In this document: positions 1 through 64,000 of the stretch, in pieces
How the letters are laid out: each line of letters starts with the position of its first letter
Position numbering within the stretch: position 1 is the stretch's first letter
NCBI GenBank assembly: GCA_003056085.1
Contig: LSNK01000005.1
Span: forward strand, 10,122 to 74,121
Direction of reading: 5' to 3'
Length of the DNA stretch: 64,000 nt
Source: Parcubacteria group bacterium M6-OD1-1
GTDB lineage: Bacteria; Patescibacteriota; Minisyncoccia; GWC2-36-17; M10-OD1-4
Translations under genes and position numbers: made by a program
Notes under the pieces: generated by a model
Databases searched by the model: none
Seen by the model: the letters and a program-made list of their open reading frames with translations, nothing else
Told to the model about the DNA's origin: nothing

Positions 1-602
1 TTTTTATTACCCCCCTTAACCTGTTTAATTCCAAAAATCAAAGAATCTAAAGACTCCTTAATGCCGGCAAATAATTTTATTGATATATAAATAATAAGAA
101 AAAGAGCTGTAATAAAAACATAAAATATCATACTTTGAAAAGTTTCTCTTATGTCTCTTGAACTTTGCAAAACATCTTTTGATAGTATTTTTATATCATG
201 TTTAATTGATTCAAATTCTTTTAGAAAACCGCTTATTAAAACTTCGTCCCTTTCAGAATCTAAAGTCTTCTGAGAAACTATATTTAAAAATACGGGCCTA
301 AGTAATTTAAATTTATTTAAAATATCTTCATTTCCTTCATTTTTTGCAACTTTATTTATAAGATTCAGCGTTGACCAGTATTTTAAATTCCATTTTATAT
401 TGTTTTCTTCCCTCGGGTAAGCTAAATACTTATATGTAAGCTGATTAAGATCCGATAAAGCTATTTCAGTTTCTACAAGAACTAAATGCCTCTGATCTCT
501 TGCGTTGACTTCTTTGTTTAAAATCAAAAGACCAAACACAAAAATAACAAGAGAAAAAATTGCTATAAAAACACCAAAATATAATTTATTTTTTATACTC
601 AT
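1..602 (-). CDS. hypothetical two-TM membrane protein, N-terminal part; the gene continues beyond the window start
   Basis: Minus-strand frame is open from the ATG at 602-600 to position 1 (MSIKNKLYFGVFIAIFSLVIFVFGLLILNK...). It shows TM1, an extracytoplasmic segment of about 150 aa and TM2, like the N-terminus of a sensor protein. It is absent from the ORF track because it runs off the edge. Confidence 0.45.
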   Translation of the reverse strand, partial: MSIKNKLYFGVFIAIFSLVIFVFGLLILNKEVNARDQRHLVLVETEIALSDLNQLTYKYLAYPREENNIKWNLKYWSTLNLINKVAKNEGNEDILNKFKLLRPVFLNIVSQKTLDSERDEVLISGFLKEFESIKHDIKILSKDVLQSSRDIRETFQSMIFYVFITALFLIIYISIKLFAGIKESLDSLIFGIKQVKGGNK

Positions 603-774
603 ATTAATATAATTTATACTTTTACTTCAGTAAGTGTTCTTTTTCATTTTAACCTTAAAAACAGCCGGAGTAAAATCTTTTATTATTAATTTCCAAAAAA
701 TAATGGAATATTTCAAAATTTCTGCTATTATATTTAAATACTTCAAATTATAAATATATAAAAACTTAAACACC

Positions 775-1500
775 ATGAAAGGAGTTATCATAGCCGGCGG
801 GAAAGGCACAAGACTTTACCCTCTAACAAAAATAATAAATAAAAATCTACTTCCGATATACAATAAACCGATGATTTATTATTCTATTCAAATTCTTGCT
901 GATGCAGGGATAAAAGATATTTTAATAATAACCGGAACGGAGCACTCAGGACAATTTATAAGCCTTTTAAATTCGGGTGATGAGTTTGGCGTTAAACTTC
1001 ATTATGAAGTCCAAAAAAAGCCTTTGGGACCTGCTAATGCAATAAACGTTGCTCGAGATTTTGCCCAAAATGAAAAAATTGTTGTTGTTTTTTCGGATAA
1101 TATTTTTGAAAATAATATTAAAAAGGCTTGCGAAAATTTTAAAAAGCAAAAGGAAGGCGCAAAAATTTTTTTAAAAGAAGTTTCCGACCCAAGGAGGTTT
1201 GGTGTCGCAGAGATAAAAGAAAAAAAAGTGTTGTCCATAGAAGAAAAACCTAAAAATCCAAAAAGCAATTTAGCAGTTGTGGGTCTTTATATGTATGATA
1301 AAAAAGCGTTTGATTTTATAGATAAACTCAAACCATCAAAAAGAGGTGAATATGAGGTAACTGATTTAAATAATTTTTATATTAAAAATAATCAAATGAC
1401 ATATGAAATGCTCAACGGACATTGGACAGATGCAGGAACTTTTGATTCTCTGCTTGCGGTTAATAACTGGATAGCGAAAAAATCAAAATTTAATAAATAA
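775..1500 (+). CDS. rfbA: sugar-1-phosphate nucleotidyltransferase (RfbA-like glucose-1-phosphate thymidylyltransferase)
   Basis: N-terminal GGKGTRLYPLT nucleotidyltransferase signature, and DAG..D..I sugar-binding region. Confidence 0.7.
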   Translation: MKGVIIAGGKGTRLYPLTKIINKNLLPIYNKPMIYYSIQILADAGIKDILIITGTEHSGQFISLLNSGDEFGVKLHYEVQKKPLGPANAINVARDFAQNEKIVVVFSDNIFENNIKKACENFKKQKEGAKIFLKEVSDPRRFGVAEIKEKKVLSIEEKPKNPKSNLAVVGLYMYDKKAFDFIDKLKPSKRGEYEVTDLNNFYIKNNQMTYEMLNGHWTDAGTFDSLLAVNNWIAKKSKFNK

Positions 1501-1517
1501 TATATTTTAAAAAATTA

Positions 1518-2216
1518 ATGGAGGAAATTTCATTTTTTCAAACAATTTATAACTTTCTGATTGAACATCAATTTTTAAGTTACTTAATTGTTTTTTTAGC
1601 CACTTTTTTTGATAGCGCCTTTTTTATAGGGCTTTTAGTGCCATCCGGACTTTTAATGGCCGCTTTTGGTTTTGTAACATACGATGGCTATTTAACAACA
1701 GAATATGTGATATTTTTTGCCATATTAGGAGCTGTTTTAGGAGACACTTTAAACTTCCTTCTTGGAAATTACCACAAGAAAAAACATACTCTAAAAAATA
1801 TTGAGAAAACGAATAAACTTTTAAGAAAAAAGAATTATCTTGAGCACGGGAAAGAATTTTTTGAAAAGCACGGCAGAAAAAGCGTTTTACTCGGCAGGTT
1901 TATTGGAGTAATAAGACCGTTTATTGGGTTTATCTCCGGAAGCACAAATATGCCATTCTCAAGATTTCTATACTTTAGCACTTTAGGAACAACGCTTTAT
2001 GTTCTTTTTTATTTTGAGATAGGTTATTTATTCGGATCAAGTGTTGAATTTTTTATGTCTTGGGTAAAAAGAGCTGAAAATATGCTCTTGTTTACTTTGC
2101 TTGTTATAATCTCATTTTTATATTTTAAAAATTTGATAAAGCAGAAAGTTAAACCTAAAGTATTGGAAAAATCAGAAAAAATATTAGAAAAAATTGAAAA
2201 TAAAGATATCTTATAA
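1518..2216 (+). CDS. DedA/SNARE-associated family membrane protein
   Basis: Multi-TM protein with the DedA motif GRFIGVIRPFIGFISG. Confidence 0.7.
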   Translation: MEEISFFQTIYNFLIEHQFLSYLIVFLATFFDSAFFIGLLVPSGLLMAAFGFVTYDGYLTTEYVIFFAILGAVLGDTLNFLLGNYHKKKHTLKNIEKTNKLLRKKNYLEHGKEFFEKHGRKSVLLGRFIGVIRPFIGFISGSTNMPFSRFLYFSTLGTTLYVLFYFEIGYLFGSSVEFFMSWVKRAENMLLFTLLVIISFLYFKNLIKQKVKPKVLEKSEKILEKIENKDIL

Positions 2217-3605
2217 ATTATTTTTAAAATAATTTATAAGATCATCTATTTTTATTCTATCTTGTTTCATTGTATCTCTATCACGAACCGTAACAGAATT
2301 ATCCTTTGACGAATCAAAATCTATAGTTACACAATACGGCGTTCCTATTTCATCTTGTCTTCTGTATCTTTTTCCTATTGACTGCGTTTCGTCATACTGA
2401 CAAATAAAATGCATTTTTAATTCCTCAAATATTTCTTTTGCTTTTTGTGTCAGCTCTTCTTTATTTTTCATTAATGGCAATATGGCTACTTTTACAGGCG
2501 CAATCTTTGGAGCAATTTTTAAAACCACCCTCATTTCTCCCTCTACCTCTTCCTCCTCATAAGCATCGGCAATAACAGCCAAAAAAAGCCTGCCTACTCC
2601 AATGGAAGACTCTATAATATGAGGAATAAATTTTTCATTTGTTATCGGGTCTTGATAGTCTAAGTCTTGACCACAAGCTTTAGAATGTTGAGTTAAGTCG
2701 TAATTTCCTCTTGCATGAATGCCCTCAAGCTCACGCCACCCAAAAGGATATTTAAATTCTATGTCATATGCCTCTTTTGCATAAAAAACCAAATTTTCAT
2801 GCTTAGACCATTTTAAATTTTCTTTTTTAATACCAATATCAAGTAATGCATTAAAACGATACTCTTTTAATTTTTCGTATTCTTGCATATCATTTTCCGG
2901 TCTTGTAAAATACTGCATTTCCATTTGTTCAAATTCTCTGGTTCTGAATATAAACTGTCTTGCTGTAACTTCATTTCTGAAAGCCTTACCAATTTGCGCA
3001 ATTCCAAATGGAAGTTTTAAATGAGTTGAATCTAAAACATTTTTATAATTTACATAAATACCCTGGCAAGTTTCACCTCTTAAATAAACAGGGTCTGCCT
3101 CACTCTGAGTAAAATCCCCCAAATTGGACTTAACTAAAAGATTAAAAGATTTTGCATCTGTAAAATCCTGTTTCCCGCATTTTGGACATTTTATTTTATC
3201 TTTATTTTTTGAAAAAATCTTATTAATCTCTTCATCAGACATTTTTTCATCCGCAGCAACCCCAACATCCTCCAAAAGATGATCCGCTCTGCTTCTTGTG
3301 TGGCAATTTTTACACTCAACTAACGGATCAGAGAAGCCGGACACATGACCCGAGGCCTCCCAAACTTTTGGATTCATAAAAATCCCCGCGTCCATCCCCA
3401 CAATGTCACTCCTATTTTGAACCATAACCCTCCACCAGTGAGCTTTTATATTATTTGCAAGCTCAACTCCCATAGGACCAAAGTCATACACACCGGCAAA
3501 ACCACCATAAATTTCAGATGATGGATAAACAAAACCCCTCCTCTTACAAAGAGAAATTATTTTTTTCATTAAATCTTGACCATTTTTTTCTGCCGACATA
3601 ATCAT
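2211..3605 (-). CDS. glyQS: glycyl-tRNA synthetase, single-chain alpha2 type
   Basis: Class II aaRS motifs, 464 aa, RGFVYPSSEIYGG N-terminus, C-terminal anticodon-binding domain. It sits next to tRNA-Gly. Confidence 0.9.
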   Translation of the reverse strand: MIMSAEKNGQDLMKKIISLCKRRGFVYPSSEIYGGFAGVYDFGPMGVELANNIKAHWWRVMVQNRSDIVGMDAGIFMNPKVWEASGHVSGFSDPLVECKNCHTRSRADHLLEDVGVAADEKMSDEEINKIFSKNKDKIKCPKCGKQDFTDAKSFNLLVKSNLGDFTQSEADPVYLRGETCQGIYVNYKNVLDSTHLKLPFGIAQIGKAFRNEVTARQFIFRTREFEQMEMQYFTRPENDMQEYEKLKEYRFNALLDIGIKKENLKWSKHENLVFYAKEAYDIEFKYPFGWRELEGIHARGNYDLTQHSKACGQDLDYQDPITNEKFIPHIIESSIGVGRLFLAVIADAYEEEEVEGEMRVVLKIAPKIAPVKVAILPLMKNKEELTQKAKEIFEELKMHFICQYDETQSIGKRYRRQDEIGTPYCVTIDFDSSKDNSVTVRDRDTMKQDRIKIDDLINYFKNNL

Positions 3606-3735
3606 TTAAATTAACATTTTGACTATAATATAGCACAACGAACTAAAAATTAAAAATTATATTTTAACTGCAAAACAACTCTTGAAAAAAATAAATAAAT
3701 CGTATACTATATACCTACGTTTTAAATTAAAATTA

Positions 3736-3770
3736 GCGGGTATCGTATAGAGGCTATTATCTCTGCCTTC
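3736..3770 (+). pseudogene. 5' fragment of a tRNA-Gly, identical to positions 1-35 of the intact tRNA-Gly downstream
   Basis: 35/35 nt identical to 3848-3882. Identity stops inside the anticodon loop after CTTC. Confidence 0.5.
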
Positions 3771-3847
3771 TCCCGAAAATTTCTGAAGTAAAGTAAAGTG
3801 AAATTTTCGAGGATTCCGTAAATTATATAAAAGTTCATACGCAAAGA

Positions 3848-3919
3848 GCGGGTATCGTATAGAGGCTATTATCTCTGCCTTCCAAGCAGATGACGGGGGT
3901 TCGATTCCCCCTACCCGCT
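3848..3919 (+). tRNA. tRNA-Gly (anticodon TCC)
   Basis: Manual cloverleaf fold. Acceptor GCGGGTA/TACCCGC, anticodon stem TCTGC/GCAGA, loop CTTCCAA, T-arm GGGGG-TTCGATT-CCCCC, discriminator T. No encoded CCA. Confidence 0.85.
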
Positions 3920-3941
3920 CTTTGCGCAGGAATTTACGGAG

Positions 3942-3999
3942 CAAGCAGATATCCCGCCAAAAGCGGGATAAACCTCAGTTCGATTCCCCCTACCCGCTC
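3942..3999 (+). pseudogene. 3' fragment of a tRNA-Gly (positions 36 to the 3' end) with a 27-nt hairpin replacing the 5' strand of the T-stem
   Basis: CAAGCAGAT and GTTCGATTCCCCCTACCCGCTC are identical to the intact tRNA. The intervening ATCCCGCCAAAAGCGGGATAAACCTCA destroys the T-stem. Confidence 0.45.
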
Positions 4000-4011
4000 C
4001 AAGATAAGCTT

Positions 4012-4066
4012 TAATCTCAAAACAAAAACTACAGAATTAACTCTGTAGTTTTTGTTTTGAGATTAA
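4012..4066. terminator. perfect AT-rich hairpin of about 24 bp between the tRNA-Gly locus and the hup stop; likely bidirectional terminator
   Basis: aatctcaaaacaaaaactacaga / tctgtagtttttgttttgagatt inverted repeat with a 6-nt loop. Confidence 0.5.
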
Positions 4067-4100
4067 GCTAACTCAATGCGAGAATAAATCTGAAAAAGAC

Positions 4101-4376
4101 TTATTTTACAGCTTCTTTCAAAGCCTTTCCAGCTTTGAATTTAGGAACTGTTGTAGCTTTGATCTGGATTTTTTCCCCAGTCTTTGGGTTTACACCCATT
4201 CTAGCTGCTCTGTCTGCAACCTTAAAGGCTCCAAACCCTGCAACAGCAACTTCTTCCCTTTTTGAAAGAGATTCAGTTATTGTGTCAAATACTGCTTCTA
4301 CAGCATCCAACGCTGCTTTTTTTGTTTCAAGGCCTGCTTTTGTTTGCACTGCCTCTGCTAAAGCGTCTTTGTTCAT
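4101..4376 (-). CDS. hup: DNA-binding protein HU
   Basis: 91 aa with the classic HU sequence (GFGAFKVADRAARMGVNPKTGEKIQI). Confidence 0.9.
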   Translation of the reverse strand: MNKDALAEAVQTKAGLETKKAALDAVEAVFDTITESLSKREEVAVAGFGAFKVADRAARMGVNPKTGEKIQIKATTVPKFKAGKALKEAVK

Positions 4377-4415
4377 AGTTTTTATTTAACTATTAATAAT
4401 TATAATTAATTTATT

Positions 4416-4465
4416 AGACCTGCTTCGTAATAATTTTTTTAAAAAAATTATTACGAAGCAGGTCT
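4416..4465. repeat. perfect 50-nt palindrome (25+25) in the hup 5' region
   Basis: agacctgcttcgtaataattttttt | aaaaaaattattacgaagcaggtct, followed on the plus strand by a T-rich tract. Confidence 0.55.
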
Positions 4466-4695
4466 GCCTATGACCTTTTGTTTTTTAATAAGCAATTTAT
4501 TACTATACAGTCTAACAAAATCCTTTTATTTATGCAATATTTAAGACTTACTTAGTTTAACATGGTCTGATAGCACTTTGTCAATAGCAAAAATTTTAAA
4601 ATTTTCATTACTTAACATATTCTGAAAAATCCCTAACTTTTAAAAAAGTGTCGGTAAACAAAATGAAATCAAAATAAATAATGTGAAAAAACAAT

Positions 4696-4789
4696 GGAAT
4701 CTTGGCGCGCAACGAGCACCGAATGCGAGTCATACTAATCGGTACGGCGAACAAGAGCAGGGTTGCAAGCCAAGAAATCACGTTTTTTT
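4696..4789 (+). ncRNA. candidate small structured RNA, class unknown
   Basis: About 90-nt GC-rich island in an AT-rich spacer between rny and hup. A closing helix CUUGGC/GCCAAG and internal hairpins (ACCGA/UCGGU) are followed by a U7 tract on the plus strand. Confidence 0.3.
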
Positions 4790-4821
4790 GTGCTATTCAC
4801 TAATCTTGTAAAAAATAAGCT

Positions 4822-6351
4822 TTATCTTGCATATTCTATGACGCGATTCTCACGTATAACATTAACCTTAATCTCTCCCGGATATTTTAATTCTTCTTCT
4901 ATGTCATCAGCTATTTCTCTTGCTAATTTTCTCGCTCCTAAATCATCCACTTTTTCCGGAGTTACAAAAACTCTCAATTCTCTACCCGCTGAAATAGCAT
5001 AAACTTTTTCTATTCCTTCATGCGACATAGCTATAGCCTCAAGTTCTTCAAGTCTTCTTATGTAAGTTTCAAGCGTTCCTCTTCTTGCACCAGGCCTTGA
5101 TGCGGAAGTTGATTCCGCTATAGCAACAATTTTTGATTCTATTGTTTCATAAGGATATTCATCATGATGAGAACGCATTGCTAAAATTATCTTTTCATCA
5201 ATATTAAATTTCTGTAAAATTTTTATCCCTATCTCAACATGAGTCCCTTGAACTTCATGATCAACCGCTTTCCCAATATCATGAAACAATGCGCCCATTC
5301 TGGTGACTTTTACATCTGCGCCAAGTTCTTCGGCAAGCATTGCCCCAATATGCACAGCTTCCAAAGAATGCTCCAAAACATTTTGACCAAAACTTGTTCT
5401 GTATTTTAATCTTCCTAAAAGATTAGCAAGTCTTGGATCAACCCCAATAACCTTCGCCTCAGAAATCGCATCTTCTCCCGCCTTTTGAATGCTTTTTGTT
5501 ATTTCTTCTTTTGCCTTCTCAACAGCCTCTTCTATTTTAGCCGGCTGTATTCTGCCGTCACTTATCAATTTTTCTAAAGCAAGCTTGCAAACCTGTCTTC
5601 TTATAGGATCAAAACAAGAAATTAAAACAGCACCCGGAGTATCATCAACTATAATTTCCGCTCCAGTTAATCTCTCAATAGACTTAATATTTCTTCCCTC
5701 TCTGCCTATTATCTTTCCTTTTATTTCATCTGAAGGAAGTTTCAGAGTTGTTGTTGTAACTTCTCCAGCTTGTGAGCCGGAAAATCTTTGCATAGCATCA
5801 GTTAAAATGTCTTTTGCCTTTCTTTCTATTTCATTATTCGTTTCTTTTTCAAGCTTTTTCATTCTTTCAAGCAGGTCATCTTTGTTTTTCTGCTCCACCA
5901 TTTCAAAAACTGCATCTTTTGCCTTTTTTTCACTAAATTTTGAAATTTCTTCTAACTTCTTAAGCTGTTCTTTCTTTGTATTTTCAACTGACTCTTGAAC
6001 ATTTTTTACTTTCTCTACTTTTTCTTTAATTTCCTGCTCATCTTTCTCTTGTTTTTTGAGTCTTTCTTCAAGAGAGTCTTCACGCTTCAAAAGATGCTCT
6101 TCAAGTTTTGTAATTTGAGACTTTCTTTCTTTCTCCTCTTTTCTTGTTTCCTCCAAAACAACCAAAGACTCCTCTTTTGCTTTTTCTATTATTGCTTTTG
6201 ATTTTTCTTTTGCTTCATCTTCTAACTTTGAAATTTTTGATTCCAAAGTGTCAGCTTTTTGTTTTGCTGTCGCCTTTCTGAGGAAATAACCGGCAAAAAT
6301 ACCCGCTAAAACACCCAAAAGCCCCACACCAAAAGGTATCAAACTTTCCAT
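4822..6351 (-). CDS. rny: ribonuclease Y
   Basis: N-terminal TM, coiled-coil, KH domain (IIGREGRNI) and HD domain (HDIGK...HH), 509 aa. Confidence 0.9.
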   Translation of the reverse strand: MESLIPFGVGLLGVLAGIFAGYFLRKATAKQKADTLESKISKLEDEAKEKSKAIIEKAKEESLVVLEETRKEEKERKSQITKLEEHLLKREDSLEERLKKQEKDEQEIKEKVEKVKNVQESVENTKKEQLKKLEEISKFSEKKAKDAVFEMVEQKNKDDLLERMKKLEKETNNEIERKAKDILTDAMQRFSGSQAGEVTTTTLKLPSDEIKGKIIGREGRNIKSIERLTGAEIIVDDTPGAVLISCFDPIRRQVCKLALEKLISDGRIQPAKIEEAVEKAKEEITKSIQKAGEDAISEAKVIGVDPRLANLLGRLKYRTSFGQNVLEHSLEAVHIGAMLAEELGADVKVTRMGALFHDIGKAVDHEVQGTHVEIGIKILQKFNIDEKIILAMRSHHDEYPYETIESKIVAIAESTSASRPGARRGTLETYIRRLEELEAIAMSHEGIEKVYAISAGRELRVFVTPEKVDDLGARKLAREIADDIEEELKYPGEIKVNVIRENRVIEYAR

Positions 6352-6734
6352 AATTATTATAATTGATAGTCGTTCTTATCGGGGAAATCTCTATAAAAAA
6401 TAATTAGGTTGAGTAACTTAAAACTGCATAATAAGAATTACGCTTTTTTAAATCTATTATTCAGATTAGTAGTATTTAATTGAGTTTTTTGTAAAATTTT
6501 CATCTAAAAAACAATTTATCAACCATAATCAGAAAATTCCGAGGAACTTATATCAAAATTGAAATTAACTTTTATACTAAAACGATATCAGAAATGGCAT
6601 TTTTTGTCAAAATAAATATTTAAATTCTATATAATGAACAATTATATTTTAAAACTTGAGATTAATTGTTAAAATCCATTTTTACTTGTTGTCCGTTTCA
6701 GGTTACTGATTACTTTTTATCTGATATAATAATA

Positions 6735-6772
6735 GGAGCGTGGAAATTAACCTTATCCAAATTTCACGCTCC
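6735..6772 (+). promoter_or_regulatory. stable stem-loop 4 nt upstream of the xer start codon
   Basis: GGAGCGTG...CACGCTCC 8-bp GC stem extended by gaaatt/aaattt. Confidence 0.3.
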
Positions 6773-6776
6773 CAAT

Positions 6777-7676
6777 ATGGCAATCAATCAACTAATAACC
6801 CAATTTTTAGAATATTTGGAAATAGAAAAAAACAGATCTCAAAAAACACTTGAGAATTACGACCATTATCTAAAAAGGTTTTTAATTTTTACAAAAGTCA
6901 AAAATCCTTCTGATATTAACTTAGAAATGGTGAGAAAATACAGAATACATTTAAATAGAATAACAGACAACGATGGAAAATCACTTAAAAAAACAACCCA
7001 AAACTACCATGTAATAGCTTTAAGAGCATTTTTAAAATATTTAGCCAAGCAAGACATCAAGACATTAAGCGCAGAGAAAATAGAACTCGGAAAAAATCCC
7101 GAAAGAGACATAACTTTTCTAAACTCAGATGAGGTTAAAAGACTGCTTTCTGCTCCAAAAGGAGATGACCTATCACCCCTCAGAGATAAAGCTATTTTGG
7201 AAACTCTTTTTTCAACCGGACTTCGCGTATCTGAGTTATGCTCTTTAAATAGAGATTCAACAAATATAAAAAATGGTGAATTCTCTGTTTTGGGAAAAGG
7301 CGGGAAAATGAGAATAGTTTTTTTATCGGACTCTGCAAAAGAAGCTATAAAAAAATATCTTTTAAAGAGAGAGGATGTGGATAATGCATTATTTGTGCGA
7401 AACACAAACCATAAAAAAGAAAATCTAAGGCTAACTGAAAGGTCTATTCAAAGAATTATAAAAAAATACGCTCAAAAAGCGGGAATTGTAAAAAATATAA
7501 GCCCTCATAAACTTCGTCACAGCTTTGCAACTGACCTTTTGCAAAACGGAGCAGATATTCGTTCTGTTCAAAGCATGTTAGGACACTCAAGCATTACAAC
7601 AACACAAATATACACCCACTATTCAGACAAACACTTAAAAGAAATCCATAAAAAGTTTCACTCAAAAGAAAAATAA
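6777..7676 (+). CDS. xerC: tyrosine site-specific recombinase XerC/XerD family
   Basis: N-terminal core-binding domain plus catalytic RxxR...HxLRH...Y (HKLRHSFATDLL, TQIYTHY). The ORF-track start at 6666 is probably too long. The ATG at 6777 (MAINQLITQFLEYLE) matches Xer N-termini. Confidence 0.85.
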   Translation: MAINQLITQFLEYLEIEKNRSQKTLENYDHYLKRFLIFTKVKNPSDINLEMVRKYRIHLNRITDNDGKSLKKTTQNYHVIALRAFLKYLAKQDIKTLSAEKIELGKNPERDITFLNSDEVKRLLSAPKGDDLSPLRDKAILETLFSTGLRVSELCSLNRDSTNIKNGEFSVLGKGGKMRIVFLSDSAKEAIKKYLLKREDVDNALFVRNTNHKKENLRLTERSIQRIIKKYAQKAGIVKNISPHKLRHSFATDLLQNGADIRSVQSMLGHSSITTTQIYTHYSDKHLKEIHKKFHSKEK

Positions 7677-7752
7677 AATAACAATCTTATCCGCAAACAA
7701 AAATCCTTCGGCAACTAAGTTACTGAAGGATTTTTGTTTGTTAAACTTGATT

Positions 7753-8340
7753 TTATTTTTTCTTTTGTATAATTTTGTCAATTATACCGTAAGTTTTTGC
7801 TTCTTGAGCAGACATATAGTAATCTCTGTCTGCGTCTTTTTCTACTTTTTTATACTGTTGTCCTGTATGTTCTACCAAAATTTTATTTATTTTATCTTTT
7901 GTTTTTAAAATATGCTTTGCAGTTATCTCTATGTCTGTTGCTTGTCCCTCAACTCCTCCCATAACCTGATGAATCATAACTTCTGAATTTGGCAAAGCAA
8001 ACCTTTTTCCTTTTTCACCTGAAGCCAGAAGCACCGCCCCCATTGAAGCCGCTATCCCAACACACATTGTAGATACATCACTTTTTAAGTACTGTATGGT
8101 GTCGTAAATTGCAAGACCCGATGTGACAGAACCGCCTGGAGAATTAATATAAAGCTGAATATCTTTACCGGAATCTTGAGAATCCAAAAACAAAAGCTGA
8201 GCAATAACCGTATTTGCCAAAGCATCGTCAATAGTGTCTCCTAAAAATATTATTCTATCCTTTAAAAGCCTGGAGTATATATCATACGCCCTTTCTCCAT
8301 AATTTGTTTTTTCTATTACCGTCGGTATTAAATAACTCAT
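7753..8340 (-). CDS. clpP: ATP-dependent Clp protease proteolytic subunit
   Basis: Ser-His-Asp triad context ([19 protein letters not shown]), 195 aa. Confidence 0.95.
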
Positions 8341-8439
8341 TTTATTAACTTATTAGAAATTAGCTTTTTAACCTGTTAGTCAATTTATATTACCACTCGC
8401 ACCAATCATTTAACAAGTTATAAAAAAATTAATACTCTG

Positions 8440-9717
8440 TTAATTTGTTTTTTCCAATAAATTTAAAACTTTTTCATTTATAATCATCATCTGAGAATAC
8501 GCTTTCAACCTTCCCGGATCCATTGCATTGTTTGCTGATGCCAAATCTTTATATTTAAGCAAAATCTCGTTTATTTTCTCCGTTACTTCATCATCTCCAG
8601 CCTTTATCTCTTCTTGTTTTGCAATCTCTTCAATAATCATAGCCGATTTTATTCTTAGCTCCGCTTGAGGCTTCATATCATTTTTTAAATCTTCCTCTGT
8701 TTTTTTGATGCTTAAAAGATATGTTTCAAAATCCAATCCGTGCTGCTTGATGCCCATCTCCATTTCCTTAAGCATCTTATCCACCTCTTTTTTTATCATT
8801 ATTTCCGGTAATTCTATTCTTGATTCTTTAGCAATCTCTCCTACTAAAGAATTCCTGAATTCTTCTTTTTCTTTTGCCTCTTTCTCTTTTTTCATTCCAT
8901 CTCTTATATTTTTTTTAAGATCCTCTATAGTTTTAAAATTACCCAAAGAACTTACAAACTCATCATTAAGCTCCGGAAGCGATACTTCAATAACATTATT
9001 TAACTTTACAGAAAACTCCAGCTCCTTACCTGCTAATTCCTTTTTAAAATAACTTTTCGGGGCTTTAAGTTTAAACTTTTTCTCATCCCCCGCTTTCATT
9101 CCCTTAACATTATCTTCAAATCCTTCAATAAACTTTCCTCCTCCGATTTTAACAGGGTGATTCTTGGAATCTCCCCCCTCAATCTTTACACCATCAAGCC
9201 GAACCTCAAAGTTAACTTCCGCAATATCATCTTCTTTAACCTCTCTTTTAACAGATACTTCCTTTGCTCTTGAATTTTGAATTTGCGAAATTGTTTCTTC
9301 AATCTCCTTATCTTCTACTGTTATATTCTTTTCTCTTTTCTTTACAACATCTTTGGATATTTTTTTATAATCCGGAAGTTTTATTTCAGGATAAACAGAA
9401 ACAATAACATTAACAATTATCGGATTTCCTTCCGCCATTTTCTTAACATCCATCTTGGGATAATCCACGGCAAAAATATCATTTCTTCTCAAAAATTCCT
9501 CATATTTTTTTTCAATAGCAAGTCTGCCGGCTTCTTCAAAGATAGCCTGTTTTCCCACCATTTTTTCCAAAACATCTCTGGGAGCCTTGCCTTTCCTGAA
9601 GCCTTTTATTTCAATATCTTTTGAAATTTCTTTTGCTGCGTTATCCAAATAAACAGCAGCCTCATCCGGTGATATTTCAAGTTCAAATTCTAATTGTGAA
9701 TTGGGTAATTTTTTCAT
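8440..9717 (-). CDS. tig: trigger factor
   Basis: N-terminal ribosome-binding domain with GFRKGKAP motif, FKBP-type PPIase middle, C-terminal helical arm, 425 aa. Confidence 0.9.
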   Translation of the reverse strand: MKKLPNSQLEFELEISPDEAAVYLDNAAKEISKDIEIKGFRKGKAPRDVLEKMVGKQAIFEEAGRLAIEKKYEEFLRRNDIFAVDYPKMDVKKMAEGNPIIVNVIVSVYPEIKLPDYKKISKDVVKKREKNITVEDKEIEETISQIQNSRAKEVSVKREVKEDDIAEVNFEVRLDGVKIEGGDSKNHPVKIGGGKFIEGFEDNVKGMKAGDEKKFKLKAPKSYFKKELAGKELEFSVKLNNVIEVSLPELNDEFVSSLGNFKTIEDLKKNIRDGMKKEKEAKEKEEFRNSLVGEIAKESRIELPEIMIKKEVDKMLKEMEMGIKQHGLDFETYLLSIKKTEEDLKNDMKPQAELRIKSAMIIEEIAKQEEIKAGDDEVTEKINEILLKYKDLASANNAMDPGRLKAYSQMMIINEKVLNLLEKTN

Positions 9718-9995
9718 TTTTTATTTTTTCGCTAAATTTAATTTATTCAAAAGTTTTAAATTTGAGTATAGGTCGTAGCCTCCCGTTTTATCCAAGAGCG
9801 CAGCGATTGGTTTTAAAACGCAGTGCTATTAGTATAAAAGTAAAAAGCGAAGGTGAAAATGTACTTATTAGTACGATGAACCAAGCGATGAACTTTTAGC
9901 AAGCTCCCTATTTGTTCAAATCTTTGATTTGATGACAAATAGCAGTACAGGAAGGCATTAGCTAAGTCGTAAGATATGCCAAATTTAAAACTTTT

Positions 9996-10526
9996 CTACT
10001 TTTTAAATTTTTCTTTATATAATTCAATCCCCTCCAAGATTACTTCTTTGGCTTCTTTCACACCTAAAATTGCCGTAACTTCAACTTTTTTATTTTGTAA
10101 ATCTTTATAATGTTCATAATAATGCTTCAATTCAGCTAAAATATGCTCTTCTATATCTGAAACATCTTTTATTCCGTTAAACCTTGGGTCCTCTGTCGGA
10201 ACCGCGATAATTTTATCGTCTTTGTCTCCGCCGTCTATCATCTTTACAACAGCAATAGGTCTTACCTCCACTAAAATCCCCGGCACAAGAGCATAAGTTG
10301 TCATAACTAAAACATCCAACGGGTCATCATCATGCCAATAAGTTTGCGGTAAAAACCCATAATCCATAGGTGAGAACATCGCAGAATAAAGCACTCTGTC
10401 CAACTTCATTAAACCCGTGTCTTTATCTATTTCATATTTATTGGAAGATCCTCTTGGGATCTCTATTATTGCGTTAAATTTTTCCGGGACATCTTGTCCT
10501 AAAGGAATATCATGCCAAAGATTCAT
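9996..10526 (-). CDS. ppa: inorganic pyrophosphatase (family I)
   Basis: 176 aa with the DGDPLDVLV and IAVP...DP motifs. Confidence 0.9.
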   Translation of the reverse strand: MNLWHDIPLGQDVPEKFNAIIEIPRGSSNKYEIDKDTGLMKLDRVLYSAMFSPMDYGFLPQTYWHDDDPLDVLVMTTYALVPGILVEVRPIAVVKMIDGGDKDDKIIAVPTEDPRFNGIKDVSDIEEHILAELKHYYEHYKDLQNKKVEVTAILGVKEAKEVILEGIELYKEKFKK

Positions 10527-10616
10527 ATTTATGAATTAAGAATTATGAATTAAAAATTATGAATATATTAAAAAATATTTAATCGCCTTATTTTTAATTC
10601 TTGATTCTTTAATTAA

Positions 10617-12023
10617 TTATTTTTCTTCTTTAGACTCTTTCACATCTTCAGTTTCCAATTCTTCTTTCGTTTTTTCATTAGCTGCACCCTCTTTTTCTTT
10701 ATCCTCATTTTCTAAAACTTCGTCAGAAGAATCCTCTAAATCTGATCCTTCCGTATTTTTCTCAGCATCTTCCGCACCAGTCTCTTTTGTTGTTTCCGAG
10801 TCATCATCTTTTTTTTCTGTTTCCTCTAAATTCTCTTGCTTATCTTCAGAAGAAATATCTTCGCTTTCTGGAGATTTAACATCTATTTTCCATCCTGTTA
10901 GTTTTGCCGCAAGTCTAACATTTTGCCCTCCCTTGCCTATTGCGAGAGAAAGCTGGTCGTTAGGAACTGTTACTGTAGCTTCTTTTTGCTCTTCATTTAT
11001 TTCAATATCAAGAACCTTAGCGGGAGACAGCGCATTTGAAATAAACTCTCCAGGATCTTCCGACCACTCCACTATATCTATTTTTTCCCTATTTAATTCA
11101 GAAATAATCGTATCAATTCTGCTTCCTTTTTGACCAACACATGAACCAATAGGATCAATTCCTTCCTGATCTGTAAAAACAGCTACTTTTGATCTTGCGC
11201 CGGCCTCTCTTGCTATTGATTTTATCTCCACAACACCGGAAGCAATTTCCGGTATTTCAAGTTCAAATAATTTAGCAATCATTTTTGGATGCGATCTTGA
11301 AACAGAAATAACAGGCCCCTTTGTGGTGGTTTCCACCTTAACTATATAAACTCTTAATCTTTCTCCTATTCTATAATGCTCTCCCGGAACCTGCTCCTCA
11401 GCATACATCATTCCTGTAGTCTTTCCTAAATCAACAATAATATTTCTTCCTTCAATTCTTTGAACCTGAACACTTATAATTTCCCCCTCTTTCTCTTTAA
11501 ATTCTGAAAGAACAACTTCCCTTTCAACCTCACGCAACCTCTGAACTATAACTTGTTTTGCGGTTTGTGCCGCTATTCTTCCAAAATCATCATGCGGCTC
11601 AAGAGGAAAAACAATTTCGTCATCAAGTTTAGCTCCTTTTTTTATCTTTTTGGCATCATCAATCATTATATGCCTATCCTCATTAAACCTGACTTTCCTT
11701 ATATAATTTTCATCCTCTTCTGATTTTCTTTTTTCTTCTTCTAAAAAAGACAACCTCTCCTCATCAGACATAGCCTCTTCTTTTGTGACCTCCTCTTCAG
11801 ATTTTACACGAGTTTCATCAACAACAGTTTTTATCTGAAAAACTTTTATTTGACCGGTTTCCGGATCAAGAGTGGATCTTATAATTTGGCTTTTTGTGCC
11901 GTAATCTTTTTTGTATGCAGCCGCTATGGCAATCTCTATTGTTTCTATAATCTTTTCTTTAGGAATGCCCTTTTCTTCAGCAATTTGATTTATAGCAACT
12001 AAAAATTGTTTTGTATCTATCAT
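10617..12023 (-). CDS. nusA: transcription termination/antitermination factor NusA with an acidic C-terminal tail
   Basis: N-terminal domain, S1, two KH domains (GKGGQNVRLAAKLTGWKIDV), long E/D-rich tail. Confidence 0.9.
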   Translation of the reverse strand: MIDTKQFLVAINQIAEEKGIPKEKIIETIEIAIAAAYKKDYGTKSQIIRSTLDPETGQIKVFQIKTVVDETRVKSEEEVTKEEAMSDEERLSFLEEEKRKSEEDENYIRKVRFNEDRHIMIDDAKKIKKGAKLDDEIVFPLEPHDDFGRIAAQTAKQVIVQRLREVEREVVLSEFKEKEGEIISVQVQRIEGRNIIVDLGKTTGMMYAEEQVPGEHYRIGERLRVYIVKVETTTKGPVISVSRSHPKMIAKLFELEIPEIASGVVEIKSIAREAGARSKVAVFTDQEGIDPIGSCVGQKGSRIDTIISELNREKIDIVEWSEDPGEFISNALSPAKVLDIEINEEQKEATVTVPNDQLSLAIGKGGQNVRLAAKLTGWKIDVKSPESEDISSEDKQENLEETEKKDDDSETTKETGAEDAEKNTEGSDLEDSSDEVLENEDKEKEGAANEKTKEELETEDVKESKEEK

Positions 12024-12261
12024 ATTAAATGTAGGGTTTAGCGATTAACAATTAGCGGTTAATAAAAACTAAACGCTCAGTGCTAAATGCTATACGCTTT
12101 TTACTATTAAAAATGCCCGCCACCCAATGACAGACATTAATCAAACTCTTAACTATTTTATGGTAATTTATTTTTTTATTCGTGTCAATACCTGTGCAAA
12201 AATTGACAAATTAGATTATATATGACATAGTTTTTACAAATTCCTTTTAGGAAATGCGATT

Positions 12262-12495
12262 ATGCGTCTGTCCAAAAAAACTTGTTTTAAAATTTTATTG
12301 CATAGTTTTTTCTCAGCAATACCTTGTGGATTTTTAGCGTTTGCCATTTCTTTTTTTTCTGCTGATTTCTTTTTTCTTGGTAATATTAATCTTCAAAAAA
12401 TATTTATAATTCTTGCCGTTTTCATGTCATTTATAACTATCTTTTTGATTGAAATATCCAATAAAAAGACATTTGTGAAAATGGGTTGGAATTAA
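12262..12495 (+). CDS. small hydrophobic ORF (77 aa), questionable
   Basis: ORF with two TM-like segments, followed by a good intrinsic terminator. No homology recognised. Confidence 0.25.
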   Translation: MRLSKKTCFKILLHSFFSAIPCGFLAFAISFFSADFFFLGNINLQKIFIILAVFMSFITIFLIEISNKKTFVKMGWN

Positions 12496-12522
12496 AGCTG
12501 TCAAAAAATCAATAACTCGGAA

Positions 12523-12553
12523 CGTCCTTGTACAACACAAGGACGCTTTTTTT
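12523..12553 (+). terminator. rho-independent terminator
   Basis: cgtccttg-tacaaca-caaggacg followed by cttttttt. Confidence 0.6.
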
Positions 12554-12634
12554 ATTTTATACATCTTTAAACATATTTCCCATTTCCCAAATATATTTCC
12601 CTTTGTCTTTTCACATAAAATTAGGTAAATAAAA

Positions 12635-12722
12635 GCTTATCCAGCTAATAAGGAAAAAATGTGGATATTTATTTCCCTTTTATTTCCTTATTATTTCCCT
12701 ATTACTTCACATTTTATCCACA
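12635..12722. promoter_or_regulatory. cluster of DnaA-box-like 9-mers upstream of yraN
   Basis: TTATCCAGC (12636-12644), TGTGGATAT (12660-12668) and a perfect TTATCCACA (12714-12722), interleaved with TTTCCTTATT repeats. Confidence 0.35.
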
Positions 12723-12836
12723 GGTCTGAGATTGTGTATTATATTAGATATTAATGCTATTATTTTACTATAAAATTTAATTTCCTTATTCTTAATATCA
12801 AGTTTATAATTTCCTTATTATTAATATTAAACTTTA

Positions 12837-13202
12837 ATGCTTACTCAAAAAAGAAAATTTGGAGACATAGGAGAAAAAATAGCTTCTAAATACTTAAAAG
12901 AGAACGGTTATCTCATAATAAAGAGAAATTACCAAGTTAAGTTTGGGGAAATTGATATTATAGCAAAAAAAGATAAGGAAATTACTTTTGTAGAAGTAAA
13001 AACATCTAATAATATCTCTTTAATACGCCCTGAAGAAAATCTAACAAGATCAAAAATCGAAAAATTGAGCAAAACTATTGAAATATACCTCTCCTCTAAT
13101 GTAATACCCGAAACATACACATGGAGATTGGATTTAATATCCATAAAACTCAATAAAGAAACAGGTAAGGCCATCTTAGAACACTTTAAGAATATATATT
13201 AA
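12837..13202 (+). CDS. yraN: YraN/UPF0102 family endonuclease
   Basis: 121 aa, GE.IA..YL...G, GEIDIIA and VEVK motifs. Confidence 0.8.
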   Translation: MLTQKRKFGDIGEKIASKYLKENGYLIIKRNYQVKFGEIDIIAKKDKEITFVEVKTSNNISLIRPEENLTRSKIEKLSKTIEIYLSSNVIPETYTWRLDLISIKLNKETGKAILEHFKNIY

Positions 13203-13309
13203 AAGTCATAAGCAGCAAACTATAAAATTTAAGTTATTTAATACTTTTTGATAAACTATTAATTATTTTACCAATTTCTATAGCTTTATTAGTTAGTTCT
13301 TCACTCTTT

Positions 13310-13345
13310 CTTGTTCAGATATAAATTAATTTATATCTGAACAAG
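13310..13345. repeat. perfect 36-nt palindrome between the yraN and cca ends
   Basis: cttgttcagatataaatt | aatttatatctgaacaag. Confidence 0.45.
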
Positions 13346-13530
13346 AAATCCTGCTTTAATTCTTTTAAGAGAAGTGCTCGCCATAACTAAAAAATCTTTT
13401 CTATTTCTTGAATCTTGCGCTTACTATTTCCCTATCATGCTCTCTGTCATAGAAATAAACGCCTTACAACTCATGATTTTAAGCTTACAAATAACACCTG
13501 CGTAATACCCGAAACACTTTTTTTTTAAAA

Positions 13531-13569
13531 AATAGCTTTAAATTATGAAATTCATAATTTAAAGCTATT
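13531..13569. terminator. perfect 19-bp AT-rich palindrome immediately after the cca stop
   Basis: aatagctttaaattatgaa | attcataatttaaagctatt. Confidence 0.4.
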
Positions 13570-13571
13570 AA

Positions 13572-15035
13572 TTAGACCTTAAATTTTCTTTTTTCTTCTT
13601 TTTCAATAATTTTTATCTGTTCTTCAGACTTTTTAACCATTGACGCAAGCTCACTTATTGAAAAATCATTTAGTTTCTTCACTTTTTTTTCTAAATATTC
13701 TTTTTTGTTTCTATTAGGATCATCTAAAACCTCAGAAAGCAACGCGTTTAACAGCAACCCTACTTTTGGTCCCGGCTTTATATTTAAAAGCTTTATCACC
13801 TCATCACCCTTTATTTTAAGCATTTTTACAGAAACCGGGTCTTTTGAGACCTTATTTACCATATATCTAAAATGCCTCAACTTATACGGCTCTGCTTTAG
13901 GAGTTCCTGAACCTATTCTATCCGCAAACCTAACCTTAATTAAATCCTCAATATTTTCCAAACCGACCTTAACAACAAGCCTTCTTACTGAAGAATCTGT
14001 AACTTCTCCAACATTATAGTAAAAAAGATGATATTTAACTAATAAGGAAATTTTGTCAATTTCCTTATTAGAGAATTTCAATCTTTTCATTATTTTTTTA
14101 GTAATTTTAGCACCAACTATATCGTGGTTATAAAAAGTTGCATTATACCCTTTTCCTCTTTTTGTTTGAGGTTTTGCAACATCATGAAATAGAGCGCTTA
14201 GTCTTACTTCTAAAGAATATTTTTGATCTGCTGTATACTGCAAAGCTCTTGTATTATGCTCATAAACATCGTAGATATGGTGTTTATTCTGTTCAACCCC
14301 CACTCCGGCTAATGTTTCGGGCATCACATAGTTAAGAATGTTAAGCTTAACCATAAGATCAAACCCATACTTTGGATGATCTGAAAGTACAATTTTAATA
14401 AGCTCATCTCTTATTCTTTCTTTTGAAATATAATCAATATTTCCTGATAATTTCCTTATTATTTTTTCCGTTTCCCCTTCAATAGGGAAATCCAGCTGTG
14501 ATGCAAATCTTACAGCCCTCATAAGTCTTAGGGCATCTTCTTTAAATCTTTCTTCAGGATCACCAACAGCTCGGATAAGTTTTTCTTTTAAGTCTCTTTG
14601 ACCACCAAATAAGTCAATTATTTTGCCATCAGCTCCTAAAGCCATAGCATTTATGGTAAAATCACGCCTTTTTAAGTCCTCTTTTAGACTTTTTGTATAT
14701 TTTACAGAATCGGGGTGCCTCTTATCTGAATACTTCTGATCAACTCTATAAGTAGTTATTTCCATTTGAAATAAATCAACAAAGACTGTAACTGTTCCAA
14801 ATTTATTTTCATAAAAATTTTTAGGAAATATTTTTTGAATTTCTTCCGGCAATGCGCTTGTGGCAATATCCCAATCTTTTGGTTCCTTATTAATAAGGAA
14901 ATCGCGAACACAACCGCCGACAGCATAAGCTTCAAATCCCGATTTTTTTAATTCATTTATTGCAAAAATAACTTCTTTTGGCAATTTCATTGTTTTTGTA
15001 TTAATTAATAAAATATAGCAAATATTTGCTTTCAA
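13572..15035 (-). CDS. cca: CCA tRNA nucleotidyltransferase / poly(A) polymerase family with HD domain
   Basis: GGCVRDFL...DWDIAT Pol-beta NTase head, RDFTINAMA, HD motif (HDVAKP), 487 aa. Confidence 0.85.
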   Translation of the reverse strand: MKANICYILLINTKTMKLPKEVIFAINELKKSGFEAYAVGGCVRDFLINKEPKDWDIATSALPEEIQKIFPKNFYENKFGTVTVFVDLFQMEITTYRVDQKYSDKRHPDSVKYTKSLKEDLKRRDFTINAMALGADGKIIDLFGGQRDLKEKLIRAVGDPEERFKEDALRLMRAVRFASQLDFPIEGETEKIIRKLSGNIDYISKERIRDELIKIVLSDHPKYGFDLMVKLNILNYVMPETLAGVGVEQNKHHIYDVYEHNTRALQYTADQKYSLEVRLSALFHDVAKPQTKRGKGYNATFYNHDIVGAKITKKIMKRLKFSNKEIDKISLLVKYHLFYYNVGEVTDSSVRRLVVKVGLENIEDLIKVRFADRIGSGTPKAEPYKLRHFRYMVNKVSKDPVSVKMLKIKGDEVIKLLNIKPGPKVGLLLNALLSEVLDDPNRNKKEYLEKKVKKLNDFSISELASMVKKSEEQIKIIEKEEKRKFKV

Positions 15036-15083
15036 AACAAATCTGTTGTAATTTTATATAGTAATATTGCTAATAATTCTTAA

Positions 15084-15155
15084 GCCTTTGTAGTTTAATG
15101 GATAGAACGCAGCTTTGCGGAAGCTGTAATCGAGGTCCGATTCCTCGCAAAGGCA
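15084..15155 (+). tRNA. tRNA with anticodon GCG as folded (tRNA-Arg)
   Basis: Manual cloverleaf. Acceptor GCCTTTG/CAAAGGC, D-stem GTTT/GAAC, anticodon stem CAGCT/AGCTG, loop TTGCGGA, T-arm CGAGG-TCCGATT-CCTCG, discriminator A. Confidence 0.7.
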
Positions 15156-15224
15156 CAAAATTAAATTTTCCTTTACTGTGAAATTATATAAATATATTTA
15201 ACAATAATTTTATAACTTTGTCAA

Positions 15225-16418
15225 ATGATTTTTTTAAAAAGAGAGCACCCTAAAAAACTAAAAATAACCACCCGACTAACTTTTGTTTTTTTATTTTTTA
15301 CTTTAGGTTATGCCATGATGGAGAGTTTTTTCTCTATTTATATGGTGCAAATTTATGATTTAAGCAAGTCAGAAATTGGATACATAGCCTCTCTTGCTAT
15401 GTTTTTTGCTCTTTTAATTTCGTTTTTTTTCAGCGTTACTTTGGAAAGATTTCATGAAAAAAAACTTCTTTATTTATCAATGGCGTCTCTTGTTGTTTTG
15501 TATTCTTTTTTAGCATTTAATAAATCTGTAATTTTGTTGATTATTATTTTTGTTTTGATAAGAGTTTTTCAGGCTGTAAGAACAAATTCCTTGGGAATAT
15601 TGTATAGGGATAATTCTAAAGACAAGGAACTTAATAAAAATGAGGGTTTTTTATATGCTGTCTATAATTTAGCTTGGTTCTTAGCGCCAATATTAGCAGG
15701 GTTTTTTCTGCTGAAATATGAAATTCAAAATCTTTTTTTATTTGGAAGCTCTTTTCTTTTAGCAGGATTTTTATATTATTCAATTTTGGATGTCAAGGAC
15801 GGCAATCATAAAACAAAACGAAATGAAAAAACCGCTTTAAAAGAAATGCTTCTTAATATCAAAAGTTTTTTTTCCAATACTCTTTATGTTAAATCTTACT
15901 TAATAGTTTCTGGGATTTATATTTGGTGGGGAGTTGTCTATATTTTTACGCCTCTTGAAATTATTGAAAATAATTTAGGAGACTCTGCTGTTGCTGTTTT
16001 TATGGCTCTTGTGCTTCTTCCTGTTGTTTTGTCAGAATACAAAACAGCCCTTTTAGTAGAAAAATTGGGCTTTAAAAAGACTTTTTTTATTGGCTATATT
16101 ATAATAATTTTGGCAACGGCAATGGCATTTTTTCTTGATGATATACATTTAAAATTAACAGCCTTAATAATCGGCGCCTTTGGAACTGCATTTATAGAAC
16201 CCCTAAAAGATATATTATTTTTTAAAAATACAGATGGGGAAGACGAAGAAAAACACTATTCTATTTTTAACAGCTCAGCTATGTTTGGATCACTGGTTGG
16301 CGGATTAATATTTGGGAGTTTCTTTTATTTTGTTTCAAGTATATCGTATGCTTACCTTTTATTGGCTGCAATTATGGCATTATTTTTGATTCCTATTTTT
16401 AAGTTAAAAAATATATAA
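15225..16418 (+). CDS. major facilitator superfamily transporter
   Basis: About 12 predicted TM helices arranged as two halves. Confidence 0.65.
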   Translation: MIFLKREHPKKLKITTRLTFVFLFFTLGYAMMESFFSIYMVQIYDLSKSEIGYIASLAMFFALLISFFFSVTLERFHEKKLLYLSMASLVVLYSFLAFNKSVILLIIIFVLIRVFQAVRTNSLGILYRDNSKDKELNKNEGFLYAVYNLAWFLAPILAGFFLLKYEIQNLFLFGSSFLLAGFLYYSILDVKDGNHKTKRNEKTALKEMLLNIKSFFSNTLYVKSYLIVSGIYIWWGVVYIFTPLEIIENNLGDSAVAVFMALVLLPVVLSEYKTALLVEKLGFKKTFFIGYIIIILATAMAFFLDDIHLKLTALIIGAFGTAFIEPLKDILFFKNTDGEDEEKHYSIFNSSAMFGSLVGGLIFGSFFYFVSSISYAYLLLAAIMALFLIPIFKLKNI

Positions 16419-16577
16419 AACTTCATATAATTCTATTTTTTTATAAAAATACCCTTTTTTATACATCTATAAAAATATTTAGGCATTGGATGCGAGGATT
16501 GCTCTGTCTCTTGCTTTTTTTTTGATTATGTGATATTGTAAGTAAACTTTAATAAATATAAAGAGATACAAATAACT

Positions 16578-16844
16578 ATGATGACACCGGAAAAAAAAGC
16601 AGAAACAATCAAAAAACTAAGAGTACATAAAAATGATACGGGTTCTCCGGAAGCGCAAATAGCGCTTTTTTCAGAAAGGATAACTGAGCTGACAGACCAT
16701 CTTAAAAAACACCCAAAAGACAACCACTCAAGAAGGGGACTTATAAAAATGGTAACCAAAAGAAAAAGCTTACTTAACTACTTAGGAAGAAAAAACGAAA
16801 AGAGACACGCTTCTTTGGTTAAAAAACTCGGTTTAAGAAAATAA
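16578..16844 (+). CDS. rpsO: 30S ribosomal protein S15
   Basis: 88 aa with the conserved HLK.HPKD.HSRRGL..MV..R..LL.YL. Confidence 0.9.
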
Positions 16845-16856
16845 AGGATTTGTTTA

Positions 16857-16894
16857 AAATTACAATCTTAAGTTATAAGATTGTAATTTTAATA
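16857..16894 (+). terminator. rho-independent terminator after rpsO
   Basis: aattacaatctta-agtta-taagattgtaatt stem followed by T-rich sequence. Confidence 0.55.
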
Positions 16895-16972
16895 ATAAAT
16901 CTTTCTATCTTTGAAATTTATTATTTTTAATTTTCTATTGTAATTTTGCACTCTGCATTTTACACTTTTATT

Positions 16973-17494
16973 ATGCCAGTTATAAAACATCCTAATCAAA
17001 GAGTCGGTATATTCTTAGACGTTCAAAACCTATACCACTCAGCAAAAAACCTTTATAAAGCAAAGGTTAATTTTAAAGAGGTATTAAAAACAGCAACTGC
17101 AAACAGACAACTTGTCCGCGCCATTGGTTATGTAATATCTACAGAATCCGGAGAAGAAAAAACATTTTTTGAAGCTTTAACAAAATTAGGAATAGAAACA
17201 AAAGAAAAAGAACTGCAAATATTTTTTGGAGGAGCTAAAAAGGCAGATTGGGATGTAGCAATAGCGGTTGATTCGCTAAGATTAGCTCCATCTTTGGATA
17301 CAGTGGTGCTTTGTTCCGGCGATGGCGATTTTATACCTCTTGTTCAACAACTTCAAAGCATGGGGAAACAAGTTGAAGTGATAGCATTTTCAAAAAGCGC
17401 ATCATCTAAACTGCAGGAAACTTGCGATGATTTCGTTGATCTTTGCGATGATCCGGGAAAATATCTTTTAGGAAAAGGAAGGAAGAAAAAATAA
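16973..17494 (+). CDS. NYN/LabA-like domain protein (PIN-like RNase fold)
   Basis: VGIFLDVQNLYHSAK...GYVI....DWDVAIAVD...VVLCSGDGDFIPLV signature. Inserted between rpsO and pnp. Start probably at the ATG at 16973. Confidence 0.7.
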   Translation: MPVIKHPNQRVGIFLDVQNLYHSAKNLYKAKVNFKEVLKTATANRQLVRAIGYVISTESGEEKTFFEALTKLGIETKEKELQIFFGGAKKADWDVAIAVDSLRLAPSLDTVVLCSGDGDFIPLVQQLQSMGKQVEVIAFSKSASSKLQETCDDFVDLCDDPGKYLLGKGRKKK

Positions 17495-17626
17495 TTATTT
17501 ATTATAATTTAAAACATAATTAATATCGTTTAAATTTGATATCTAAATATGTAGGCTAACTTTTTACTTAAATTTTAAAAAGCAGTCTAAAATTTGGGTG
17601 TCAGAAAAAAACGATTATTTAAAATA

Positions 17627-19714
17627 ATGGAGACACAAAAATTCTCTATAAAATTAGGAGATAAAACCCTTACAGTGCAAAAAAATATAATGGCAGAACA
17701 GGCAAACGGCGCTGTTTTGGTAAGTTGCGGTGAAACAACAGTTTTATGCACCGCTGTTATGGGAAGACACGCTTCAAACTTGCCTTATTTCCCACTTAAC
17801 GTTGAATATCAAGAGAAGTACTATGCCGGAGGGAAAATCCCCGGTGGGTTTTTAAAGAGAGAGGGAAGGTCATCTGACGCTGCCATCTTAAAATCAAGAA
17901 TTATAGACAGATGTCTGAGACCTCTTTTTGATCATGACATAAAAAACAGCCTTCAAATTATAGCATCCGTACTTTCTATAGATTTTGAAAATGATGCTGA
18001 TATATTGGCTGTCAATGGCGCTTCTATAGCTTTATCTATTTCAGATATTCCTTTTTTAGGTCCAATCGGAGCGGTAAGAATTGGAAGAATAAATGGAGAT
18101 TTTGTTGTTAACCCAACAGAAAAAGAAAGAGAAGAATCTGACTTGGACCTTGTTGTTGCAGGAACGAAAGACAAAATAAATATGGTTGAGGCTGGAGCCA
18201 ATGAAGTTCCTGAAGCTGACATCGTAAAAGCATTTGAATTTGCTCAAGAAGAAATAACAAAAATAGTAGAGTTTCAGGAGAAAATTGTAAAGGAGATTGG
18301 CAAAGAAAAACAAGATTTAAAACTCCAAAAACCGACTGAAGAATTTATCTTGGAAGTTAAAAGTCAGATTTCAGAAAAATTAGAGGAATTTCTTTACAAC
18401 CCGGACAAAGCATCAAGAATGCACGAGTTAAACGACATTAAAAATGAACTTTTTGAGTACATTGAAAAAAAATATCCGGAAAATCCGGAATTTAAAGATA
18501 TGGCAGATGGACTATTTGAAGATGAAATTGACCATGTAACACATCAAAATATTCTTAAAAAAGGCAAGAGGTCAGACGGAAGAAAACCGGAAGACCTAAG
18601 AGAACTATCAACAGAAGCTGGACTAATTCCAAGAGTTCATGGTTCAGGATTTTTCAAAAGAGGACAAACTCAAGCCTTAACGCTATTAACTTTAGGAGAC
18701 CCTGCAAGCGGACAAATAATAGATGCAATGGATCGTGATTACAAGAAAAAATTTATACACCATTATAATTTCCCTCCATTTTCTGTTGGAGAAGCAGGTC
18801 CGTTAAGAGGTCCAAGCAGAAGAGACATAGGACATGGGTCATTGGCAGAAAGAGCTTTAACACCCATCATCCCAAGCCAAGAAGACTTTCCTTACACAAT
18901 AAGATTAGTTTCTGAAATATTGTCTTCAAACGGATCCTCATCTATGGCATCTGTTTGCGGATCTTCTCTTGCGCTTATGGACGGTGGAGTGCCTATCAAA
19001 AAAATAGCCGCAGGCATCGCTATGGGGCTTATGATGGACAAAGAAAGCGGGGAATATGTAGTTTTAACAGACATTCAAGGTCCGGAAGATCATCATGGAG
19101 ATATGGATTTTAAAGCTGCAGGAACCGACGCCGGCATAACCGCTCTTCAAATGGATGTAAAAATAGACGGAGTTACCGTAACGATGCTAAAAGACACACT
19201 AAAACAAGCAAAGGAAGCAAGAGAAAAAATAATAGAAAGCATTAAAAAGGCAATCTCAGAACCAAGAAAAACACTTTCAAAATACGCTCCTAAAATTGAG
19301 GTTATAAACATAGATCCAAGCAAAATAGGTAAGATTATAGGAAGCGGAGGAAAAACAATAAACGGCATAATAGAAGAAACCGGAGCCGGCATAAGCATAG
19401 AAGATGATGGATCGGTATTTATAAGCTCTCAAGAAGCGGAAGCTATCGCAAAAGCCAAAGCAATCATTGAAGGACTAACAAAAGAACCTAAAGCAGGTGA
19501 AATATACGAAGGAAAAGTAACAAAAACAACAGATTTTGGGGCTTTTGTTGAAATTCTTCCGGGAATAGAAGGCTTGCTTCATATATCTAATATCAAAAAA
19601 GAAAGAGTCACTAAAGTAGAAGATGTTATAAAAAGAGGTGACATAATAAAGGTAAAAGTAATGAATGTGGAAGACACCGGAAAAATGCAACTCTCTATGA
19701 AAGATGTATCTTAA
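17627..19714 (+). CDS. pnp: polynucleotide phosphorylase
   Basis: Two RNase PH domains, KH (IGKIIGSGGKTI) and S1 domains. The ORF-track start at 17594 is probably extended. METQKFSI at 17627 fits PNPase N-termini. Confidence 0.95.
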   Translation: METQKFSIKLGDKTLTVQKNIMAEQANGAVLVSCGETTVLCTAVMGRHASNLPYFPLNVEYQEKYYAGGKIPGGFLKREGRSSDAAILKSRIIDRCLRPLFDHDIKNSLQIIASVLSIDFENDADILAVNGASIALSISDIPFLGPIGAVRIGRINGDFVVNPTEKEREESDLDLVVAGTKDKINMVEAGANEVPEADIVKAFEFAQEEITKIVEFQEKIVKEIGKEKQDLKLQKPTEEFILEVKSQISEKLEEFLYNPDKASRMHELNDIKNELFEYIEKKYPENPEFKDMADGLFEDEIDHVTHQNILKKGKRSDGRKPEDLRELSTEAGLIPRVHGSGFFKRGQTQALTLLTLGDPASGQIIDAMDRDYKKKFIHHYNFPPFSVGEAGPLRGPSRRDIGHGSLAERALTPIIPSQEDFPYTIRLVSEILSSNGSSSMASVCGSSLALMDGGVPIKKIAAGIAMGLMMDKESGEYVVLTDIQGPEDHHGDMDFKAAGTDAGITALQMDVKIDGVTVTMLKDTLKQAKEAREKIIESIKKAISEPRKTLSKYAPKIEVINIDPSKIGKIIGSGGKTINGIIEETGAGISIEDDGSVFISSQEAEAIAKAKAIIEGLTKEPKAGEIYEGKVTKTTDFGAFVEILPGIEGLLHISNIKKERVTKVEDVIKRGDIIKVKVMNVEDTGKMQLSMKDVS

Positions 19715-19737
19715 TTTTAGATTTGCAATTTAAATTT

Positions 19738-19782
19738 TAAAACTCCTCGGAGAGCCCAGCTTTCCGAGGAGTTTTCTTTATT
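19738..19782 (+). terminator. rho-independent terminator after pnp
   Basis: aaaactcctcgga...tccgaggagtttt stem followed by ctttatttt. Confidence 0.7.
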
Positions 19783-19880
19783 TTAAAATTTTCTATTTTC
19801 AATCCAAATATCCACACTTTTGATTGTCGTTATTATAAATATAAAGTATAATAATAATATCAACTATTAAGCTACTAAAT

Positions 19881-21113
19881 ATGGACCCACAAAACAACGA
19901 ACCCCAAGACAACCCAACGCCTAAAGACCTTCCGATTCTCGATGACAGAAAAGTAGAAACTCATACAATGCAGGAAGATTTGCAAAAAGCAAGTCCGGAA
20001 GAATCAGAAGATCAAGAACAAACTCCAAAAGAAACTGCTGATTCTCCTGAACCTCAAATACCTACACCTCCAACTCCTCCGTTAATACCTCAAAAACAAG
20101 AAACCAAAAAATCGATTTTTGACAAATTTAGAAAACCAAAAGGAATTGAACCGACAGCGCCTGATATACCAAAATTAAAAAAAATGATGCCAAAACTTTC
20201 GGCTGTAGAAGGATCGCCGGAAAAAGAAGAAAGACAAGAACCAACATCCGACATTTCAGACCAAAAACCAAAAATATCCGCTTCTGAAAAAAAATTAGAC
20301 ATCAAAATCCCCGGCAAAAAAAGCAGGCTTTCTATGATAATAATTTTTACAGTGATACTGACGATAGTTGCCGCAGGTGCAGGGTTTGGCTATTATTGGT
20401 TTTTTGCAAAAGAAGCTCCAAAAGAAACAACAAATAAACCGACCCAAGAACAACCGGAAGTCATTGAAGTTCCAAAACCTGTTGTAAAAGAACCTAAAAT
20501 AAAAAAACCAATTAAAGAAGTAGTTTCTATAGGGATACCTGAGCCTAAAATTCCACAAACCAACATAGACTTTGCTCAAACTATTATTACTACTGCAGAC
20601 AAAAAAGACAAAAGTGAATTTATAAAAAATTTAAGAGCAGATTCAAAATCAATAGCAGGGGATGGAACAATAACAAGACATTTATTTAAGATTTCAAATG
20701 ATAACGAAAAAAGATTTTTGACAAACAAAGAACTTATGAGCACTCTTGGAATCTCAATACCAAATGATGTTTGGCCGTACATAAACAATATTGAATTTAT
20801 AAGCTATAAAGTCGGCAACTCTATAAGGTACGGATTTATCGCAAAAACAACAAATGAAGACGCTCTTAAAGAAAATATGAAACAGTGGGGAACAAAAATG
20901 ATACAAGACTTAACGCAGCTGTTTATGGGAGAACCTATAACCATCCCTGAAAATCCTGCTTTTTCTAAAAATTCTTATCTTACATTTAAAAAAAGATACA
21001 TCAACTTAATAAGTCCTGAAATAAGCTTGGACTACGCAATATCAAAAGATTATCTTATTGTGGCAACATCAAAAGATATGATGTTTGCATCAATTTTGCA
21101 GGTTCAGAAATAA
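19881..21113 (+). CDS. hypothetical membrane-anchored protein
   Basis: Pro/Glu/Lys-rich disordered N-terminal region of about 140 aa, single TM (MIIIFTVILTIVAAGAGFGYYWFF), then an extracytoplasmic domain of about 250 aa. Confidence 0.5.
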   Translation: MDPQNNEPQDNPTPKDLPILDDRKVETHTMQEDLQKASPEESEDQEQTPKETADSPEPQIPTPPTPPLIPQKQETKKSIFDKFRKPKGIEPTAPDIPKLKKMMPKLSAVEGSPEKEERQEPTSDISDQKPKISASEKKLDIKIPGKKSRLSMIIIFTVILTIVAAGAGFGYYWFFAKEAPKETTNKPTQEQPEVIEVPKPVVKEPKIKKPIKEVVSIGIPEPKIPQTNIDFAQTIITTADKKDKSEFIKNLRADSKSIAGDGTITRHLFKISNDNEKRFLTNKELMSTLGISIPNDVWPYINNIEFISYKVGNSIRYGFIAKTTNEDALKENMKQWGTKMIQDLTQLFMGEPITIPENPAFSKNSYLTFKKRYINLISPEISLDYAISKDYLIVATSKDMMFASILQVQK

Positions 21114-21117
21114 AACA

Positions 21118-22065
21118 ATGAACAACCAAATAAGAACTTCTATAATTTCAACATTGGCGCACTACGAAGCAGAAAGAGGACTACCTCTTTCTGCTTTTGA
21201 AATTTATAAATATTTACACAAAAAAAATTCAGGGAAAATAACATTATCTCAAATATTAACAGAGCTTGATAATATTAAGATAACCAATGAAACTATAACA
21301 AATGAAAATGGTTTCTTTTTTCTAATAAACAAACAAAGCTCAAAAGATAAATACAGCCAAAGAATTAACAGGGATAAATTATCCATAAAAAAATGGAAAA
21401 AAGCAAAAAAAATAATTTGGCTGATGCAAACAATTCCATTTATAAAATCAATTTCTGTCGCAGGGTCGCTCTCAATGAACAACACCTTAAAAAACAGCGA
21501 CATTGATCTTTTTTTAATAGTAAAAAAAGGAAGGATATGGACGACAAGAACCTTAAGTATGCTGCTTACTCAGCTTTTAGGACAAAGAAGATACGACAAA
21601 AAAATAACTGATAAAATCTGTTTAAACTACTACATAACGGAAGGGTCAGAGCCTCAAATAAAGAACTTGGCTTCAGCAAATATATTTTTAAGAACAATTC
21701 CCGTATATGAAATGACCTCTTATAATAATTTTTTAAAAGACAATTTTTACTGGTTGGAAAAATATTTTTTAAATTCAAAAAATCAATTCAAAATTCAAAA
21801 CTTTCGGAAAATCAAAAAAAATAAAACTCTCTTAAAATTAAAAACTTTTTTTGAATACATGCTTTCAAAAAAAATCGGAGACAAAATAGAACAAACACTT
21901 TCTTTGTGGCAGAAAAAAAGAATTGAAGAAAAAACAAGAAAAGAAACAAATATAACAAATTTAATATTTACCGATGAAATTTTAATGTTTCACTGGCCAA
22001 ATCCAAGAAATAAGGAAGTGCTGGAGAAGTACGAACAAATCCTCAAAACTATGCATTATACTTAA
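21118..22065 (+). CDS. putative nucleotidyltransferase (Pol-beta/MNT-like fold)
   Basis: ISVAGSLSMNNTLKNSDIDLFLIV matches hG[GS]...DhD of the NTase fold. Start probably MNNQIRTS at 21118. Confidence 0.45.
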   Translation: MNNQIRTSIISTLAHYEAERGLPLSAFEIYKYLHKKNSGKITLSQILTELDNIKITNETITNENGFFFLINKQSSKDKYSQRINRDKLSIKKWKKAKKIIWLMQTIPFIKSISVAGSLSMNNTLKNSDIDLFLIVKKGRIWTTRTLSMLLTQLLGQRRYDKKITDKICLNYYITEGSEPQIKNLASANIFLRTIPVYEMTSYNNFLKDNFYWLEKYFLNSKNQFKIQNFRKIKKNKTLLKLKTFFEYMLSKKIGDKIEQTLSLWQKKRIEEKTRKETNITNLIFTDEILMFHWPNPRNKEVLEKYEQILKTMHYT

Positions 22066-22096
22066 GTATCAAAATAGTCTTGACTATTTTGATACT
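22066..22096. terminator. perfect 12-bp palindrome directly after the stop codon
   Basis: gtatcaaaatag-tcttga-ctattttgatac. Confidence 0.5.
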
Positions 22097-22117
22097 AAGA
22101 TATCTATTTAGTACACA

Positions 22118-22330
22118 TGAACGCTTTACAAAAAAATATTCTCTCAATTAAAACAAAATTTTACTAAGAGAAAAATCATTATCGGTTCACATCAAATTGG
22201 AAAAACAATGTTAATGAAAATCTTGAGAGAAAAATCACCAACAAAATCAAAATCTGTTTTTATTGATATAGATATTATTTCCAATGTTTTTAAAAATCTG
22301 TGTGACAACTATCTAAATATAAAAAAATAA
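22118..22330 (+). pseudogene. frameshifted and truncated remnant of an AAA+ ATPase (PF13173/DUF4143-type N-terminus)
   Basis: ATG MNALQKNILSIKTKFY stop. A shifted frame continues TKRKIIIGSHQIGKTMLMKILREK...SVFIDIDI (Walker A GxxxxGKT) then stops. The rest of the gene is absent. Confidence 0.5.
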
Positions 22331-22447
22331 TTACATCCGAATCTTCGTCAAAAACAATAATCCTAATTTCAGGACATATCTCATTATGTTTAATTGTTTT
22401 ACAGTTCTTTATAACCTATGACACCGGAAGCAAACTGTAAATTGCTT

Positions 22448-23155
22448 TTAGCTTGAGTTTAAATATCTATAAGCTTCAATAATCCAATTATCTATATTTG
22501 GCTCATTGTCCCACAACTTCTTCATGAGAATTATGTGTTTTTCATGTGCGGGATATACTTTTGTTTCTACTTGACCATGCATAGCGATAAATTCGGGCAA
22601 GTCTAAAATCACACCATTAAACAACTCCGCCAGATCCCAATATATTCCATCATCTGGATTTAATTTTGCAAAAACATCAGAGTGATTTCTATTTGCATAA
22701 TCATAAAAAAAGAAATGTAATACTTCATGAGCAGCAATATAATTAGACCCCGCTCTGTGTTTGTAGAATATTTGAAATGTTTTGCTGTCTAAAAATCTTG
22801 GATTGCAATTTATTATTGACAAGTAACCGATATATTTTCCTTCGGGTGTTTCTGGATTTTTGAATATTTTATTTATTTGTTCAATAAATTTATTCTCAAC
22901 AGGTTCCCAGTCTTCGCGGAATTGTTCAATACAGTCAAGGAGTTCCTTCTCGTGTTTTTTGTAGTATCTGTCAAAATAATCATTGATAATTTCCTTTCTT
23001 TCTACCTCGCTTTTTTCTTTAATATTTTTTATTTCAGGATGCGGACCAGTTACTCCTTGAGAAAAATCCACACCACCTGCCTCGTTATCCAAAAACACAA
23101 GAGCCATCTCTTTATCAAGTTCTTTATTTAGTTTAAATGTTATATGTAATTTCAT
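22448..23155 (-). CDS. hypothetical protein with HExxH motif (possible zincin-like metallopeptidase)
   Basis: 235 aa with AAHEVLHFFFYD. No other recognisable family. Confidence 0.4.
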   Translation of the reverse strand: MKLHITFKLNKELDKEMALVFLDNEAGGVDFSQGVTGPHPEIKNIKEKSEVERKEIINDYFDRYYKKHEKELLDCIEQFREDWEPVENKFIEQINKIFKNPETPEGKYIGYLSIINCNPRFLDSKTFQIFYKHRAGSNYIAAHEVLHFFFYDYANRNHSDVFAKLNPDDGIYWDLAELFNGVILDLPEFIAMHGQVETKVYPAHEKHIILMKKLWDNEPNIDNWIIEAYRYLNSS

Positions 23156-23214
23156 AAATACTTAAAATCATTAATTATTGTTTGTTTGTAGATAAATTTA
23201 ATTATACCAAAAAT

Positions 23215-23239
23215 AAAGGCAAGCGCGTAGCTTGCCTTT
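23215..23239. terminator. GC-rich hairpin at the left border of the GC-rich island
   Basis: aaaggcaagc-gcgta-gcttgccttt. The same GGCAAGC/GCTTGCC stem recurs at 23605-23637. Confidence 0.5.
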
Positions 23240-23258
23240 GAAATTAAGCACTGTCTGT

Positions 23259-23507
23259 TCAATCAACATCCGACAGAATATGGTTGGCTCCATTTAGTAT
23301 ATATTTATACCCCAAACAAGTAACCACTTGTCCATTGTAAAAATACCAGCCCGCTTCCTCAACCTCTATCTCATCACCAACACGAAGCCGATAATCCAAC
23401 GCATCATTAATATCAAGATACGCCTTACCAAGATCTGTTTCAATAACAGCAAGGATTTTATCGTTAGTAAAACCAACAATCTTACCTTTCACATTTGAAG
23501 TACTCAT
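23259..23507 (-). CDS. hypothetical small protein (82 aa) on the GC-rich island
   Basis: GC-rich codon usage unlike the host. Preceded on the minus strand by a GGAGG RBS, and the conserved promoter-like block lies upstream. Confidence 0.5.
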   Translation of the reverse strand: MSTSNVKGKIVGFTNDKILAVIETDLGKAYLDINDALDYRLRVGDEIEVEEAGWYFYNGQVVTCLGYKYILNGANHILSDVD

Positions 23508-23547
23508 GGCACACCTCCTCAGGTGATTAAATTGATTTTAAAAAAAC

Positions 23548-23610
23548 AAACTATCTCTTTGAAAATTCTACTAAAAAAAGTTGAAGTAAAATTCTCAAAA
23601 AATAGGGCAA
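23548..23610 (-). promoter_or_regulatory. conserved promoter/operator-like cassette, copy 1
   Basis: A 21-nt block aaactatctctttgaaaattc and a block aaattctcaaaaaatagggcaa shared with copy 2. Confidence 0.4.
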
Positions 23611-23637
23611 GCTACTCGAATCATTCTTTCGCTTGCC
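23605..23637 (-). terminator. intrinsic terminator of the 85-aa gene (minus strand)
   Basis: GGCAAGC-loop-GCTTGCC followed on the minus strand by cuauuuuuugag. Confidence 0.5.
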
Positions 23638-23645
23638 AATATGCC

Positions 23646-23903
23646 TCAAGGACCTAAATCCAAAATAAGTTTCTCCAGTACTCTGTTTCCTTCCTGAATA
23701 CGCCTCATGGATTCCTCAATTATCCTTTGGGTCTTTTTGTCGGCTTCCTGCCTTTTTAGGTGCTCTGCTCTTGCTCTGGCCGTGTGCATTATTACATGTT
23801 TCAGAACTTCTTGCGCCTCCTTTAAATCTTCTTCTTCAGAAGCAAAGGCAATATTTCCAAAAACAAATACCAATGTTACCAAAATAGCTGTTAATGTTCT
23901 CAT
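23646..23903 (-). CDS. small secreted helical protein (85 aa, signal peptide)
   Basis: MRTLTAILVTLVFVFGNIAFA signal peptide followed by a charged helical region. AGGAGAAG RBS upstream on the minus strand. Confidence 0.55.
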   Translation of the reverse strand: MRTLTAILVTLVFVFGNIAFASEEEDLKEAQEVLKHVIMHTARARAEHLKRQEADKKTQRIIEESMRRIQEGNRVLEKLILDLGP

Positions 23904-23932
23904 GACGCTTCTCCTTTTGGTTCAATTTAAGT

Positions 23933-23986
23933 AAACTATCTCTTTGAAAATTCCAACAATGCTGAAATTCTCAAAAGATAGGGCGA
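23933..23986 (-). promoter_or_regulatory. conserved promoter/operator-like cassette, copy 2
   Basis: Same two sequence blocks as 23548-23610. Confidence 0.4.
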
Positions 23987-23999
23987 ACGTTTGCTCGCC
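23980..23999 (-). terminator. intrinsic terminator (minus strand) ending the structured GC-rich segment
   Basis: GGGCGAGC-aaacgt-TCGCCC followed by uaucuuuug on the minus strand. Confidence 0.45.
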
Positions 24000-24208
24000 C
24001 AGTAAAACCATTAACCACGATCACGCCCGGTTACCAGCGAGGAGTCTGAGCGTATCTCCTGTTGTAGCTCTGATGAGAGTTTCAGTCTGTTATGCCTCTC
24101 ATCGCACCTGTGTGAGCAGTGCCCACCAAGTATCCTTGTTGATTTATTACACGCAGTCAGACCAAGGTCTGCGTGGAGAGGGTGTTACGCGAACGGTTCT
24201 AATCATCC
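24000..24208 (-). ncRNA. GC-rich structured non-coding segment (about 52% GC) downstream of the Zn-ribbon gene; class unknown
   Basis: Multiple local helices (GAUGAGAG/CUCUCAUC, GCAC/GUGC, CAGAC-CAAG-GUCUG, GGAG/CUCC). Only spurious overlapping ORFs cover it. Confidence 0.3.
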
Positions 24209-24436
24209 TCAATACTCCTCCCACTCGAGCTCCTCAGCTATTTCTCGCCAATATTCTTTATCGTCATCCGATATTTCAGAGGATGCCTGTGCCTGGCATT
24301 GTTGGTAGAAATAGAGCAAACCGGACGCCTTTTCAGAGTCATCTGCAATACACTCATTGCAGATGAATTCCCCGGCGACGCCGTGCCTGCCAACTTCCTT
24401 GTCCTTCTCGCACATCTCGCATTTGTATGTTTCCAT
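24209..24436 (-). CDS. small zinc-ribbon protein with acidic C-terminus
   Basis: CEMC...CNEC four-Cys ribbon, DDDKEYWREIAEELEWEEY tail. GGAG precedes METYK. The ORF track extends it to 24487 from a GTG. Confidence 0.5.
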   Translation of the reverse strand: METYKCEMCEKDKEVGRHGVAGEFICNECIADDSEKASGLLYFYQQCQAQASSEISDDDKEYWREIAEELEWEEY

Positions 24437-24695
24437 GACATTCTCCAACCCCAGAAAACCCGAGGCGCGGCTGCACCAAAACGGCACTGCTGTCTACACA
24501 CCAATCGCTTACGCTCTTGGGTAGACAGGTTGCGAAATATTCGCGATGTTTAATTTAAATGAACAATCTTTATTAACTGCCCTAACCATACAAGAAAAGA
24601 CATTGACAGTAAAATTATTTTATGTTTTAAATTTAGATACCCAAAATACCCTTTTAAATAATGGTTATTTTGAATGCTTTATCTGTCGGAAAAAC

Positions 24696-24723
24696 TTGAC
24701 AAAATGTGTTATTTTGTTATGCT
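24696..24723 (+). promoter_or_regulatory. sigma70-like promoter TTGACA-16-TATGCT, predicted leaderless transcript for the HTH regulator
   Basis: The -10 ends 6 nt before the ATG at 24730, so the TSS is expected at or next to the A of ATG. Confidence 0.4.
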
Positions 24724-24729
24724 TTTATC

Positions 24730-25536
24730 ATGAAATTATCATCGGAAAAAATAAAACTGCTTGGTTTATCTTGCAAAGAGATTCAGGTTCTTGATGCTCT
24801 ACGGGCGGGACATTCTACTCCGCTTCTTGTATCTGAACACACAAAGGTCTCTCGTCCTGCGATATATGAAATACTTGCCCGTCTGCACAAACGTGGACTC
24901 ATTAAAAGCAACATTAAAGACGGGAGGAAATACTGGTCGCGGGCAAAAGACAGAGATCTGGAGCGGGCACTCTATGAAACAAAGAAAGCGTTATTTGATT
25001 TTGAAGAAGGTGTTGAGGAAGTACAAGGACTTTCGGACTCAACTGTAATTGTACACAGAGGTGGTGAGGCAATTCGCAAGATAGTAATGGATATTGTAAA
25101 AAACCACAAAGAAGAACGCTTGTATGCGATACAAGGAGATGCTCCTGCTATTAGCTGGAGTAAAATAGTTGGTCTTGAGAGGATTAATGAGATGAATCGC
25201 CTTATTAAAAAGAACAGGATAATAACTGAACTTATCTTTCCTACTGGATGGTTTGAGAGACAAGTAAAACTCCTTGGTAAAAAATGGGCGGAGGACTTTG
25301 GAGAAAGAGCGGCGATATCGCATGAAATTGACGAGGATTACTTTAAACATGCAGGGCAAATATGGATATTCAAAAATTCCGTCTATCTTATCGCAATGAA
25401 TGAAGAAATTATCATTGAGGTGCGTAATTCTGAAATACAAAAACTCTTACTTTCCATGTTCAGCTTCATCCAAAACAATTCACGAAAATTTGATGTAAAT
25501 GCGCGATTGAGAAGTTTGATAGAAAAAGAAGATTAA
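24730..25536 (+). CDS. winged-helix transcriptional regulator (TrmB/MarR-like N-terminal HTH) with a C-terminal domain of unknown function
   Basis: LLGLSCKEIQVLDALRAGHSTPLLVSEHTKVSRPAIYEILARLHKRGLI. GC-rich codons at the N-terminus. The ORF-track start at 24706 is probably too early. Confidence 0.55.
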   Translation: MKLSSEKIKLLGLSCKEIQVLDALRAGHSTPLLVSEHTKVSRPAIYEILARLHKRGLIKSNIKDGRKYWSRAKDRDLERALYETKKALFDFEEGVEEVQGLSDSTVIVHRGGEAIRKIVMDIVKNHKEERLYAIQGDAPAISWSKIVGLERINEMNRLIKKNRIITELIFPTGWFERQVKLLGKKWAEDFGERAAISHEIDEDYFKHAGQIWIFKNSVYLIAMNEEIIIEVRNSEIQKLLLSMFSFIQNNSRKFDVNARLRSLIEKED

Positions 25537-25581
25537 AAATTTCAAATATATTAAAACTCTTTAGGCCTCTATTTTCTACTT

Positions 25582-25630
25582 AAAAAAATCACTACTTATT
25601 GCGCGACCGCGCAATAAGTAGTGATTTTTT
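25582..25630. terminator. perfect palindromic bidirectional terminator at the right border of the island
   Basis: aaaaaatcactacttattgcgcg-acc-cgcgcaataagtagtgatttttt. Confidence 0.6.
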
Positions 25631-25740
25631 ATTTCTCCTCTTGTTTTAAACAACAAAAAATATTAAAATATAAAATATAAAGTAATAAAATGCATTTTAA
25701 GGAAAATAATATCTGATTAATAATTTTATAAATCAAAAAT

Positions 25741-26103
25741 ATGAAACAAGTACAAATAGAAGAATTAAAAAATAAACTAATTGAGGAAAAAGAAAGATTA
25801 GAAAAAGAACTTTCCTCATTTGCAGAAAAAAATCCAAAAGTAAAAGGAGATTGGACTGCAAAATTTCCAAGCTTTGGAGACCACAAGTCAGAACAAGACG
25901 AAAACGCAGATGAAGTTGAAGAATATATCGCAGAGGTTTCTGAGGAGCACATCCTTGAGTTGAGACTTAAAGACGTAGATGAAGCTTTGGAAAAAATAGG
26001 AACAGACGCATATGGAAAATGTTCAGAATGCAGTGAAGAAATTCCTTTCGCAAGACTTCAGGCAAATCCTGAAGCAAAAACCTGCATAGAACACGCAAAA
26101 TAA
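25741..26103 (+). CDS. DksA/TraR family C4-type zinc-finger protein
   Basis: Coiled-coil N-terminus and C-terminal CSECSEEI...KTCIEH four-Cys motif, 120 aa. Confidence 0.75.
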   Translation: MKQVQIEELKNKLIEEKERLEKELSSFAEKNPKVKGDWTAKFPSFGDHKSEQDENADEVEEYIAEVSEEHILELRLKDVDEALEKIGTDAYGKCSECSEEIPFARLQANPEAKTCIEHAK

Positions 26104-26242
26104 GAATAAAAATTAAAAACTTTAATTTTTGAGCACAGGTCGCAGCTAAAAAAGCGGAGTGAGGTTGAGCCGTACTTACAGCTACGGTGAAACTAAGCGA
26201 CAATTTTTTAGCAAGAGATGCGCCAAAAATAAAAGTTTTACT

Positions 26243-27763
26243 ATGCCTTCAAAAGTTTTTTCAGCAGCGCTATACGGAATAGATGCCAAAATAATAGAGG
26301 TGGAGTCCGATATATCACACGGACTCCACTCTTTTAATATCGTCGGACTTCCCGACAAATCGGTGGACGAATCAAAAGACAGGGTAAACTCCGCCATTAA
26401 AAATTCCGGATTCACACCGCCTAAAAAAACAAATCAAAAAATAACCATAAATCTTGCTCCTGCAAAAATAAAAAAAGAAGGACCCGCATACGACCTTCCT
26501 ATCGCACTTGCTTATCTTTTAGCATCAAAACAGCTGATACTTGATCTTAAAGATAAATTATTTTTAGGAGAACTTGCGCTTAACGGAAAGGTAAGACCGG
26601 TGCAAGGTGTGCTCTCTATTGTAAGTACAGCGCAAAAAAATAATTTTAAAGAGGTAATTGTCCCGCTTGAGAATTTTAAAGAAGCAAGCCTCATAAAAAA
26701 CATTAAAATAACGCCTGTTGGAACTTTGTATGAATGTATTGATTATTTGAAAGGCAATGAAATTCAAATTCCAAAATTAAAAGAAAAGAAAAAAATAGAA
26801 AAAATTTCTGATTTTGATTTTTGTTATATCAAAAGCCAAGATCAAGCAAAACAAGCTCTTAAGATAGCAGCTTCCGGAGGACATAATGTTTCTATGTCCG
26901 GACCTCCCGGATCAGGAAAAACCATGCTCGCCAAAGCATTTATGACTATTTTACCGGAACTTTCAAAAGAAGAACAAATAGAAACAACCAAAGTTTACAG
27001 CGTTGCGGACAGGTTGGAAGAAGGGGAATATTTAATAGAAAAAAGACCTTTCCGGTCACCTCACCACTCATCCTCTTTAGTTGCCTTAACGGGAGGAGGA
27101 ACGCATGCAAAACCCGGAGAAATAAGCTTAGCTCATAACGGCGTTTTGTTTTTGGATGAATTCCCAGAGTTTCAAAAAAATGCCATAGAAGCCCTAAGAC
27201 AACCTCTTGAAGATAGAAAAATAACGATATCAAGAGCATCCGGGTCTTTTTCATATCCTGCAAAGTTAATTTTAATAACCACACAAAACCCTTGTCCGTG
27301 CGGATATTACAATACAGGACAAAAAGAATGCACCTGCAGCATGCACAGCATAATGCAATATCAGAAAAAGATATCAGGACCAATAGCAGACAGGATAGAT
27401 ATGCAAATAGAAGTTCCTATGGTTGAACATAAAAAACTGTCAGACGACACTGAATTAGAAAAAAGTTTGAATATTAAAAAATCAATTCAAAAAGCAAGAA
27501 AAATTCAAGAAAACAGATTTAAAAAAGAAAAAATATATACAAACTCAGAAATGTCTCAATCTCAAATAAAAAAATATTGTAAATTGGATGAAGAATCTCA
27601 AATATTCTTAAAAAACATATCAGAACAAAATAATCTTTCCGCAAGAGCCTATTTTAAACTGATAAAACTATCAAGAACCATAGCCGACCTGGAAGAATCA
27701 GAAAATATAAAAACGCACCACCTCGCAGAGGCGGTGCAATACAGAATTAAGAGCAAAATATAA
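26243..27763 (+). CDS. comM: Mg-chelatase-like AAA+ ATPase YifB/ComM
   Basis: N-terminal Lon-like domain (SAALYGIDAKIIEVESDIS.GL..F.IVGLPD), Walker A GPPGSGKT, Walker B FLDEF, and C-terminal Mg_chelatase domain. The ORF-track start at 26159 is probably extended. Confidence 0.85.
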   Translation: MPSKVFSAALYGIDAKIIEVESDISHGLHSFNIVGLPDKSVDESKDRVNSAIKNSGFTPPKKTNQKITINLAPAKIKKEGPAYDLPIALAYLLASKQLILDLKDKLFLGELALNGKVRPVQGVLSIVSTAQKNNFKEVIVPLENFKEASLIKNIKITPVGTLYECIDYLKGNEIQIPKLKEKKKIEKISDFDFCYIKSQDQAKQALKIAASGGHNVSMSGPPGSGKTMLAKAFMTILPELSKEEQIETTKVYSVADRLEEGEYLIEKRPFRSPHHSSSLVALTGGGTHAKPGEISLAHNGVLFLDEFPEFQKNAIEALRQPLEDRKITISRASGSFSYPAKLILITTQNPCPCGYYNTGQKECTCSMHSIMQYQKKISGPIADRIDMQIEVPMVEHKKLSDDTELEKSLNIKKSIQKARKIQENRFKKEKIYTNSEMSQSQIKKYCKLDEESQIFLKNISEQNNLSARAYFKLIKLSRTIADLEESENIKTHHLAEAVQYRIKSKI

Positions 27764-27873
27764 AGAATCAAAAAAAACGACTTCTTATTTTAAAGAAGTC
27801 GTTTTTTTATAATACTCTATTAAACTTTTATTACTAACTTTAGGATGCTCAATTTATGCTTCTTAATTCTTTT

Positions 27874-28971
27874 TTAGTATCTCCAATAATTAGCAAGCGG
27901 GTTCTTTGCTCCTCTCACTTCAAAATGAAGATGACAACCTGTAGACTTGCCAGCTCCCTGCATTCTGAATAATCTACCGTTTATATATTCAAAACCACCT
28001 CCTATAACTCCTATTTGCTGTCCTTGTTTTACCGCTTGTCCAGCTCTTACAAAAACATTTTTCATGTGAGCATATAATGTATTTGTTCCGTTTGAGTGTT
28101 TTATTTTTACATAATTTCCATATCCTCCAAAAACTGAGGCTCCGAGCCTTGCTCGGGATCTTGTTGTTTTTGCTGAGACTATTGTTCCTGACGCTGCTGC
28201 ATAAATAGGAGTCCCGCATCTATTTGCAACATCAACAGCATTGTATCCGTGAATTCCTTGTGTTTTTCTTCCTTTGGTTGGAAAAATAAAATACTTGCTT
28301 GCGTTTATTGTTGACTTGGCATAACTTATAGCTCTTCTTCTTGGTGCTGAATATCTTTGAGGCATCTCTCCGTCTTCAATTATTAAAGTCTCTCCCACTT
28401 GAAGCGAGCCGTCTGCGGGCAAACCATTGTAAGCTATGATGTCTGACGTTTTAACTTTATATTTTTTGGCTATCCCAGAAACCGTCTCTCCTTTTTTAAC
28501 GTCATGCTGAATGCCCGTAACCGGTAAAATCTTCAATTCCTGTCCTTCTTTAATATAACTTGTTGCTCTTAGGTTGTTTGCCCACAAAACTGTATTTATA
28601 GTAACACCAAACTCTGCTGCTATCTTAGAAACATTGTCTCCACTTTTGACCGTATAAATTATAGTCTTGTCCCTTTCATTTTTTGATGTATAAGTTGTCA
28701 AAGCGGCAAGATTAGGCATCAAAGAATCATCTCCCGTTGTACCGACGTCGGTGTATTCAGAGTCTCCGGGACCACCCTTTGCAAGCATATCCACTTCATT
28801 ATAAATCAAAGAATCCTTATTATTGAAATTTTTAGCGTTCACTGCGTTTGCCTGCATTTGAATGGTAGGCGTTTCTACAGACTCAGAGTCAAAAACTCCT
28901 AAACTGAAAGCATTTACCCTACCCGTATTTTCTGCAATATTGATAAATAAAACAAACATAAATGCAGCCAA
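27874..28971 (-). CDS. LysM-domain M23 family peptidoglycan endopeptidase
   Basis: Two LysM repeats (YTVKSGDNVSKIAAEFGV, HDVKKGETVSGIAKKYKV) and M23 motifs (HxxxD-like HSNGTNTLYAHM, GCHLHFEV). Confidence 0.85.
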   Translation of the reverse strand: MAAFMFVLFINIAENTGRVNAFSLGVFDSESVETPTIQMQANAVNAKNFNNKDSLIYNEVDMLAKGGPGDSEYTDVGTTGDDSLMPNLAALTTYTSKNERDKTIIYTVKSGDNVSKIAAEFGVTINTVLWANNLRATSYIKEGQELKILPVTGIQHDVKKGETVSGIAKKYKVKTSDIIAYNGLPADGSLQVGETLIIEDGEMPQRYSAPRRRAISYAKSTINASKYFIFPTKGRKTQGIHGYNAVDVANRCGTPIYAAASGTIVSAKTTRSRARLGASVFGGYGNYVKIKHSNGTNTLYAHMKNVFVRAGQAVKQGQQIGVIGGGFEYINGRLFRMQGAGKSTGCHLHFEVRGAKNPLANYWRY

Positions 28972-29270
28972 AACGAATGCATAAGTAAAATTAAATCTTA
29001 TAAATTTATAAGCTTCAATTGAGTAATTTATAAGGAATTTGACCGCAAACAGAAACAGACCTCCAGCCCTTACTGTGAGGTTTTTTGCTTTAATATTATG
29101 TATTTTACCCTTTAAAAAAGAGTAAGATTTATTTAGTTTAGTACTGATATATGCAAATTAAGGATTATCCAGAAATTCATCTATAATTAGACATTGCAGT
29201 GTTTTTTTGGTATATTTTATATGCTTCAATATATCAAAATTAGGCTAAAAAGTCAATCAAATTACACACA

Positions 29271-31193
29271 GTGTCAACCCTAATAAAAAACCTAAATAAT
29301 CCACAAAAAGAAGCGGTCCAAAAAACAGATGGTCCGCTTTTGGTTATTGCTGGAGCAGGATCCGGGAAAACAAGAGTCTTAACTCACAAGATAGCCTACT
29401 TGATAGAAAAGGGCGTAAAACCATATAATATTCTTGCTGTGACTTTTACAAATAAGGCGGCAAATGAAATGAAAAGCAGGGTAGAGAAGCTCACCAACAA
29501 ATTAAACATCAACGCAAAAGGGTTAAATATCGGAACATTTCATTCAATTTGCTTGATAATGCTGAGAGAAAATACAGAACTGATAAACAGAGAGAAAAAT
29601 TTTGTTATATTTGACAGTGCTGACCAAAAATCTCTAATCAAAAATATTTTAAAGGAATTAGATATTGACCCAAAAAAATTCAATCCAAAAATTTTCCAAT
29701 CCAAAATATCAAATTTAAAAAGCAATTTAAAAAGCGAAAAGAATTTTGAAAATGAAGCGACAGATTTTTTGCCGAAAATAACATCTCAAGTTTACAATAA
29801 ATACCAACAATACTTAAAAGAACACAATGCGGTGGATTTTGATGATATTATAATGTTTTGTGTAAATCTTTTTTTAAAAAACCAAAATATCCTCCAAAAA
29901 TATCAAGATAAATTCAAATATATTTTAATAGACGAATATCAAGATACAAATTCCGCCCAATACAATTTAGTAAAACTTCTTGCAAAAAAGCATAAAAATA
30001 TCTGTGTGGTTGGCGACAACGACCAAGCAATATACGGCTTTAGAGCGGCAGATTATAAAAATATGCTTAACTTTGGGAAAGACTACCCAAATACAAAAGA
30101 AATAATTCTTGAAGAAAATTACAGATCAACAAAAAATATTTTAAATGCCGCAAACGGAGTAATAAAGAAAAATCGATCAAGAAAAGATAAAAATCTTTTT
30201 ACAGACAACGAAAAAGGAAGTAAAATAAACCTTATTTTAGCATCTTCTGAAAAAAAAGAGGCGGAATACATAACAAAAAAAATAAAAGAGCTTTTAAAAA
30301 AAGAAAAAAGACCTCTTTCTGATTTTGTTTTGCTTTATCGCGCAAACTCTCAATCTCGAGCAATTGAAGAAGAACTTATGCGGGCAAATTTACCTTATAA
30401 AATAATAGGCGGGTTTAAATTCTATCAAAGAAAGGAAGTGAAAGACATCATTGCTTATCTAAGATACCTACACAACGAAAGCGATAAAACGAGTTTTAAA
30501 AGAATAGTAAATACTCCAACAAGAGGCATAGGAAAAAAAGCCATCCAGAACTATTTTGAAAAAAATGAAATATCAAAAAACTTGGAAGTATTTTTTAAAA
30601 TGATAAATTCCTTAAAAGAAGATGCAAAAACAATGCGTCTTTCACGACTGATAAAAGAAATAGCCAAAAAAAGTAAAATGGAAGAAGTTTTCAACGACAA
30701 AACAGCGGAAAATCAATCAAAGTGGGAAAATATTCTTGAGCTCCTGTCTGTTGCTTCAATTTATGACAAAAAAGAAGATGCTATACCGCAATTTTTAGAA
30801 AATGTTGCTTTGGCTTCAGACCAAGATGAGGTAGATCAACAAAAACCGGTAGTAAACTTAATGACAATTCACGCCGCAAAAGGACTTGAATTTAATGTTG
30901 TCTTTATATTGGGGATGGAAGACGGGCTTTTCCCTCATTCAAGAAGCAAAGAGTCGCCTGAAGAATTAGAAGAAGAAAGACGACTTTGTTATGTGGCGCT
31001 AACAAGAGCGAAAAAACACCTGTATTTACTGCATACGGAACAAAGAAAAATATTCGGCAAAACAGAAACGAACCCTCCTTCAAGATTTCTTTATGACATA
31101 CCGCAGGATTTAATAGAATTTGAGCAGTACCCAACTTGCGATTTTAAATTCAAAGATGAAATGGACGATGGCATAGTGGATTTTGAGTATTAA
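29271..31193 (+). CDS. uvrD: UvrD/PcrA family ATP-dependent DNA helicase
   Basis: Motif I AGAGSGKTRVLTH, motif II IDEYQDTN, and motifs V-VI (VTLMTIHAAKGLEF, YVALTRAK). GTG start. Confidence 0.85.
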   Translation: MSTLIKNLNNPQKEAVQKTDGPLLVIAGAGSGKTRVLTHKIAYLIEKGVKPYNILAVTFTNKAANEMKSRVEKLTNKLNINAKGLNIGTFHSICLIMLRENTELINREKNFVIFDSADQKSLIKNILKELDIDPKKFNPKIFQSKISNLKSNLKSEKNFENEATDFLPKITSQVYNKYQQYLKEHNAVDFDDIIMFCVNLFLKNQNILQKYQDKFKYILIDEYQDTNSAQYNLVKLLAKKHKNICVVGDNDQAIYGFRAADYKNMLNFGKDYPNTKEIILEENYRSTKNILNAANGVIKKNRSRKDKNLFTDNEKGSKINLILASSEKKEAEYITKKIKELLKKEKRPLSDFVLLYRANSQSRAIEEELMRANLPYKIIGGFKFYQRKEVKDIIAYLRYLHNESDKTSFKRIVNTPTRGIGKKAIQNYFEKNEISKNLEVFFKMINSLKEDAKTMRLSRLIKEIAKKSKMEEVFNDKTAENQSKWENILELLSVASIYDKKEDAIPQFLENVALASDQDEVDQQKPVVNLMTIHAAKGLEFNVVFILGMEDGLFPHSRSKESPEELEEERRLCYVALTRAKKHLYLLHTEQRKIFGKTETNPPSRFLYDIPQDLIEFEQYPTCDFKFKDEMDDGIVDFEY

Positions 31194-31277
31194 AGAAACT
31201 TTTATTTTACACAACAATCTATTGATTTATTTTGCGTTTAATCGTAATATTAAACGTACAAGCAATATCACAATTAA

Positions 31278-31559
31278 ATGTACAAATTTATGTTGACTAA
31301 AATTCAAAAAAATATAGGAATATCCGAGTTAAGAAAACATCTTCCTAAATATTTAAAAGACGCAAAAAAAGAACCTTTAGTCGTGTCTTTAGACCGTGGC
31401 AAAAATATTCGCGTTGTTCTCGATGTAAATCTTTATAACAGTCTTTTAGAATTTCATGAGGACTATCAAGATGCAAAAGAGCTTGAAAAACTTAAAAAAA
31501 ATGATAACGGTAAAAGATTTGATTGGGCAGATGTTAAAAATAAATATCTATGTAAATAA
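31278..31559 (+). CDS. Phd/YefM-family antitoxin
   Basis: 93 aa. ISELRKHLPKYLKDAKKEPLVVSLDRGKNIRVVLDVNLYNSLLE fits the Phd/YefM pattern. Its stop lies 2 nt before the toxin start. Confidence 0.6.
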   Translation: MYKFMLTKIQKNIGISELRKHLPKYLKDAKKEPLVVSLDRGKNIRVVLDVNLYNSLLEFHEDYQDAKELEKLKKNDNGKRFDWADVKNKYLCK

Positions 31560-31561
31560 GA

Positions 31562-31819
31562 ATGCAATTTAAAATAGAACTTACAAAAGTTGCTTTAAAA
31601 AACTTTAAATCTCTTTCGGAAAAAAATACTTTAGTTATTTTTGCAGCAATAGAAGATTTAAAACAAGATCCATTCAACAAAAATTTGGATATAAAGAAAC
31701 TTAAGACTCCGTTTGAAGGTTACCGCATAAGAAAAGGAAGTTTCCGAATTTTATTTATTATAGAAAATAAAACAATTTTAATTTATTCCATAAAACATAG
31801 AAAAGACGCCTACAAATAA
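31562..31819 (+). CDS. RelE/ParE-family type II toxin
   Basis: 85 aa. KDLK.L...F...YRIR.G.FRILF.I....I.I..I.HRKD matches the RelE/ParE core. Confidence 0.65.
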   Translation: MQFKIELTKVALKNFKSLSEKNTLVIFAAIEDLKQDPFNKNLDIKKLKTPFEGYRIRKGSFRILFIIENKTILIYSIKHRKDAYK

Positions 31820-31867
31820 AGAAAATGAATTGAATTTTGTTTTATAATTTGTTTAACTTAAAAAACT

Positions 31868-32119
31868 ATGGAATTTAAAGAAAATAATTTTCAAAATCAA
31901 GAAAAATTTCCGGAAAATCCGGAAACAAAACAAGCACAACCGACAGAACAGACTAAAAAACAAGAAAAAGAAAAAAGTCAAAGTACTGTTTTTGAAAATA
32001 AACCGGCTGAAGTGAATATTGATGATGAATATTCAAAAAAGACCAAAAAGCAGACAGAAGATTCAATAGAATTTAGAGGACACAAAATAACAATTCCGGA
32101 AGAAAACGAAAATAAATAA
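31868..32119 (+). CDS. small hydrophilic hypothetical protein (83 aa)
   Basis: E/K/Q-rich with no motifs. The next gene starts 15 nt downstream. Confidence 0.35.
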   Translation: MEFKENNFQNQEKFPENPETKQAQPTEQTKKQEKEKSQSTVFENKPAEVNIDDEYSKKTKKQTEDSIEFRGHKITIPEENENK

Positions 32120-32134
32120 TATAATATAAAAATT

Positions 32135-35100
32135 ATGGAAAGATTTTCAATAAAAAAAGCTCAAGAAGAAGCGGAAAAAATGAAAGACAAAATATCTTCC
32201 GGAGAATCTGAAAATTACAATGAAGCTGAAAAGATGATAGAAAAAGACAACGCACAATTGGATAAGAACATTGATGCAAAAGCAATAGAACATTTAGAAA
32301 AAGAAGAAAATAGAATTTTTACTGAAATTGAAATATCAGGAGTGGATGACCTTGCTGAAAGCATTAAAAAATTATCTCAAAAAACACATAAAGGAAGAGT
32401 GACTTCTGTTCATAGAGAGGGTCTTTTACGTATGATCCCTGAACTTAAAAAATTAATATTAAAACCAATTCCCACCAAAGAAGAACAAGAAAGAATAGAA
32501 GAATTGTACGGTTATTTAAAAGAAGAGGACGATAAATTATTTAAAGAGGCCAATAAACAAGAAATTGAAAAAGAAAAACCAAAAGAAACGAAAAAAGACA
32601 TAGTTTTTGAAAAAACAAGAAGTTTTGAAGAAAAAAATCAAGAAATTATTAACAAAGAGTTTGATAAAAATTCCGAAGAACTTCCCGACGAAGAAAAAAA
32701 AACAATAAAAAAACCTATTGAAAAAACAGAAGAAGAAACTGAAAAACCGGAAGAAACAAAACAAAAAATTGAAAAGGAAACCGAAACTGAAAAACAGACA
32801 GAAGAAAAATCAAAAATTGACCTTTCGCCGGAGCAGGAGCAAAAAATAGAAGAGGTATTTTTGAAATTTAACATCTCAAAGGAATACTTGGAAAACATGG
32901 AAGGATTTTCAGACCTTTCCTTCGGTCAACGTCTTTTGGTTGCAGAAAATCTAAATCATCTTATCGTAAAAGAAGCAAAAAAAGAGGCAAAGACGATACA
33001 AGAAACGGAAGCAAAAGAAAGCAGATTTAAAAACATGCTGAAGTTAGCGCTAACTTTAGGCGCAAGCAAAACTTTTCAAACAGCTGATTTGGAAAAATCT
33101 ATTTTACAAAAAAAGATATCAGAAGGCGTATCAGAAGACAACAAAACATATTTGGAACAAATGATAAAAAGCTCAAAAGAACTTTGCCCCGACGTAGAGG
33201 TGTCGGAAGATGGAAAATTGGAGATACAATACATAAAACAGTCAGAATTTGAAAAGTTAACTTTAATAGAAAAAATAGATGTTCTTGATTTTAATAAAGC
33301 GGCGAAAGAATTCAGCAAAATACCAAACGAATGGAAATATGACACCGCAAAAGAGAGTGAAAGACAAGCTTACGAAGAAAAAAAATCCTCTTATGATAAA
33401 TTAAGGGATGTCATCTTAAAATTAAAAACTAATTTGGAGGATGAAAAATCTGCGGCACTATTTATGAATGCCATTGATGAAAAAGTAGCTATAAACAGCC
33501 TGCTTAGCTCTAACCCGGACATTGAAAAAGAAATCCAAAAAATAACAAATCAATCTGCATTAGCAAAAGCGGCAAAAGAACTTATAAATCCAAACTCAAA
33601 TCTTGCATACGCAAGTTATGGTTACGCTGCTCGTGCCGGAGTAGTTGCGGTTTTAGGCGTAACAAGCCCTTTGGTGATCCCGGCTATTGCCGGAGCAGCC
33701 GGAGGAATTGGATTTTTTAAGAGCAGGAAGGAAGCAGAAAAAGCGGTCAGTGCAAGAAAAGCTTTAGGAAGAGAAGGAAAAGAGGTCAAAGAAAAACTAA
33801 AATATGAAACTGCGCAAGGCGAGAAAAAAGAAAGGGAACTAAAAGAATTCACTGATGCTTCATTTTTTTCAAAAAGAATAAACAGATTAAAAGACAAAAT
33901 AGAATCAATAGACGAAAGTGACCCTGACTTTGACAATCAATTGGAAATTTTAGAAAAAAAGATTTATGAAACTATGAGTCTTGCAGATGAAAAATTTAAA
34001 AGAGGATTGATTAATTTTGGCGATACAAAAGAGCAAATCACAAACAAACTTGATTTTGTGCAAAGCATGGGACGAGCGCGCGCTTATACAAAAACAAATA
34101 TACAAAACACTGAAAACAAAGTGTCTGAAATATTAAAAAGTGTAGGAGAACACCAAAACACAGCCGAAAACATACGAAAAAAAGAAGTTTGGAGAAAAGC
34201 AAGAAACGGAGCTTTAATACGCGCCGGATTTGCTTCCGCCGGAGCAGCTATAGCCGGTTTTGTCCATTCTCCTGATGTGGAAAAGCCTGAAACTTTAGAA
34301 GACCAAACCATCCTCAAAAAAGAGTCTGAGTTTCCGGAATCACAAATTAAGGAATTCCCGCCTAAACAAGAAATAACATTTTCAGAAACACCCAAAATAG
34401 TAAGTGAAGAAAATATAGCTAAACTTTATCAATGGGAAAATAAAAATAATATTGACCATTCCGTTGTGGTGAATATCCATAAAGAGTTAGTTAAAAATCC
34501 TGAACTGGAAACCGGACTTACAGATAAAAATTTAAAATTCATTGAAAATAATACAGAACTGTTTAAAAACGAAAATGCAGCTGAAAAAATACAGAAGCTT
34601 CTTTCACAAAATGAACTCATTTATGAAATAAGGAAAGGAGACAATTTATGGAATATAATAAAATCTCAGCTGGAAGACAGAAAGATCACAGAAGGTTTAA
34701 GTGAAGGAAAACAAACTTATATAATTGACGACTTAAAAGACAAATTTGCTAAACTAAATTCGGAGGAGCTAAAAAAACTTGGAATATCAAGTGGGAATAT
34801 AGACAAACTCACCGCAGGAGATAAAATTGATTTAACATCTGTTTTAGGTTCAAAAAATGGATTGGGCAACATTTCTAATGCTGTTGAAGGGGCGCAGAAA
34901 TTATCAGAAGAACAAATTGCGAACATTGAAGCAAACAACACAAAAATAGATTCTTTTTATGATGAACTAAGAGAAGCAAAAGCGGAAAATCCCGACATAA
35001 AGATACCCCAACTTAACGAAGATATGGCAGATAAAATAATAAAAGGTGAGATTAATGTAAGAAGTTATATAAATCCGGAAGTCTCGGGACAACAAGCGGT

Positions 35101-35479
35101 AGAATCTGCGGTAGACATCTCTTCGATAGAAAATATAAAAGATGCCATAACTAATGGAAAAACAGAAAGCATTATTGGTGAATATAACGAAGATTTATTT
35201 GAAGGAGTTTCGGGAGAAGTATTAAAAAATGGAGATACTGTTGTAAGTTTCAACGTTAAAAATAACGCAGCTGATGTAAAATTAATTATTACTCAAGAAG
35301 GCAAAATGGCGATAGACGGCTGGGGTTTAAGAAATTGGCCTGAAAATGTAAAATTGGGATGGTTATTTGGATCCAGAAAATTAGATACATTTACAGACTT
35401 AACCGATAAAAACATGAAAGAAGCCTTGGAATTTATAAACAAAGGAAAAGCAATAATAATAGAGAAGCCGGAAGAATAA
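32135..35479 (+). CDS. large (1114 aa) Glu/Lys-rich coiled-coil protein with two glycine-zipper-like hydrophobic segments
   Basis: Long low-complexity helical regions. Hydrophobic GxxxG-rich segments YGYAARAGVVAVLGVTSPLVIPAIAGAAGGIGFF and IRAGFASAGAAIAGFV. C-terminal globular part of about 250 aa. Confidence 0.5.
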   Translation: MERFSIKKAQEEAEKMKDKISSGESENYNEAEKMIEKDNAQLDKNIDAKAIEHLEKEENRIFTEIEISGVDDLAESIKKLSQKTHKGRVTSVHREGLLRMIPELKKLILKPIPTKEEQERIEELYGYLKEEDDKLFKEANKQEIEKEKPKETKKDIVFEKTRSFEEKNQEIINKEFDKNSEELPDEEKKTIKKPIEKTEEETEKPEETKQKIEKETETEKQTEEKSKIDLSPEQEQKIEEVFLKFNISKEYLENMEGFSDLSFGQRLLVAENLNHLIVKEAKKEAKTIQETEAKESRFKNMLKLALTLGASKTFQTADLEKSILQKKISEGVSEDNKTYLEQMIKSSKELCPDVEVSEDGKLEIQYIKQSEFEKLTLIEKIDVLDFNKAAKEFSKIPNEWKYDTAKESERQAYEEKKSSYDKLRDVILKLKTNLEDEKSAALFMNAIDEKVAINSLLSSNPDIEKEIQKITNQSALAKAAKELINPNSNLAYASYGYAARAGVVAVLGVTSPLVIPAIAGAAGGIGFFKSRKEAEKAVSARKALGREGKEVKEKLKYETAQGEKKERELKEFTDASFFSKRINRLKDKIESIDESDPDFDNQLEILEKKIYETMSLADEKFKRGLINFGDTKEQITNKLDFVQSMGRARAYTKTNIQNTENKVSEILKSVGEHQNTAENIRKKEVWRKARNGALIRAGFASAGAAIAGFVHSPDVEKPETLEDQTILKKESEFPESQIKEFPPKQEITFSETPKIVSEENIAKLYQWENKNNIDHSVVVNIHKELVKNPELETGLTDKNLKFIENNTELFKNENAAEKIQKLLSQNELIYEIRKGDNLWNIIKSQLEDRKITEGLSEGKQTYIIDDLKDKFAKLNSEELKKLGISSGNIDKLTAGDKIDLTSVLGSKNGLGNISNAVEGAQKLSEEQIANIEANNTKIDSFYDELREAKAENPDIKIPQLNEDMADKIIKGEINVRSYINPEVSGQQAVESAVDISSIENIKDAITNGKTESIIGEYNEDLFEGVSGEVLKNGDTVVSFNVKNNAADVKLIITQEGKMAIDGWGLRNWPENVKLGWLFGSRKLDTFTDLTDKNMKEALEFINKGKAIIIEKPEE

Positions 35480-35490
35480 AGCAAAAAACT

Positions 35491-35530
35491 AAAAAAACGA
35501 ACTATTATAAAATGTGGTTCGTTTTTTTTG
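35491..35530 (+). terminator. rho-independent terminator after the 1114-aa gene
   Basis: aaaaaaacgaac...gttcgtttttttt. Confidence 0.6.
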
Positions 35531-35539
35531 TTTAAAAAG

Positions 35540-35624
35540 TGTCGTATCCACAGTTTTTAGGTGTCGTATTTGCTTAAAATCAAGTAGCTATGCTATAATT
35601 ACTCTTAGTAAGAATATGTCGTAT
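35540..35624 (+). promoter_or_regulatory. fic promoter region: extended -10 TGCTATAAT (35591-35599) flanked by three TGTCGTAT direct repeats
   Basis: TGTCGTAT at 35540, 35562 and 35617. The first two are 22 bp apart. Confidence 0.4.
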
Positions 35625-35707
35625 TTTTAAATTAGGAACAGAAAATTACGAAACAAACTGTTTTAAAACTATTTTTATTCCTAATTTTTACCTTTTAATT
35701 CTTTTTC

Positions 35708-36739
35708 ATGTATAATCCAAACTTCGAAATAACACCTAAAATACTTGACTTAATAGCTAATATTTCTTCGGCAAAAGAAATTATTTTTAATGCCCAATTA
35801 GTTCCCCAGTGGGAAGTTTCTTTGCGTCGTGATGCGCTCTTGGACAATGCTTATGCATCTACAAGCATTGAAGGTAATACACTGTCAAAAGAAGAAGTAA
35901 CGGAACTTTCTTTAGGAAGGGAAGTTTTAAAAACAAAGAAAGAAAAACAGGAGGTTTTAAACTATTTAGATGCTTTGGCTAATTTGGAAAAATTCGCTTC
36001 GGATTCAAAACTTACAGAAAAAGATATTTTAAAATCCCATAAATGGATAACAAAAGATACTTTGGAAAATAAAAACTGGGAAGGAAAATTCAGAAATATG
36101 CAGGTCTATGTAGGAAATACAAAAACCGGTCAAGTTTCTTTTGTCCCCCCAAAGCCGGAAGAAATAAAAAACCAATTGGATGAATTTTTAAATTGGCTAA
36201 ACTCAGAAAACAAAATACACCCTGTGCTTGAAGCTGGCATCACACACTATGAGATGGCAAGAATACACCCTTTTGTTGATGGCAACGGAAGAATGGCAAG
36301 ATTTATAGCAACATGGGTTTTGGTAAACAGAGATTTTGATATTAAAAGATTTTTTGCATTGGACGATTATTACAACAGTGACAGAAAAAATTATTATGAA
36401 GCCCTAAAAACAGTGGACAGAGAAACTGTAAATATAACAAAATGGCTTGAATATTTTGTAGAAGGAGTTGCCATCTCAACCGAAACAACTAAGAAAAAAG
36501 TTTTGATGCTTTCAGGCGGAAAGAAAAAAACAGACAAAGGACAAATAACCTTAACGGAAAGACAAATAAAAATAATAGAGCACATAAACAGACATGGACA
36601 AATAACAAATAGGGAGGTTCAGAATATTCTTAATGTTAAAAGACAAGTTGCAACAAAAGAACTTGCAAAATTAACCGTTCAAAAAGTTGTAAAAAAAATT
36701 GGAAGCTTTAAAGACGCAAAATATATATTAAAAGATTAA
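35708..36739 (+). CDS. Fic/Doc family protein (AMPylation-type fold) with C-terminal winged HTH
   Basis: Canonical Fic motif HPFVDGNGRMAR, Fic_N-like N-terminus, and C-terminal HTH (ITNREVQNILNVKRQVATKELAKL). Confidence 0.85.
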   Translation: MYNPNFEITPKILDLIANISSAKEIIFNAQLVPQWEVSLRRDALLDNAYASTSIEGNTLSKEEVTELSLGREVLKTKKEKQEVLNYLDALANLEKFASDSKLTEKDILKSHKWITKDTLENKNWEGKFRNMQVYVGNTKTGQVSFVPPKPEEIKNQLDEFLNWLNSENKIHPVLEAGITHYEMARIHPFVDGNGRMARFIATWVLVNRDFDIKRFFALDDYYNSDRKNYYEALKTVDRETVNITKWLEYFVEGVAISTETTKKKVLMLSGGKKKTDKGQITLTERQIKIIEHINRHGQITNREVQNILNVKRQVATKELAKLTVQKVVKKIGSFKDAKYILKD

Positions 36740-36831
36740 ATGCGTTAATGATAAATAATAAATTTAGTTATTTGAATTTTGAACTTGACTTGGCACTCAA
36801 ACTTTAAAATTTTGGTTTTAAATCTTAAATT

Positions 36832-37668
36832 ATGAACTTATTATCTCCTAAAGAAATTAAAAATCTTTTAGCAGAGGCGGATATTAAACCATCAAAGCGT
36901 TATGGTCAAAATTTCCTTATAAATAAAGGTATTTTAAAAAAAATTATAGATGCATCAGAAATAAAAAAAGATGATATTGTTTTAGAAGTAGGTCCCGGAC
37001 CGGGAGCTCTCACAAAAGAACTTTCCAAAAAAGCAAAACGAGTTATTGCGGTTGAAAAAGATAGAAATATGGTAAGAATTTTAGAGAAAGTTTTACAAGA
37101 AGAGAAAATTGAAAATGTGGACACTGTAAATGAAGATATCCTCAAATTAAATCTTGAAAAAACACAAGAAAAAATAAATCTAAAATCAAACTACAAACTA
37201 ATTGCAAACATTCCATATAATATCACTTCGAGTCTTATTCGAAAATTCCTTGAAGCAAAAAATAAACCGGAAAAAATAATTTTAATGATCCAGAAAGAAG
37301 TAGCTCAAAGAATATGTGAAAAAAAGAAAATGAGTCTTTTGTCTTTATCGGTTCAGTTTTATGCCAAACCTAAAATTTTATTTCGTGTCTTGAAAGGATC
37401 TTTTTTCCCGGCACCAAAAGTGGATTCGGCGGTAATTGAAATAATTCCAAAAAAAACAATTCCGATAAAATCAGAAATATTTTTTAAATTTGTAAGAGCC
37501 GGGTTTTCTTCTCCAAGAAAACAGCTTGCAGGCAATTTGGCGGAAACTTATGACTTATCAAAAGATGATTTTAAGAAAATTTTTGAAAAAATAAAATTAG
37601 ACCAAAAAATAAGAGCGGAAGATTTAACTTTAAAAAGTTGGATAGAACTTATTGAAATGGTAAAATAA
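36832..37668 (+). CDS. rsmA: 16S rRNA (adenine1518/1519-N6)-dimethyltransferase
   Basis: GQNFL, SAM-binding EVGPGPGALT, NIPYNITS motif, 278 aa. Confidence 0.9.
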   Translation: MNLLSPKEIKNLLAEADIKPSKRYGQNFLINKGILKKIIDASEIKKDDIVLEVGPGPGALTKELSKKAKRVIAVEKDRNMVRILEKVLQEEKIENVDTVNEDILKLNLEKTQEKINLKSNYKLIANIPYNITSSLIRKFLEAKNKPEKIILMIQKEVAQRICEKKKMSLLSLSVQFYAKPKILFRVLKGSFFPAPKVDSAVIEIIPKKTIPIKSEIFFKFVRAGFSSPRKQLAGNLAETYDLSKDDFKKIFEKIKLDQKIRAEDLTLKSWIELIEMVK

Positions 37669-37692
37669 AAATATAATTATTAGATTAAATTT

Positions 37693-38220
37693 GTGGCAAA
37701 CAACGAAGAACAGGCGCATGCCCAACAATTAAATCAAGTTAGAGCGGTTTCTCGTGAAGCAATGAACTTATCAAGCATTGATAATTCACAAGAAGCTCTT
37801 GAGTACATGGGACAAAGCCTTGTTAATGCAAAGCTTCCAAAAAGCGCCAGCTTACCGGTTATTATGCTTTTTCTTGCAGCAGTAAAAGATGCTATAGATA
37901 TTGGGCTAACTTTTCTTGTTATCGCAAGTGCAGGATTTTTAATAATTTTTACAATAATATTTGGTGCGGCGATGTCTATTGTTTTTGGAATAACTATCGG
38001 AATATGGGTATCACAGAAAGTCGGCATTGTTAGAAAACTGCTTTTTAAAAGAGTTATAATTAGAACTATTGTTTTTATGTTTTTTGGAAGCATTCCAGGC
38101 CTTAAACTTTTCCCGGAAGCTACTCTTTTAGTTCTTTTAACGTATTCAAATGAATTTAAAATAGTAAATGGAATCTTTTCAACAATGGAAAAAGCAACAG
38201 GAAAAGTTAAAATAACTTAG
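37693..38220 (+). CDS. hypothetical four-TM membrane protein
   Basis: 175 aa, hydrophobic core with no motif. Immediately upstream of the T4SS-like cluster. Confidence 0.45.
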   Translation: MANNEEQAHAQQLNQVRAVSREAMNLSSIDNSQEALEYMGQSLVNAKLPKSASLPVIMLFLAAVKDAIDIGLTFLVIASAGFLIIFTIIFGAAMSIVFGITIGIWVSQKVGIVRKLLFKRVIIRTIVFMFFGSIPGLKLFPEATLLVLLTYSNEFKIVNGIFSTMEKATGKVKIT

Positions 38221-38285
38221 TTTGTTTAAAATTCAACAAGTATTATATCCACAAGTAAAAAATCATTATTTTATTTATATTTTTA

Positions 38286-38294
38286 TGGTATAAT
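38286..38294 (+). promoter_or_regulatory. extended -10 promoter element TGGTATAAT, 36 nt upstream of the first gene of the cluster
   Basis: Perfect TGnTATAAT. Confidence 0.45.
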
Positions 38295-38330
38295 TAAGCC
38301 AAATTAATTTAAGTTGAATTTTTAAAATAA

Positions 38331-39311
38331 ATGACGAATATAAAAAATAAAGTTTCAAACCAAAAACGGAATGTAATCATTCCTATTGTTTTAATATTGG
38401 GAGTATTTATCGGCGGGGTTGTGGTTTTACAAACAAAAGGCATAGGAGCAAAAGTCTTAAAAGAAGGCAAAAAAATATTTATACCGGTAGCGGAAGAGCC
38501 TGACGCAGACCCTGACAACGATGGACTAAAAAATTGGGAAGAAGAAGTATACAAAACCGATTCCAGAAAATATGACACGGATGGCGATGGCTATTCCGAT
38601 GGAGAAGAAGTTTTATCCGGATACGACCCTACAAAACCGGCACCAAATGACGCACTTGAAGGCACGGATACATCTATCCCCAGACCAACACCTAAAAATT
38701 TAACAGATTATTTATCGCAACTGATAGTTTCAAAAGTAGAGTCGGGTGAGTTTAAGCCAATTTCCAACGCTGACACGGCGCCTGATTCTGTCTTGCTTAA
38801 TAATGAAGATATATTTAATGAAGTTTTAACCAATATATCAGAAAAAGCAAAAACAGAATTTATCTTGTCAGAAATACCGGACTCTGAAATAAAAATATCA
38901 AAAAACCCAACAACAAAACAAGAAGTAGTGGCTTATATCACTAAAATGTCTGCCGTTTTGGATGATGATAAAATCTTTTCAGATACAGGGCTTTCAGAAG
39001 CTAAGATAATAGAAGACGCTGTAAACACAAAAGACACCAGAGATATCGAAAAAATTATTAATTTTTACCAAGTAGGAATTGAAAAAATAAAAAAAATAAC
39101 TGTTCCTTTGGACTTTGTAGATATACACAAAGAACAAATAGCTATTTTTGAATTCACAAAAGAAATATTAATTGCAATAAAAAACTTTGAAAATGACCCC
39201 GCAATGGCGGCGGCGGCGGCAGAAAGATACCCTGAATTAAAAAACATGCTGGAAAGTTTTACAAATAAACTTATTGATAGATTAGAAAAATATTCAGATG
39301 ATAAAATTTGA
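38331..39311 (+). CDS. membrane-anchored secreted protein with thrombospondin-type-3-like Ca-binding repeats
   Basis: N-terminal TM anchor, DADPDNDGLKNWEE and DTDGDGYSDGEE (DxDxDG) repeats. Confidence 0.5.
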   Translation: MTNIKNKVSNQKRNVIIPIVLILGVFIGGVVVLQTKGIGAKVLKEGKKIFIPVAEEPDADPDNDGLKNWEEEVYKTDSRKYDTDGDGYSDGEEVLSGYDPTKPAPNDALEGTDTSIPRPTPKNLTDYLSQLIVSKVESGEFKPISNADTAPDSVLLNNEDIFNEVLTNISEKAKTEFILSEIPDSEIKISKNPTTKQEVVAYITKMSAVLDDDKIFSDTGLSEAKIIEDAVNTKDTRDIEKIINFYQVGIEKIKKITVPLDFVDIHKEQIAIFEFTKEILIAIKNFENDPAMAAAAAERYPELKNMLESFTNKLIDRLEKYSDDKI

Positions 39312-42300
39312 GAAAATATTTAAGCCAATATCGTCGTTTTTAATTGCGGTGCTTATCGTAAACTCTTTTTTGTTTGTTATTCTTGCCAATCCAAATCCAG
39401 CACAGGCACAAATGGTAGTTACTGATCCGGGAAATACAGCTGCAAGCGTCTCACAAACCGCAAAACAGACTGCTTGGGAAGCCATAAAACAAGCATGGGA
39501 TAAAAGTGAGGGTGTATTAACTGGAGCATACAGAGCAACCACTGAAGCATTTAACCAATGGGATAAATCAACAGCTATACTTGCAAGAGTCTCTTACGCT
39601 CTTATGTATGTAACTATAAATGTCATGCTGACTAAAATGACCAAGGATATCGTTGGTTGGTTAGATGGCGGGGCGAAAGGCTCTCCAAAAATAACTACAG
39701 ATTTCGGACAGCTTTTTGAAGATTCTCTTGACTTGGCAGCCGGAGCGGTGATTGGAGATATATTAGGTCTGAGAAATGGCGAACTTTGTAATCCCGGTTT
39801 TTTAAAAGGCTTTGTTGTTCTTTCTTTAGACAGAGTTCAGCAGCCGACGTTTAGAGAAAGAATACGGTGTTCATTTTCTGATATAGGGGAAAGTTTGGAT
39901 GATTTTAAAAAAGATTTCTCCAAAGGAGGTTGGGGAGGATGGATAAGATATTCAAGAAGAGCTAATAACCAGATTGGCAATCTTATTGAAACCCAAAATG
40001 AATTAAGAGAAAGACAAATTGCAAGCGTCAAAGCAACTGAAGAAGAATCAAAAACAGGAAGAGGATTCAGCGCACAAAAAGTTTGTAGAGTAACCAGGGA
40101 TATTAATTTTGTTGATGAAACTGGAGCATTCAGCGGCGAAGCGGAAACTTTTAAAGTTGGTGATGCAGACGTCGCCGGAACACTTTCTCTCGGTTCAAAA
40201 ATGAAAGATATAATGGGAAATTACAACTACACTAACTTGGAAGACTTTAAAATATTTTGGAATAATCGCGGCGGATCATTTAAGTGCAAGATAGAAACTC
40301 CTGCAAGCGCGATATCAGAACTTGGCTCAAAAATATTGAATGCTCCTTTCGACACATTAAATAAACAACTTCAAGCGTCAGCTGAAAATTTAGGAAAAAG
40401 TGCTCCTGCAATCTTTAGACCATACCTAAATGCAATATCAGCATCAGCGTTAAATTTATTAATCAGAAAAGAAAAAGGACTTGTTTCAGGAGTATTCGGA
40501 CAAAGAAAATCAAGAAAATATAGAAGGGCAAACACCAGTGCTTTCCAAAAATACTCAAAAACGCTTTATTCAAGTCGTAACCTACTCGGCTCTGCAAACT
40601 CTTTAAGAGACTCTCTTTTAAGAACGCTTTTAAACTTCAGTCTTTTTGCCGGGACACTTACAACTTTAACAGAAAAAAAGGGGGTGCTTTGGAAACCCCC
40701 TATATTAGTTAGTAATTTACAGCATGGCGGACTTATTTGGGGCGCAGGATTTGGAGGAGGAAGGACAGACAACAGAAATATTTGGATGGGTCAGGGCGAT
40801 CCGGGGGATCCGAATGACATAAGCTATCCTGAAGACCCCTCCAGAATAGACACAAGAATATTTGATCAAAGGATAAAAGACAGAGTAAAATCTGTTGTGG
40901 AAAATAAATCTGCAGAAGGATATCCTCTTCTCCCTCCTGCGGGAACCATCAACACATCTGCAAATATTTGCGGGGCTTTTTCACAAGAATTGGAAGTAGA
41001 TGGACAAGATCTTAATTTTACACTTTCAGAGAGAATAGGATATGTAGCACTCGCAGGAGTTTATATTGATGGAGGACTTGATGAAGATGGAGACCCAACA
41101 ACACAAACGACAGCAGCCATAGGAAGCATATACACCTCTACTCCTTCTCTTCTTACCGGTAAAAACGGCTGGTTCGGAGATGTTAGAGTTTCAGCATACA
41201 ACGACAGCGGAAGAACAAGAGAAGCAGGAGCAGGATTTGAACCTTGGCCTGACAGATATGTCAGAGAAAATATTTCTACAGGGGAAGTCGTTACTTTTAT
41301 AGACATGGGAGATTTTCAAAATGGATTTATAGAAGTTGGAGTTCCACCAACATATACAGACCCAGAAACCAGAGCAACCGACCCTCAGATATACGCTTCT
41401 GAGCTTGGTGATATTTCTATTATTCCAAACAGTGATGGTTCTGCGACGGCATTAGAGTCTCAAAATGAAAGAGTTTATTCAAGGAACGCAAACACAGGAG
41501 AACCCGATAACACCTCAGGAAATGTTTATTATATAACAGGAAGCAGAGGAGTATACCAAGAAATAACCCGAGGAAGCGCATTTACTTTACCACCTCTTTC
41601 AAGAGTTTGTGTAGATGATAGACCTGCTTTATATTATACAAGAACAGGTGATGTTGGATCTGTTTTCGCAACAGGAGTTGGTCCGTTTCCAACTGGCAAT
41701 ACTGGTGGTGGATGGCAATGTGGCGGGTCTACATATGGTGTAAAAATAGCTGATATTTTTTGGGACAGAATATCCACCAACCCAACCCTATCAGCTTCTG
41801 TAAATTTCGATGGATGTGGACGTGGAGATATATTAAATATAAGTTTTGATAGAAATACTGCTGTGGGAAGCATTGCTAATAGCGACAATGGCACCCTCGT
41901 TTATGGAAATAGAATATGCACAGCACCAGGTGCACAATCAGTTAGAATAAGTAGTTCGCTCATTATATTACCTGACGACCCAATGGTGGGAATCCCGGCT
42001 AATGTAGCAAATTCTAAATATCAAATAAAATATTTCAGTCCTTCATTTGAAGGAGCAACGACTATAATAGAAAACAACAGAACAATCATTGTTTATGACG
42101 ATTTTAGAGATCCTGCAACAAATTTTCCTACAACAATGATAAGCGCAACCACAACGATTGATAATATTAATCCGTACAAGATGCGGCTCGTGGACTTTTA
42201 TAGAGAAATAAATGAGTTAACAAATGAATTTCTTACAAAAATAAGAGTAATGATTGGCTATCCTGAAAAATCAGGAGATCCCGTAGGACAGACAAAAAAA

Positions 42301-44394
42301 ACTAATCTTTCAGGACTTGCAGATCAAATAGGATCTACGCCTGATGATGATCCTTATTATATTTCCGTGGCCGATGTTTTATCAAAATACAATAATCTAT
42401 CTGCACTTTATCAAGCGTTGTTTGCCGGAGTTACAAGCGAATCGGCCCTTGAAGGAATTGACCCTGACTTTGAAATTCTTAATAGCACAGAAACAAATAT
42501 AAAATTTGCATTAATAGGTGAAAGATGTCCTACAGTCCCTCCTTCCGTTGACTCAAACCCAGCACTGCAAACAGGATGTCAAGCGTTGCCTTCCGGTGAA
42601 TACAATATGGCAAAAAGATTTATTTTTGAAGAAAATCCACAGACAGGATTTGCCACAAATCCATTTACCGGAACAAACAGCAATGTTATTGCCGGAGTTT
42701 TAAACTTAAATGAAATGACCAGACAGCTTGCAACGCTTCCACCTGACAAAAACATAATAAAACTAATAAGACTCAGACAAATATTGGAACAACTTCAAGT
42801 AAGCCCTCAAGCTATAACGTTTTATGGTGAAACTCGAGCAGATGATGTTACATTTAGTCCGGACGACCCATTAAATCCAATTCATTCATTAACCGCCACA
42901 TCAACAACAGGAAACATACTAACCTCAGACTCTATACAAATAAGCCTGCGAAATTATCCCGAAATAGAAGCTTTCCTAAATGACATACAAACAGCAAATA
43001 AACCAATATCTGACCTTATAGAGGCTTATGGATTTTTACCAACAAATACAAGAGAGTCTTATCCTCAAATAAGTGGAGACCTTGAGGATATATTTCCTGA
43101 AATAACAACACAAATTCAAGACAAATTAAGAGATGTGTTTTTAAAAAGAGTTGAACTTGAACTTGCAAAAGCGGAGAAAAAAGCGATAAAAAGAGTAGAG
43201 GATTTTATATATTTTGCAAGAGATTTAAATCCTACAGTACAAATCCAAGTTCCTAAGAACTTTCAAAATATTGTATCCGGAGGAGTTGACATGAAGATGG
43301 GAGATGTAGAAAGCTTAATAATGAGAATAATATCCTCACGCGCAGCAGACCCTCCTTTAAACTTAACTCCTTCTGAAAACTGCATAGGACTGACTGGTGA
43401 ATGGCTTGATTGCGCGTCTCCTGAATATTATTTAAGAGGATTTAGAATTAATCTCTGGGATAATATCTCAGCTGAAGGCACCGGCTCGTTGGCATTGGAA
43501 ACTGGAAACACAACAGAAAACAGCGATCAACGAATGAAAGTAATAGCTGTGAGAAAGGCCTTAATGGCAGGAATAAGAAAAAAAATAAAGATATTTAACA
43601 AATTTATGGGTGTTAATATAAACTCTACTGAATTTGAAAATAAAATAAATTATTATCAATTAGATGTTAATACAGACACACATACAATGGGGCAAGATGG
43701 TCATGATGGAACAAAGCCCCACATACACATAACCGAAGACTACCCTCAAATTGATATTAACGGTGATGGGGACATGACTGATCCGGGAGAATACAAAGAT
43801 GGCTGGGATAGAAAAATAGAAAAAGGATTAGAAGATGTATACATTTATTACACGGGTTTTTATAATTTAGAAAAACTCGGTGTTAATAACCCTGGAACAA
43901 GATTAAGTACAGGAGAATATATTTACAACGACATTAAAACATCAATGAATAAAATGACGAAAGATTTAACCTTGCTTCAAAAAGAATTTGAAAAAATAAA
44001 AGATGAATTTACAGTTGTCGGATCTTCCAATGTATTTTCCTTAAAAGACCAATTAAACGATATGACTAAAAATTTAAAAGTTATGGAAAGCTCTCGGGAT
44101 GAAGCCTTGGCTTGTGTTGATGCGAGCGTCAGTATAGGAAGTGATAATTTTCTTGCAATATTGGTTGGAGCAGCTGGAGGAGCTGGAACTGCAATAGCAT
44201 ATACAATAAATTCAGTCATAGGAAAATTTACGGGAATGGCTTCGGCGTTCACTTTTAGTCTTTTTGGAGGAGGAAGGGCAAGAAGAGCAGCTGAAGCAAG
44301 AGCAAGAAACATAGCCAATAAATGCGGGGATGCGGCAACAAGATACAATAAAGCGTTAACAGATATTTCAGATAACTTTATCTGCGGACGTTAG
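39298..44394 (+). CDS. giant (1698 aa) exported surface protein with C-terminal Gly-rich hydrophobic anchor
   Basis: N-terminal signal/TM (SSFLIAVLIVNSFLFVILANPNPAQAQ), about 1600 aa of Gly/Thr/Asn-rich extracellular sequence, C-terminal AILVGAAGGAGTAIAYTINSVIG hydrophobic segment. Overlaps the upstream gene by 14 nt. Confidence 0.55.
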   Translation: MIKFEKIFKPISSFLIAVLIVNSFLFVILANPNPAQAQMVVTDPGNTAASVSQTAKQTAWEAIKQAWDKSEGVLTGAYRATTEAFNQWDKSTAILARVSYALMYVTINVMLTKMTKDIVGWLDGGAKGSPKITTDFGQLFEDSLDLAAGAVIGDILGLRNGELCNPGFLKGFVVLSLDRVQQPTFRERIRCSFSDIGESLDDFKKDFSKGGWGGWIRYSRRANNQIGNLIETQNELRERQIASVKATEEESKTGRGFSAQKVCRVTRDINFVDETGAFSGEAETFKVGDADVAGTLSLGSKMKDIMGNYNYTNLEDFKIFWNNRGGSFKCKIETPASAISELGSKILNAPFDTLNKQLQASAENLGKSAPAIFRPYLNAISASALNLLIRKEKGLVSGVFGQRKSRKYRRANTSAFQKYSKTLYSSRNLLGSANSLRDSLLRTLLNFSLFAGTLTTLTEKKGVLWKPPILVSNLQHGGLIWGAGFGGGRTDNRNIWMGQGDPGDPNDISYPEDPSRIDTRIFDQRIKDRVKSVVENKSAEGYPLLPPAGTINTSANICGAFSQELEVDGQDLNFTLSERIGYVALAGVYIDGGLDEDGDPTTQTTAAIGSIYTSTPSLLTGKNGWFGDVRVSAYNDSGRTREAGAGFEPWPDRYVRENISTGEVVTFIDMGDFQNGFIEVGVPPTYTDPETRATDPQIYASELGDISIIPNSDGSATALESQNERVYSRNANTGEPDNTSGNVYYITGSRGVYQEITRGSAFTLPPLSRVCVDDRPALYYTRTGDVGSVFATGVGPFPTGNTGGGWQCGGSTYGVKIADIFWDRISTNPTLSASVNFDGCGRGDILNISFDRNTAVGSIANSDNGTLVYGNRICTAPGAQSVRISSSLIILPDDPMVGIPANVANSKYQIKYFSPSFEGATTIIENNRTIIVYDDFRDPATNFPTTMISATTTIDNINPYKMRLVDFYREINELTNEFLTKIRVMIGYPEKSGDPVGQTKKTNLSGLADQIGSTPDDDPYYISVADVLSKYNNLSALYQALFAGVTSESALEGIDPDFEILNSTETNIKFALIGERCPTVPPSVDSNPALQTGCQALPSGEYNMAKRFIFEENPQTGFATNPFTGTNSNVIAGVLNLNEMTRQLATLPPDKNIIKLIRLRQILEQLQVSPQAITFYGETRADDVTFSPDDPLNPIHSLTATSTTGNILTSDSIQISLRNYPEIEAFLNDIQTANKPISDLIEAYGFLPTNTRESYPQISGDLEDIFPEITTQIQDKLRDVFLKRVELELAKAEKKAIKRVEDFIYFARDLNPTVQIQVPKNFQNIVSGGVDMKMGDVESLIMRIISSRAADPPLNLTPSENCIGLTGEWLDCASPEYYLRGFRINLWDNISAEGTGSLALETGNTTENSDQRMKVIAVRKALMAGIRKKIKIFNKFMGVNINSTEFENKINYYQLDVNTDTHTMGQDGHDGTKPHIHITEDYPQIDINGDGDMTDPGEYKDGWDRKIEKGLEDVYIYYTGFYNLEKLGVNNPGTRLSTGEYIYNDIKTSMNKMTKDLTLLQKEFEKIKDEFTVVGSSNVFSLKDQLNDMTKNLKVMESSRDEALACVDASVSIGSDNFLAILVGAAGGAGTAIAYTINSVIGKFTGMASAFTFSLFGGGRARRAAEARARNIANKCGDAATRYNKALTDISDNFICGR

Positions 44395-44489
44395 TTGATG
44401 GGTTGCAAACATTAGATTGTAGGTGATAGGCAATAGATGATAAAAATTATCCGCTATTTAACCCAAACAATAATTTAAAAAACCATAAA

Positions 44490-46478
44490 ATGAAGTTTTT
44501 AAACTTAAAATTCATCATTTCTTTCCTGCTTGTTTTTGTAGTGATTTTTATTAGTAAAACTTCTTTTGTGCATGCCGATGCGATAGATGAGCTTGTAATA
44601 AACCCTGCGAACAGCCTTTTGGAGCTTATTTTAAAAGGCCTCAGTTGGATGTTGGCATTTTTAGGAACGCTTGTTGATGATGTTATGCAGCCGCAATCAA
44701 TTCTTCAAGCCGATATAGTAAAAACAGGATGGAGAATAACTCGAGATTTTGCAAATATGTTCTTTATTTTAATACTCCTTGCTATTGCTTTAAGCTTTAT
44801 ATTATTCCCGCGCTTTCAAATAAAACAAGCTTTGCCAAGACTTCTCTTAATTGCCTTACTTATCAATTTTAGCTTGCCAATCGCAGGAATATTTATAGAT
44901 TTTGCCAATATATTTACTAAATATTTTTTGGATCAAGCAGCTACCGGAGGAAACATAAGTGAGCTCATTGCAAGCCAACTGAATATTACGGCTATTCGTG
45001 ATGTGTCAGAACAAGCATTAACTGCAAATATCGGCAATACTCCGGGTCAAATATTTTTATCATTGCTTTTTGGCATCGTTTTTGTATCCGTAGTTATTTT
45101 TATATTTATCGCATTAGCTTTTATGTTTTTAATAAGAAATATCTATCTTTATATACTTCTTATTATTTTGCCGCTTGCGCTTGTGGCGTCTATTCTTCCT
45201 TCGGGAAGAAGCTATTTTTCGCAATGGTCTCATAAATTTTTTCAGTGGACATTTTTTGCGCCAATCGCAACATTTTTCATCTTTTTATCTATGGTTTCAT
45301 TTAGCAGTATTATAAAAGCTGACGCAGCACCCCTTGCTACAGACGCAGGTGTAGGCTTTCTTGCAGGAACATATGATTACATAATAATACTTCTACTCTT
45401 AATGGGTTCTTTGTTTGCCGCAAACTCATTAGGAGTTCAAACTGCCGGAGTAACTAACAAAATGATGAAATATGGAGGAAAAGCCCTGCGTGGAGGCTGG
45501 TCCGGCGTTAAAAAGGTTAATCATGGAATACAATATTCAAGAGAGAGATTTGGCAAACCAGCGTCACAAAAAGCAAGAGAAACATCTGCTGAATATTCTG
45601 CAAAAGGCGGCTTAATAAACACTCTTATAGGCAAATATCATGACACGAGAGCCGACAAATTAGAAGCACATATACCTGATGGAGTCTTGTCAAAAGAAGA
45701 AAAAGAAAAAGCAAAGCGGCAAGCAAAAGAAAACCCAGACCAACTATTAGGAAGAATAAAACTACCTGGACTAAGCGCAAGGAAGAAAACAGAACTGCAA
45801 ACGATAGCTGCCGAGGAAGGAATATTAAAAGAAAAAGATGCAAGAGGTATCGTTGATCCGAAAAAAACAAAGAAGATGCTTGGAGATGTGTATGAAAAAG
45901 CTTTAAAAATAGGAAATAAAGAACTTGTGGAGGCTATAAGTAAAAATTCTCCGGCACTTGTTTTAGAAAAACTTGAAGAAAAAATTGATGGAATGAATTC
46001 ATTAGAACTCCAGAAAAAATACGGAGTAAATACTAAAGAAAAAGCTAAGAAGGCCGTTAGAAATAATCTATTCAGAAAAATTAATACTGACGATATAACT
46101 AAAATGTGGGATACGCTTGACAAATCTTCACGAACAGAGTTAGTAGCCAATAAAGTTGCCAGCGGAATGTCTATAGATCAAGTTAAAAAAATTCATGATT
46201 CCGGAATGGCTCCTGAATTTTCTAAAGAATTTGAAAAACTTGCAACCGGACAATACAGAAGGCAAAGAAAAGATTTACATGATGTATTTGAAGAAAATAC
46301 TTCCATAATTCGGTCATTTCAGAGTGCTCCTGCAAAGGCAATGTTTGGAGAAGAAGGCTTAACCGAGAGACGAACAACAACACAAGCTGCATGGAACCAG
46401 AGAAAAGAAAAGAAGGAAGGGGAAGGAAAAGCAAAAAAAGAAGAAAAAGAAAGAAAAGCGGAAGAAACGATGATATAG
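44490..46478 (+). CDS. polytopic membrane protein, VirB6/TrbL/PrgH-like candidate, with charged C-terminal domain
   Basis: At least 7 predicted TM helices in the first 330 aa, then a hydrophilic Lys/Glu-rich cytoplasmic tail of about 330 aa. This is VirB6-family architecture. Confidence 0.5.
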   Translation: MKFLNLKFIISFLLVFVVIFISKTSFVHADAIDELVINPANSLLELILKGLSWMLAFLGTLVDDVMQPQSILQADIVKTGWRITRDFANMFFILILLAIALSFILFPRFQIKQALPRLLLIALLINFSLPIAGIFIDFANIFTKYFLDQAATGGNISELIASQLNITAIRDVSEQALTANIGNTPGQIFLSLLFGIVFVSVVIFIFIALAFMFLIRNIYLYILLIILPLALVASILPSGRSYFSQWSHKFFQWTFFAPIATFFIFLSMVSFSSIIKADAAPLATDAGVGFLAGTYDYIIILLLLMGSLFAANSLGVQTAGVTNKMMKYGGKALRGGWSGVKKVNHGIQYSRERFGKPASQKARETSAEYSAKGGLINTLIGKYHDTRADKLEAHIPDGVLSKEEKEKAKRQAKENPDQLLGRIKLPGLSARKKTELQTIAAEEGILKEKDARGIVDPKKTKKMLGDVYEKALKIGNKELVEAISKNSPALVLEKLEEKIDGMNSLELQKKYGVNTKEKAKKAVRNNLFRKINTDDITKMWDTLDKSSRTELVANKVASGMSIDQVKKIHDSGMAPEFSKEFEKLATGQYRRQRKDLHDVFEENTSIIRSFQSAPAKAMFGEEGLTERRTTTQAAWNQRKEKKEGEGKAKKEEKERKAEETMI

Positions 46479-46506
46479 ATGTAAATTAAAACATCAAATT
46501 ACAAAA

Positions 46507-47385
46507 ATGCAAAAAATACCACAAGAGCAAGCTAAAAAAAGATATTTTTCTCTTTCAGACTCACTGCAAAATGCAATGTTTTCAGAGAAAAGTTCTGATG
46601 CTGTCAGAAAAACAGCGATTTTTGGTAATATTGAAAATAAAGTTTCCAGACTCGCAGAACTTACTGGATACGTTTTGCTTGGATATTTAAATCCTATAGA
46701 TTTTTCCAAAGAAATTCAGGAAGAATTTAACATTTCAAGAGAAACAGCAGAACAAATAGCGAGTCAACTTGATGCTGAGATTTTTAGCCTTGTAGACTCT
46801 GATTTAAGAAAGTTGTATCCACCGAGAATAAAAACTCCGACTGCAATATCGGGCGGGTTTATTCCCGATCAAAACAAACCATCAGATAACTCAAACGAAC
46901 GAACCCCAGAAAAAAAATTCAGTGAATTTGAAAAAAGATTTTTAAAAGACAAAACAGCCTCTTCTGAACCCACACCTAAAAAAAATCACTTGGAGACTCG
47001 GTCTACAAATGATTGGAAGCCTGGTCTTCAAACGAGAAAAGAAATGCAGGCAGGAGAAAAACCAATTCAAGCTCCATCTTTTAAAAATGCTCCGAGAAAT
47101 CAAAAACCCTTAGAAAACGAAGCACCTAAAAGCACCTCCTACGCTCCTATTGGAGCCTCTGGAGGAAAACCCAAACCTATTGAGAACGCAGAAGATATTC
47201 CGGAAATAAAACCTGTTATTCCTTTGCCAACATTTATGCAGTCGCAATTTCAGCCAAGAAAAAAACTTGATGAAAGCGACTACAAAGAAAATATTCCCGC
47301 TCCCGTTAAAAAATCAGAAGACGAAGAAGATAAAAAACCACAGCCGAAAATAGAAGGAAATATAATTGATCTTCGCGATCTTTAA
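46507..47385 (+). CDS. hypothetical protein with Pro/Lys-rich low-complexity C-terminus
   Basis: 292 aa with no TM. The disordered C-terminus may be a linker or peptidoglycan-spanning segment. Confidence 0.4.
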   Translation: MQKIPQEQAKKRYFSLSDSLQNAMFSEKSSDAVRKTAIFGNIENKVSRLAELTGYVLLGYLNPIDFSKEIQEEFNISRETAEQIASQLDAEIFSLVDSDLRKLYPPRIKTPTAISGGFIPDQNKPSDNSNERTPEKKFSEFEKRFLKDKTASSEPTPKKNHLETRSTNDWKPGLQTRKEMQAGEKPIQAPSFKNAPRNQKPLENEAPKSTSYAPIGASGGKPKPIENAEDIPEIKPVIPLPTFMQSQFQPRKKLDESDYKENIPAPVKKSEDEEDKKPQPKIEGNIIDLRDL

Positions 47386-47443
47386 TTAGATTATGAAGGA
47401 TAGATTACAAATTACTATCACCTAAAAACCCTAAACTAAGAAA

Positions 47444-47893
47444 ATGAAACAATTTCAAGTTCCACAATTTATTGATGTAGAGGATAAAATATTAGGCTTT
47501 GTCACCATGAGGCAATTTTTTATAATGCTTATACCTCTTACTGTTGCCGGAGTCTTATATTTTATTTTGGATATATGGCTTATGCTGATAATAACACTGC
47601 CGGTAACCGGAATCGCTGTTGTATTTGCTTTTTATAAACCAAATGGTATGAAATTTTCAAGATTTCTCGGTTCCTTTCTAAGCTACACATTCAAGCCAAG
47701 ATTATATGTATGGAAAAGAGAAGAAAAAACAACATCAGTGGAAATATTAAGAGAAGGGGAAGAAAAACTAAAAAACCCCAGAGGATTAAAAAGTAAAAAA
47801 GGAAGCATTGAAACTGGAAGTAAAGTAAACGAGGAAGAATTAAAAAAACAAGGAGGAGAAAGTGAATATTTAGATGAAATACTTAATGAATGA
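47444..47893 (+). CDS. PrgI/TcpE-family (VirB3-like) small two-TM T4SS protein
   Basis: QVPQFIDVEDKILGFVTMRQFFIM followed by two TM helices. This matches the PrgI family that precedes VirB4 in Gram-positive-type T4SS. Confidence 0.6.
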   Translation: MKQFQVPQFIDVEDKILGFVTMRQFFIMLIPLTVAGVLYFILDIWLMLIITLPVTGIAVVFAFYKPNGMKFSRFLGSFLSYTFKPRLYVWKREEKTTSVEILREGEEKLKNPRGLKSKKGSIETGSKVNEEELKKQGGESEYLDEILNE

Positions 47894-47903
47894 GCTTATT
47901 AGG

Positions 47904-47979
47904 AATTAGCTTCTTAGCTTTTTAGGAAAAACCCTGAAAAACTAAGAAGTCAAAAAGCTAAAAAGCTAAAAAAATGGCT
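47904..47979 (+). repeat. 76-bp element copy 1 (A/T-rich, AGCT-containing imperfect palindrome), ending in ATGGCT start of the VirB4 N-domain ORF
   Basis: aattagcttcttagctttttaggaaaaaccctgaaaaactaagaagtcaaaaagctaaaaagctaaaaaaATGGCT. Identical apart from 1 nt to 48626-48701. Confidence 0.85.
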
Positions 47980-48612
47980 CAACCAAACGCACAAGCAACA
48001 CAACAAATAGTAGACATAGAAGCTATTAGAGAAAGTGTAATAATCCTAAAAACAGGAGCATTACGTGCTATTTTGATGTGTTCATCTGTTAACTTAGCTT
48101 TAAAATCACAAGATGAACAAGACGCATTGATATTCCAATATCAAAATTTTATAAATGGATTAGATTTTCCGATAGAATTTGTTGTACATTCAAGAAAATT
48201 AGACATAACAGACTATATAGCAGAAATAAAAGGACATTTGGCCAAGCAAAAAAACGAACTTTTAAAGATTCAAACTGAAGAATACGTAGAATTTATTGAA
48301 AGCTTTGTCGGCATGCAAAATATTATGGCAAAAACATTTTATGTTACAATACCTTTTTCATCAGAAGAAGACACTAAACAAGGATTTTTAGATAAAATAT
48401 TCTCACCAAAAACATCATCATTTGTTAAAATGTCAGATGAAGAATTTAAAAAATACAAAAACCAACTTTGGCAAAGAGTAGAAAATGTTATATCCGGACT
48501 ACAAAGTGTCGGGGTAAGGTCAGAAGCGCTTGATAACGAAGAATTAAAAGAATTATTTTTCAATATTTATAATCCTGGAGAAACAGGGAAAGGCGTTGTT
48601 CAAAAACTTTAA
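47974..48612 (+). CDS. VirB4/TrbE-family ATPase, detached N-terminal domain (212 aa)
   Basis: IVDIEAIRESVIILKTGALRAILMCSSVNLALKSQDEQDALIFQYQNFINGLDFPIEFVVHSRKLDITDYI matches the conserved N-terminal region of Gram-positive VirB4 homologues (PrgJ/TcpF/ConE type). Confidence 0.6.
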   Translation: MAQPNAQATQQIVDIEAIRESVIILKTGALRAILMCSSVNLALKSQDEQDALIFQYQNFINGLDFPIEFVVHSRKLDITDYIAEIKGHLAKQKNELLKIQTEEYVEFIESFVGMQNIMAKTFYVTIPFSSEEDTKQGFLDKIFSPKTSSFVKMSDEEFKKYKNQLWQRVENVISGLQSVGVRSEALDNEELKELFFNIYNPGETGKGVVQKL

Positions 48613-48625
48613 TCAGCTTCTTAGA

Positions 48626-48701
48626 AATTAGCTTCTTAGCTTTTTAGGAAAAACCCTGAAAAACTAAGAAGTCAAAAAGCTAAAAAGCTAAAAAATTGGC
48701 T
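48626..48701 (+). repeat. 76-bp element copy 2, ending in TTGGCT start of the VirB4 ATPase ORF
   Basis: Direct repeat of 47904-47979, with ATG changed to TTG. Confidence 0.85.
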
Positions 48702-50477
48702 TTAGATCAGAAAAAACAAGAAAATATAAGCGTTCCTCAGATGTCAGAACCTGCGGGTTTTAAAGATGTGGTTGCACCCTCTGCTATTCAAATAGAAAGC
48801 CGTTATATTCAGTTGGGGGATAAATTCTTGCGTACTCTATTTTTATATTCATATCCAAGATATTTAAATACAAATTGGTTTGCTCCTGTAATAAATTTGG
48901 ATAGATTTTTTGATATTGCGATACACTTTCATCCGGTTGATACCGCAACTATAATGAAAAAATTAAACAGGAAAGTAACATCCATTGAGGCTCAATTAAA
49001 CGAAAGAACGGAGAAGGGGCTTATTCGTGACCCGATACTTGAAACTGCACTTCATGATTTGGAAGACTTAAGAGACTCTCTGCAGCAAGCAACTCAAAAA
49101 CTTTTTAGAGTAGGAGTTTATATAACAATTATAGAAAATAGCGTTGAAGAGCTAAATAAGGCGGAAAGTGAAATAAGGGGAATATTGGACGCAAGAATGG
49201 TACTGACTAAAAATGCAAATTTTCAGCAAGATATAGGATTTATGTCTACTTTACCATTAGGCAGAGATAAGCTTGAAATTCACTCAAACTTAAACACAGG
49301 ACCTGCTTCTACTCTTTTCCCCTTTGTGTCTGCCGACCTTACCTCAAATAAAGGAATTTTATATGGAATAAACAGACACAACAACAGTCTTATTCTTTTT
49401 GACAGATTTTCTCTTGAAAACGCAAACTCTGTTATTTTTGCAAAATCAGGCTCAGGAAAAAGTTACACTGCAAAACTTGAAATATTGAGGTCTTTAATGA
49501 CAGGAACGGATGTCATTATTATAGATCCTGAAAATGAATATAAGTATCTTACCGAAACAGTGGGGGGTTCATTTTTTAGAGTTTCTTTAAATTCACAAAA
49601 TCATATAAATCCATTTGAGCTTCCAAGGCCCATTGATGGAGAATCGCAAGCCGATGTTTTAAGGTCAAATATTATAAATCTTGTTGGAATGATGCGCCTC
49701 ATGCTTGGAGAACTAAATCCGGAAGAAGATGCGATTATAGATAGAGCGCTTGCAGAAACTTATGCCTCAAGAGACATAACACCTGATGTTGATTTTTCAG
49801 ACAAAACACCTCCGACACTTTCTGACTTTCAGTCTATTTTAGAAAATATGGAAGGAGGAAATTCTCTTGCAAAAAGACTTGAAAAATACACAAAAGGCTC
49901 ATATGCAGGATTTTTAAATAATCAGACAAATGTAGATATGCAAAACAAACTGATTGTTTTCTCAATAAGAGACATGGAGACAGAACTGAGGCCTATCGCT
50001 ATGTATCTTATTATTAGATATGTCTGGAATATTGTTAGAGCTGAACTTAAAAAGAGAATTCTTTTGGTTGATGAAGCATGGGTCATGATGCAACATGAGG
50101 ACGCAGCTTCATTTTTATACGGAATAGCAAAAAGATGCAGAAAATACTACTTGGGACTTACCACAATAACCCAAGATGTAAATGACTTTTTAGGCTCCAA
50201 GTACGGGAAGGCAATTTTGACGAATTCATCACTTCAACTTCTTCTGAAGCAATCTCCGGCAACAATAAACACGGTTAAAGAATCTTTTAATCTTTCTGAG
50301 GAAGAAAAATACCTTCTTTTGGAGTGCGGAGTTGGAGAAGGCATCTTTTTTGCAGGACTAAAACATGCCGCCATTAAAGTTATTGCATCTTACACCGAAG
50401 ACCAAATAATAACATCAAATCCTGAAGAAATACTTGCAAGAGAAAAAGAACAAGCCGACCTTGAGAACACCGAATAA
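48696..50477 (+). CDS. VirB4/TrbE-family T4SS ATPase, middle and C-terminal ATPase domains (593 aa)
   Basis: Walker A GSGKSYTAKLE, Walker B LLVDEAWVMM, VirB4 middle-domain pattern (YIQLGDKFLRTLFLYSYPRYLNTNWFAPVINLD). TTG start inside repeat copy 2. With the 212-aa ORF it totals 805 aa, the typical VirB4 length. Confidence 0.8.
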   Translation: MALDQKKQENISVPQMSEPAGFKDVVAPSAIQIESRYIQLGDKFLRTLFLYSYPRYLNTNWFAPVINLDRFFDIAIHFHPVDTATIMKKLNRKVTSIEAQLNERTEKGLIRDPILETALHDLEDLRDSLQQATQKLFRVGVYITIIENSVEELNKAESEIRGILDARMVLTKNANFQQDIGFMSTLPLGRDKLEIHSNLNTGPASTLFPFVSADLTSNKGILYGINRHNNSLILFDRFSLENANSVIFAKSGSGKSYTAKLEILRSLMTGTDVIIIDPENEYKYLTETVGGSFFRVSLNSQNHINPFELPRPIDGESQADVLRSNIINLVGMMRLMLGELNPEEDAIIDRALAETYASRDITPDVDFSDKTPPTLSDFQSILENMEGGNSLAKRLEKYTKGSYAGFLNNQTNVDMQNKLIVFSIRDMETELRPIAMYLIIRYVWNIVRAELKKRILLVDEAWVMMQHEDAASFLYGIAKRCRKYYLGLTTITQDVNDFLGSKYGKAILTNSSLQLLLKQSPATINTVKESFNLSEEEKYLLLECGVGEGIFFAGLKHAAIKVIASYTEDQIITSNPEEILAREKEQADLENTE

Positions 50478-50555
50478 TAAATGGTACAATATAATTAGAA
50501 TATAGAATCTTGAATTTAGAATATAATTTTTATAACTCTAAATTTTAAATGCCAA

Positions 50556-51581
50556 ATGCTGCTAAAAACAATAAAAGTATTTTTAATAACCTCGTTTGTC
50601 GGCTACTCATTTATACTTGCCGGTTATTTTGCTTTTGCTCAACAAAATCTAAACTCCGACTTTTCAAATCAAATAACAAACTTAGAAAATGAATTGTTAG
50701 CCCCGAGCGTTGAACTTGATTTATCATCGAGCGGGAGATTAGGTCAAATAGCTTCAATCTCTGCGTTAACTGACAATATAGATGACAGCACTGTTAGTTT
50801 TCTTTGGTATTTAGATGATGTGTTTGATCAAAAACAATCCGGAAAATCCAAAACAAAGTTTTCCTTCAAAACAACAAGAGCAAATCACGTTGTAAGACTT
50901 GTTATAATGCAAAGAAAAGTCAAAATAACAGAAAATGCTATTTTGGTAAGTTCATATAATGTTTCTTTGGCTTGGAATGCAGAAACTTATGTTCCGCCAG
51001 AATACGAAGGTAAAGCATTACCATCAAGAGGCAGCAAGGTAACCGTAACGGCAATCCCTGACATTAAAGGATATGATTCTAAAGACTTGCTTTATACTTG
51101 GTATCTTGATGCGGAGTCACGTGTAAGAAAAGTTTTAGGAGAAGATGAATTTTCATTTTTTATAACAAAAAGCGTTGATTTTATACCTGTATTTGTTGAA
51201 GTGTCCAATCTTTCTGGCTCTATAGTTGTAAGTCAAGCTGTATCAATCCCTGTTGTCCGGCCATCTGTTTTAATTTATCACCAACTTTCAGACAAAACTG
51301 CAAAAACAGCTGTACGTAAGCTTTTTATCGCTCCGGGAGAGTCCAAAAAAATAACTGCAAAACCCTTTAATTTTCAAGCAAAAAGTATAATTGATTTTGA
51401 ATACGAATGGGAATTTATAGGAAAGAAAGCAAGTGGGGAAAGAAAAAATCCCAACTTACTAACACTCATAATACCTGAAACATCGTCTCTTGGAATAAAA
51501 AATTTAATGTTAAAAGTTATAAATAGAAAATTCATCAAAGAAAGAACTTCGGCTATTTTGGTGGTTAATATAACTAAGTAA
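50556..51581 (+). CDS. hypothetical exported protein, N-terminal TM anchor plus beta-rich domain
   Basis: 341 aa. A VirB8-like role is possible from position but not supported by motifs. Confidence 0.4.
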   Translation: MLLKTIKVFLITSFVGYSFILAGYFAFAQQNLNSDFSNQITNLENELLAPSVELDLSSSGRLGQIASISALTDNIDDSTVSFLWYLDDVFDQKQSGKSKTKFSFKTTRANHVVRLVIMQRKVKITENAILVSSYNVSLAWNAETYVPPEYEGKALPSRGSKVTVTAIPDIKGYDSKDLLYTWYLDAESRVRKVLGEDEFSFFITKSVDFIPVFVEVSNLSGSIVVSQAVSIPVVRPSVLIYHQLSDKTAKTAVRKLFIAPGESKKITAKPFNFQAKSIIDFEYEWEFIGKKASGERKNPNLLTLIIPETSSLGIKNLMLKVINRKFIKERTSAILVVNITK

Positions 51582-51660
51582 TAGTTGCTGGATTATAGTG
51601 GTTAGATTATAAATTTATAAGTTATTAATTAGGAAATAAAGATATTTAATTATTGCATTA

Positions 51661-52536
51661 ATGAAATATAAAATAATTATCTTAATATTGCTTTCTGTAG
51701 TTTTATTCAACGGACTTTTGGACTTTGTTCAAGCACAGACAACTTTTGAAGTGGGTATTCCCGGGCAAACGAGACCCGGAGAACCATTTCCAACCTATAC
51801 GGATACTGAGGGTAGGGAAATAGTAGACATAGAAAGATACATAGCCTTTTTATACATGTTTATGATAGGACTTGTCGGTATTGCCGGTTTTGCCTCTTTG
51901 GTTTGGTATGGTATTGTTTGGATATACTCCGGTATAGCAGAAAAAAAATCAGAAGCAATGGAAGGCATTAAAAATACATTAATAGGCATATCGCTCGCTT
52001 TGGGATCTTTTGTAATATTAAACACCATAAATCCCGCTCTTGTAACATTAACCTCTCCTAAGTTTCCTGAACTCACGGCAAAACCGGCAAATGAGATGCC
52101 GAAAGAAATTGCTGTTAATAACAGAATAGCTGGAAACTATTATTATAAATATAAAGATGACACTTTTCAAAACAGAGTTGTTTACAGATACAGCAAACCA
52201 TTTTCCTCATTAAGTCTTTGTAATAATGCGAGAGATACATTTACTGAAATTTGTGATGTTGATAATGATATTAATTGCGATTCTGACACCCCTGATCCCG
52301 AAGCATTTCCTTGTGAAAGTTATAAAATAGGTGAAAAAAATAATTATTTTTATTGGGCTAAAAATAAAGTTACCAATGAAATTTATGTTAGCTCGGGATT
52401 CACCGATCAAAATAGCTGTGAGAAAACAGCAAATGACTACGGAATAACATCGCTTTACAAAATAGTAAACAAACCGGCAAGCGATGTTAATTGTCAATCT
52501 GGAGAACCACCATCAAATGCAATACCTTTACCCTAA
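51661..52536 (+). CDS. hypothetical exported protein with a hydrophobic helical hairpin and a Cys-rich C-terminal domain
   Basis: Signal peptide. Paired hydrophobic helices separated by AEKKSEA are reminiscent of VirB2-type pilins. C-terminal domain with 8 Cys. Confidence 0.35.
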   Translation: MKYKIIILILLSVVLFNGLLDFVQAQTTFEVGIPGQTRPGEPFPTYTDTEGREIVDIERYIAFLYMFMIGLVGIAGFASLVWYGIVWIYSGIAEKKSEAMEGIKNTLIGISLALGSFVILNTINPALVTLTSPKFPELTAKPANEMPKEIAVNNRIAGNYYYKYKDDTFQNRVVYRYSKPFSSLSLCNNARDTFTEICDVDNDINCDSDTPDPEAFPCESYKIGEKNNYFYWAKNKVTNEIYVSSGFTDQNSCEKTANDYGITSLYKIVNKPASDVNCQSGEPPSNAIPLP

Positions 52537-52548
52537 TAAATTAAAATC

Positions 52549-53676
52549 ATGACAAAAAAAACAAAAATTTCATTATTTGTAATATTAGCAGCTCTTGTCG
52601 TAGGGTCTATTTTAGCTTATTATTTTCTTGCAGAAGGCAGACCTATAAAATTAAAAGAAAAAGGAGAAGTCAAAAAAGAAACTACCGTCATTACTCCAAA
52701 AACTGTTGAAAAATTACTTCAGATAACCGATGAAAACACTGTTTCTCCCATTATTGATGAACAAAAAAATACGATTAAATACATAACAAAAACTGATGGA
52801 TCTCTTTATCAGTCTGATTTAAACGGAGAGAACAAAGTAAAAATACCCTTTGTAAGCTTAGGCGGACTTATAAAAATAATTTGGTCTCCCGATCAGGAAA
52901 AATTTATTAATATTTATTCTGATGCTTTTGGCATTAAAAGGTTCTATTATGACTTAACATCAAAACAAATCGTTCCTTTAAATAAAAGCATCACTTGGGT
53001 TGATTACTCAAAGACAGAAGACAAGATAGCGTATCATTATTATGATGCAACTCAAGATATAAATTCAATCGCAATAGCAAATGCAGATGGATCTCTTGCT
53101 CAAAGCATACTAAATACAAGACTTAAAGATGTTAGATTAAAATGGGTAACAAATGATAAAATTGTGATATCAACAGCACCATCAGGACTTGCACAAAACA
53201 TCTTATATTACACAGATCCAAAAAATCCTAAACTAATAAAAATATTGAGTGGGATTTACGGACTAACATCCAAATGGTCTTCTGACGGATCAAAATTTCT
53301 TTTTTCCCAAACCGACAAAGACGGAGCAAACTTAACGCTTAAATCAGCGGACGGAAATGGTCTTAATATTTTAGACACGAAAATTTCAACACTTCCTGAG
53401 AAGTGCGTATTTTCGGAGGACTTCTTAAACGCGTACTGCGCAGAACCGACAAAAATACCAAAAGACGCAATAATGCCGGATGATTATTATAAAAAAATAT
53501 TTTCTTCAAATGACAAACTTTGGAAAACAAACCTTAAAACAAACAAAAAAGACTTGGTTTATCAATTTGGTGAAAATATAAATTTTGATTTGAGTAATCT
53601 TATACTTACAAAGGATGAAAAATATTTATATTTTATAAATAGAACTAATGGATTTTTATACAAACTGGAACTCTAA
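52549..53676 (+). CDS. membrane-anchored beta-propeller protein (TolB/WD40-like repeats)
   Basis: N-terminal TM. Repeated W-S-x-D-G/SPDG-like blades (IWSPDQEKF, KWSSDGSKF). Confidence 0.45.
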   Translation: MTKKTKISLFVILAALVVGSILAYYFLAEGRPIKLKEKGEVKKETTVITPKTVEKLLQITDENTVSPIIDEQKNTIKYITKTDGSLYQSDLNGENKVKIPFVSLGGLIKIIWSPDQEKFINIYSDAFGIKRFYYDLTSKQIVPLNKSITWVDYSKTEDKIAYHYYDATQDINSIAIANADGSLAQSILNTRLKDVRLKWVTNDKIVISTAPSGLAQNILYYTDPKNPKLIKILSGIYGLTSKWSSDGSKFLFSQTDKDGANLTLKSADGNGLNILDTKISTLPEKCVFSEDFLNAYCAEPTKIPKDAIMPDDYYKKIFSSNDKLWKTNLKTNKKDLVYQFGENINFDLSNLILTKDEKYLYFINRTNGFLYKLEL

Positions 53677-53739
53677 TTAATTTAGTTTTCAGTGATTAAA
53701 TATTAGGTTATAGATGGACTCAACGCCTCTTTGTTTCAT

Positions 53740-55020
53740 CTATAACCTATTTTTTATTTTAGTACTCTCTTTATTAAAAACAACTATTAAAATACCAATA
53801 AAGAAGAAGAAGGTCAGCGCAAGGTCGTTTTTCCAAAAAGGAGTATCTAAAAGTCCGTGCATTAGAAAATAAACAAAAAATGCTAATACTAAAACATTCA
53901 CACTTTTTTCAAAATCCCTATCAAGTATAGTCTTTGATGAGGATTTTATATAAACTTTAATTATCCATATTAGTATCAATAAAAATCCTAAAAATCCTAT
54001 GATTCCTGTTTGAATCCAAAATGATAAAAATATATTATGAGGATAGGGAACAGCCCACTCCAAATAAGGCTCTTTAAATTTATTTTGATAAGCAAGGTAG
54101 TATTTTTGAAACATACCCGGACCAATACCAAAAATATAATTATCTTTTAAAATTTGGCTTGAAGCCGACCATATCATATTTCTTGAAACAAGAGATGATC
54201 TGTCATTTTTTATAAGAAAGCTTTTTGTTTTTTCATTATCTGCTTGAAATAAAAACAATGAAAAAGAAATGACCAACAAAGCTAAGATTGAAGCGAATTT
54301 GACTTTGATGGAAACTTGACTCAATCCTATAATAAGAACCAAAGCAACAAAAACACCTAAAAATGCCCCGTAAGAATATGTTAATAAAAAAGGAATAACA
54401 ACTAATACCAAAACACTAAACCAAACTAATTTTGATGCAAAATATTTATATTTACTGAATAAAACCCACACCAAAAACAGAATAACAGGGGAAAGACTCA
54501 TTGCTAAAAAATTTGGAGAATTAAAAAATCCCTCCAAGCGCCCATCATAAGTTAATTTACCTGACAAAAAGTAAATTATAGACACCAAAGAGACACCAAT
54601 ACCGGAAGCCAAAAACACAACTACTACTTTTTTTATATCTTCCTTTAAAACAACCGATATAAACACCGTAAAAAAAAGCAGAGGGTCAATAAAATACGCC
54701 TTAAAAAGACCAAAACTAACCCTTAAATCAACAGACAACACAGACGCTGCTAAAGCTCCTAAAACAAGCAGGAGTATTCCGTAAAAGAGCAGTTTATTTC
54801 GAAAAAATATTTTTTTTAATCTTTTTTGGAAAGTATTCTCCCTATCAAAAAATAAATATAAAAACCACAATAAAAAAACAATATAAATTAAAATCTCCAA
54901 TAAAGTTGTTGGAATATTTAAAACTTCAAACCTTATGAGATAGGTGGGGAAAAGAAAAATTATTAAAAAAACACCTAAGTATATAATTTTATTTAAACTA
55001 TTTGATGTCATAATAAACAT
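53740..55020 (-). CDS. O-antigen ligase/Wzy-like polytopic membrane protein
   Basis: About 11 TM helices plus a large extracytoplasmic loop. Confidence 0.5.
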   Translation of the reverse strand: MFIMTSNSLNKIIYLGVFLIIFLFPTYLIRFEVLNIPTTLLEILIYIVFLLWFLYLFFDRENTFQKRLKKIFFRNKLLFYGILLLVLGALAASVLSVDLRVSFGLFKAYFIDPLLFFTVFISVVLKEDIKKVVVVFLASGIGVSLVSIIYFLSGKLTYDGRLEGFFNSPNFLAMSLSPVILFLVWVLFSKYKYFASKLVWFSVLVLVVIPFLLTYSYGAFLGVFVALVLIIGLSQVSIKVKFASILALLVISFSLFLFQADNEKTKSFLIKNDRSSLVSRNMIWSASSQILKDNYIFGIGPGMFQKYYLAYQNKFKEPYLEWAVPYPHNIFLSFWIQTGIIGFLGFLLILIWIIKVYIKSSSKTILDRDFEKSVNVLVLAFFVYFLMHGLLDTPFWKNDLALTFFFFIGILIVVFNKESTKIKNRL

Positions 55021-55074
55021 TAATTTTAAATTTATTCTTTTTAATATTTGGAAGCAAGGCTTCCAAATATTAAA

Positions 55075-56388
55075 TCAACCATTTATAACTTGTCCTTTTA
55101 TTGGATTTTTTAAAATTACTGCTAATGCTAAAATAAAACAAAGTGATATCAACACAGGAACAGAAAATATTGATGTTTCAAAAAAACTATGCGTTAAAAA
55201 CCAAACTAATGACCCCAATATACCTAATCTTAAAAAATTAAATTTATCTTTTTTAAAAGATAAAAATTTAAATGAATACACAAAAAGCATCAAGAAAAGA
55301 AAAAAGCCGGCAAGTCCAAGTTCAGACAAAATATCAAGATAAGTATTATGAGCATTAATAGGGGACTTAACTGATGCTGTAGGATCAAAAAAGATGGGTA
55401 AATTTCCAAGACCTGTGCCAAATATAGGATTTTGCAGAAATGCTTCTGTGGAAGTTTTCCAAATTTGAATTCTTCCGGTATTTGATACATCAGACAAAGA
55501 AAATGAAGACAACAACCGTTCGCCAAAAACAGAATTTACAAAAATAAAAATTAATATTAATGAAATAAATGCGGCGGCTGATAAAAATTTCTTGTTTAGT
55601 TTAATTTTAAAATGCCAAAGAGAAAATCCTGATATAAACAAAAGAGAAATCAAAAAACCAAAATAACCGCCCCTTGAAAAAGTAAACAAAAAAGCAAGAA
55701 ACATCGTTATTATTTGAAGTATATAAAAAACTTTATCTTTTTTATTATTGTAAAAGAAAAACCCTATAGTAAAAGGAATCAAAATACCAAGATACAAAGC
55801 AAAGGTGTGTGGGTCCGGAAATAATGAAATCGCTCTGAAATAATCTTTTCCTGAAATATTTACGAACCAGCTCTGATTTTGAATAACAACAGATCCAAAA
55901 TTTTGCCCGTATAAAAACATTGATATTTTGTATGCCCAAAAATTATATATTTTGTCCAAACTGAAAATAAACTGGCTCAAAAATTGTAAAATCCCAATCA
56001 AAGACGCGACAAAACCTCCCATTATAAAAAATTTGGCTATTTTATTTATTTTTTCTTTTGAATTTATAAGATAAATGACGAGAAAATAAACAGGTATTAT
56101 AGTTGCGAAAAAAAGAGATTTTCTTGCTCCCCATACAGAATTTACAGCCCAAAATGAAGAAACAAACGTCCACAAAAAAAACAGGCTGAAAAAATACGTT
56201 TGCTTGTTTTTAAATCTGTCTAAAACAATCGGTTTATTTTTATACAAAAGATAAAATATAAAAAAAATAAACAAAAAAGATATAACGACTCTCAAAAAAG
56301 AGATATCAACATCTCTTTGCAGGTTTAAAGCAAATGAAAAGGGAATAAAGAATATTATAAAATATAGAACCTTTTCCAAATAAGACAT
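55075..56388 (-). CDS. O-antigen ligase family protein (Wzy_C domain)
   Basis: Polytopic. Carries the SRGGYFGFL motif typical of the O-antigen ligase domain. Confidence 0.55.
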   Translation of the reverse strand: MSYLEKVLYFIIFFIPFSFALNLQRDVDISFLRVVISFLFIFFIFYLLYKNKPIVLDRFKNKQTYFFSLFFLWTFVSSFWAVNSVWGARKSLFFATIIPVYFLVIYLINSKEKINKIAKFFIMGGFVASLIGILQFLSQFIFSLDKIYNFWAYKISMFLYGQNFGSVVIQNQSWFVNISGKDYFRAISLFPDPHTFALYLGILIPFTIGFFFYNNKKDKVFYILQIITMFLAFLFTFSRGGYFGFLISLLFISGFSLWHFKIKLNKKFLSAAAFISLILIFIFVNSVFGERLLSSFSLSDVSNTGRIQIWKTSTEAFLQNPIFGTGLGNLPIFFDPTASVKSPINAHNTYLDILSELGLAGFFLFLMLFVYSFKFLSFKKDKFNFLRLGILGSLVWFLTHSFFETSIFSVPVLISLCFILALAVILKNPIKGQVING

Positions 56389-56501
56389 ATAAGGTGAGTA
56401 TTACTTAAAAAATTAAAATTACAAAGTTTAAATGCCAAAATATATCTTGATTATTTAGGTTTTAGATTTGGATTTTGGTATTTAATATTTTAAAATTGTG
56501 T

Positions 56502-57944
56502 TTATTTCTTCAAAAATAAATTAAAGTCTTCTTTTGATATTCCTTTTATTAAATACATAGATGAGAAATAAACAAAGATGCCGACAAATAAAAGTATAAA
56601 AAACCCGCCAACAGGAAAAATCATGAGAATCGTTGTCATTATTGAAGCTGACAGCACAGCCTTCAGCAACGCAGTGATTTTAGGAATATACTTTATATAC
56701 TTATAGATTATCACAAACATCAAAAAAGTCACCAAAAGCTCTGTCGCCACATTAACAAAGGAAGCCCCTATATAAGAATATTTTTCAATAAAATATAAAT
56801 TTGCAGATATGTTAAAAACGGCGCCGGCACCATAAACAAACATTACTTGTTTTTGTTTGTGTATTGCGATAATAGAATTCCCGAAAAGAGCCCCTAAAAA
56901 CATAAAAAATATGGAAAATATAAGTATTCTAAAAACAGGAATTGCCCCTTCATATTGGCTTCCTCCTATAAGATTTATTATTTCCGGCGCCAAATAAAAA
57001 CCCCCAAAAACTATAGGAATAGACACTATGTTCAAAAAATCAAATGATTTTTGAAAAACTTTTTTAAAATTATCCTTGTTTGAAATAAAATAATTAGACA
57101 AAAGAGGCATAACCAACCCCACAAACATAGCTGGGAAGAATATAATATTCTCTATAACTTTATATGCCATATTATAAATTCCGACATCTTTAAAATCTTT
57201 TAAAAAAGAAAGTATTAGTGTATCTCCTTTAAAATAAATAAGCACCAAAACAGAAGAAGCTGCAAGTGGCCAGCTTTGTTTTAGTATTTTAGACATAGAT
57301 GCTTTTTTAAAAGAAAAATCAAATGGAATAAATCTTTTTGCGAAAACAAATACTAATAAAAAATTGATTAATGAACCGAAAACAAATACTAATAAAAAAT
57401 CTATAAAATCAGACCCTTTTTGATATAAATAAATAACAAGTATTAGCTGGACAATTCTTGCAGAAACATCCGCAATCGCCGGAAGAAGTGTTTTTAAATA
57501 TTTTTGAAAAATTCCCATCAAAACTTGCGACAAGGATAGAAAAACAAAACCTAACGACGCTATAACAACCCCGAGTTTTATTTCAAAAGAATAAACCGGT
57601 ATAAAATAAACAACAACAAAAGACAGAAAATAAAAAAACAAGAGCAAAAAGACTCTTGTTATAAAAATATTTGAAACTACCTCTTTTTCGTCTGCCTGAG
57701 GCTTGGAAACCTCTCTTATCAAAAGATTATAGAGTCCGAAGTCAGCAAAAACAGAAAAAATATACAAAAAAGCAATTACTACATTATAGCTGCCAAACCC
57801 CTCGGGACCCAATTCTCTTGCAATAAAAGCTATTGAAATAAGCCCTAATAAGCTTGATGCTATCTTCCCGGAAAATGAGATTACCGTATTTTTTGCCACT
57901 TTTTGTTTTATATCATTAAGCATTTTCTGTTCCATAAACAACAT
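56502..57944 (-). CDS. polysaccharide flippase (MOP superfamily, Wzx/PST family)
   Basis: 480 aa, 12-14 TM, N-terminal pattern typical of Wzx-like flippases. Confidence 0.65.
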   Translation of the reverse strand: MLFMEQKMLNDIKQKVAKNTVISFSGKIASSLLGLISIAFIARELGPEGFGSYNVVIAFLYIFSVFADFGLYNLLIREVSKPQADEKEVVSNIFITRVFLLLFFYFLSFVVVYFIPVYSFEIKLGVVIASLGFVFLSLSQVLMGIFQKYLKTLLPAIADVSARIVQLILVIYLYQKGSDFIDFLLVFVFGSLINFLLVFVFAKRFIPFDFSFKKASMSKILKQSWPLAASSVLVLIYFKGDTLILSFLKDFKDVGIYNMAYKVIENIIFFPAMFVGLVMPLLSNYFISNKDNFKKVFQKSFDFLNIVSIPIVFGGFYLAPEIINLIGGSQYEGAIPVFRILIFSIFFMFLGALFGNSIIAIHKQKQVMFVYGAGAVFNISANLYFIEKYSYIGASFVNVATELLVTFLMFVIIYKYIKYIPKITALLKAVLSASIMTTILMIFPVGGFFILLFVGIFVYFSSMYLIKGISKEDFNLFLKK

Positions 57945-58197
57945 CTTCTATTTTCTCTAAAATAAAGGCATCACTTACTATAACTTTCGTTTTTTCTATT
58001 TTTACTATTTGAGAATTATCTATTATAAAAAGCCTTCCTAAAGGAATTCCTAAAAATTTCTTTTTAACATAAATTTTTTCTATCTTTTCAGATAATTTAT
58101 TTTTTTTAACCAAGACGACAACTCCAAGCTTATGACCGCTTTGAGTAAAAACAGAAAATCCTATTAAATTATTCTTCCTCTTTTTTAGAAAAAACAT
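57916..58197 (-). CDS. hypothetical small protein (93 aa) downstream of yidC
   Basis: Overlaps the yidC 3' end by 29 nt. No confident family assignment. Confidence 0.3.
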   Translation of the reverse strand: MFFLKKRKNNLIGFSVFTQSGHKLGVVVLVKKNKLSEKIEKIYVKKKFLGIPLGRLFIIDNSQIVKIEKTKVIVSDAFILEKIEDVVYGTENA

Positions 58198-58903
58198 ACC
58201 ATTGTTGTAAGACAGAAAATAAAGTTGTTGTAGCCCAGTAAATAGCTATCCCAGCATACAACGACCCTGCTATTATAACAGTTATAACAGGCATAACATA
58301 TGTCATTTGTTTTGATATGGAAACTGAAATGTCATCGAACTTCTTTTTAGAACCATCTGTCTTAATATTTTTTCTTGATTTTTCCTGTTGTTTTAAAACC
58401 ATCTTGGATTGGTAAAATTGAAAAATTCCGGCAATTAAAGCAATATAAATATTTTTTTGGGATATATCTATAAAACCTAAAAATATATAATTTATTTCTC
58501 CGGGATTTTGCATAAAACTGTAAAGATCACTCAAACTGTCAGAATTAAAACCGGACAAGAAAACCCAGTAGAGAGCTATTAATATCGGGAGTTGAACAAG
58601 TATAGGCAAGCATCCGGAAAATGGACTGACTTTTTTTTCTTTGTATAAAGCCATCACTTTTTTCATCTGTTCTTCTTTTTTATCTTTATATTTTTCTTGA
58701 ATCGCTTTCACCTCAGGCTGTATTTTAAACATATCTTTTTGGGACTTAATAGCCTTTTGAGATAGTGGGTAAAGGGCAAATCTTATTATTAATGTCAGTA
58801 TTATTATAGCTATTCCAAGATCAAAAAAAGCCACTGTTTCATATAGAAAAATCAACAGATTAAACAGTGGTCTAACTAATATTTCATTAAAAAATGCAGC
58901 CAT
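58169..58903 (-). CDS. yidC: membrane protein insertase YidC (short form)
   Basis: 244 aa, 5 TM, conserved C-terminal-region pattern. Sits in the rnpA-yidD-yidC cluster. Confidence 0.85.
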   Translation of the reverse strand: MAAFFNEILVRPLFNLLIFLYETVAFFDLGIAIIILTLIIRFALYPLSQKAIKSQKDMFKIQPEVKAIQEKYKDKKEEQMKKVMALYKEKKVSPFSGCLPILVQLPILIALYWVFLSGFNSDSLSDLYSFMQNPGEINYIFLGFIDISQKNIYIALIAGIFQFYQSKMVLKQQEKSRKNIKTDGSKKKFDDISVSISKQMTYVMPVITVIIAGSLYAGIAIYWATTTLFSVLQQWYVFSKKEEE

Positions 58904-58914
58904 TTTATTTTATA

Positions 58915-59148
58915 TTATTTTAGAGGATCATACCCGCCTTCACAAAAAGGGTGGCATCTTTTAATCCTTTTTAAACCAATAAATAAACCTTTTATAAAAC
59001 CGTATTTTTCAACAGCTTGATAACAGTACTCGGAACAAGACGGATAAAACCGACACTTGTAAATCGTTAAATAATTTTTAAATATACCGTGATCGGGGGA
59101 TAGGGTTTTTTGATATATCTTTATTAAAAATAAAATTAAGTATTTCAT
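58915..59148 (-). CDS. yidD: membrane protein insertion efficiency factor YidD
   Basis: 77 aa with [10 protein letters not shown]. Confidence 0.8.
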
Positions 59149-59171
59149 TTATAAAATTTAAGATGAACCCA

Positions 59172-59510
59172 TTATAGCAAATTAATTTCTTTAAGAGAAT
59201 TCTTTATATTCAACTCCAGCTCAGAATAACTTGCGTCTAAAGAATTATTTCCCATAAAAAAGATTATATCATAACCCGGCTTTATTTCGTTTATATGAAG
59301 TCTTATTACCTCTCTTGCCCTTCTTTTTATTTTATTTCTGTCAACAGCTCTTTTTGAAACCTTTTTACTTACAACAAAACCAAATCTGCTGTTTAAAAGG
59401 TTATTTTTTTTATATCTTAACAAAAAAAATTGGTTTTTAAAAAATCCGCTTTGTTTAAATATGGTTTTAAAATCCTTATTTTTTGTAATTTTATAAGGTT
59501 TTTTTAGCAA
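59172..59510 (-). CDS. rnpA: ribonuclease P protein component
   Basis: 112 aa. RNR-like basic motif (KRAVDRNKIKRRARE). Gene order rpmH-rnpA. Confidence 0.85.
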   Translation of the reverse strand: MLKKPYKITKNKDFKTIFKQSGFFKNQFFLLRYKKNNLLNSRFGFVVSKKVSKRAVDRNKIKRRAREVIRLHINEIKPGYDIIFFMGNNSLDASYSELELNIKNSLKEINLL

Positions 59511-59637
59511 TTTTGTCTATTTTAAAAACCTCCTAAAGAATATTTTCTACTCTGACTTCTAAATTTTGATATAATTTGCGATAAATTTAAAAATCTTGCG
59601 ATAAATTTTATTCTCAAAGAGGTCTTTGGTTTTATTA

Positions 59638-59787
59638 TTATTTTTTATAAGAAGTTACAGAAAGTTTTTTTCTGCCTTTTTTTCTTCTTTCAGACAAAAC
59701 TTTTCTTCCGCTTTTAGTCTTTGTTCTGATTAAAAAACCGTGAGTTTTGGCTCTTTTTTTTCTTTTTGGTTGATATGTTACAGACAT
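59638..59787 (-). CDS. rpmH: 50S ribosomal protein L34
   Basis: Hand-translated 49 aa [44 protein letters not shown]. Not in the ORF track because it is under 60 aa. Confidence 0.85.
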
Positions 59788-59953
59788 TTGTAATTTGAAG
59801 CAATTTCTCACTAACTAATAATTATTTAAAACTACTGTACCAGCAAAAACCGTTAAAGTCAACAATAAAGAGGTATTTTATATTAAAAACAATTCCGGTT
59901 AAGTTGTAAAGATAAAAATAGAAACCTTTTTTATACAGCTTATTAACATGTTG

Positions 59954-59982
59954 TGCACAGGGTGTGGATTTTATTAGCTTTA
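59954..59982. promoter_or_regulatory. DnaA boxes upstream of dnaA
   Basis: TGTGGATTT (59954-59962) and TGTGGATAT (59974-59982), the complement of TTATCCACA. Confidence 0.5.
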
Positions 59983-60057
59983 TTGTGGATATTTTGTTTA
60001 TTTTTTACAGCTATGATATACTTCTTAGACATTTAAGAATTAACTCGGATAAAAAAC

Positions 60058-61431
60058 ATGGACAATCAAGAACTATGGCAGTGCGTACTGTCTGATATAG
60101 AGCTTAGTGTCTCTAAAGCCAACTTTAATACTTGGTTTCGTGATACAGCTATCTATACCAGAGAAGGGAACGCGGTTGTAGTATCTGTGCCGAGTTCATT
60201 TACTAAAGAGTGGCTTGAAAACAAGTTTAATAAATTTATTTTAAAGTCTTTAAGAGAATTAAATTCTGAAATCAAAGAAGTTAAATTTATTGTTTACACA
60301 AATCAAGAAAACATATCTCAAAATAATAATTTAATAACAAAAAAGAAGAAACAAATATTCAAAAAACCTGAAAATCAACTTCAATTGAAGGTATTAAATA
60401 AAGACGCAGAAAATAATCTTAATCTCAAATATACATTTGACACATTTGTAGTTGGCTCTTCAAATGAATTGGCGCATGCGGCGGCAAAATCTGTTACTAA
60501 AAATTTAGGAACTATATATAATCCTCTTTTTATTTATGGCGGATCAGGACTTGGAAAAACACATTTACTCCAATCGATCGGAAATAACATCTTAAAACAA
60601 GACTCTTCTAAAAAAGTTAAGTATTTATCCGCTGAAAAATTTTCAAGTGAGATGATTTCCGCCATTCAATGCGGTGAAATGGAGAAATTTAAAAATAAAT
60701 ACAGAAAAATAGATCTTCTTATTATAGACGATATCCAGTTTTTATCAGGAAAAGAAAAAACCCAGGAAGAATTTTTTCACACATTTAATGCTCTTTATGA
60801 AAAAAATAAACAAATAATAATAAGCTCCGACAGACCTCCAAAAGCAATTAAAACACTTGAGGATAGGTTAAGATCAAGGTTTGAAGGGGGAATGATAGCA
60901 GATGTCAGTTATCCGGATTTTGAAACAAGACTCGCTATCTTAAAATTTAAAGTAGCGTCAAAAGAAATAATCTTATCAGAAGATATTATGTCTTATATAG
61001 CGGAAAATTTTAAAAGAAATATAAGGGAGCTGGAAGGCGCTTTAAATAAGGTTATTATGCAGATGAATATATTAGGCGACAAAAAAATATCCTTAAATTC
61101 TGTCAAAAAAACCTTATCTTCCGAATCAGAGATGCCTAAAAAAATCATAAATATAAAACAAATACTTAAAATCGTTGCTAATTTCTATGATGTTGAAGAA
61201 AAACAACTTATTCAAAGAATAAGAAGGCAGGAAATAGTAAGACCAAGACAAATAGCTATGTTTTTATTAAGAAATGAATATAAAGCTTCTTTTCCGACTA
61301 TAGGTAGTAAAATGGGGGGTAGGGACCACACAACCGTGATTCATGCTTGTGAAAAAATAAATAATGAATTAAAAACAAATAATATGTTGGCGGAAGAAAT
61401 AAATTTAATAAAACAAAGATTATATACATAA
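60058..61431 (+). CDS. dnaA: chromosomal replication initiator DnaA
   Basis: AAA+ Walker A GGSGLGKTHLL, Walker B LLIIDDIQF, sensor motifs, and C-terminal DNA-binding domain with the DnaA signature. Confidence 0.95.
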   Translation: MDNQELWQCVLSDIELSVSKANFNTWFRDTAIYTREGNAVVVSVPSSFTKEWLENKFNKFILKSLRELNSEIKEVKFIVYTNQENISQNNNLITKKKKQIFKKPENQLQLKVLNKDAENNLNLKYTFDTFVVGSSNELAHAAAKSVTKNLGTIYNPLFIYGGSGLGKTHLLQSIGNNILKQDSSKKVKYLSAEKFSSEMISAIQCGEMEKFKNKYRKIDLLIIDDIQFLSGKEKTQEEFFHTFNALYEKNKQIIISSDRPPKAIKTLEDRLRSRFEGGMIADVSYPDFETRLAILKFKVASKEIILSEDIMSYIAENFKRNIRELEGALNKVIMQMNILGDKKISLNSVKKTLSSESEMPKKIINIKQILKIVANFYDVEEKQLIQRIRRQEIVRPRQIAMFLLRNEYKASFPTIGSKMGGRDHTTVIHACEKINNELKTNNMLAEEINLIKQRLYT

Positions 61432-61729
61432 AAATCATTAATTATTAATGATTTTTTAAACCTTAGAAGTGTTGATAAGTTGTGGGTAGAGTATTGAAAA
61501 AATTGTTTACTAACTTGTATATAACATCTTAATAAAAAAGTCTTATTTTTTATTAATAGCAAAAATTAACATCTTAATAAAATTATTAATACATTATACA
61601 CAAAGTTATCAACTATTTATTTTAATCAAAAACTGTTTATTTAAAAGATTATTTTGATTTATCAACAAGAAAAAACTTACTTAATAGTAATAACTATATT
61701 ATATATAAATATAATACTAACTATACATT
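61432..61729. other. candidate oriC: AT-rich dnaA-dnaN intergenic region with DnaA-box variants
   Basis: GTTGATAAG (61471), TTATCAACT (61606-61614), TTATCAACA (61659-61667). More than 80% A+T. Confidence 0.55.
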
Positions 61730-62857
61730 ATGAGTGAAAAAGAGAATAAATTAAAAATTATTTGTTTACAGGAAAATATTAAAAATGGTCTTAATATTTC
61801 TGAAAGAGTTTCTTGTAAAAATTCAAACCTGCCTATTTTAAATAATGCTTTAATAAAAACAGATAAAGGTTTTTTAAAAATATTATCAACTAATCTTGAA
61901 ATAGGTGTTGAAGTTTTAATTCCTTGTAAGGTAAAACAACAAGGTAGTTCTATTATTCCAATAAGGTTAATTTTAAATCTTATAAACAATCTTCCAAACA
62001 CAAAAATTCAAATAGAAGAATTTGAAAATAAACTTTTAATAAGCACAGATAATTTAAAAACAAGTATACCAATAATAAACAAAGAGGAATTTCCTATAAT
62101 TCCAAAAATAAAAAAAGAATCAGATATTATTATTAATTCTCAAATATTTAAAAAAGCAATAGAACAAGTTTTAAATTCTGTCGCTTTATCTGATTTAAAA
62201 CCTGAAATATCAGGAATTTTATTTGATTTTAAGAAAGATTCTTTAAATATTGTAGCAACAGATGTTTTTAGACTTTCGGAAAAAATAATTTTAAATAAAG
62301 ATATAAAAAAAATAGAATATAATGAAAGTTTTATACTACCTTATAAAACAGCCCAAGAGTTGGTTAAAATAATAGATTCAAATAATGATATTATTTTAAA
62401 TATAGAAGATAATCAAGTAGCTTTTTTATATGATAAAATAAATCTTATTTCAAAAATAATTGAAGGGGAATATCCAAATTATAAACAAATAATTCCAAAA
62501 GAAAGTAAGACAAAAATAATTTTAAATAAAGAAGAATTTTTATCTAAAATAAAAATTGCCAGTATATTTTCTTCAAACATTAATGATATTAAATTATTAA
62601 TAGATGTTAAAAATCAAAATATTTTAATAAAATCAGAAGATAATATTAAAGGAGAGTTTAGTTCAGAAATTGATTTTAATAAATTAGAAGGAGAAGATAT
62701 TAAAATAGTGTTTAATTGGAAGTATTTATTAGATGGGCTTTTAAATATAGAAGGAGAGGATATTGTTTTTGAATTATCAGGAAATTCATCTCCGGCTATG
62801 CTTAAATCTAAAGAATTTAACGATTATCTTTATATAATAATGCCAATTAAACAATAA
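61730..62857 (+). CDS. dnaN: DNA polymerase III beta sliding clamp
   Basis: 375 aa, three-domain clamp pattern. Position after dnaA. Confidence 0.9.
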   Translation: MSEKENKLKIICLQENIKNGLNISERVSCKNSNLPILNNALIKTDKGFLKILSTNLEIGVEVLIPCKVKQQGSSIIPIRLILNLINNLPNTKIQIEEFENKLLISTDNLKTSIPIINKEEFPIIPKIKKESDIIINSQIFKKAIEQVLNSVALSDLKPEISGILFDFKKDSLNIVATDVFRLSEKIILNKDIKKIEYNESFILPYKTAQELVKIIDSNNDIILNIEDNQVAFLYDKINLISKIIEGEYPNYKQIIPKESKTKIILNKEEFLSKIKIASIFSSNINDIKLLIDVKNQNILIKSEDNIKGEFSSEIDFNKLEGEDIKIVFNWKYLLDGLLNIEGEDIVFELSGNSSPAMLKSKEFNDYLYIIMPIKQ

Positions 62858-62860
62858 TTT

Positions 62861-63145
62861 ATGTTTACTTCATTAAAAACCGTATTACCAAGTAAAATAA
62901 AAAATTTAGGTATAAAAAACCAGGTTGATGTTATTGATAATTGCAGGAAAATAGAAATTATTATAAATAAAAAAATAAATTCTGATTTTAAAATTAAAAT
63001 TTCAGCGTATAAAGATAAATCAATTTTTATAAAAACAGAAAATTTTCAATTAGCTAATGAAGTAAAATTAATGGAACAGGTTATTAAAAAGGAACTTAAA
63101 AAAAACAATATAGAAATTAAAAATATAAAATATATAATCCAATAA
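62861..63145 (+). CDS. small hypothetical protein after dnaN (DUF721-like position)
   Basis: 94 aa, Lys/Ile-rich. Confidence 0.35.
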   Translation: MFTSLKTVLPSKIKNLGIKNQVDVIDNCRKIEIIINKKINSDFKIKISAYKDKSIFIKTENFQLANEVKLMEQVIKKELKKNNIEIKNIKYIIQ

Positions 63146-63188
63146 TTTATATATTAAATAAATTCAAATCCATATTTTAGTAATAATT

Positions 63189-63217
63189 TAAAAACACCTC
63201 ATTTTGAGGTGTTTTTA
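63189..63217. terminator. bidirectional intrinsic terminator
   Basis: aaaaacacctc-atttt-gaggtgttttt. Confidence 0.6.
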
Positions 63218-63227
63218 AATTATTATT

Positions 63228-64000
63228 TTATTGTGTTTTTATTATCTTAACTGATGCTTGGTTTGAGTTTTGATATTTATCATAAACCCGCACACTTATA
63301 ATATTATTTCCGTAGCTTGCATTAGATAAATCTATTTTTGTTTTATAAGGCGGATAAAAATCTGATGATAGATAAGAGTTGTTTAAAAAGAAACTAACCT
63401 CTTTTATTTTAAATTTAGATTCTATATTAAGTTCGATATCTATGTTTTTTGTAAAAGATTGATTAATTCCCGGTTTTATAATAGTTATTTTTGGTTTGTT
63501 TTCTTCTGTATGTATATCATCATATTCTTTCGGTGGTTTTTCATTAATGTATGAAAACCCAGGATTTTTTCTTATCCAAGAAATTAAACCCTCTTCCCAG
63601 TTATTGTATTGAGGATTATTTTTTTCCGGGTCTTCTGGAGGATTACCTAATATATCATTTCTATCTATGTAATGAAGTATATTATGAGTATTTCTGTATG
63701 ATTTTTCTATAATCATACTTTCCGGAGTTAAGTCTGTAGCGAGTTTTCCGGATGCTTTATCTATTTTAACCGTGGTTCTATTCATATAACCGCCGTTTAA
63801 AATGCTTTTTTCTCTGATTATTTTTTCCGGACTGCTGAAATTGCCGAATATGGTTATTTTAGATAAATCATTAATAAATCTATTAAATATAGGGCCGGCT
63901 ACAAGACTGCCCGCAGCACCATCTTTTAATGATGTATGATCGTTGTTTCCGACCCACACAGCAACAGAAACATTAGTTGTGTATCCAACAACCCAAGCGT
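63228..64000 (-). CDS. class A penicillin-binding protein, C-terminal part; the gene continues beyond the window end
   Basis: The upstream in-frame sequence reads AWVVGYTTNVSVAVWVGNND (PBP transpeptidase KTG-region/C-terminal signature), followed by a C-terminal extension of about 230 aa. Confidence 0.65.
   Translation of the reverse strand, partial: AWVVGYTTNVSVAVWVGNNDHTSLKDGAAGSLVAGPIFNRFINDLSKITIFGNFSSPEKIIREKSILNGGYMNRTTVKIDKASGKLATDLTPESMIIEKSYRNTHNILHYIDRNDILGNPPEDPEKNNPQYNNWEEGLISWIRKNPGFSYINEKPPKEYDDIHTEENKPKITIIKPGINQSFTKNIDIELNIESKFKIKEVSFFLNNSYLSSDFYPPYKTKIDLSNASYGNNIISVRVYDKYQNSNQASVKIIKTQ

Follow-up and report, generated by a model that had tools for sequence, protein, structure and literature searches.

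In Parcubacteria group bacterium M6-OD1-1, from a lineage of Patescibacteria with tiny genomes, a gene for tRNA-Gly(UCC) is split in its anticodon loop by a segment that itself carries an intact copy of the same tRNA; this splitting of a tRNA gene by its own copy is confirmed as real and unusual, and is so far known from one species. Sequence comparisons suggest that two versions of the gene have been combined here, with the resident gene probably having been split between nucleotides 35 and 36 by a stem-flanked tRNA-Gly cassette that took over its function. The features of the locus and the genes bearing on it, within the 64,000-nucleotide stretch of DNA that was analyzed (the window), are as follows:

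2211-3605, minus strand: glyQS, encoding a dimeric class II glycyl-tRNA synthetase (Pfam tRNA-synt_2b and HGTP_anticodon), divergent from the tRNA locus
3682-3710, plus strand: promoter-like sequence TTGAAA-17-TACTAT from a promoter scan, located some 25 nt ahead of the outer 5' half
3736-3770, plus strand: outer 5' half, tRNA-Gly(UCC) nucleotides 1-35, with 35/35 identity to 3848-3882
3771-3813, plus strand: H1, a hairpin at the 5' end of the insert with the stem TCCCGAAAATTTC / GAAATTTTCGAGGA (13 bp, one bulge, 16-nt loop)
3814-3824, plus strand: 5' strand of helix H2 at the base of the leader-trailer stem, pairing with 3931-3941
3825-3847, plus strand: leader of the inner tRNA, of which 3840-3847 (CGCAAAGA) pairs with the discriminator and trailer, adding 8 bp to the acceptor stem
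3848-3919, plus strand: intact inner tRNA-Gly(UCC) with discriminator U and no encoded CCA (ARAGORN 3848-3920; Rfam RF00005 3848-3919, 60.3 bits)
3920-3941, plus strand: trailer of the inner tRNA, made up of CTTTGCG (paired with the leader), unpaired CAGG and AATTTACGGAG, the 3' strand of H2
3942-3950, plus strand: outer nucleotides 36-44 (CAAGCAGAT), the displaced 3' fragment resuming at C36, with 9/9 identity to 3883-3891
3951-3977, plus strand: 27-nt block, the hairpin ATCCCGC-CAAAA-GCGGGAT followed by AAACCTCA, in place of GACGGGG
3978-4001, plus strand: outer nucleotides 53-73 (T loop, 3' strand of the T stem, 3' strand of the acceptor stem, discriminator), then encoded CCA
4011-4066, no strand assigned: palindrome (arms of 28 nt) separating the tRNA locus from the convergent HU gene
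13572-15035, minus strand: CCA-adding enzyme gene (Pfam PolyA_pol, PolyA_pol_RNAbd, tRNA_NucTran2_2 and HD)

Comparison of the outer pieces with the inner tRNA bears out the main anatomical points of the sequence-only reading, namely that the first fragment corresponds to tRNA nucleotides 1-35 and terminates inside the anticodon loop (after C35), that the sequence from 3942 onward resumes exactly at nucleotide 36, that a 27-nt hairpin block has replaced the 5' strand of the T stem, and that the 171 nt between the halves hold a complete tRNA-Gly, as called by both ARAGORN and Rfam. The identity of the 5' half extends one base further, to position -1, and the outer 3' end matches the inner 3' end at 22/22 bases, yielding direct repeats of 36 nt (3735-3770 and 3847-3882) and 22 nt (3899-3920 and 3978-3999); in all, 66 of the 66 retained outer bases are identical to the inner copy. 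The insert occupies 3771-3941, exactly between tRNA nucleotides 35 and 36, and the break points of the two fragments are complementary, with no base duplicated and none lost, a match expected about once in 70 from two independently decayed copies. Its ends read TCCCGAAAA...ACGGAG, the last base being G3941, and the two junctions, CTTC/TCCCG on the 5' side and CGGAG/CAAG on the 3' side (slashes marking the breaks), have no bases in common. The uninterrupted or "empty" site would read CTGCCTTCCAAGCAGATATCCCGC, and the junction of an insert circle would read AATTTACGGAGTCCCGAAAATTTC. Once the tRNA is subtracted, the insert amounts to 99 nt, namely an upstream segment X of 77 nt and a downstream segment Y of 22 nt, which are mutually unrelated in direct orientation; alignments of X, Y and the 27-nt block as degenerate tRNAs, or as copies from the window or the relatives, were no better than those of shuffled sequences.

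The GACGGGG lost to the 27-nt block would have made up the variable loop together with four bases on the 5' side of the T stem. In the spliced outer sequence ARAGORN recovers only one of the five T-stem pairs along with a 19-nt extra arm, drawing the block as a long extra arm. The block is a second lesion of the outer gene, which abolishes the T stem. The outer gene encodes its CCA at 3999-4001, a feature that the inner tRNA lacks. The pieces follow one another in the order 5' half, intact tRNA, 3' half, so the locus does not represent a circularly permuted tRNA gene, a possibility we rejected given that the 3' half does not lie upstream of the 5' half. An open reading frame of 95 aa (3657-3944, minus strand), antisense to the tRNAs, was taken to be spurious.

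The inner tRNA-Gly(UCC) is, to judge by its sequence, probably a functional gene. The earlier proposal that leader and trailer lengthen its acceptor stem to about 15 bp holds, with 3840-3847 pairing with 3919-3926 (TCTTTGCG) to give 15 bp; the second helix, which had been placed at 3816-3824/3931-3939 with 9 bp, also exists but is longer, spanning 3814-3824/3931-3941 with 11 bp including one G-T. H1 abuts H2, thereby juxtaposing the two ends of the insert. These ends resemble each other in inverted orientation, TCCCGAAAATT matching the reverse complement of CTCCGTAAATT at 8/11 positions, a match that follows from the similarity of the H1 and H2 stems; the sequence is also AT-rich. The predicted fold of the locus is far more stable than those of shuffled sequences (z = -7.1), and it surrounds the insert with a three-way junction that is closed by the acceptor and anticodon stems of the outer gene. 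A covariance search of the locus against Rfam detected no T-box or other known RNA family.

The promoter-like sequence is the probable promoter of the entire locus; the scan called no site directly upstream of the inner tRNA. The palindrome in turn is its probable bidirectional terminator, and its arms (AAAACAAAAAC...GTTTTTGTTTT) match the terminator following tRNA-Gly-CCA in the related lineage L106. The neighboring gene, which had been taken for the cognate glyQS, does encode a class II GlyRS by its Pfam domains, but the adjacency is ancestral synteny of the clade rather than a result of the nesting. The CCA-adding enzyme is needed because both the inner tRNA-Gly and a tRNA-Arg (at 15084) lack an encoded CCA. 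A single integrase-family gene lies near the locus, namely an Xer-type tyrosine recombinase (6666-7676), which is syntenic in the related lineages L102, L104, L106, L109 and L111, all of which lack the insert.

The locus was compared with its counterparts in five related lineages, L101, L102, L104, L106 and L111 (Azambacteria-like), which were found through their RNase Y homologues; the L110 lineage falls outside the comparison, as its contig ends before the locus. All five carry a simple single tRNA-Gly(UCC) gene, and the nested form or fragments thereof occur in none. The contrary scenario named in the sequence-only reading, in which relatives would have tandem genes undergoing independent decay, thus has no counterpart among these lineages. 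The site of the outer halves is that of the single gene in the relatives, within a conserved glyQS-tRNA-Gly synteny. A promoter of the type cTTGAAAAAA-17-TAnnAT is common to the window and all five lineages; its -10 element lies 25 nt from +1 in the window and 17-22 nt from it in L101, L102 and L111. Like the genes of L102, L106 and L111, the outer gene encodes a CCA with an A after it, and the AAAACAAAAAC-type terminator lies beside the HU gene in the window and likewise in L106. This orthology of the outer context supports the view that a tRNA-Gly gene has been interrupted at 35/36 by a segment bearing its own tRNA-Gly.

The flanks of the inner copy, in contrast, are homologous to those of the L104 gene, to which the leader shows 14/18 and the trailer 13/18 matches, against 3-8/18 for the other relatives. 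The tRNA-Gly of L104 likewise folds into a long leader-trailer stem, with 12 of 13 in-register pairs formed as compared with 11 of 13 in the window, and the differences between the two helices preserve pairing (C-G to U.G, G-C to A-U, AxC to A-U). Such stem-type flanks are found in L104 alone among the relatives (1/5), where the gene sits at an ordinary promoter without displaced halves or the terminal motif of the insert; alignments of half-tRNAs to the L104 leader and trailer were not significant. Given that the inner 13 positions of the helix are homologous to the flanks of an un-nested gene, the helix is part of a gene version rather than of the insertion event, contrary to the earlier suggestion that it resembles the terminal inverted repeats of a miniature insertion. 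A neighbor-joining tree of one protein, RNase Y, places the CCA-type gene both outside (L106, L111) and inside (L102) the clade of the window, while the stem-flanked type is confined to L104 and the inner copy of the window. As both gene types occur within one clade, the two versions must have met in this lineage.

The inner and outer sequences also share lineage-specific substitutions, with the D loop reading AGAGG as opposed to AATGG in the relatives, and the T arm GGGGG..ATT..CCCCC as opposed to CGGGG..AAT..CCCCG. These shared substitutions, which count against the two-version explanation, would mean that the donor came from the same genome lineage, as an unseen paralogue, or that gene conversion has made the copies uniform. 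An exact search of 185,579 species genomes with the 35-nt 5' half returned no match, which indicates that the tRNA sequence is lineage-specific. Among the 23 nearest GTDB genomes by GlyRS (at most 68% identity) no tRNA adjoins glyQS, and the closest GlyRS homologues in the databases (78% and 74%) are not syntenic.

Under the two-version explanation, the resident gene would have been driven by the ancestral promoter, would have had a short leader and an encoded CCA, and would have ended at the terminator held in common with the HU gene. It would have been split at the DNA level between nucleotides 35 and 36 by a 171-bp segment consisting of H1 and a complete tRNA-Gly(UCC) within its leader-trailer stem. 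The insert would thereby have destroyed the resident gene and supplied an equivalent tRNA in one step, and since destruction and replacement coincide, the event would have been selectively neutral and could have been fixed. Thereafter the outer halves would have been pseudogene remnants, one of which later gained the 27-nt block. In its present state the locus is probably expressed as a single transcript of about 330-380 nt, from the 3682-3710 promoter to the 4011-4066 palindrome. The inner tRNA would be freed from the extended acceptor and leader-trailer duplex by the normal end-processing enzymes and would receive its CCA from the enzyme encoded at 13572-15035, with the outer half-molecules being by-products. 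The earlier alternative of a "complex precursor" hence holds to the extent that everything probably lies on one transcript, but not beyond that trivial sense. Consistent with the two-version explanation, the spliced outer gene lacks a T stem and the inner tRNA scores as a normal tRNA. The analysis turned up no donor locus, no second copy of the insert and no enzyme that could insert DNA this precisely and without a duplication. Of the routes considered on paper, namely simple tandem duplication, unequal crossing-over and SDSA repair between two copies, none leads to the order A-X-AB-Y-B; tandem duplication followed by decay was rejected given that X and Y are unrelated, the truncation points are complementary and the relatives have single genes. 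Site-specific recombination with a shared crossover, of either the serine or the tyrosine type, was also set aside, as no di- to heptanucleotide is common to the junctions.

Two other accounts, each of which we regard as improbable, depart from the two-version explanation in the nature or the age of the insert. It is rather unlikely that the insert is a non-autonomous mobile cassette with terminal inverted repeats, aimed at the anticodon loop of the cognate tRNA and moving through a circular or end-joined intermediate, with the replacement tRNA rendering its insertion harmless. The 8/11 inverted ends would fit such an element, as would the abutment of H1 and H2, by which the first and last bases are juxtaposed; once joined, the ends would make a near-palindrome of 22 bp centered on the junction. 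The target was hit 0.5 nt from the dyad of the anticodon stem-loop palindrome, with a precise insertion and no target duplication, and the stem-type flanks of L104 would fit a transferable gene version. Nevertheless, the terminal motif, H1 and the leader are each single-copy within the 64 kb, a 25-mer spanning H1/H2 was found only on the source organism's own contig among 241 million metagenome records, and the cassette ends have no matches in viral contigs, as is also true of the tRNA 5' region and the leader and trailer junctions. The 19-nt hairpin ATCCCGCCAAAAGCGGGAT proved not to be a repeat of the genome as covered by the 64-kb window: its other matches are 11 in viral contigs, all from one phage-locus family where it serves as an ordinary terminator with a run of T behind it, and hence coincidental. 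The earlier idea of a miniature insertion thus finds no support in copy number, there being one copy in the window and none elsewhere in the metagenome collection or viral contigs. Furthermore, the 30 ORFs scanned include no transposase, the integrase family is represented solely by the Xer-type gene that is syntenic in the relatives, and the stem-type gene of L104 has an ordinary promoter without displaced halves or the terminal motif. A bolder form of this idea, which we hold to be doubtful, would make the 171-bp insert the first minimal self-compensating tRNA gene-replacement cassette, a non-coding element with inverted ends that enters the anticodon loop of its cognate tRNA gene at 35/36, as the group I introns of Patescibacteria do, via an end-joined or circular intermediate and surviving because a working copy of the destroyed gene comes with it, with L104 representing a later stage that has lost the outer halves. 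Alternatively, and also unlikely, the nesting could be old, dating from the ancestor of the window, L101, L102 and L104, and could have been homogenized by gene conversion and resolved differently in each lineage, with L102 reaching its CCA type by recombination between direct repeats, L104 its stem type by loss of the outer halves, and the window preserving the intermediate. This would place both versions in one clade without horizontal transfer, and would explain the stem-type gene behind an orthologous promoter in L104; deletions between the two 36-nt repeats and between the two 22-nt ones would bring back a perfect promoter-tRNA-CCA-terminator gene, and the substitutions shared by inner and outer copies are the expected product of conversion. 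However, the halves would have had to survive at 66/66 identity over a divergence corresponding to about 80% amino-acid identity in RNase Y, the 27-nt block was not converted away, and half-copy remnants are undetectable in L104 or other relatives.

Still lower in probability are three accounts of the insert as an intron, as part of a functional structure or as an artefact. The insert is very unlikely to be a degenerate group I intron at 35/36 whose core was lost after an intron-less tRNA copy landed in a peripheral hairpin. Its 3' end is a G, like the omega G of such introns, and its tRNA lies at the tip of a long hairpin, the usual place for intron insertions. On the other hand, no Intron_gpI (RF00028) match was obtained at E <= 10 with permissive filters (3000-4800) or at the gathering threshold across the whole window, and the 99 non-tRNA nt are roughly half the length of the smallest known group I intron, that of Azoarcus with about 205 nt. 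The candidate P1 extends over 4 bp (CUUC/GAAG), and nothing suggests a P10 pairing; moreover, the tRNA-Gly genes of L101, L102, L104, L106 and L111 are without an intron, and the tRNA-bearing hairpin is homologous to the flanks of the ordinary L104 gene. In Patescibacteria, tRNA group I introns show an enrichment at exactly this 35/36 position, but the 35/36 introns described have U at -1 (PMC13011429), where the split gene has C35. A C at -1 has a parallel in Leu.3Cg, a sizeable class of tRNA introns with putative splicing (10.1101/2020.01.27.920355). With the catalytic core undetected and the spliced exons lacking a T stem, we reject a group I intron. It is highly improbable that the outer halves are functional and the 264-nt structure a selected precursor whose half-tRNA arms scaffold its processing, act as a decoy or regulate tRNA-Gly or GlyRS. 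In spite of the 27-nt rearrangement, the outer segments have kept full identity with the inner copy, the predicted fold with its three-way junction is very stable, and the locus adjoins glyQS. Yet the arrangement is absent in 5/5 related lineages, for which a simple gene suffices; a recent origin or conversion would equally lead to the 66-nt identity; the proximity to glyQS is inherited from an ancestor, and the Rfam search gave no T-box or other family. As glyQS and the tRNA locus are divergent, the structure is not part of the glyQS mRNA. An assembly or amplification artefact is extremely improbable, even though short-read contigs of this organism break in or beside the repeats and palindromes, a Logan contig ends inside the 5' half and the LSNV contig ends 14 nt after HU. 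The identical 495-nt intergenic sequence is present in three assemblies, being found again in VAPL010147686.1 and VAPM010159090.1, of which the latter differs by one base in glyQS and so does not derive from the same data; its presence in these two further metagenome assemblies argues against an artefact. With a single X between the two copies of the 36-nt repeat, assembly can follow only one path, and by our reasoning the junctions C35/TCCCG and CGGAG/C36 must exist in the reads.

The locus can be set beside other systems in which tRNA genes are disrupted or small hairpin-rich elements move. MITEs and palindromic elements derived from IS200/IS605 (PATEs) resemble the insert in their size of 100-200 bp, hairpin-rich sequence and perhaps imperfect inverted ends, and the absence of a target-site duplication is as in IS200/IS605. 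They differ from the insert in that the latter is present in one copy in the window with no cognate transposase seen, and in that its hairpins abut the ends, whereas those of MITEs and PATEs are subterminal with guide and linker sequences. We know of no MITE or PATE described with a tRNA cargo identical to its target. The tRNA group I introns of Patescibacteria share with the insert the phylum, the 35/36 position, the 3' G and a structured RNA closed near its ends, but the insert shows no detectable ribozyme core and its joined exons do not form a canonical tRNA. To our knowledge, no described tRNA intron contains a complete tRNA.

The split, permuted and multi-intron tRNA genes of archaea and algae (PMC3978253, PMC4390854) are similar in that their halves are parted at the anticodon loop and complementary sequences pair the pieces. 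They are distinguished from the present case by its bacterial host, absence of a BHB, unpermuted order and defective outer 3' half; unlike in those genes, the intact inner copy makes joining of the outer halves unnecessary. An archaeal-type BHB intron was rejected, since there is no such motif with the two junctions in 3-nt bulges on either side of a 4-bp helix, and both the MFE and centroid folds put the junctions at the three-way junction with single strands of 4 and 3 nt. An alternative 4-bp helix (C35-UCC/GGAG) places the 5' junction inside a helix. No splicing endonuclease (EndA) or ligase was detected among the 30 ORFs scanned in the 64-kb window.

Islands and prophages that enter tRNA genes by means of tyrosine integrases and restore their targets form the basis of the Islander/TIGER concept (PMC4383910). 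As in these islands, the gene is split, the inserted tRNA sequence regenerates an intact gene and a displaced fragment marks an end of the insert; the anticodon loop is moreover their classical crossover sublocation (PMC4383910). However, islands carry only the 3' part of the tRNA and leave one fragment, while here a whole tRNA is carried and both 5' and 3' fragments are displaced. The insert is further set apart by its length of 171 bp, its non-coding nature and the lack of an integrase or cargo. As no block of identity is common to the junctions, there is no att core; an integrase island was rejected given the absence of an island-borne integrase and the synteny of the Xer-type gene in insert-free relatives.

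If the two-version explanation is correct, a very small non-coding insert can disrupt an essential single-copy tRNA gene and rescue it in the same step, which would be conceptually the smallest "target-restoring" insertion, at the very anticodon-loop position favored by the group I introns of the phylum. For annotation, this would mean that displaced tRNA halves are not always markers of island ends. The locus also offers a search image, namely a tRNA with its own complementary halves lying no more than 150 nt away on either side, which would show whether tRNA genes in reduced genomes are generally replaced by such cassettes, a route of turnover that would have been overlooked. Should the locus instead be a one-off rearrangement, it would mainly be a documented curiosity and a caution for tRNA-based estimates of completeness.

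The locus also provides a natural case for the processing of a bacterial pre-tRNA with fully paired leader and trailer. In this regard the closest parallels are the RNase III-cut processing stems of rRNA operons and the intervening sequences of 23S rRNA, to which the position of the inner tRNA at the tip of a long leader-trailer duplex is comparable; it differs from the rRNA-operon stems in that a single tRNA is flanked, the acceptor stem is continued unbroken and any cleavage by RNase III or another enzyme is putative. The duplex is conserved between two lineages, with changes that preserve its pairs. Pair-preserving changes in inverted repeats may also arise through templated quasi-palindrome correction, without selection on RNA structure.

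A single tRNA-Gly(UCC) is called at 3848-3919 (60.3 bits) by ARAGORN and Rfam, and neither detects a second RNA in the region around it. The anatomy reported in the sequence-only reading, namely an intact copy enclosed by two halves of the same gene, checked out at every base, and the list below adds to it H1 and the full 11-bp length of H2:

3736-3770: outer 5' half, identical to tRNA nucleotides 1-35
3771-3813: H1, a 13-bp hairpin at the start of the insert (3771-3941)
3814-3824 with 3931-3941: H2, an 11-bp basal helix
3848-3919: inner tRNA
3942-3950: first piece of the outer 3' half, identical to nucleotides 36-44
3951-3977: 27-nt block, a 7-bp hairpin plus AAACCTCA, in place of GACGGGG
3978-3999: last piece of the outer 3' half, identical to the final 22 nt of the inner copy

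As the outer pieces resume at nucleotide 36 immediately after nucleotide 35, the 171 nt that separate C35 from C36 represent a clean insertion, with no base duplicated and none lost. CCA is encoded directly after the outer 3' piece, and the inner tRNA is without it. H1 abuts H2, thereby bringing the two terminal bases of the insert side by side; the inverted repeats at its ends match at 8/11 positions. The nested arrangement is real and has more structure than was initially described. A 95-aa ORF with a TTG start (3657-3944, minus strand), lying antisense across the outer 5' half, the insert and the inner tRNA, is almost certainly spurious and could be mis-annotated as a gene.

The 495-nt intergenic sequence is identical in two further assemblies, VAPL010147686.1 and VAPM010159090.1, the latter differing by one base within glyQS. 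Other short-read contigs of the organism end at the repeats or nearby long palindromes, and the assembly path is unambiguous because the 77 nt preceding the inner tRNA in the insert (X) occur once, between both copies of the 36-nt repeat. An artefact is very unlikely. Two long, near-perfect palindromes, at 4011-4066 (tRNA-Gly/HU, 28-nt arms) and 4416-4465 (HU/RNase Y, arms of about 25 nt), occupy successive intergenic regions; contigs from short reads stop at or close to them, and they look like bidirectional terminators, though unusually long.

A GlyRS-based search for syntenic loci was unsuccessful, because glyQS synteny decays quickly. RNase Y homologues (76-87% identity) uncovered the loci of five related lineages, each with a simple tRNA-Gly(UCC) gene:

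L101: RNase Y 87%; no CCA
L102: RNase Y 82%; CCA encoded
L104: RNase Y 80%; no CCA, long leader-trailer stem
L106/L108: RNase Y 78%; CCA encoded
L111/L112: RNase Y 76%; CCA encoded

The comparison with related genomes that the earlier reading had proposed thus yields one simple gene per lineage (5/5), within an RNase Y - HU - ... - glyQS/VTT neighbourhood, and the nested form in the window only. An 11-mer test found no additional tRNA fragments in the five lineages, and the nesting is hence specific to the window's lineage. The tRNA-Gly genes of all five share a promoter, cTTGAAAAAA-17-TAnAAT, whose window copy (3682-3710) precedes the outer 5' half by 25 nt (17-22 nt in L101, L102 and L111). 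CCA followed by A is encoded in three relatives; in L106 the CCA precedes a AAAACAAAAAC...GTTTTTGTTTT terminator immediately before HU, and the same follows the window's outer 3' end. The common promoter, CCA and terminator show that the outer halves sit where the ancestral gene was.

In L101, the closest of the relatives for which data exist (RNase Y 87%), the unit of promoter and tRNA-Gly (2799-2871) has the opposite orientation to that in the other lineages and is co-oriented with glyQS, 32 nt upstream of its start codon. In L106, several palindromes that are related to one another and based on ACTCACGATCGTGAGT / CACTCACTCAACTTGCGATCGCAAGTTGAGTGAGTG motifs (8380-8620, between the tRNA-Gly promoter and glyQS) crowd an 850-nt non-coding stretch, and may represent a small hairpin-repeat family adjoining the tRNA-Gly gene in the clade. 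A comparison of 3606-4100 and 6352-6665 with L101, L102, L104, L106 and L111 shows gene losses in the window's lineage: CNNM/CBS or LysM genes from the stretch separating HU and tRNA-Gly/glyQS, an AA_kinase gene that relatives have between Xer and RNase Y, and a response regulator adjoining ClpP. This implies several deletions at the locus besides the nesting.

The leader-trailer helix, earlier likened to terminal inverted repeats of a miniature insertion, is no by-product of insertion, as homologous flanks occur at the un-nested L104 gene: the 18 nt on either side of the inner tRNA are identical to L104 at 14/18 and 13/18 positions, against a background level of 3-8/18 in other relatives. In both genomes, pairing of the leader with discriminator and trailer is in register and lengthens the acceptor stem (11/13 positions paired in the window, 12/13 in L104, where the predicted stem is even longer). 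Differences between the two keep pairing (C-G to U.G, G-C to A-U, AxC to A-U), although paired changes in inverted repeats can also be attributed to templated quasi-palindrome correction. The helix thus belongs, as a heritable trait, to a "stem-type" tRNA-Gly gene, and the window's tRNA-Arg(GCG) (15084-15156), which encodes no CCA and shows no pairing of leader with trailer, indicates that the extended stem is not general to tRNA genes of this genome. In a neighbour-joining tree of one protein, the window clusters with L110, L101 and L102, and L104 with L109, with L106 and L111 outside; the CCA type occurs both outside and inside the window's clade, and the stem type only in L104 and the window's insert. 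This distribution requires that two versions, physically nested in the window, coexisted or were exchanged.

It appears rather likely that a 171-bp DNA segment, bearing a stem-type copy of the same tRNA, entered the resident CCA-type gene and split it at 35/36. Such an event would be neutral, since the insert supplies the function it destroys. The outer halves would today be relics, one already hit by the 27-nt rearrangement. Transcription probably covers the locus as a single unit, starting at the resident promoter and stopping at the 4011-4066 palindrome, with the inner tRNA matured out of its paired leader and trailer and CCA presumably added by the enzyme encoded at 13572-15035. The main difficulty lies in six substitutions that set this tRNA apart from those of the relatives and are all common to inner and outer pieces, implying either gene conversion or a donor copy from the same genome, a paralogue as yet unseen. 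Conversion could also have maintained an ancient nested state resolved differently in sister lineages, which is unlikely given the fragment-free relatives. The fold of the whole region (z = -7.1 against shuffles), with a predicted three-way junction closed by the outer acceptor and anticodon stems, is compatible with a functional composite RNA, a quite improbable reading.

Among known systems, group I introns in tRNAs of Patescibacteria are concentrated at position 35/36 (PMC13011429), and the insert resembles them in its site and in ending in G. Nevertheless, there is no Intron_gpI signal even at E <= 10, only 99 non-tRNA nucleotides are left, position -1 is C, the outer exons once joined have no T stem, and no relative has an intron at this site; a degenerate intron is accordingly improbable. 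The insert junctions do not fit a BHB motif. An integrase island is likewise rejected: the junctions have no common core, no island is present, and the nearby integrase-family gene is Xer-type and present in all relatives. Imperfect inverted ends, hairpins and the lack of target duplication recall a MITE, yet the insert is present once in the window and once in the metagenome collection, there on a contig of the organism itself, and viral contigs have no copy; no transposase is found among 30 ORFs scanned. X, the 22 nt after the inner tRNA and the 27-nt block resemble no other sequence compared. A truly mobile, self-compensating cassette is therefore rather doubtful. We classify the split gene as a kind of target-restoring insertion into a tRNA gene, unusual and so far a single-lineage event. 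Other copies of the 19-nt hairpin, which the earlier reading suggested seeking, proved to be an unrelated terminator: in a single family of related phage contigs (L090-L100, IMG/VR), the exact 19-mer ATCCCGCCAAAAGCGGGAT forms the stem-loop of an intrinsic terminator that is conserved among them, and its match to the block in the outer 3' fragment is coincidental.

The window is a bacterial chromosome segment (32% G+C) encoding GlyRS, HU, RNase Y, a Xer-type recombinase, ClpP, trigger factor, NusA and a CCA-adding enzyme; the nearest homologues of its GlyRS and RNase Y are from Patescibacteria annotated as Azambacteria or Parcubacteria. The ranges 32135-35479, 39298-44394, 44490-46478 and 48696-50477 mark a cluster in which very large ORFs (1114, 1698 and 662 aa) adjoin a TraG/HerA-type P-loop ATPase; Pfam gives no match for the 1114-aa and 662-aa ORFs, the two that were scanned. 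Given the ATPase, the cluster may represent a secretion or DNA-transfer module.

Follow-up and report, generated by a model that had tools for sequence, protein, structure and literature searches.

RESULTS

Organization of the locus

We analyzed a 64,000-nucleotide (64-kb) stretch of the genome of Parcubacteria group bacterium M6-OD1-1 (GCA_003056085.1, LSNK01000005.1:10122-74121), hereafter called the window, in which positions are counted from the first nucleotide. The locus of interest lies between positions 23160 and 25640, and its neighbors are housekeeping genes for NusA, the CCA-adding enzyme, PNPase, ComM, and UvrD. Phage genes are absent among these neighbors, and no match was found in phage or viral collections. 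A regulator gene occupies the plus strand, and the three small genes reported in a first-pass annotation of this DNA are present on the minus strand. These encode a 75-aa zinc-ribbon protein with a CxxC-15-CxxC pattern and an acidic tail (24209 to 24436), an 85-aa protein with a hydrophobic, signal-peptide-like N-terminus and a helical remainder (23646 to 23903), and an 82-aa protein (23259 to 23507) whose gene is a conserved anchor of the locus. None of the small proteins could be assigned to a Pfam, PHROG, or PADLOC family. A search of 1.8e9 representatives yielded a single distant homologue of the zinc-ribbon protein (48% identity, E = 4e-10), and the 85-aa product has a weak match to a PHROG lipoprotein (E = 0.0013). 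A moderately confident model (pLDDT 72) predicts that the 82-aa product forms a five-stranded OB barrel.

The plus-strand gene (24730 to 25536) encodes a 268-aa TrmB/TrmBL2-like regulator. Its N-terminal wHTH domain matches Pfam PF01978 (34 bits against a cutoff of 25.6; E = 2.7e-8). Its AF2 model (pLDDT 85) aligns over the full length with TrmBL2 (5box and 5bpd; Foldseek E = 3e-9) and TrmB (3qph; E = 2e-7), which suggests the presence of a TrmB-type C-terminal domain; PLD-fold proteins also match this model. TrmB and TrmBL2 belong to an archaeal family that includes sugar regulators as well as a chromatin protein (PDB 3qph, 5box). The regulator resembles them in its wHTH domain and C-terminal fold, and is similar in length to TrmBL2, but it belongs to a bacterial (Parcubacteria) clade and is only 13-18% identical to the proteins of solved structure. 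This family is conserved across Parcubacteria, with 88 matches at E ≤ 1e-20 that are 40-82% identical.

A promoter for the regulator gene (24696 to 24723, plus strand) consists of TTGACA, a 16-nt spacer, and TATGCT with an upstream TG. A gap of 6 nt separates it from the ATG, and the gene lacks a Shine-Dalgarno (SD) sequence, an arrangement that fits a leaderless mRNA. Relatives keep the distance from the -10 element to the ATG at 6-7 nt. This is consistent with the initial description of a TrmB/MarR-like HTH regulator expressed from a leaderless promoter. The gene is followed by a hairpin (25583 to 25630) that appears to be a bidirectional terminator, with 23-nt arms that are 100% complementary and are flanked on either side by A and T runs.

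On the opposite strand, an element composed of TTTACT, a 17-nt spacer, and TATGGT (24585 to 24613, minus strand) would serve as the promoter for a transcript that carries a leader, an ORF, and an RNA. This element is conserved as TTTAAC/TTTACT-17-TATACT/TATGAT in related loci L008, L014, L020, L022, L023, and L004. The structured 5′ leader (24437 to 24577, minus strand; the 5′ end is a guess) has three elements that were delineated by alignments and compensatory changes. The first is a conserved hairpin, GCGAA-UAU-UUCGC, at 24532 to 24544. It corresponds to the GCGAAATATTCGC palindrome noted earlier in the divergent region, which exists, but not at the assigned position of 24527 to 24539. Next comes a 59-nt insert (24471 to 24529) that is specific to the lineage and contains a GNRA-capped hairpin, and then a CCUCGGG..CUGGGG hairpin (24449 to 24465) that abuts the SD sequence GGAG (24443 to 24446), located 7 nt upstream of the zinc-ribbon ORF. 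Pairing is preserved by GCGAA/UUCGC changing to GCGGA/UCCGC (L011), U·G to A-U (L014), and U-A to C-G (L008). No Rfam 15 family matches the leader; the best result in E-value mode (E = 1.2) is on the wrong strand.

A conserved RNA core with predicted structure

Downstream of the zinc-ribbon ORF is a 167-nt RNA core (24011 to 24177, minus strand), followed by an RNA tail and intrinsic terminator (23972 to 24010) with a stem at 23981 to 24000 and an adjacent T run. Homologues of the core were recovered by nhmmer with E values of 1e-65 to 1e-78. In L008, L020, and L022 the core is 94-98% identical to that of the window, compared to 76-84% nucleotide identity for the adjacent gene. The L014 copy is 89% identical and carries an 8-nt loop insertion. 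Conservation this high could also result from recent spread by recombination. A covariance model also matched the syntenic site of L011 (Parcubacteria GW2011_GWA1_47_8; E = 0.003), where the regulator is 23% identical to that of the window. The L011 RNA is divergent and keeps the first hairpin, the long-range helix, the GAGC/GCUC hairpin, and the last hairpin, in which an A-U pair is replaced by G-C.

The proposal that positions 24000 to 24208 form a structured noncoding segment is supported. The segment after the zinc-ribbon ORF folds better than shuffled sequences (z = -2.8 to -3.3, and -2.8 for the L011 copy). Furthermore, the RNA core is noncoding: in homologues, the 8-nt insertion and a stop codon disrupt its reading frames on either strand. 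All 11 substitutions within the helices keep pairing (10 one-sided and 1 two-sided). Overall, 99.6% of the structure cells are paired, but 93 of 500 shuffles score as well; in this alignment of six sequences, five of which are nearly identical, covariation is too sparse for significance. The alignment also has 26 G·U cells, which would be A·C on the other strand and thus tie the fold to the minus strand. The terminator stem of the RNA is swapped in L014, L020, and L022 for a different, fully paired stem, GCAGGAACG..CGTTCCTGC.

Comparison of the RNA core with Rfam 15 covariance models yielded nothing near a gathering score, and the best result in E-value mode has an E value of 9 (10.7 bits). 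At gathering thresholds the entire window contains two tRNAs only, and ARAGORN found no tmRNA. There is no conserved internal promoter for the RNA, and the sequences upstream of it differ among relatives. The core was not detected in L004 or L023, though both share the framework of the locus, and thus the RNA is not obligatory.

Exchange of small ORFs among relatives

The layout of regulator, leader, ORF, RNA, cassette, and 82-aa gene recurs in relatives whose genomes have 44-50% GC, and its composition is native to them. The ORF between leader and RNA is exchangeable. At least five unrelated ORFs occupy this slot across relatives, and the break points are the start codon and the first base of the RNA. 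For example, the sister strain (L008) aligns to window position 24434 and resumes at 24176, with an unrelated 111-aa ORF between these points. The same slot carries a 41-aa lipobox-like ORF in L014, a 245-aa ORF in L020, a 102-aa homologue of the L008 ORF (47% identity) in L022, and a 100-aa ORF in L023.

The repeated terminator-promoter cassettes described by the first-pass annotation were recovered on the minus strand in front of the two genes that lie beyond the RNA. Copy 1 (23904 to 23978), before the 85-aa gene, includes a T-tract, an inverted repeat (TTTGAGAATT..AATTTTCAAA), a 21-nt block (23933 to 23953), and an SD sequence. Copy 2 (23508 to 23602), before the 82-aa gene, includes the inverted repeat, a TTCAAA-17-TAAAAT promoter, the 21-nt block (23548 to 23568), and the 5′ UTR CACCUGAGGAGGUG. 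The 21-nt blocks are identical and spaced 385 nt apart, and none of 100 shuffles gave two matches; a second, 20-nt repeated block shows 95% identity. Inverted-repeat spacing is 10 nt in one copy versus 21 nt in the other, which is awkward for a simple dimer operator. Cassettes are present one to three times each in seven related loci (L008, L014, L016, L020, L022, L023, and L024).

Terminators accompany these units. The 85-aa gene is followed by a terminator with an GGGCAAGC..GCTTGCC stem (23605 to 23637), and the 82-aa gene by one with 10 pairs and an adjacent T run (23215 to 23239), both on the minus strand. As previously noted, two terminators have the GGCAAGC stem in common. Seven terminator-like sites were counted, compared to 1.8 ± 1.4 in shuffles. 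The 85-aa gene is a dispensable module: it is missing from L014, and the junction lies inside the cassette, such that presence or absence is defined exactly by the two cassette copies.

Base composition and extent of the GC-rich region

The same annotation had described a 2.4-kb island of about 50% GC with abrupt changes in composition and codon usage between two palindromic hairpins. The GC profile does not agree with this extent. Positions 23160 to 25640 have a GC content of 39% versus 32% (32.1%) across the 64-kb window, in which 300-nt windows have a standard deviation of 5.5% and a 99th percentile of 44%. About 50% GC is reached only at 23985 to 24545 (~560 nt), the tallest GC peak within the 64 kb. 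In every variant this peak coincides with the leader and RNA, whichever ORF lies between them. The leader of the window has 55% GC; in L014 the leader has 51% and the RNA 48%, with 33% in the intervening ORF. The hairpins at the proposed borders are real (25583 to 25630 and 23215 to 23239), but like that at 23981 to 24000 they are followed by T runs and are ordinary intrinsic terminators rather than island borders.

The change in codon usage is extreme for one gene. The zinc-ribbon ORF has a GC3 of 56.6% (z = 9.2) against a background of 24.5 ± 3.5% (n = 43 ORFs, maximum 31.6%). GC3 is mildly raised in the TrmB-like gene (33.8%) and the 85-aa gene (34.9%), which exceed all 43 background ORFs (z of about 2.7-3.0), whereas the 82-aa gene (28.9%, z = 1.3) is inside the background range. 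Only the zinc-ribbon ORF (57% versus 24.5%) looks recently imported. We infer that the 50% GC reflects base-pairing constraint in a 32%-GC genome together with this one recently imported, GC-rich ORF. Because the TrmB-like and 85-aa genes lie above every background ORF in GC3, part of the module may also have been imported from GC-richer relatives.

These observations bear on whether the whole 2.4-kb block, with the two hairpins as its borders, is a genomic island recently acquired from a donor richer in GC. Such an origin would agree with the GC content of all four locus genes, which is above the window mean, with the GC3 values above, and with the higher genomic GC of relatives that share the architecture. 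It would also agree with the mosaic identity to the sister strain, which is 99.3% over 24176 to 23209 and about 84-91% in the flanks. Likewise, flanking genes vary between distant relatives, and the module as a whole may not have been inherited vertically. However, 50% GC extends over 560 nt only and follows the noncoding leader and RNA rather than the ORFs, the regulator is a conserved Parcubacteria family, and the sister strain carries the module at the same site, beside dksA and comM. Moreover, the borders are terminators, and no integrase gene, tRNA gene, or direct repeat lies there; the tRNA genes are 8-19 kb away. We consider an island of this kind unlikely. Some horizontal exchange is supported, by the GC3 of the zinc-ribbon ORF and the mosaic identity, but not acquisition of the entire block, given the clade-wide regulator family and the recurrent layout. 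Our favored reading, which we regard as probable though far from assured, is a native, clade-wide Parcubacteria locus with cassette-shuffled small ORFs around a constant RNA.

DISCUSSION

On this reading, the divergent promoter pair would yield a leaderless TrmB/TrmBL2-like mRNA in one direction and the minus-strand transcript in the other. The latter would comprise the structured leader (two conserved hairpins, the second abutting the SD sequence), a strain-variable ORF, the ~167-nt RNA core, and the intrinsic terminator, with transcript ends and any processing deduced from sequence. Each downstream single-gene module opens with a composite cassette made up of a terminator, an inverted repeat over the -35 element, a sigma-70-like promoter, and an SD sequence inside a small hairpin. 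The inverted repeat may be an operator, to which the TrmB-like protein possibly binds. Small ORFs would be shuffled among strains when the repeated cassettes, or the conserved leader and RNA flanks, undergo homologous recombination. In the first unit, the RNA would be the functional product that stays constant; it would be transcribed as the 3′ portion of an mRNA and then probably released in stable form. With low confidence, we speculate that it is regulatory or protein bound, perhaps with the colocated 82-aa OB-fold protein as its partner.

The RNA shares features with bacterial sRNAs derived from 3′ UTRs, such as CpxQ and SroC of enterobacteria. Such sRNAs are stable species that share the terminator of the mRNA and arise by processing or from an internal promoter. 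In both cases the stretch from a stop codon to the intrinsic terminator of the mRNA holds a structured RNA that is better conserved than the upstream coding region. In contrast, the upstream ORF at this locus is nonhomologous between strains, and the predicted RNA, at about 170-200 nt with several hairpins, is larger than most. Structured RNAs are known to stand out as intergenic regions that are long and GC-rich (PMC8723152, PMC11109978). The RNA also resembles orphan candidates from AT-rich genomes (DIMPL, PMC8723152; PMC11109978) in being GC-rich, conserved, foldable, noncoding, and without an Rfam match in a low-GC host. It differs in that it is apparently cotranscribed with a swappable ORF rather than intergenic as usual, and in having too few diverse copies for covariation statistics.

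The closest analogue of the overall arrangement is the PeSL (promoter-early stem-loop) cassettes of T4-type phages (Arbiol et al. 2010, PMC2839356; Comeau et al. 2014, PMC4122927), which shuffle small ORFs by a documented mechanism (Arbiol et al. 2010, PMC2839356). In both systems a composite motif that combines a terminator stem-loop and a sigma-70-like promoter is repeated (here as two copies), these motifs bracket small orphan ORFs in a hyperplastic region, and every module is transcriptionally insulated. ORF insertion, deletion, and replacement between close relatives likewise occur with junctions inside the motifs. In PeSL systems, recombination from motif to motif gives rise to circular intermediates made of an ORF and a cassette. 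In contrast to this locus, PeSLs carry early promoters in hyperplastic regions of T4-type phages, whereas the Parcubacteria locus sits in a cellular chromosome amid housekeeping genes. Its cassettes add an inverted repeat and a conserved 5′ UTR and SD hairpin, and one slot is flanked by the structured leader and conserved RNA rather than by two cassettes. We tentatively suggest, as an idea that could well prove wrong, that PeSL-like shuffling of small genes operates in a cellular chromosome of Parcubacteria, around a TrmBL2-like regulator and an undescribed, strongly constrained structured RNA. This RNA, possibly acting with the OB-fold protein, would be the constant functional core, and strain-specific ORFs would be plugged in precisely between a conserved translational leader and the RNA. 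If true, the RNA would define a new class, and modular gene exchange mediated by regulatory cassettes would have its first cellular example.

A quite improbable alternative is that the 167-nt segment and the leader are DNA-level sites (attC/attI-like or other) for site-specific cassette exchange and not a functional RNA. Unrelated ORFs do sit exactly between two highly conserved segments, whose sequence conservation is far above what the fold alone needs, and PeSL+ORFan cassettes were likened to integrons by the PeSL authors (PMC2839356). Integron cassettes (attC plus IntI) also form arrays of small, strain-variable, mostly orphan ORFs with conserved structured separators. However, no recombinase or integrase domain, including those of IntI-type tyrosine recombinases and serine recombinases, was found in the 17 window ORFs scanned (10.6-35.5 kb) or in the called genes of related loci. 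In addition, the segment is within a transcription unit, from stop codon to terminator, and its substitutions keep RNA pairing, including the G·U pairs. Integron cassettes are promoterless, whereas the downstream modules have their own promoters and intrinsic terminators. Finally, attC sites are conserved in structure only, but the separators at this locus are sequence-conserved regulatory elements.

Slightly less probable still is the earlier suggestion of a module for a bacteriocin or secreted effector, complete with regulator and sRNA. In its strain-variable small genes under a shared promoter, the locus does resemble bacteriocin loci such as blp. The signal-peptide-like N-terminus of the 85-aa product and the lipobox-like ORF in L014 would be in keeping with export, and the arrays of relatives include membrane proteins and tiny Cys-rich peptides. 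Against this, no transporter, immunity, processing, or modification genes were found in the window or related loci, and the Pfam, PHROG, and PADLOC searches give no support. At this locus, only the 85-aa product looks exported, and its gene is dispensable; most array products look cytosolic (the zinc ribbon, the OB fold, and a basic 47-aa protein).

That positions 24011 to 24208 are instead a coding or decayed gene with an incidental fold is scarcely credible, because the minus-strand frame open for ~59 codons and the antisense 140-aa ORF that spans the segment in the window both lack a conserved start, variable positions show no codon-position pattern, and the L014 insertion and a CAG-to-TAG change (L014 and L020) break both frames while the segment remains 89-96% identical.

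A GC peak coincides with candidate structured RNA at a small-gene locus

The window averages 32.1% GC, with a standard deviation of 5.5%, a 99th percentile of 44% and a maximum of 50% across 300-nt windows. The first-pass annotation described a 2.4-kb island at about 50% GC, but positions 23160-25640 measure 39%. A value near 50% holds for about 560 nt (23985-24545), which form the top peak of the 64 kb, and not for the rest of that interval. Within the peak, the 5′ leader (24437-24545) has 55% GC, the ORF for a 75-aa Zn-ribbon protein (24209-24436) has 48% and the segment 3′ of this ORF has 51%. The genes for the 82-aa protein (23259-23507), the 85-aa protein (23646-23903) and the plus-strand TrmB-like regulator (24730-25536; 268 aa) lie at 37-40%. 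Third-position GC content (GC3) was compared with that of 43 other ORFs (24.5 ± 3.5%, maximum 31.6%). It reaches 56.6% in the Zn-ribbon ORF (z = 9.2), and is 34.9% in the 85-aa gene, 33.8% in the TrmB-like gene and 28.9% in the 82-aa gene.

Because the leader (51%) and RNA (48%) of the related locus L014 keep their high GC content around an ORF of 33% GC, we assigned the peak to these two segments. The GC peak is composed of two conserved, structured non-coding RNA segments and one ORF of foreign codon composition, and the same locus framework recurs in Parcubacteria genomes with 44-50% GC. More generally, RNA structure, and not only foreign DNA, can be what lies behind a GC peak when the genome is AT-rich. 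The anatomy proposed for the region is real: its ORFs, hairpins, terminators and 21-nt identical block were all found, and its palindrome exists at 24532-24544, five bases from where it had been placed. The label “island” is wrong, and both hairpins taken as its borders are intrinsic terminators.

Locus contents are exchanged at conserved regulatory sequences

Related loci were retrieved with the 82-aa and TrmB-like families, by exact-protein look-ups and by pattern scans. In the sister strain (L008), the regulator side can be aligned with the window to 24434, and the alignment resumes at 24176-23209 with 99.3% identity. The intervening 257 nt of the window, with the Zn-ribbon ORF, are swapped for an unrelated 111-aa ORF. 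The same slot holds a 41-aa lipobox-like ORF in L014, a 245-aa ORF in L020, a 102-aa homologue of the sister-strain ORF in L022 (47% identity) and a 100-aa ORF in L023. Conservation extends in each case to the start codon and resumes at the same base, C(C/T)CACGCAG.

A word-based protein search with the Zn-ribbon ORF returned only the self-match, and an exhaustive search of 1.8 billion representatives yielded one homologue, a distant one, so we regard this ORF as real but rare. The alternative that it is spurious and that the entire 560 nt constitute one RNA was ruled out, since the middle is replaced by other ORFs and the homologue exists.

A second type of exchange involves a cassette composed of a terminator stem with its T-tract, the inverted repeat TTTGAGAATT..AATTTTCAAA, a -35/-10 pair and the 5′UTR CACCUGAGGAGGUG. 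Copies in the window precede the 85-aa gene (23904-23978) and the 82-aa gene (23508-23602). The cassette is present one to three times in L008, L014, L016, L020, L022, L023 and L024, 5′ of differing small genes, and in a diverged version in the locus of Parcubacteria GW2011_GWA1_47_8 (L011). No further copies of the leader, RNA or cassette were found in the rest of the 64 kb. The 85-aa gene is missing in L014, where the post-RNA cassette runs straight into the 5′UTR of the 82-aa gene and the junction overlap matches both cassette copies of the window. Recombination between these two direct repeats, 385 nt apart, would produce this state. From strain to strain, the contents of the locus are exchanged at regulatory sequences that are themselves conserved.

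The inverted repeat (23943-23976 and 23558-23600; perfect at L024 299-334) overlaps the terminator T-tract at one side and the -35 element at the other. The two window copies differ in spacer length (10 nt against 21 nt), and the repeat looks like an operator. We also observed that the common 5′UTR (window 23511-23524; motif also in L014, L016, L020 and L022) is self-complementary (CACCU/AGGUG). Such folding would bury the SD and may be a translational control feature shared by the cassette genes.

Horizontal transfer, as initially proposed, holds for parts of the module and not for an island delimited by hairpins. That the module has been shaped by recombination with relatives is shown by the raised GC3 of the regulator and 85-aa genes and by the block of 99.3% identity to a strain whose identity elsewhere is 84-91%.

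A conserved RNA candidate in the unit with the exchangeable ORF

The genomes of Candidate Phyla Radiation bacteria are minimal and, to our knowledge, hardly any regulation or non-coding RNA has been characterized experimentally in this group. Searches with nhmmer found the segment 3′ of the slot in L008, L014, L020 and L022 (E 1e-65 to 1e-78). Its 167-nt core (24177-24011, minus strand) is 94-98% identical between loci, compared to 76-84% nucleotide identity for the adjacent regulator genes. Such identity, kept while neighbors drift, makes the RNA a strong candidate for a new class of functional RNA in the Candidate Phyla Radiation.

The segment had been predicted to be non-coding, and its homologues agree. 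L014 carries an 8-nt insertion, the sole long sense frame contains a TAG in L014 and L020, and the antisense frame is likewise broken. The RNA folds better than its shuffles (z -2.8 to -3.3), as does the whole 586-nt unit (z -4.1). The terminator that follows (23972-24010) occurs in two versions with unrelated stems, each perfectly paired.

A covariance model built from five copies gave one more match in 151 kb of related loci (E 0.003), at the exactly syntenic site in Parcubacteria GW2011_GWA1_47_8, directly 3′ of that locus's own first ORF. This copy retains the first hairpin stem, the GAGC/GCUC hairpin, the last hairpin (A-U to G-C) and, from a long-range helix, the 3′ strand UCCUCGC, which is fully paired there; its central part is different (folding z -2.8). 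The regulator of this locus is just 23% identical to that of the window, and the arrangement is therefore old.

Pairing is kept by 11 of 11 substitutions in predicted RNA helices, and because of its 26 G.U cells the fold is specific to the minus strand. The covariation is suggestive only, because the sequences vary little and a shuffle control was not significant (93/500). A closing helix (CCACG/CGUGG) was rejected, as its changes in L014, L020 and L022 are uncompensated and it competes with the last hairpin, which covaries in L011. A 9-nt leader-RNA complementarity was dropped because it is broken in L014.

No Rfam family was assigned to the window, RNA, leader or L011 locus, either at the gathering threshold or in permissive mode, and ARAGORN reported only two distant tRNAs in the window. 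Covariance models R1 and R2 did not find the RNA in L004, L009, L010, L012, L016, L021 or L023-L025; L004 and L023 have the locus framework without it. Searching 23960-24600 by blastn against phage and plasmid collections gave no match, and neither the first RNA hairpin nor the leader hairpin turned up when viral contigs were scanned for exact patterns. We conclude that this is a candidate structured RNA, unclassified and strongly conserved, with sparse covariation as its limit. As a new RNA candidate it is concrete and testable.

Since the RNA is invariant within a transcription unit whose protein product is interchangeable, the comparison argues that the RNA itself is the selected product. 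Two leads to its role are speculative. First, the predicted OB-fold protein (82 aa) and the RNA co-occur in four lineages. Second, RNA hairpin 3 is complementary to the 5′UTR/SD region of the 82-aa gene, a match equaled by 1.7% of shuffles (uncorrected for three targets).

The leader (predicted extent 24437-24577) was aligned across eight loci. Its promoter (TTTAAC/TTTACT-17-TATACT) is conserved, and both sides of the hairpin GCGAA..UUCGC are altered in L011 to GCGGA..UCCGC. A second hairpin, CCUCGGG..CUGGGG, adjoins the SD and changes U.G to A-U in L014, and RNAalifold predicts a closing helix in which L008 has C-G in place of U-A. Judging from these features, the leader looks like a translational control element. 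A 59-nt insertion limited to the window (24471-24529), L008 and L014 has GCA(A/G)CC on either side and folds into a long hairpin that contains tandem G.A pairs under a GNRA cap (GUAA loop); the insertion resembles a small inserted RNA module.

The regulator and its associated genes

The plus-strand gene product has a TrmB wHTH domain, and its confident AF2 model matches TrmBL2 and TrmB across both domains. Because the promoter ends 6 nt ahead of the ATG, a spacing conserved in relatives, and no SD is present, the sequence is consistent with a leaderless mRNA. Members of this family occur widely in Parcubacteria, with 88 clusters (E ≤ 1e-20, 40-82% identity), some of them named Nomurabacteria or Azambacteria. 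Forms of 462 aa also exist (P0010-P0012; ~60% identity), with bit scores equal to that of the full-length single-copy protein; these may be tandem or extended forms.

The 82-aa protein belongs to a small conserved family and is predicted with moderate confidence to adopt an OB fold. The remaining small proteins of the window and related loci had no match in Pfam, PHROGs or PADLOC, and PDB sequence searches found nothing. Neighboring genes are housekeeping (NusA, CCA-adding enzyme, PNPase, ComM, M23 peptidase and UvrD), with no recombinase among them. Pfam gave no match (E ≤ 1e-4) for two large window ORFs, 32135-35479 (1114 aa) and 19881-21113 (410 aa).

Relationship to known gene-shuffling systems

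In T4-type phages, composite promoter/stem-loop motifs (promoter-early stem-loop, PeSL) flank orphan ORFs, and recombination between motifs inserts, deletes or replaces genes (PMC2839356). The authors of that study noted that evidence for the mechanism in cellular organisms was still lacking (PMC2839356). Our locus has the PeSL architecture but resides in a cellular chromosome, and we therefore describe it as PeSL-like rather than as a PeSL family member. It differs from integrons in having no integrase, as judged from 17 window ORFs between 10.6 and 35.5 kb and the called genes of related loci, and in cassettes that carry their own promoters.

The framework is a recurring Parcubacteria locus: a hyperplastic set of small genes, linked to a regulator and equipped with PeSL-like cassettes. 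In it, cassettes may mediate gene shuffling in a cellular organism. The locus suggests how very small genomes may test new small proteins: orphan ORFs would be placed in expression slots that stand ready at the repeated terminator-promoter cassettes, a mechanism documented so far solely for T4-type phages (PMC2839356).

Variable neighbors in related loci

Next to its 82-aa gene, the sister strain encodes an AAA_14/DUF4143 ATPase (L008 3273-4550; L007 431-1708) that matches the PADLOC candidate defense gene PDC-S01 (E 3e-93). Such an ATPase overlaps the TrmB-like gene start in an operon-like manner at L020 2084-3292 and L021 189-1370. The corresponding place in the window (22448-23155) holds an ORF of 235 aa that contains an HEVLH motif and matches no family. 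Equivalent arrays contain tiny Cys-rich ORFs of 26 and 24 aa, each with four Cys and a strong SD (L004 4212-4292; L023 ~3327-3253, minus strand). A highly basic 47-67-aa protein (MKMKR..PRLPEEAR..KDKK..) without a Pfam match occurs in the arrays of four relatives (L022 209-352, minus; L016 249-392; L011 6533-6709; L023 674-877, minus).

Non-coding, GC-richer inserts of ~250-300 nt lie between cassette halves at L022 930-690 and L020 ~735-420 (both minus strand), with the cassette terminator at the end; these could be other RNAs or decayed modules. Finally, toxin-antitoxin-type genes (PemK, ParE and a small gene pair in L014) adjoin the module in several relatives (L010 252-635, L012 263-646, L024 2359-2745, L004 8372-8656 and L014 1235-1765), which fits a variable accessory neighborhood.

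Follow-up and report, generated by a model that had tools for sequence, protein, structure and literature searches.

A probable chromosomal, origin-proximal type IV secretion system of the Patescibacteria type in a Parcubacteria group bacterium

[quoted passage not shown] The arrangement is that of Parcubacteria/Paceibacteria, and the machine is most likely a non-conjugative, contact-dependent conduit between an epibiont and its host. Because the system was already described in 2023 to 2025, the cluster is a good new example and not a new kind of machine. Our additions are modest: a set of accessory genes conserved in Paceibacteria (g1, g2, g4, g8, and g10), a large protein family recognized by the g2 N-terminal domain, and a duplicated 91-nt hairpin leader around g6. 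The features are as follows.

38286-38294, plus strand: extended -10-like motif TGgTATAAT, 37 nt 5' of the g1 ATG; candidate promoter
38331-39311, plus strand: g1, 326 aa; TSP3_bac repeat protein
39298-44394, plus strand: g2, 1698 aa; predicted exported giant protein with a VirB5/TrbJ/DUF4141-like start
44490-46478, plus strand: g3, 662 aa; VirB6/TrbL-like polytopic protein
46507-47385, plus strand: g4, 292 aa; soluble protein, encoded between the VirB6 and VirB3 genes
47444-47893, plus strand: g5, 149 aa; PrgI/VirB3-like protein
47889-47979, plus strand: hairpin leader copy 1, filling the g5-g6 gap and ending in the g6 start codon
47974-48612, plus strand: g6, 212 aa; TrsD-like protein, corresponding to the VirB4 N-terminal domain
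48611-48701, plus strand: hairpin leader copy 2, filling the g6-g7 gap and ending in the g7 TTG start codon
48696-50477, plus strand: g7, 593 aa; VirB4 ATPase, C-terminal two-thirds; TTG start
50556-51581, plus strand: g8, 341 aa; Ig/PKD-like, membrane-anchored protein
51661-52536, plus strand: g9, 291 aa; putative VirB2-like T4SS_pilin module with a C-terminal domain
52549-53676, plus strand: g10, 375 aa; probable beta-propeller, membrane-anchored; last gene of the module

All ten genes proposed in an earlier sequence-only reading were found, with the sizes that it gave, and the intergenic gaps from g1 to g10 are -14, 95, 28, 58, 80, 83, 78, 79, and 12 nt. Hydropathy analysis indicated that g1, g2, g8, g9, and g10 each carry an anchor or signal at the N-terminus, that g3 is polytopic, and that g5 and g9 both contain a helical hairpin. 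The extended -10 motif proposed ahead of the cluster is indeed present, but promoter-like sites across the region (64 versus 56.8 expected from shuffles) were not above chance, and the promoter is therefore to be regarded as a sequence match only. The same reading held that most components have no recognizable family, which was too pessimistic, as 8 of the 10 genes gained a fold or family via their relatives. Six genes (g1, g3, g5, g6, g7, and g9) can be assigned; g8 is Ig/PKD-like, and a beta-propeller is probable for g10.

The gene order is kept in dozens of independent genomes, which makes the cluster far more than a chance arrangement. At least 584 relatives of VirB4 (g7) were detected in Patescibacteria genomes; the best 80 of them, at 57-81% identity, lie almost all in genomes labeled Patescibacteria, Parcubacteria, or Saccharibacteria, and the closest, at 81% identity, is in an Azambacteria genome. 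Candidatus Azambacteria and other Parcubacteria are the best relatives, in accord with the reduced-genome CPR host proposed earlier. The complete order ksgA-g1-g2-g3-g4-g5-g6-g7-g8-g9-g10 was observed in about 25 loci (those with enough flanking sequence), and the genes downstream of the cluster in related loci include yidC (24 loci) and dnaA (21 loci). A synteny check, as the earlier reading had advised, thus showed that the cluster and its slot, in the order KsgA-g1...g10-YidC-DnaA, recur across many Parcubacteria/Paceibacteria genomes.

The VirB3-VirB4 block comprises g5, g6, and g7. The first of these matched Pfam PrgI at 9.3e-11 (42.6 bits; gathering threshold, 27) and TcpE at 4.3e-4, forms a two-helix membrane hairpin by hydropathy (TM residues 16-66), and has a family member in 73 of 80 related loci. 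The g6 protein matched TrsD/TraD NF041427 at 3.1e-7, colinear over the full model at 30 bits, which is under the curated cut-off of 200, and it also matched positions 2-126 of the CD1110 model (3.5e-5). For g7, we obtained 405 bits against the NCBIfam CD1110 family, whose cut-off is 325, with coverage of positions 185-728 of the 752 in the model, and 2.5e-27 against Pfam P-loop_TraG; a Walker A motif (AKSGSGKS) was found at residue 249, and further downstream a Walker B-like motif (LLVDEAW) was read from the translation. All three proteins are colinear with NF045975, a model of the Mycoplasma ICE VirB3-VirB4 fusion, g5 covering positions 23-106, g6 covering 102-242 (1.3e-9), and g7 covering 293-893. 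On these matches, g6 and g7 together are a single predicted VirB4 ATPase, with a TrsD-like N-terminal part and a CD1110-type C-terminal part. The PrgI/VirB3-like gene and the split VirB4 of the earlier reading are thereby supported.

The g3 protein consists of a TM domain (approximately residues 1-335) and a K/E-rich hydrophilic tail of approximately 330 aa. Its own match to Pfam TrbL (7.8 bits, E = 3.3) covers the same region as in its homologues and fails the threshold. The homologues, at 43-60% identity, scored 28.8, 26.1, and 23 bits against a gathering threshold of 25.9, and those at 43% and 46% identity (28.8 and 26.1 bits) passed. When the AlphaFold (AF2) model of g3 (pLDDT 82.4, pTM 0.77) was compared with the PDB by Foldseek, the top eight matches were all R388 TrwJ/VirB5-TrwI/VirB6 stalk entries, with no other significant matches (probability 0.92-1.00, the top five at 1.00; E from 3.8e-3; target-length-normalized TM score 0.41-0.53). 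We infer that the matched R388 chains F-J are VirB6 and not VirB5, because all five were matched and they are 260-272 residues long. Through its relatives and the model, g3 can thus be assigned as an "extended VirB6" with a VirB6/TrbL-like polytopic domain, and the VirB6-like protein proposed from the sequence was corroborated by both lines of evidence.

The product of g4 has an N-terminal helical domain of approximately 110 aa and a disordered P/E/K-rich linker. Near its C-terminus is a short conserved motif, which reads DPYREP or N(I/V)(I/V)(D/N)L(R/K)D in the alignment. Family members occupy the same slot between VirB6 and VirB3 in 58 loci, and searches of Pfam and the PDB with g4 gave no match. 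The sequence-only reading counted g4 among its four exported or membrane-anchored proteins; hydropathy supported the topologies elsewhere, but g4 contains no TM or hydrophobic segment, and it therefore looks cytoplasmic rather than exported.

The giant protein g2 has a signal that looks cleavable (...AQA|Q), together with a VirB5/TrbJ/DUF4141-like motif at approximately residues 19-80, a conserved Cys-containing N-domain at approximately residues 90-400, and a long lineage-specific remainder. Its size and N-terminal signal agree with what had been described, and the Gly-rich hydrophobic segment taken earlier for a C-terminal anchor is present at residues 1619-1637 but weak. The VirB5/TrbJ-like similarity spans only about 60 residues and partly overlaps the signal peptide: g2 itself matched DUF4141 at 4.9e-5 (23 bits, under the threshold of 30) and VirB5 PRK13860 at 0.0034, and among 25 family members 3 matched DUF4141 (best, 4.3e-8), 2 matched TrbJ PRK13874 (best, 8.6e-6), and 1 matched TrbJ_Ti. 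The VirB5 fold is a three-helix bundle with an appendage, of approximately 220 aa. A model of the g2 N-domain, which was of low confidence, matched no VirB5 structure, and this fold was rejected for it. The N-terminal domain defines a large protein family of 2,372 cluster representatives, whose members share the VirB5/TrbJ/DUF4141-like start but vary at the C-terminus; their genes always immediately precede that of VirB6. We consider g2 a candidate surface, tip, or host-recognition component.

As for the remaining genes, g1 matched Pfam TSP3_bac, the bacterial Ca-binding TSP3 repeat, at 6.5e-10, as anticipated from its sequence; it has an N-terminal TM segment (residues 12-40) and a helical C-terminal domain, and its family was found in 31 related loci, typically straight after ksgA and ahead of g2. 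The g8 protein has an N-terminal TM segment by hydropathy and approximately three Ig/PKD-like beta-sandwich repeats. Its family profile matched Hoc of T4, an Ig-like protein, at 1.3e-4, family members matched BiPBP_C (4), PKD (3), and Ig_3 (2), and the family lies directly 3' of VirB4 in 40 loci. We consider g8 a candidate envelope-spanning scaffold. In g10, an N-terminal TM segment (hydropathy) accompanies a weak TolB propeller match (0.039); family members matched PD40 (2; best, 7.4e-9), DPPIV_N (1), and PG_binding_1 (3), with full-length relatives in about 31 loci. The beta-propeller claimed for the cluster is accordingly only probable, and of TolB/PD40 type.

The pilin-like protein g9 combines a signal peptide and two TM helices (residues 59-130) with a 160-aa C-terminal domain containing 6 Cys. 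By itself it matched Pfam T4SS_pilin at 0.0027, where its 18.2 bits do not reach the gathering threshold of 26.6, and NF045849, a model of a Mycoplasma ICE pilin-like protein, at 0.007; its family profile reached Agrobacterium VirB2 at 0.07. T4SS_pilin was matched by 43 of 46 family members (best, 9.2e-22), and it is through these relatives only that g9 is placed, putatively, in the VirB2-like T4SS_pilin family; together with the hairpin seen by hydropathy, this is in keeping with the VirB2-like helical hairpin that had been suggested. In some relatives, the C-terminal domain is swapped for NlpC/P60, VanY, or SLT hydrolases. Since the 160-aa extra domain is absent from canonical VirB2 pilins, polymerization of g9 into a pilus is uncertain.

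The cluster closely resembles systems known from other Patescibacteria. According to Quiñonero-Coronel et al. (2025, Microb Genom, PMC12102498), Patescibacteria VirB4 proteins form a monophyletic clade within MPF_FATA, and their virB4 neighborhoods hold TrsD, PrgI, VirB6, and VirB2-like genes, lack a relaxase, and lie near dnaA and ksgA. Saccharibacteria cannot grow as epibionts without their T4SS, which has no recognizable coupling or relaxase proteins (Wang et al. 2023, Cell, PMC10633639). Tubular structures reported at an epibiont-host interface may be T4SS pili (2026 preprint, 10.64898/2026.06.21.733656). Our cluster shares with these systems (PMC12102498; Southlakia epibionticum SEML1_0006-0019, PMC10633639) a VirB4 of MPF_FATA ancestry, TrsD-like, PrgI/VirB3, and VirB6 proteins, a putative VirB2-like pilin, a chromosomal location near dnaA/ksgA, a CPR host, and the lack of a relaxase or nearby coupling protein (T4CP). 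It differs in its five conserved accessory genes, in having a single pilin-domain gene with an extra domain, whereas Saccharimonadia/Microgenomatia have arrays of 2-11 pilins, and in lacking the peptidase or lysozyme gene that immediately follows virB4 in S. epibionticum. The text of PMC12102498 contains no mention of TSP3, thrombospondin, or propeller, and mentions VirB5 only for one MPF_T-type outlier genome.

The MPF_FATA conjugative systems (pGO1/pSK41 trs, pCF10 prg, CTn2 CD1110, and Mycoplasma ICE Mbov_0395/0397) likewise have a CD1110-type VirB4 and PrgI and lack a VirB7/9/10 outer-membrane core, no component of which was found in our cluster. pGO1 shares the split into TrsD and VirB4; in the Mycoplasma ICE, a VirB3-VirB4 fusion is colinear with g5-g6-g7, and a pilin-like protein is weakly matched by g9. 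This agrees with the Gram-positive/CPR-style apparatus first proposed. Unlike those systems, the cluster has a putative VirB2-like pilin module and lies outside any mobile element; it lacks a relaxase, T4CP, PrgK/TraG-type hydrolase, PrgL/TraM VirB8-like protein, and PrgB-type adhesin. Indeed, profile searches of the ten cluster proteins gave no VirB8, PrgL, TraM, or NTF2 match and no peptidoglycan hydrolase (VirB1-like) domain. VirB8 homologues are rare outside class ABY1 (PMC12102498), and related loci of another subtype have a TM plus NTF2-like candidate 3' of VirB4; the nearest hydrolase candidate is a LysM plus Peptidase_M23 gene at 27874-28971 on the minus strand, 9 kb upstream. To the MPF_T (R388/Agrobacterium VirB-type) stalk, the likeness lies in the match of the g3 model to the TrwI/VirB6 chains of R388 and in the virB5-virB6 order, g2 with its VirB5/TrbJ/DUF4141-like N-terminus being directly upstream of g3; a Bacteroides DUF4141 gene likewise adjoins traJ (PMC10434189). 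However, g2 has 1698 aa against approximately 220 aa in VirB5 and is alike over about 60 N-terminal residues, and g3 has a hydrophilic tail that R388 VirB6 lacks.

By analogy with established T4SSs, namely R388 and the Gram-positive MPF_FATA systems, g3, g5, g6, and g7 would form the cytoplasmic-membrane translocon and motor, and g9 would be a pilin-like membrane or filament element. The Ig repeats of g8 and the propeller of g10 may scaffold passage through the cell wall, and the Ca-binding g1 and the giant g2 may be displayed on the surface and together touch the host cell. The conduit would carry macromolecules, by protein export or by import of host nucleic acids or nutrients, without conjugation. 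Because no substrate, effector, or DNA-processing gene was found linked to the cluster, transport itself is something that we infer. The earlier guess of host attachment, DNA uptake, or effector delivery coincides with the possibilities still considered in published work (PMC10633639, PMC11665869, PMC12102498).

One of these possibilities is a dedicated importer of DNA or nucleic acids, like H. pylori ComB or archaeal Ced, that feeds a cell deficient in nucleotide synthesis. The T4SS has been proposed as a candidate route of nucleotide acquisition (PMC11665869), and feeding on host RNA was reported together with a monophyletic VirB4 clade (2026 preprint, 10.64898/2026.06.21.733656). Besides, g7 weakly matched the archaeal DNA-import ATPases CedB (6.1e-8) and CedD (1.2e-7), and the window holds a ComM-like gene (26159-27763) and PNPase (17594-19714). 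The Ced matches, however, are confined to the shared P-loop region and are far below those of conjugative models (CD1110, 405 bits), the cluster has no ComEC-like channel or DNA receptor, and no experiment is known to tie any Patescibacteria T4SS to uptake. We therefore regard a dedicated importer as rather improbable; it is a sub-case of the epibiont-host conduit and does not contradict it.

It is very unlikely that the cluster is an ordinary conjugative element (an ICE or integrated plasmid) or its recent remnant, moving DNA between cells, despite the homology of VirB4, PrgI, TrsD, and VirB6 to Gram-positive and Mycoplasma conjugation proteins. Pfam scans covering 40 of the 45 non-nested open reading frames in the window that are 110 aa or longer detected no relaxase (MOB) family, and no T4SS-DNA_transf or TraG-D match (VirD4/TcpA) was above threshold in the window; the absence of relaxase, VirD4, and integrase noted for the cluster was thus confirmed and, for relaxase and coupling protein, extended to the whole 64 kb. 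Only four Walker A proteins were found there (the ComM-like protein, UvrD, g7, and DnaA), leaving no second secretion ATPase in the window. A T4CP could be encoded elsewhere in the genome, and most Patescibacteria T4CP homologues are far from virB4 (PMC12102498). The sole recombinase gene, a tyrosine recombinase at 6666-7676, might favor mobility, but it is 30 kb away among ClpP, trigger factor, and RNase Y, a housekeeping setting that would suit a chromosomal Xer-type enzyme. The rest of the window consists of housekeeping genes, the GC content of the cluster is like that of its flanks, and no long direct repeats flanking it were found. Furthermore, 99.3% of the VirB4 proteins of the clade have their closest homologue in their own class, implying vertical inheritance (PMC12102498), and the fixed ksgA...yidC-dnaA slot in many divergent genomes rules out an ordinary ICE.

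That the cluster is a degenerate, non-functional T4SS is hardly credible and is refuted by conservation: a VirB4 in two open reading frames, in different frames with an 83-nt gap, and the missing VirB8, VirB1, T4CP, and other canonical components might be read as marks of decay. However, each of the 77 related loci examined has the same split, with TrsD-like and VirB4 as separate genes, and conserves both halves (g6, 34-71% identity; g7, 57-81%), so that it is not a pseudogene. The arrangement corresponds to the natural TrsD/TrsE pair of systems like that of pGO1 (PMC12102498). All ten open reading frames are intact, as are the Walker A and Walker B-like motifs, and the homologous Saccharibacteria system is essential (PMC10633639).

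The two 91-nt leader copies form a direct repeat, 96% identical, that brackets g6. An Rfam search with the leader gave no match. Its 21-nt core occurs exactly twice in the 64 kb versus 0.04 occurrences expected, and the RNA fold of 48595-48710 has a predicted energy of -28.7 kcal/mol (z = -3.49), with none of 200 shuffles as good.

The ten genes on the + strand at 38331-53676 (g1 to g10) constitute a real, well-conserved Patescibacteria-type type IV secretion system (T4SS) operon. None of the ten open reading frames (ORFs) is interrupted, all of them match the sizes given by the sequence-only reading, and the intergenic distances from g1 to g10 are, in order, -14, 95, 28, 58, 80, 83, 78, 79, and 12 nt. 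The same reading had placed a promoter ahead of the first gene. A TGgTATAAT motif is indeed present at 38286-38294, 37 nt 5' of the first ATG, but a consensus promoter scan of the region returned 64 sites versus 56.8 ± 8.0 in shuffled sequence, showing no excess, and thus the promoter stands as a sequence match only. The GC content of the cluster is 0.30 to 0.40, and the flanks are not sharply different. The rest of the window is occupied by housekeeping genes, encoding ClpP, trigger factor, NusA, RNase Y, PNPase, CCA-adding enzyme, a ComM-like protein, UvrD, KsgA, YidC, DnaA (60058), and DnaN (61730). Thus, the cluster lies on the chromosome of a CPR bacterium, approximately 6 kb from dnaA.

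The VirB4 protein, g7, matched the VirB4-like CD1110 family with 405 bits (curated cutoff, 325) over model positions 185 to 728 of 752 and Pfam P-loop_TraG at 2.5e-27, and it carries a Walker A motif (AKSGSGKS) and a Walker B-like motif (LLVDEAW). A search of bacterial and archaeal contigs, with one genome per species, found at least 584 relatives of g7; the best 80 of these share 57 to 81% identity with g7, are labeled nearly all as Patescibacteria, Parcubacteria, or Saccharibacteria, and are headed by a Candidatus Azambacteria MAG (81%). The TrsD-like g6 aligns with the start of the CD1110 model (positions 2 to 126), with positions 102 to 242 of the Mycoplasma VirB3-VirB4 fusion model NF045975 (1.3e-9), and over its full length with the TrsD/TraD family (3.1e-7), and g5, a PrgI/VirB3 protein (9.3e-11), aligns with positions 23 to 106 of NF045975. 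Based on these alignments along the same models, g5, g6, and g7 are colinear with a single Mycoplasma ICE protein.

The split VirB4 that had been claimed was found, and it is common to the relatives: in 77 of the 77 related loci in which both parts were located, the N-terminal part is closed by a stop codon and the C-terminal part is a separate ORF. An alternative genetic code or a frameshift behind the split is ruled out, because the ORFs are in different frames and all 77 relatives are split, with an in-frame stop codon in each. The split VirB4 is not damage; it is the TrsD/TrsE arrangement of pGO1-type systems, described as the most abundant component of T4SSs in Patescibacteria (PMC12102498).

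Gene content was compared by iterated profile searches on the ORFs of 80 loci around the best VirB4 relatives. The g7 family was present in 79 loci, g6 in 75, g5 in 73, g4 in 58, g9 in 44, g3 in 43, g8 in 40, g1 in 31, and g2 in 24, and the g10 family was counted in 50 of 80, a number that wrongly draws in transmembrane (TM) plus NTF2-like proteins of ~205 aa. The order ksgA-g1-g2-g3-g4-g5-g6-g7-g8-g9-g10 was found in ~25 loci with enough flanking sequence, and yidC and dnaA lie downstream of the cluster in 24 and 21 loci, respectively. A subtype in Moranbacteria-like loci has the order pilin-pilin-g5-g6-g7, and another has g3-g4-g4-g5-g6-g7 followed by the ~205-aa protein. In Falkowbacteria-like loci, this protein, encoded after VirB4 (for example, L046:11745-12371, L034:11755-12378, L070:7660-8271, and L079:6020-6634), has a TM helix at its N terminus and an alpha+beta domain, and one sequence in the alignment holding the ~205-aa proteins matched NTF2_YvbJ. 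The ~205-aa proteins are apparent candidates for the "missing" VirB8-like component.

No relaxase, T4CP, VirB11, or integrase was detected in or near the cluster, confirming the earlier statement that relaxase, VirD4/T4CP, and integrase are lacking from it. Walker A motifs across the window are confined to the ComM-like protein, UvrD, g7, and DnaA, and a lone recombinase (6666-7676) is located 30 kb from the cluster amid housekeeping genes. With neither relaxase, T4CP, nor integrase nearby, no further Walker A proteins in the window, and yidC and dnaA recurring downstream in related loci, an origin from an ICE or a plasmid is rejected.

The VirB6 assignment of g3 came from homologues and structure. 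The protein itself falls below Pfam TrbL/VirB6 (E = 3.3), with a weak alignment over the expected region; homologues with 43% and 46% identity exceed the gathering score of this family (28.8 and 26.1 bits, respectively), and one at 60% identity reaches 23 bits. Residues 1 to 340 were modeled with AlphaFold2 from 65 sequences (pLDDT 82.4, pTM 0.77), and the model was searched against 350,542 PDB chains. The top eight structural matches are all R388 TrwJ/VirB5-TrwI/VirB6 stalk chains (probability 0.92-1.00, E from 3.8e-3, 17-20% identity, ~200-280 columns), and generic helical bundles rank below them. We infer that the matched chains are VirB6, not VirB5, from chain length and from the matching of all five chains F-J of 7o3v. 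By sequence, g3-family profiles yielded coiled-coil noise from the tail, or nothing, in PDB, where the VirB6 likeness came solely from the structure-based search. The tail itself (~330 aa, K/E-rich) is like that of "extended VirB6" proteins.

The putative pilin module, g9, starts with a signal peptide and has two TM helices (residues 59-130) ahead of a 160-aa C-terminal domain that contains six Cys. Its own T4SS_pilin score (0.0027) is under the threshold; 43 of the 46 family members at the syntenic position match T4SS_pilin (best, 9.2e-22), and the family profile matched Agrobacterium VirB2 weakly (0.07). In several g9 relatives (alignment A2), a peptidoglycan hydrolase domain replaces the Cys-rich C-terminal domain, i.e., NlpC/P60 in three, VanY in two, and SLT/SLT_3 in one or two. 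Such a fusion of a VirB2-like hairpin with a VirB1-like enzyme is an unusual architecture, and the exchanged C-terminal domains suggest that the pilin hairpin can tether cell-wall enzymes to the T4SS.

Among the accessory proteins, g1 has a membrane anchor followed by one bacterial TSP3 Ca-binding repeat (6.5e-10), and g8 is membrane anchored with Ig/PKD-like repeats, its family profile matching the Ig-like T4 Hoc protein (1.3e-4) and its members matching BiPBP_C, PKD, and Ig_3. Anchored as well, g10 is probably a PD40/TolB-type propeller, with a weak TolB match of its own (0.039) and PD40, DPPIV_N, and PG_binding_1 matches in a few family members. The sequence-only reading had implied that g4 is exported; it is not, since it lacks any hydrophobic segment. 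The protein is built from a ~110-aa helical domain and a disordered linker that leads to a short, conserved motif at the C terminus, and its profile had no match in PDB. In the family alignment (A8), most relatives have DPYREP(I/V)E as the motif after the long linker, and the window protein and a few others have N(I/V)(I/V)(D/N)L(R/K)D there; the motif resembles a docking peptide that would bind a partner protein.

The 1698-aa protein, g2, begins with a cleavable-looking signal followed by weak matches to DUF4141 (4.9e-5) and VirB5 PRK13860 (0.0034), and members of its family independently match DUF4141 (4.3e-8), TrbJ PRK13874 (8.6e-6), and TrbJ_Ti. Its gene lies directly upstream of the VirB6 gene, similarly to the DUF4141 genes that adjoin traJ (VirB6) in conjugative transposons of Bacteroides (PMC10434189), and genes of the g2 family, which encode exported proteins, hold this place next to VirB6 in the loci examined. 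At E ≤ 1e-3, a full HMMER scan of 1.84 billion cluster representatives recovered 2,372 relatives of the N-domain, and in the best-scoring ones the domain is N-terminal in proteins of ~300-1900 aa. The broader family aligns with the N-terminal region of g2 only, over the first ~290 residues by BLASTP and to approximately residue 335 in alignment A6, in which Cys164, Cys191, Cys263, Cys330, a GGW motif, and an NN motif are conserved; the C termini vary in sequence and length. The Gly-rich hydrophobic C-terminal segment is missing from the broader family. A weak SseD translocon match at the g2 C terminus (0.0016) was not taken as evidence, because the broader family lacks the matching C-terminal stretch. 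Full-length g2 gave only a chance-level cathepsin-like stretch in PDB (E = 0.017), without the catalytic Cys region.

The T4SS of Southlakia epibionticum is essential, is closest to Gram-positive conjugative systems, and has pilins and no recognizable coupling or relaxase proteins (Wang et al. 2023, PMC10633639). A survey has placed Patescibacteria VirB4 in a monophyletic clade inside MPF_FATA, with virB4 neighbored by TrsD, PrgI, VirB6, and VirB2-like genes, almost no relaxases, and Paceibacteria virB4 close to dnaA, ksgA, and rnpA (Quiñonero-Coronel et al. 2025, PMC12102498). Our cluster is the system described and surveyed in these two studies, and thus its interpretation from sequence as a CPR-style, nonconjugative T4SS-like apparatus was correct, though already published. 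Patescibacteria T4SSs are among the T4SS newcomers in a 2025 review (PMC12857230); a 2024 perspective called their role "completely unknown," with effector delivery or nucleotide acquisition proposed (PMC11665869), and a 2026 preprint described tubular structures at one epibiont-host interface, maybe T4SS pili. The terms TSP3, thrombospondin, and propeller are absent from the text of PMC12102498, and VirB5 is named there only for an MPF_T outlier; therefore, what the cluster adds, on a small scale, is the conserved set of accessory proteins and the g2 family. In the single species tested, the T4SS of Patescibacteria is required for epibiotic growth, and the present locus, adding no new kind of system, is a clean and complete case from Paceibacteria, with its module of ten genes defined. 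It supplies candidates for host contact, namely the giant g2 with its variable C terminus, the Ca-binding g1, the Ig-like g8, and the propeller g10.

On top of part identities, conservation, and nonmobile context, all of them observed, we propose a mechanism modeled on R388 and Gram-positive T4SS architecture. In this arrangement, g3, g5, g6, and g7 would form the membrane translocon and motor, g9 would provide a pilin-like element, g8 and g10 would be a scaffold for passage through the wall, and g1 and g2 would be surface exposed and touch the host. The machine would serve contact-dependent macromolecule traffic with the host. A bolder reading, which we regard as unlikely, is that the g2 family is the missing VirB5 equivalent of the Patescibacteria T4SS and a host-range determinant of Paceibacteria epibionts, forming with g1, g4, g8, and g10 a Paceibacteria-specific architecture. 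If so, the g2 N-domain may dock on the VirB6 platform or the VirB2-like filament, the variable C terminus may be a host-recognition or membrane-insertion tip, and the architecture would be one not yet described in the text of published surveys. Variability of such a tip or host-recognition part could account for host specificity throughout a very large and uncultivated radiation.

Several genes outside the operon deserve mention. A cell-wall hydrolase with two LysM domains and Peptidase_M23 (27874-28971, - strand) is encoded 9 kb upstream of the cluster, and 12 related loci have M23 homologues at most 10 kb from virB4. The protein may be the VirB1-type wall-opening enzyme absent from the cluster. 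Convergent with the operon end, the - strand at 53740-57944 carries genes for a polysaccharide flippase and for a pair of paralogous membrane proteins of 426 and 437 aa that resemble Wzy_C/O-antigen ligases. Four to six related loci (L003, L041, L053, L063, and L002) likewise have the ligase-like genes immediately after the cluster, and this arrangement may indicate surface or pilin glycosylation. A Fic protein (35708-36739) with the common Fic plus winged-HTH architecture and, just upstream of it and ksgA, a K/E-rich 1114-aa protein (32135-35479) with one central hydrophobic segment and no Pfam match were considered as effectors and rejected: in none of the 80 related loci is either one linked to the T4SS, and thus both are probably unrelated to it.

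A 91-nt element fills both gaps flanking g6, each copy beginning just past a stop codon.

Copies of the 91-nt element
47889-47979, + strand: copy 1, in the g5-g6 gap, ending in the ATG start codon of g6
48611-48701, + strand: copy 2, in the g6-g7 gap, ending in the TTG start codon of g7

The copies are 96% identical, with a strong hairpin in each (-28.7 kcal/mol, z = -3.49; 0 of 200 shuffles folded as well). An Rfam search of the cluster and the whole window matched two tRNAs only, leaving the hairpin leader unmatched, and none of the 80 related loci contains the element. In metagenomes it turned up on a single 6,972-bp contig (L081) with two copies 722 nt apart, which carries a 99%-identical g3 (P0163) and hence represents the same lineage. 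The element could act in mRNA processing or stability or in translational control, or it could be a small palindromic insertion. Elsewhere in the window, the 5' part of tRNA-Gly(TCC) (gene, 3848-3920) occurs as an exact 36-nt duplicate (3735-3770 and 3847-3882), the extra copy lying 112 nt upstream of the gene, and may be a truncated tandem tRNA copy or a recombination scar.
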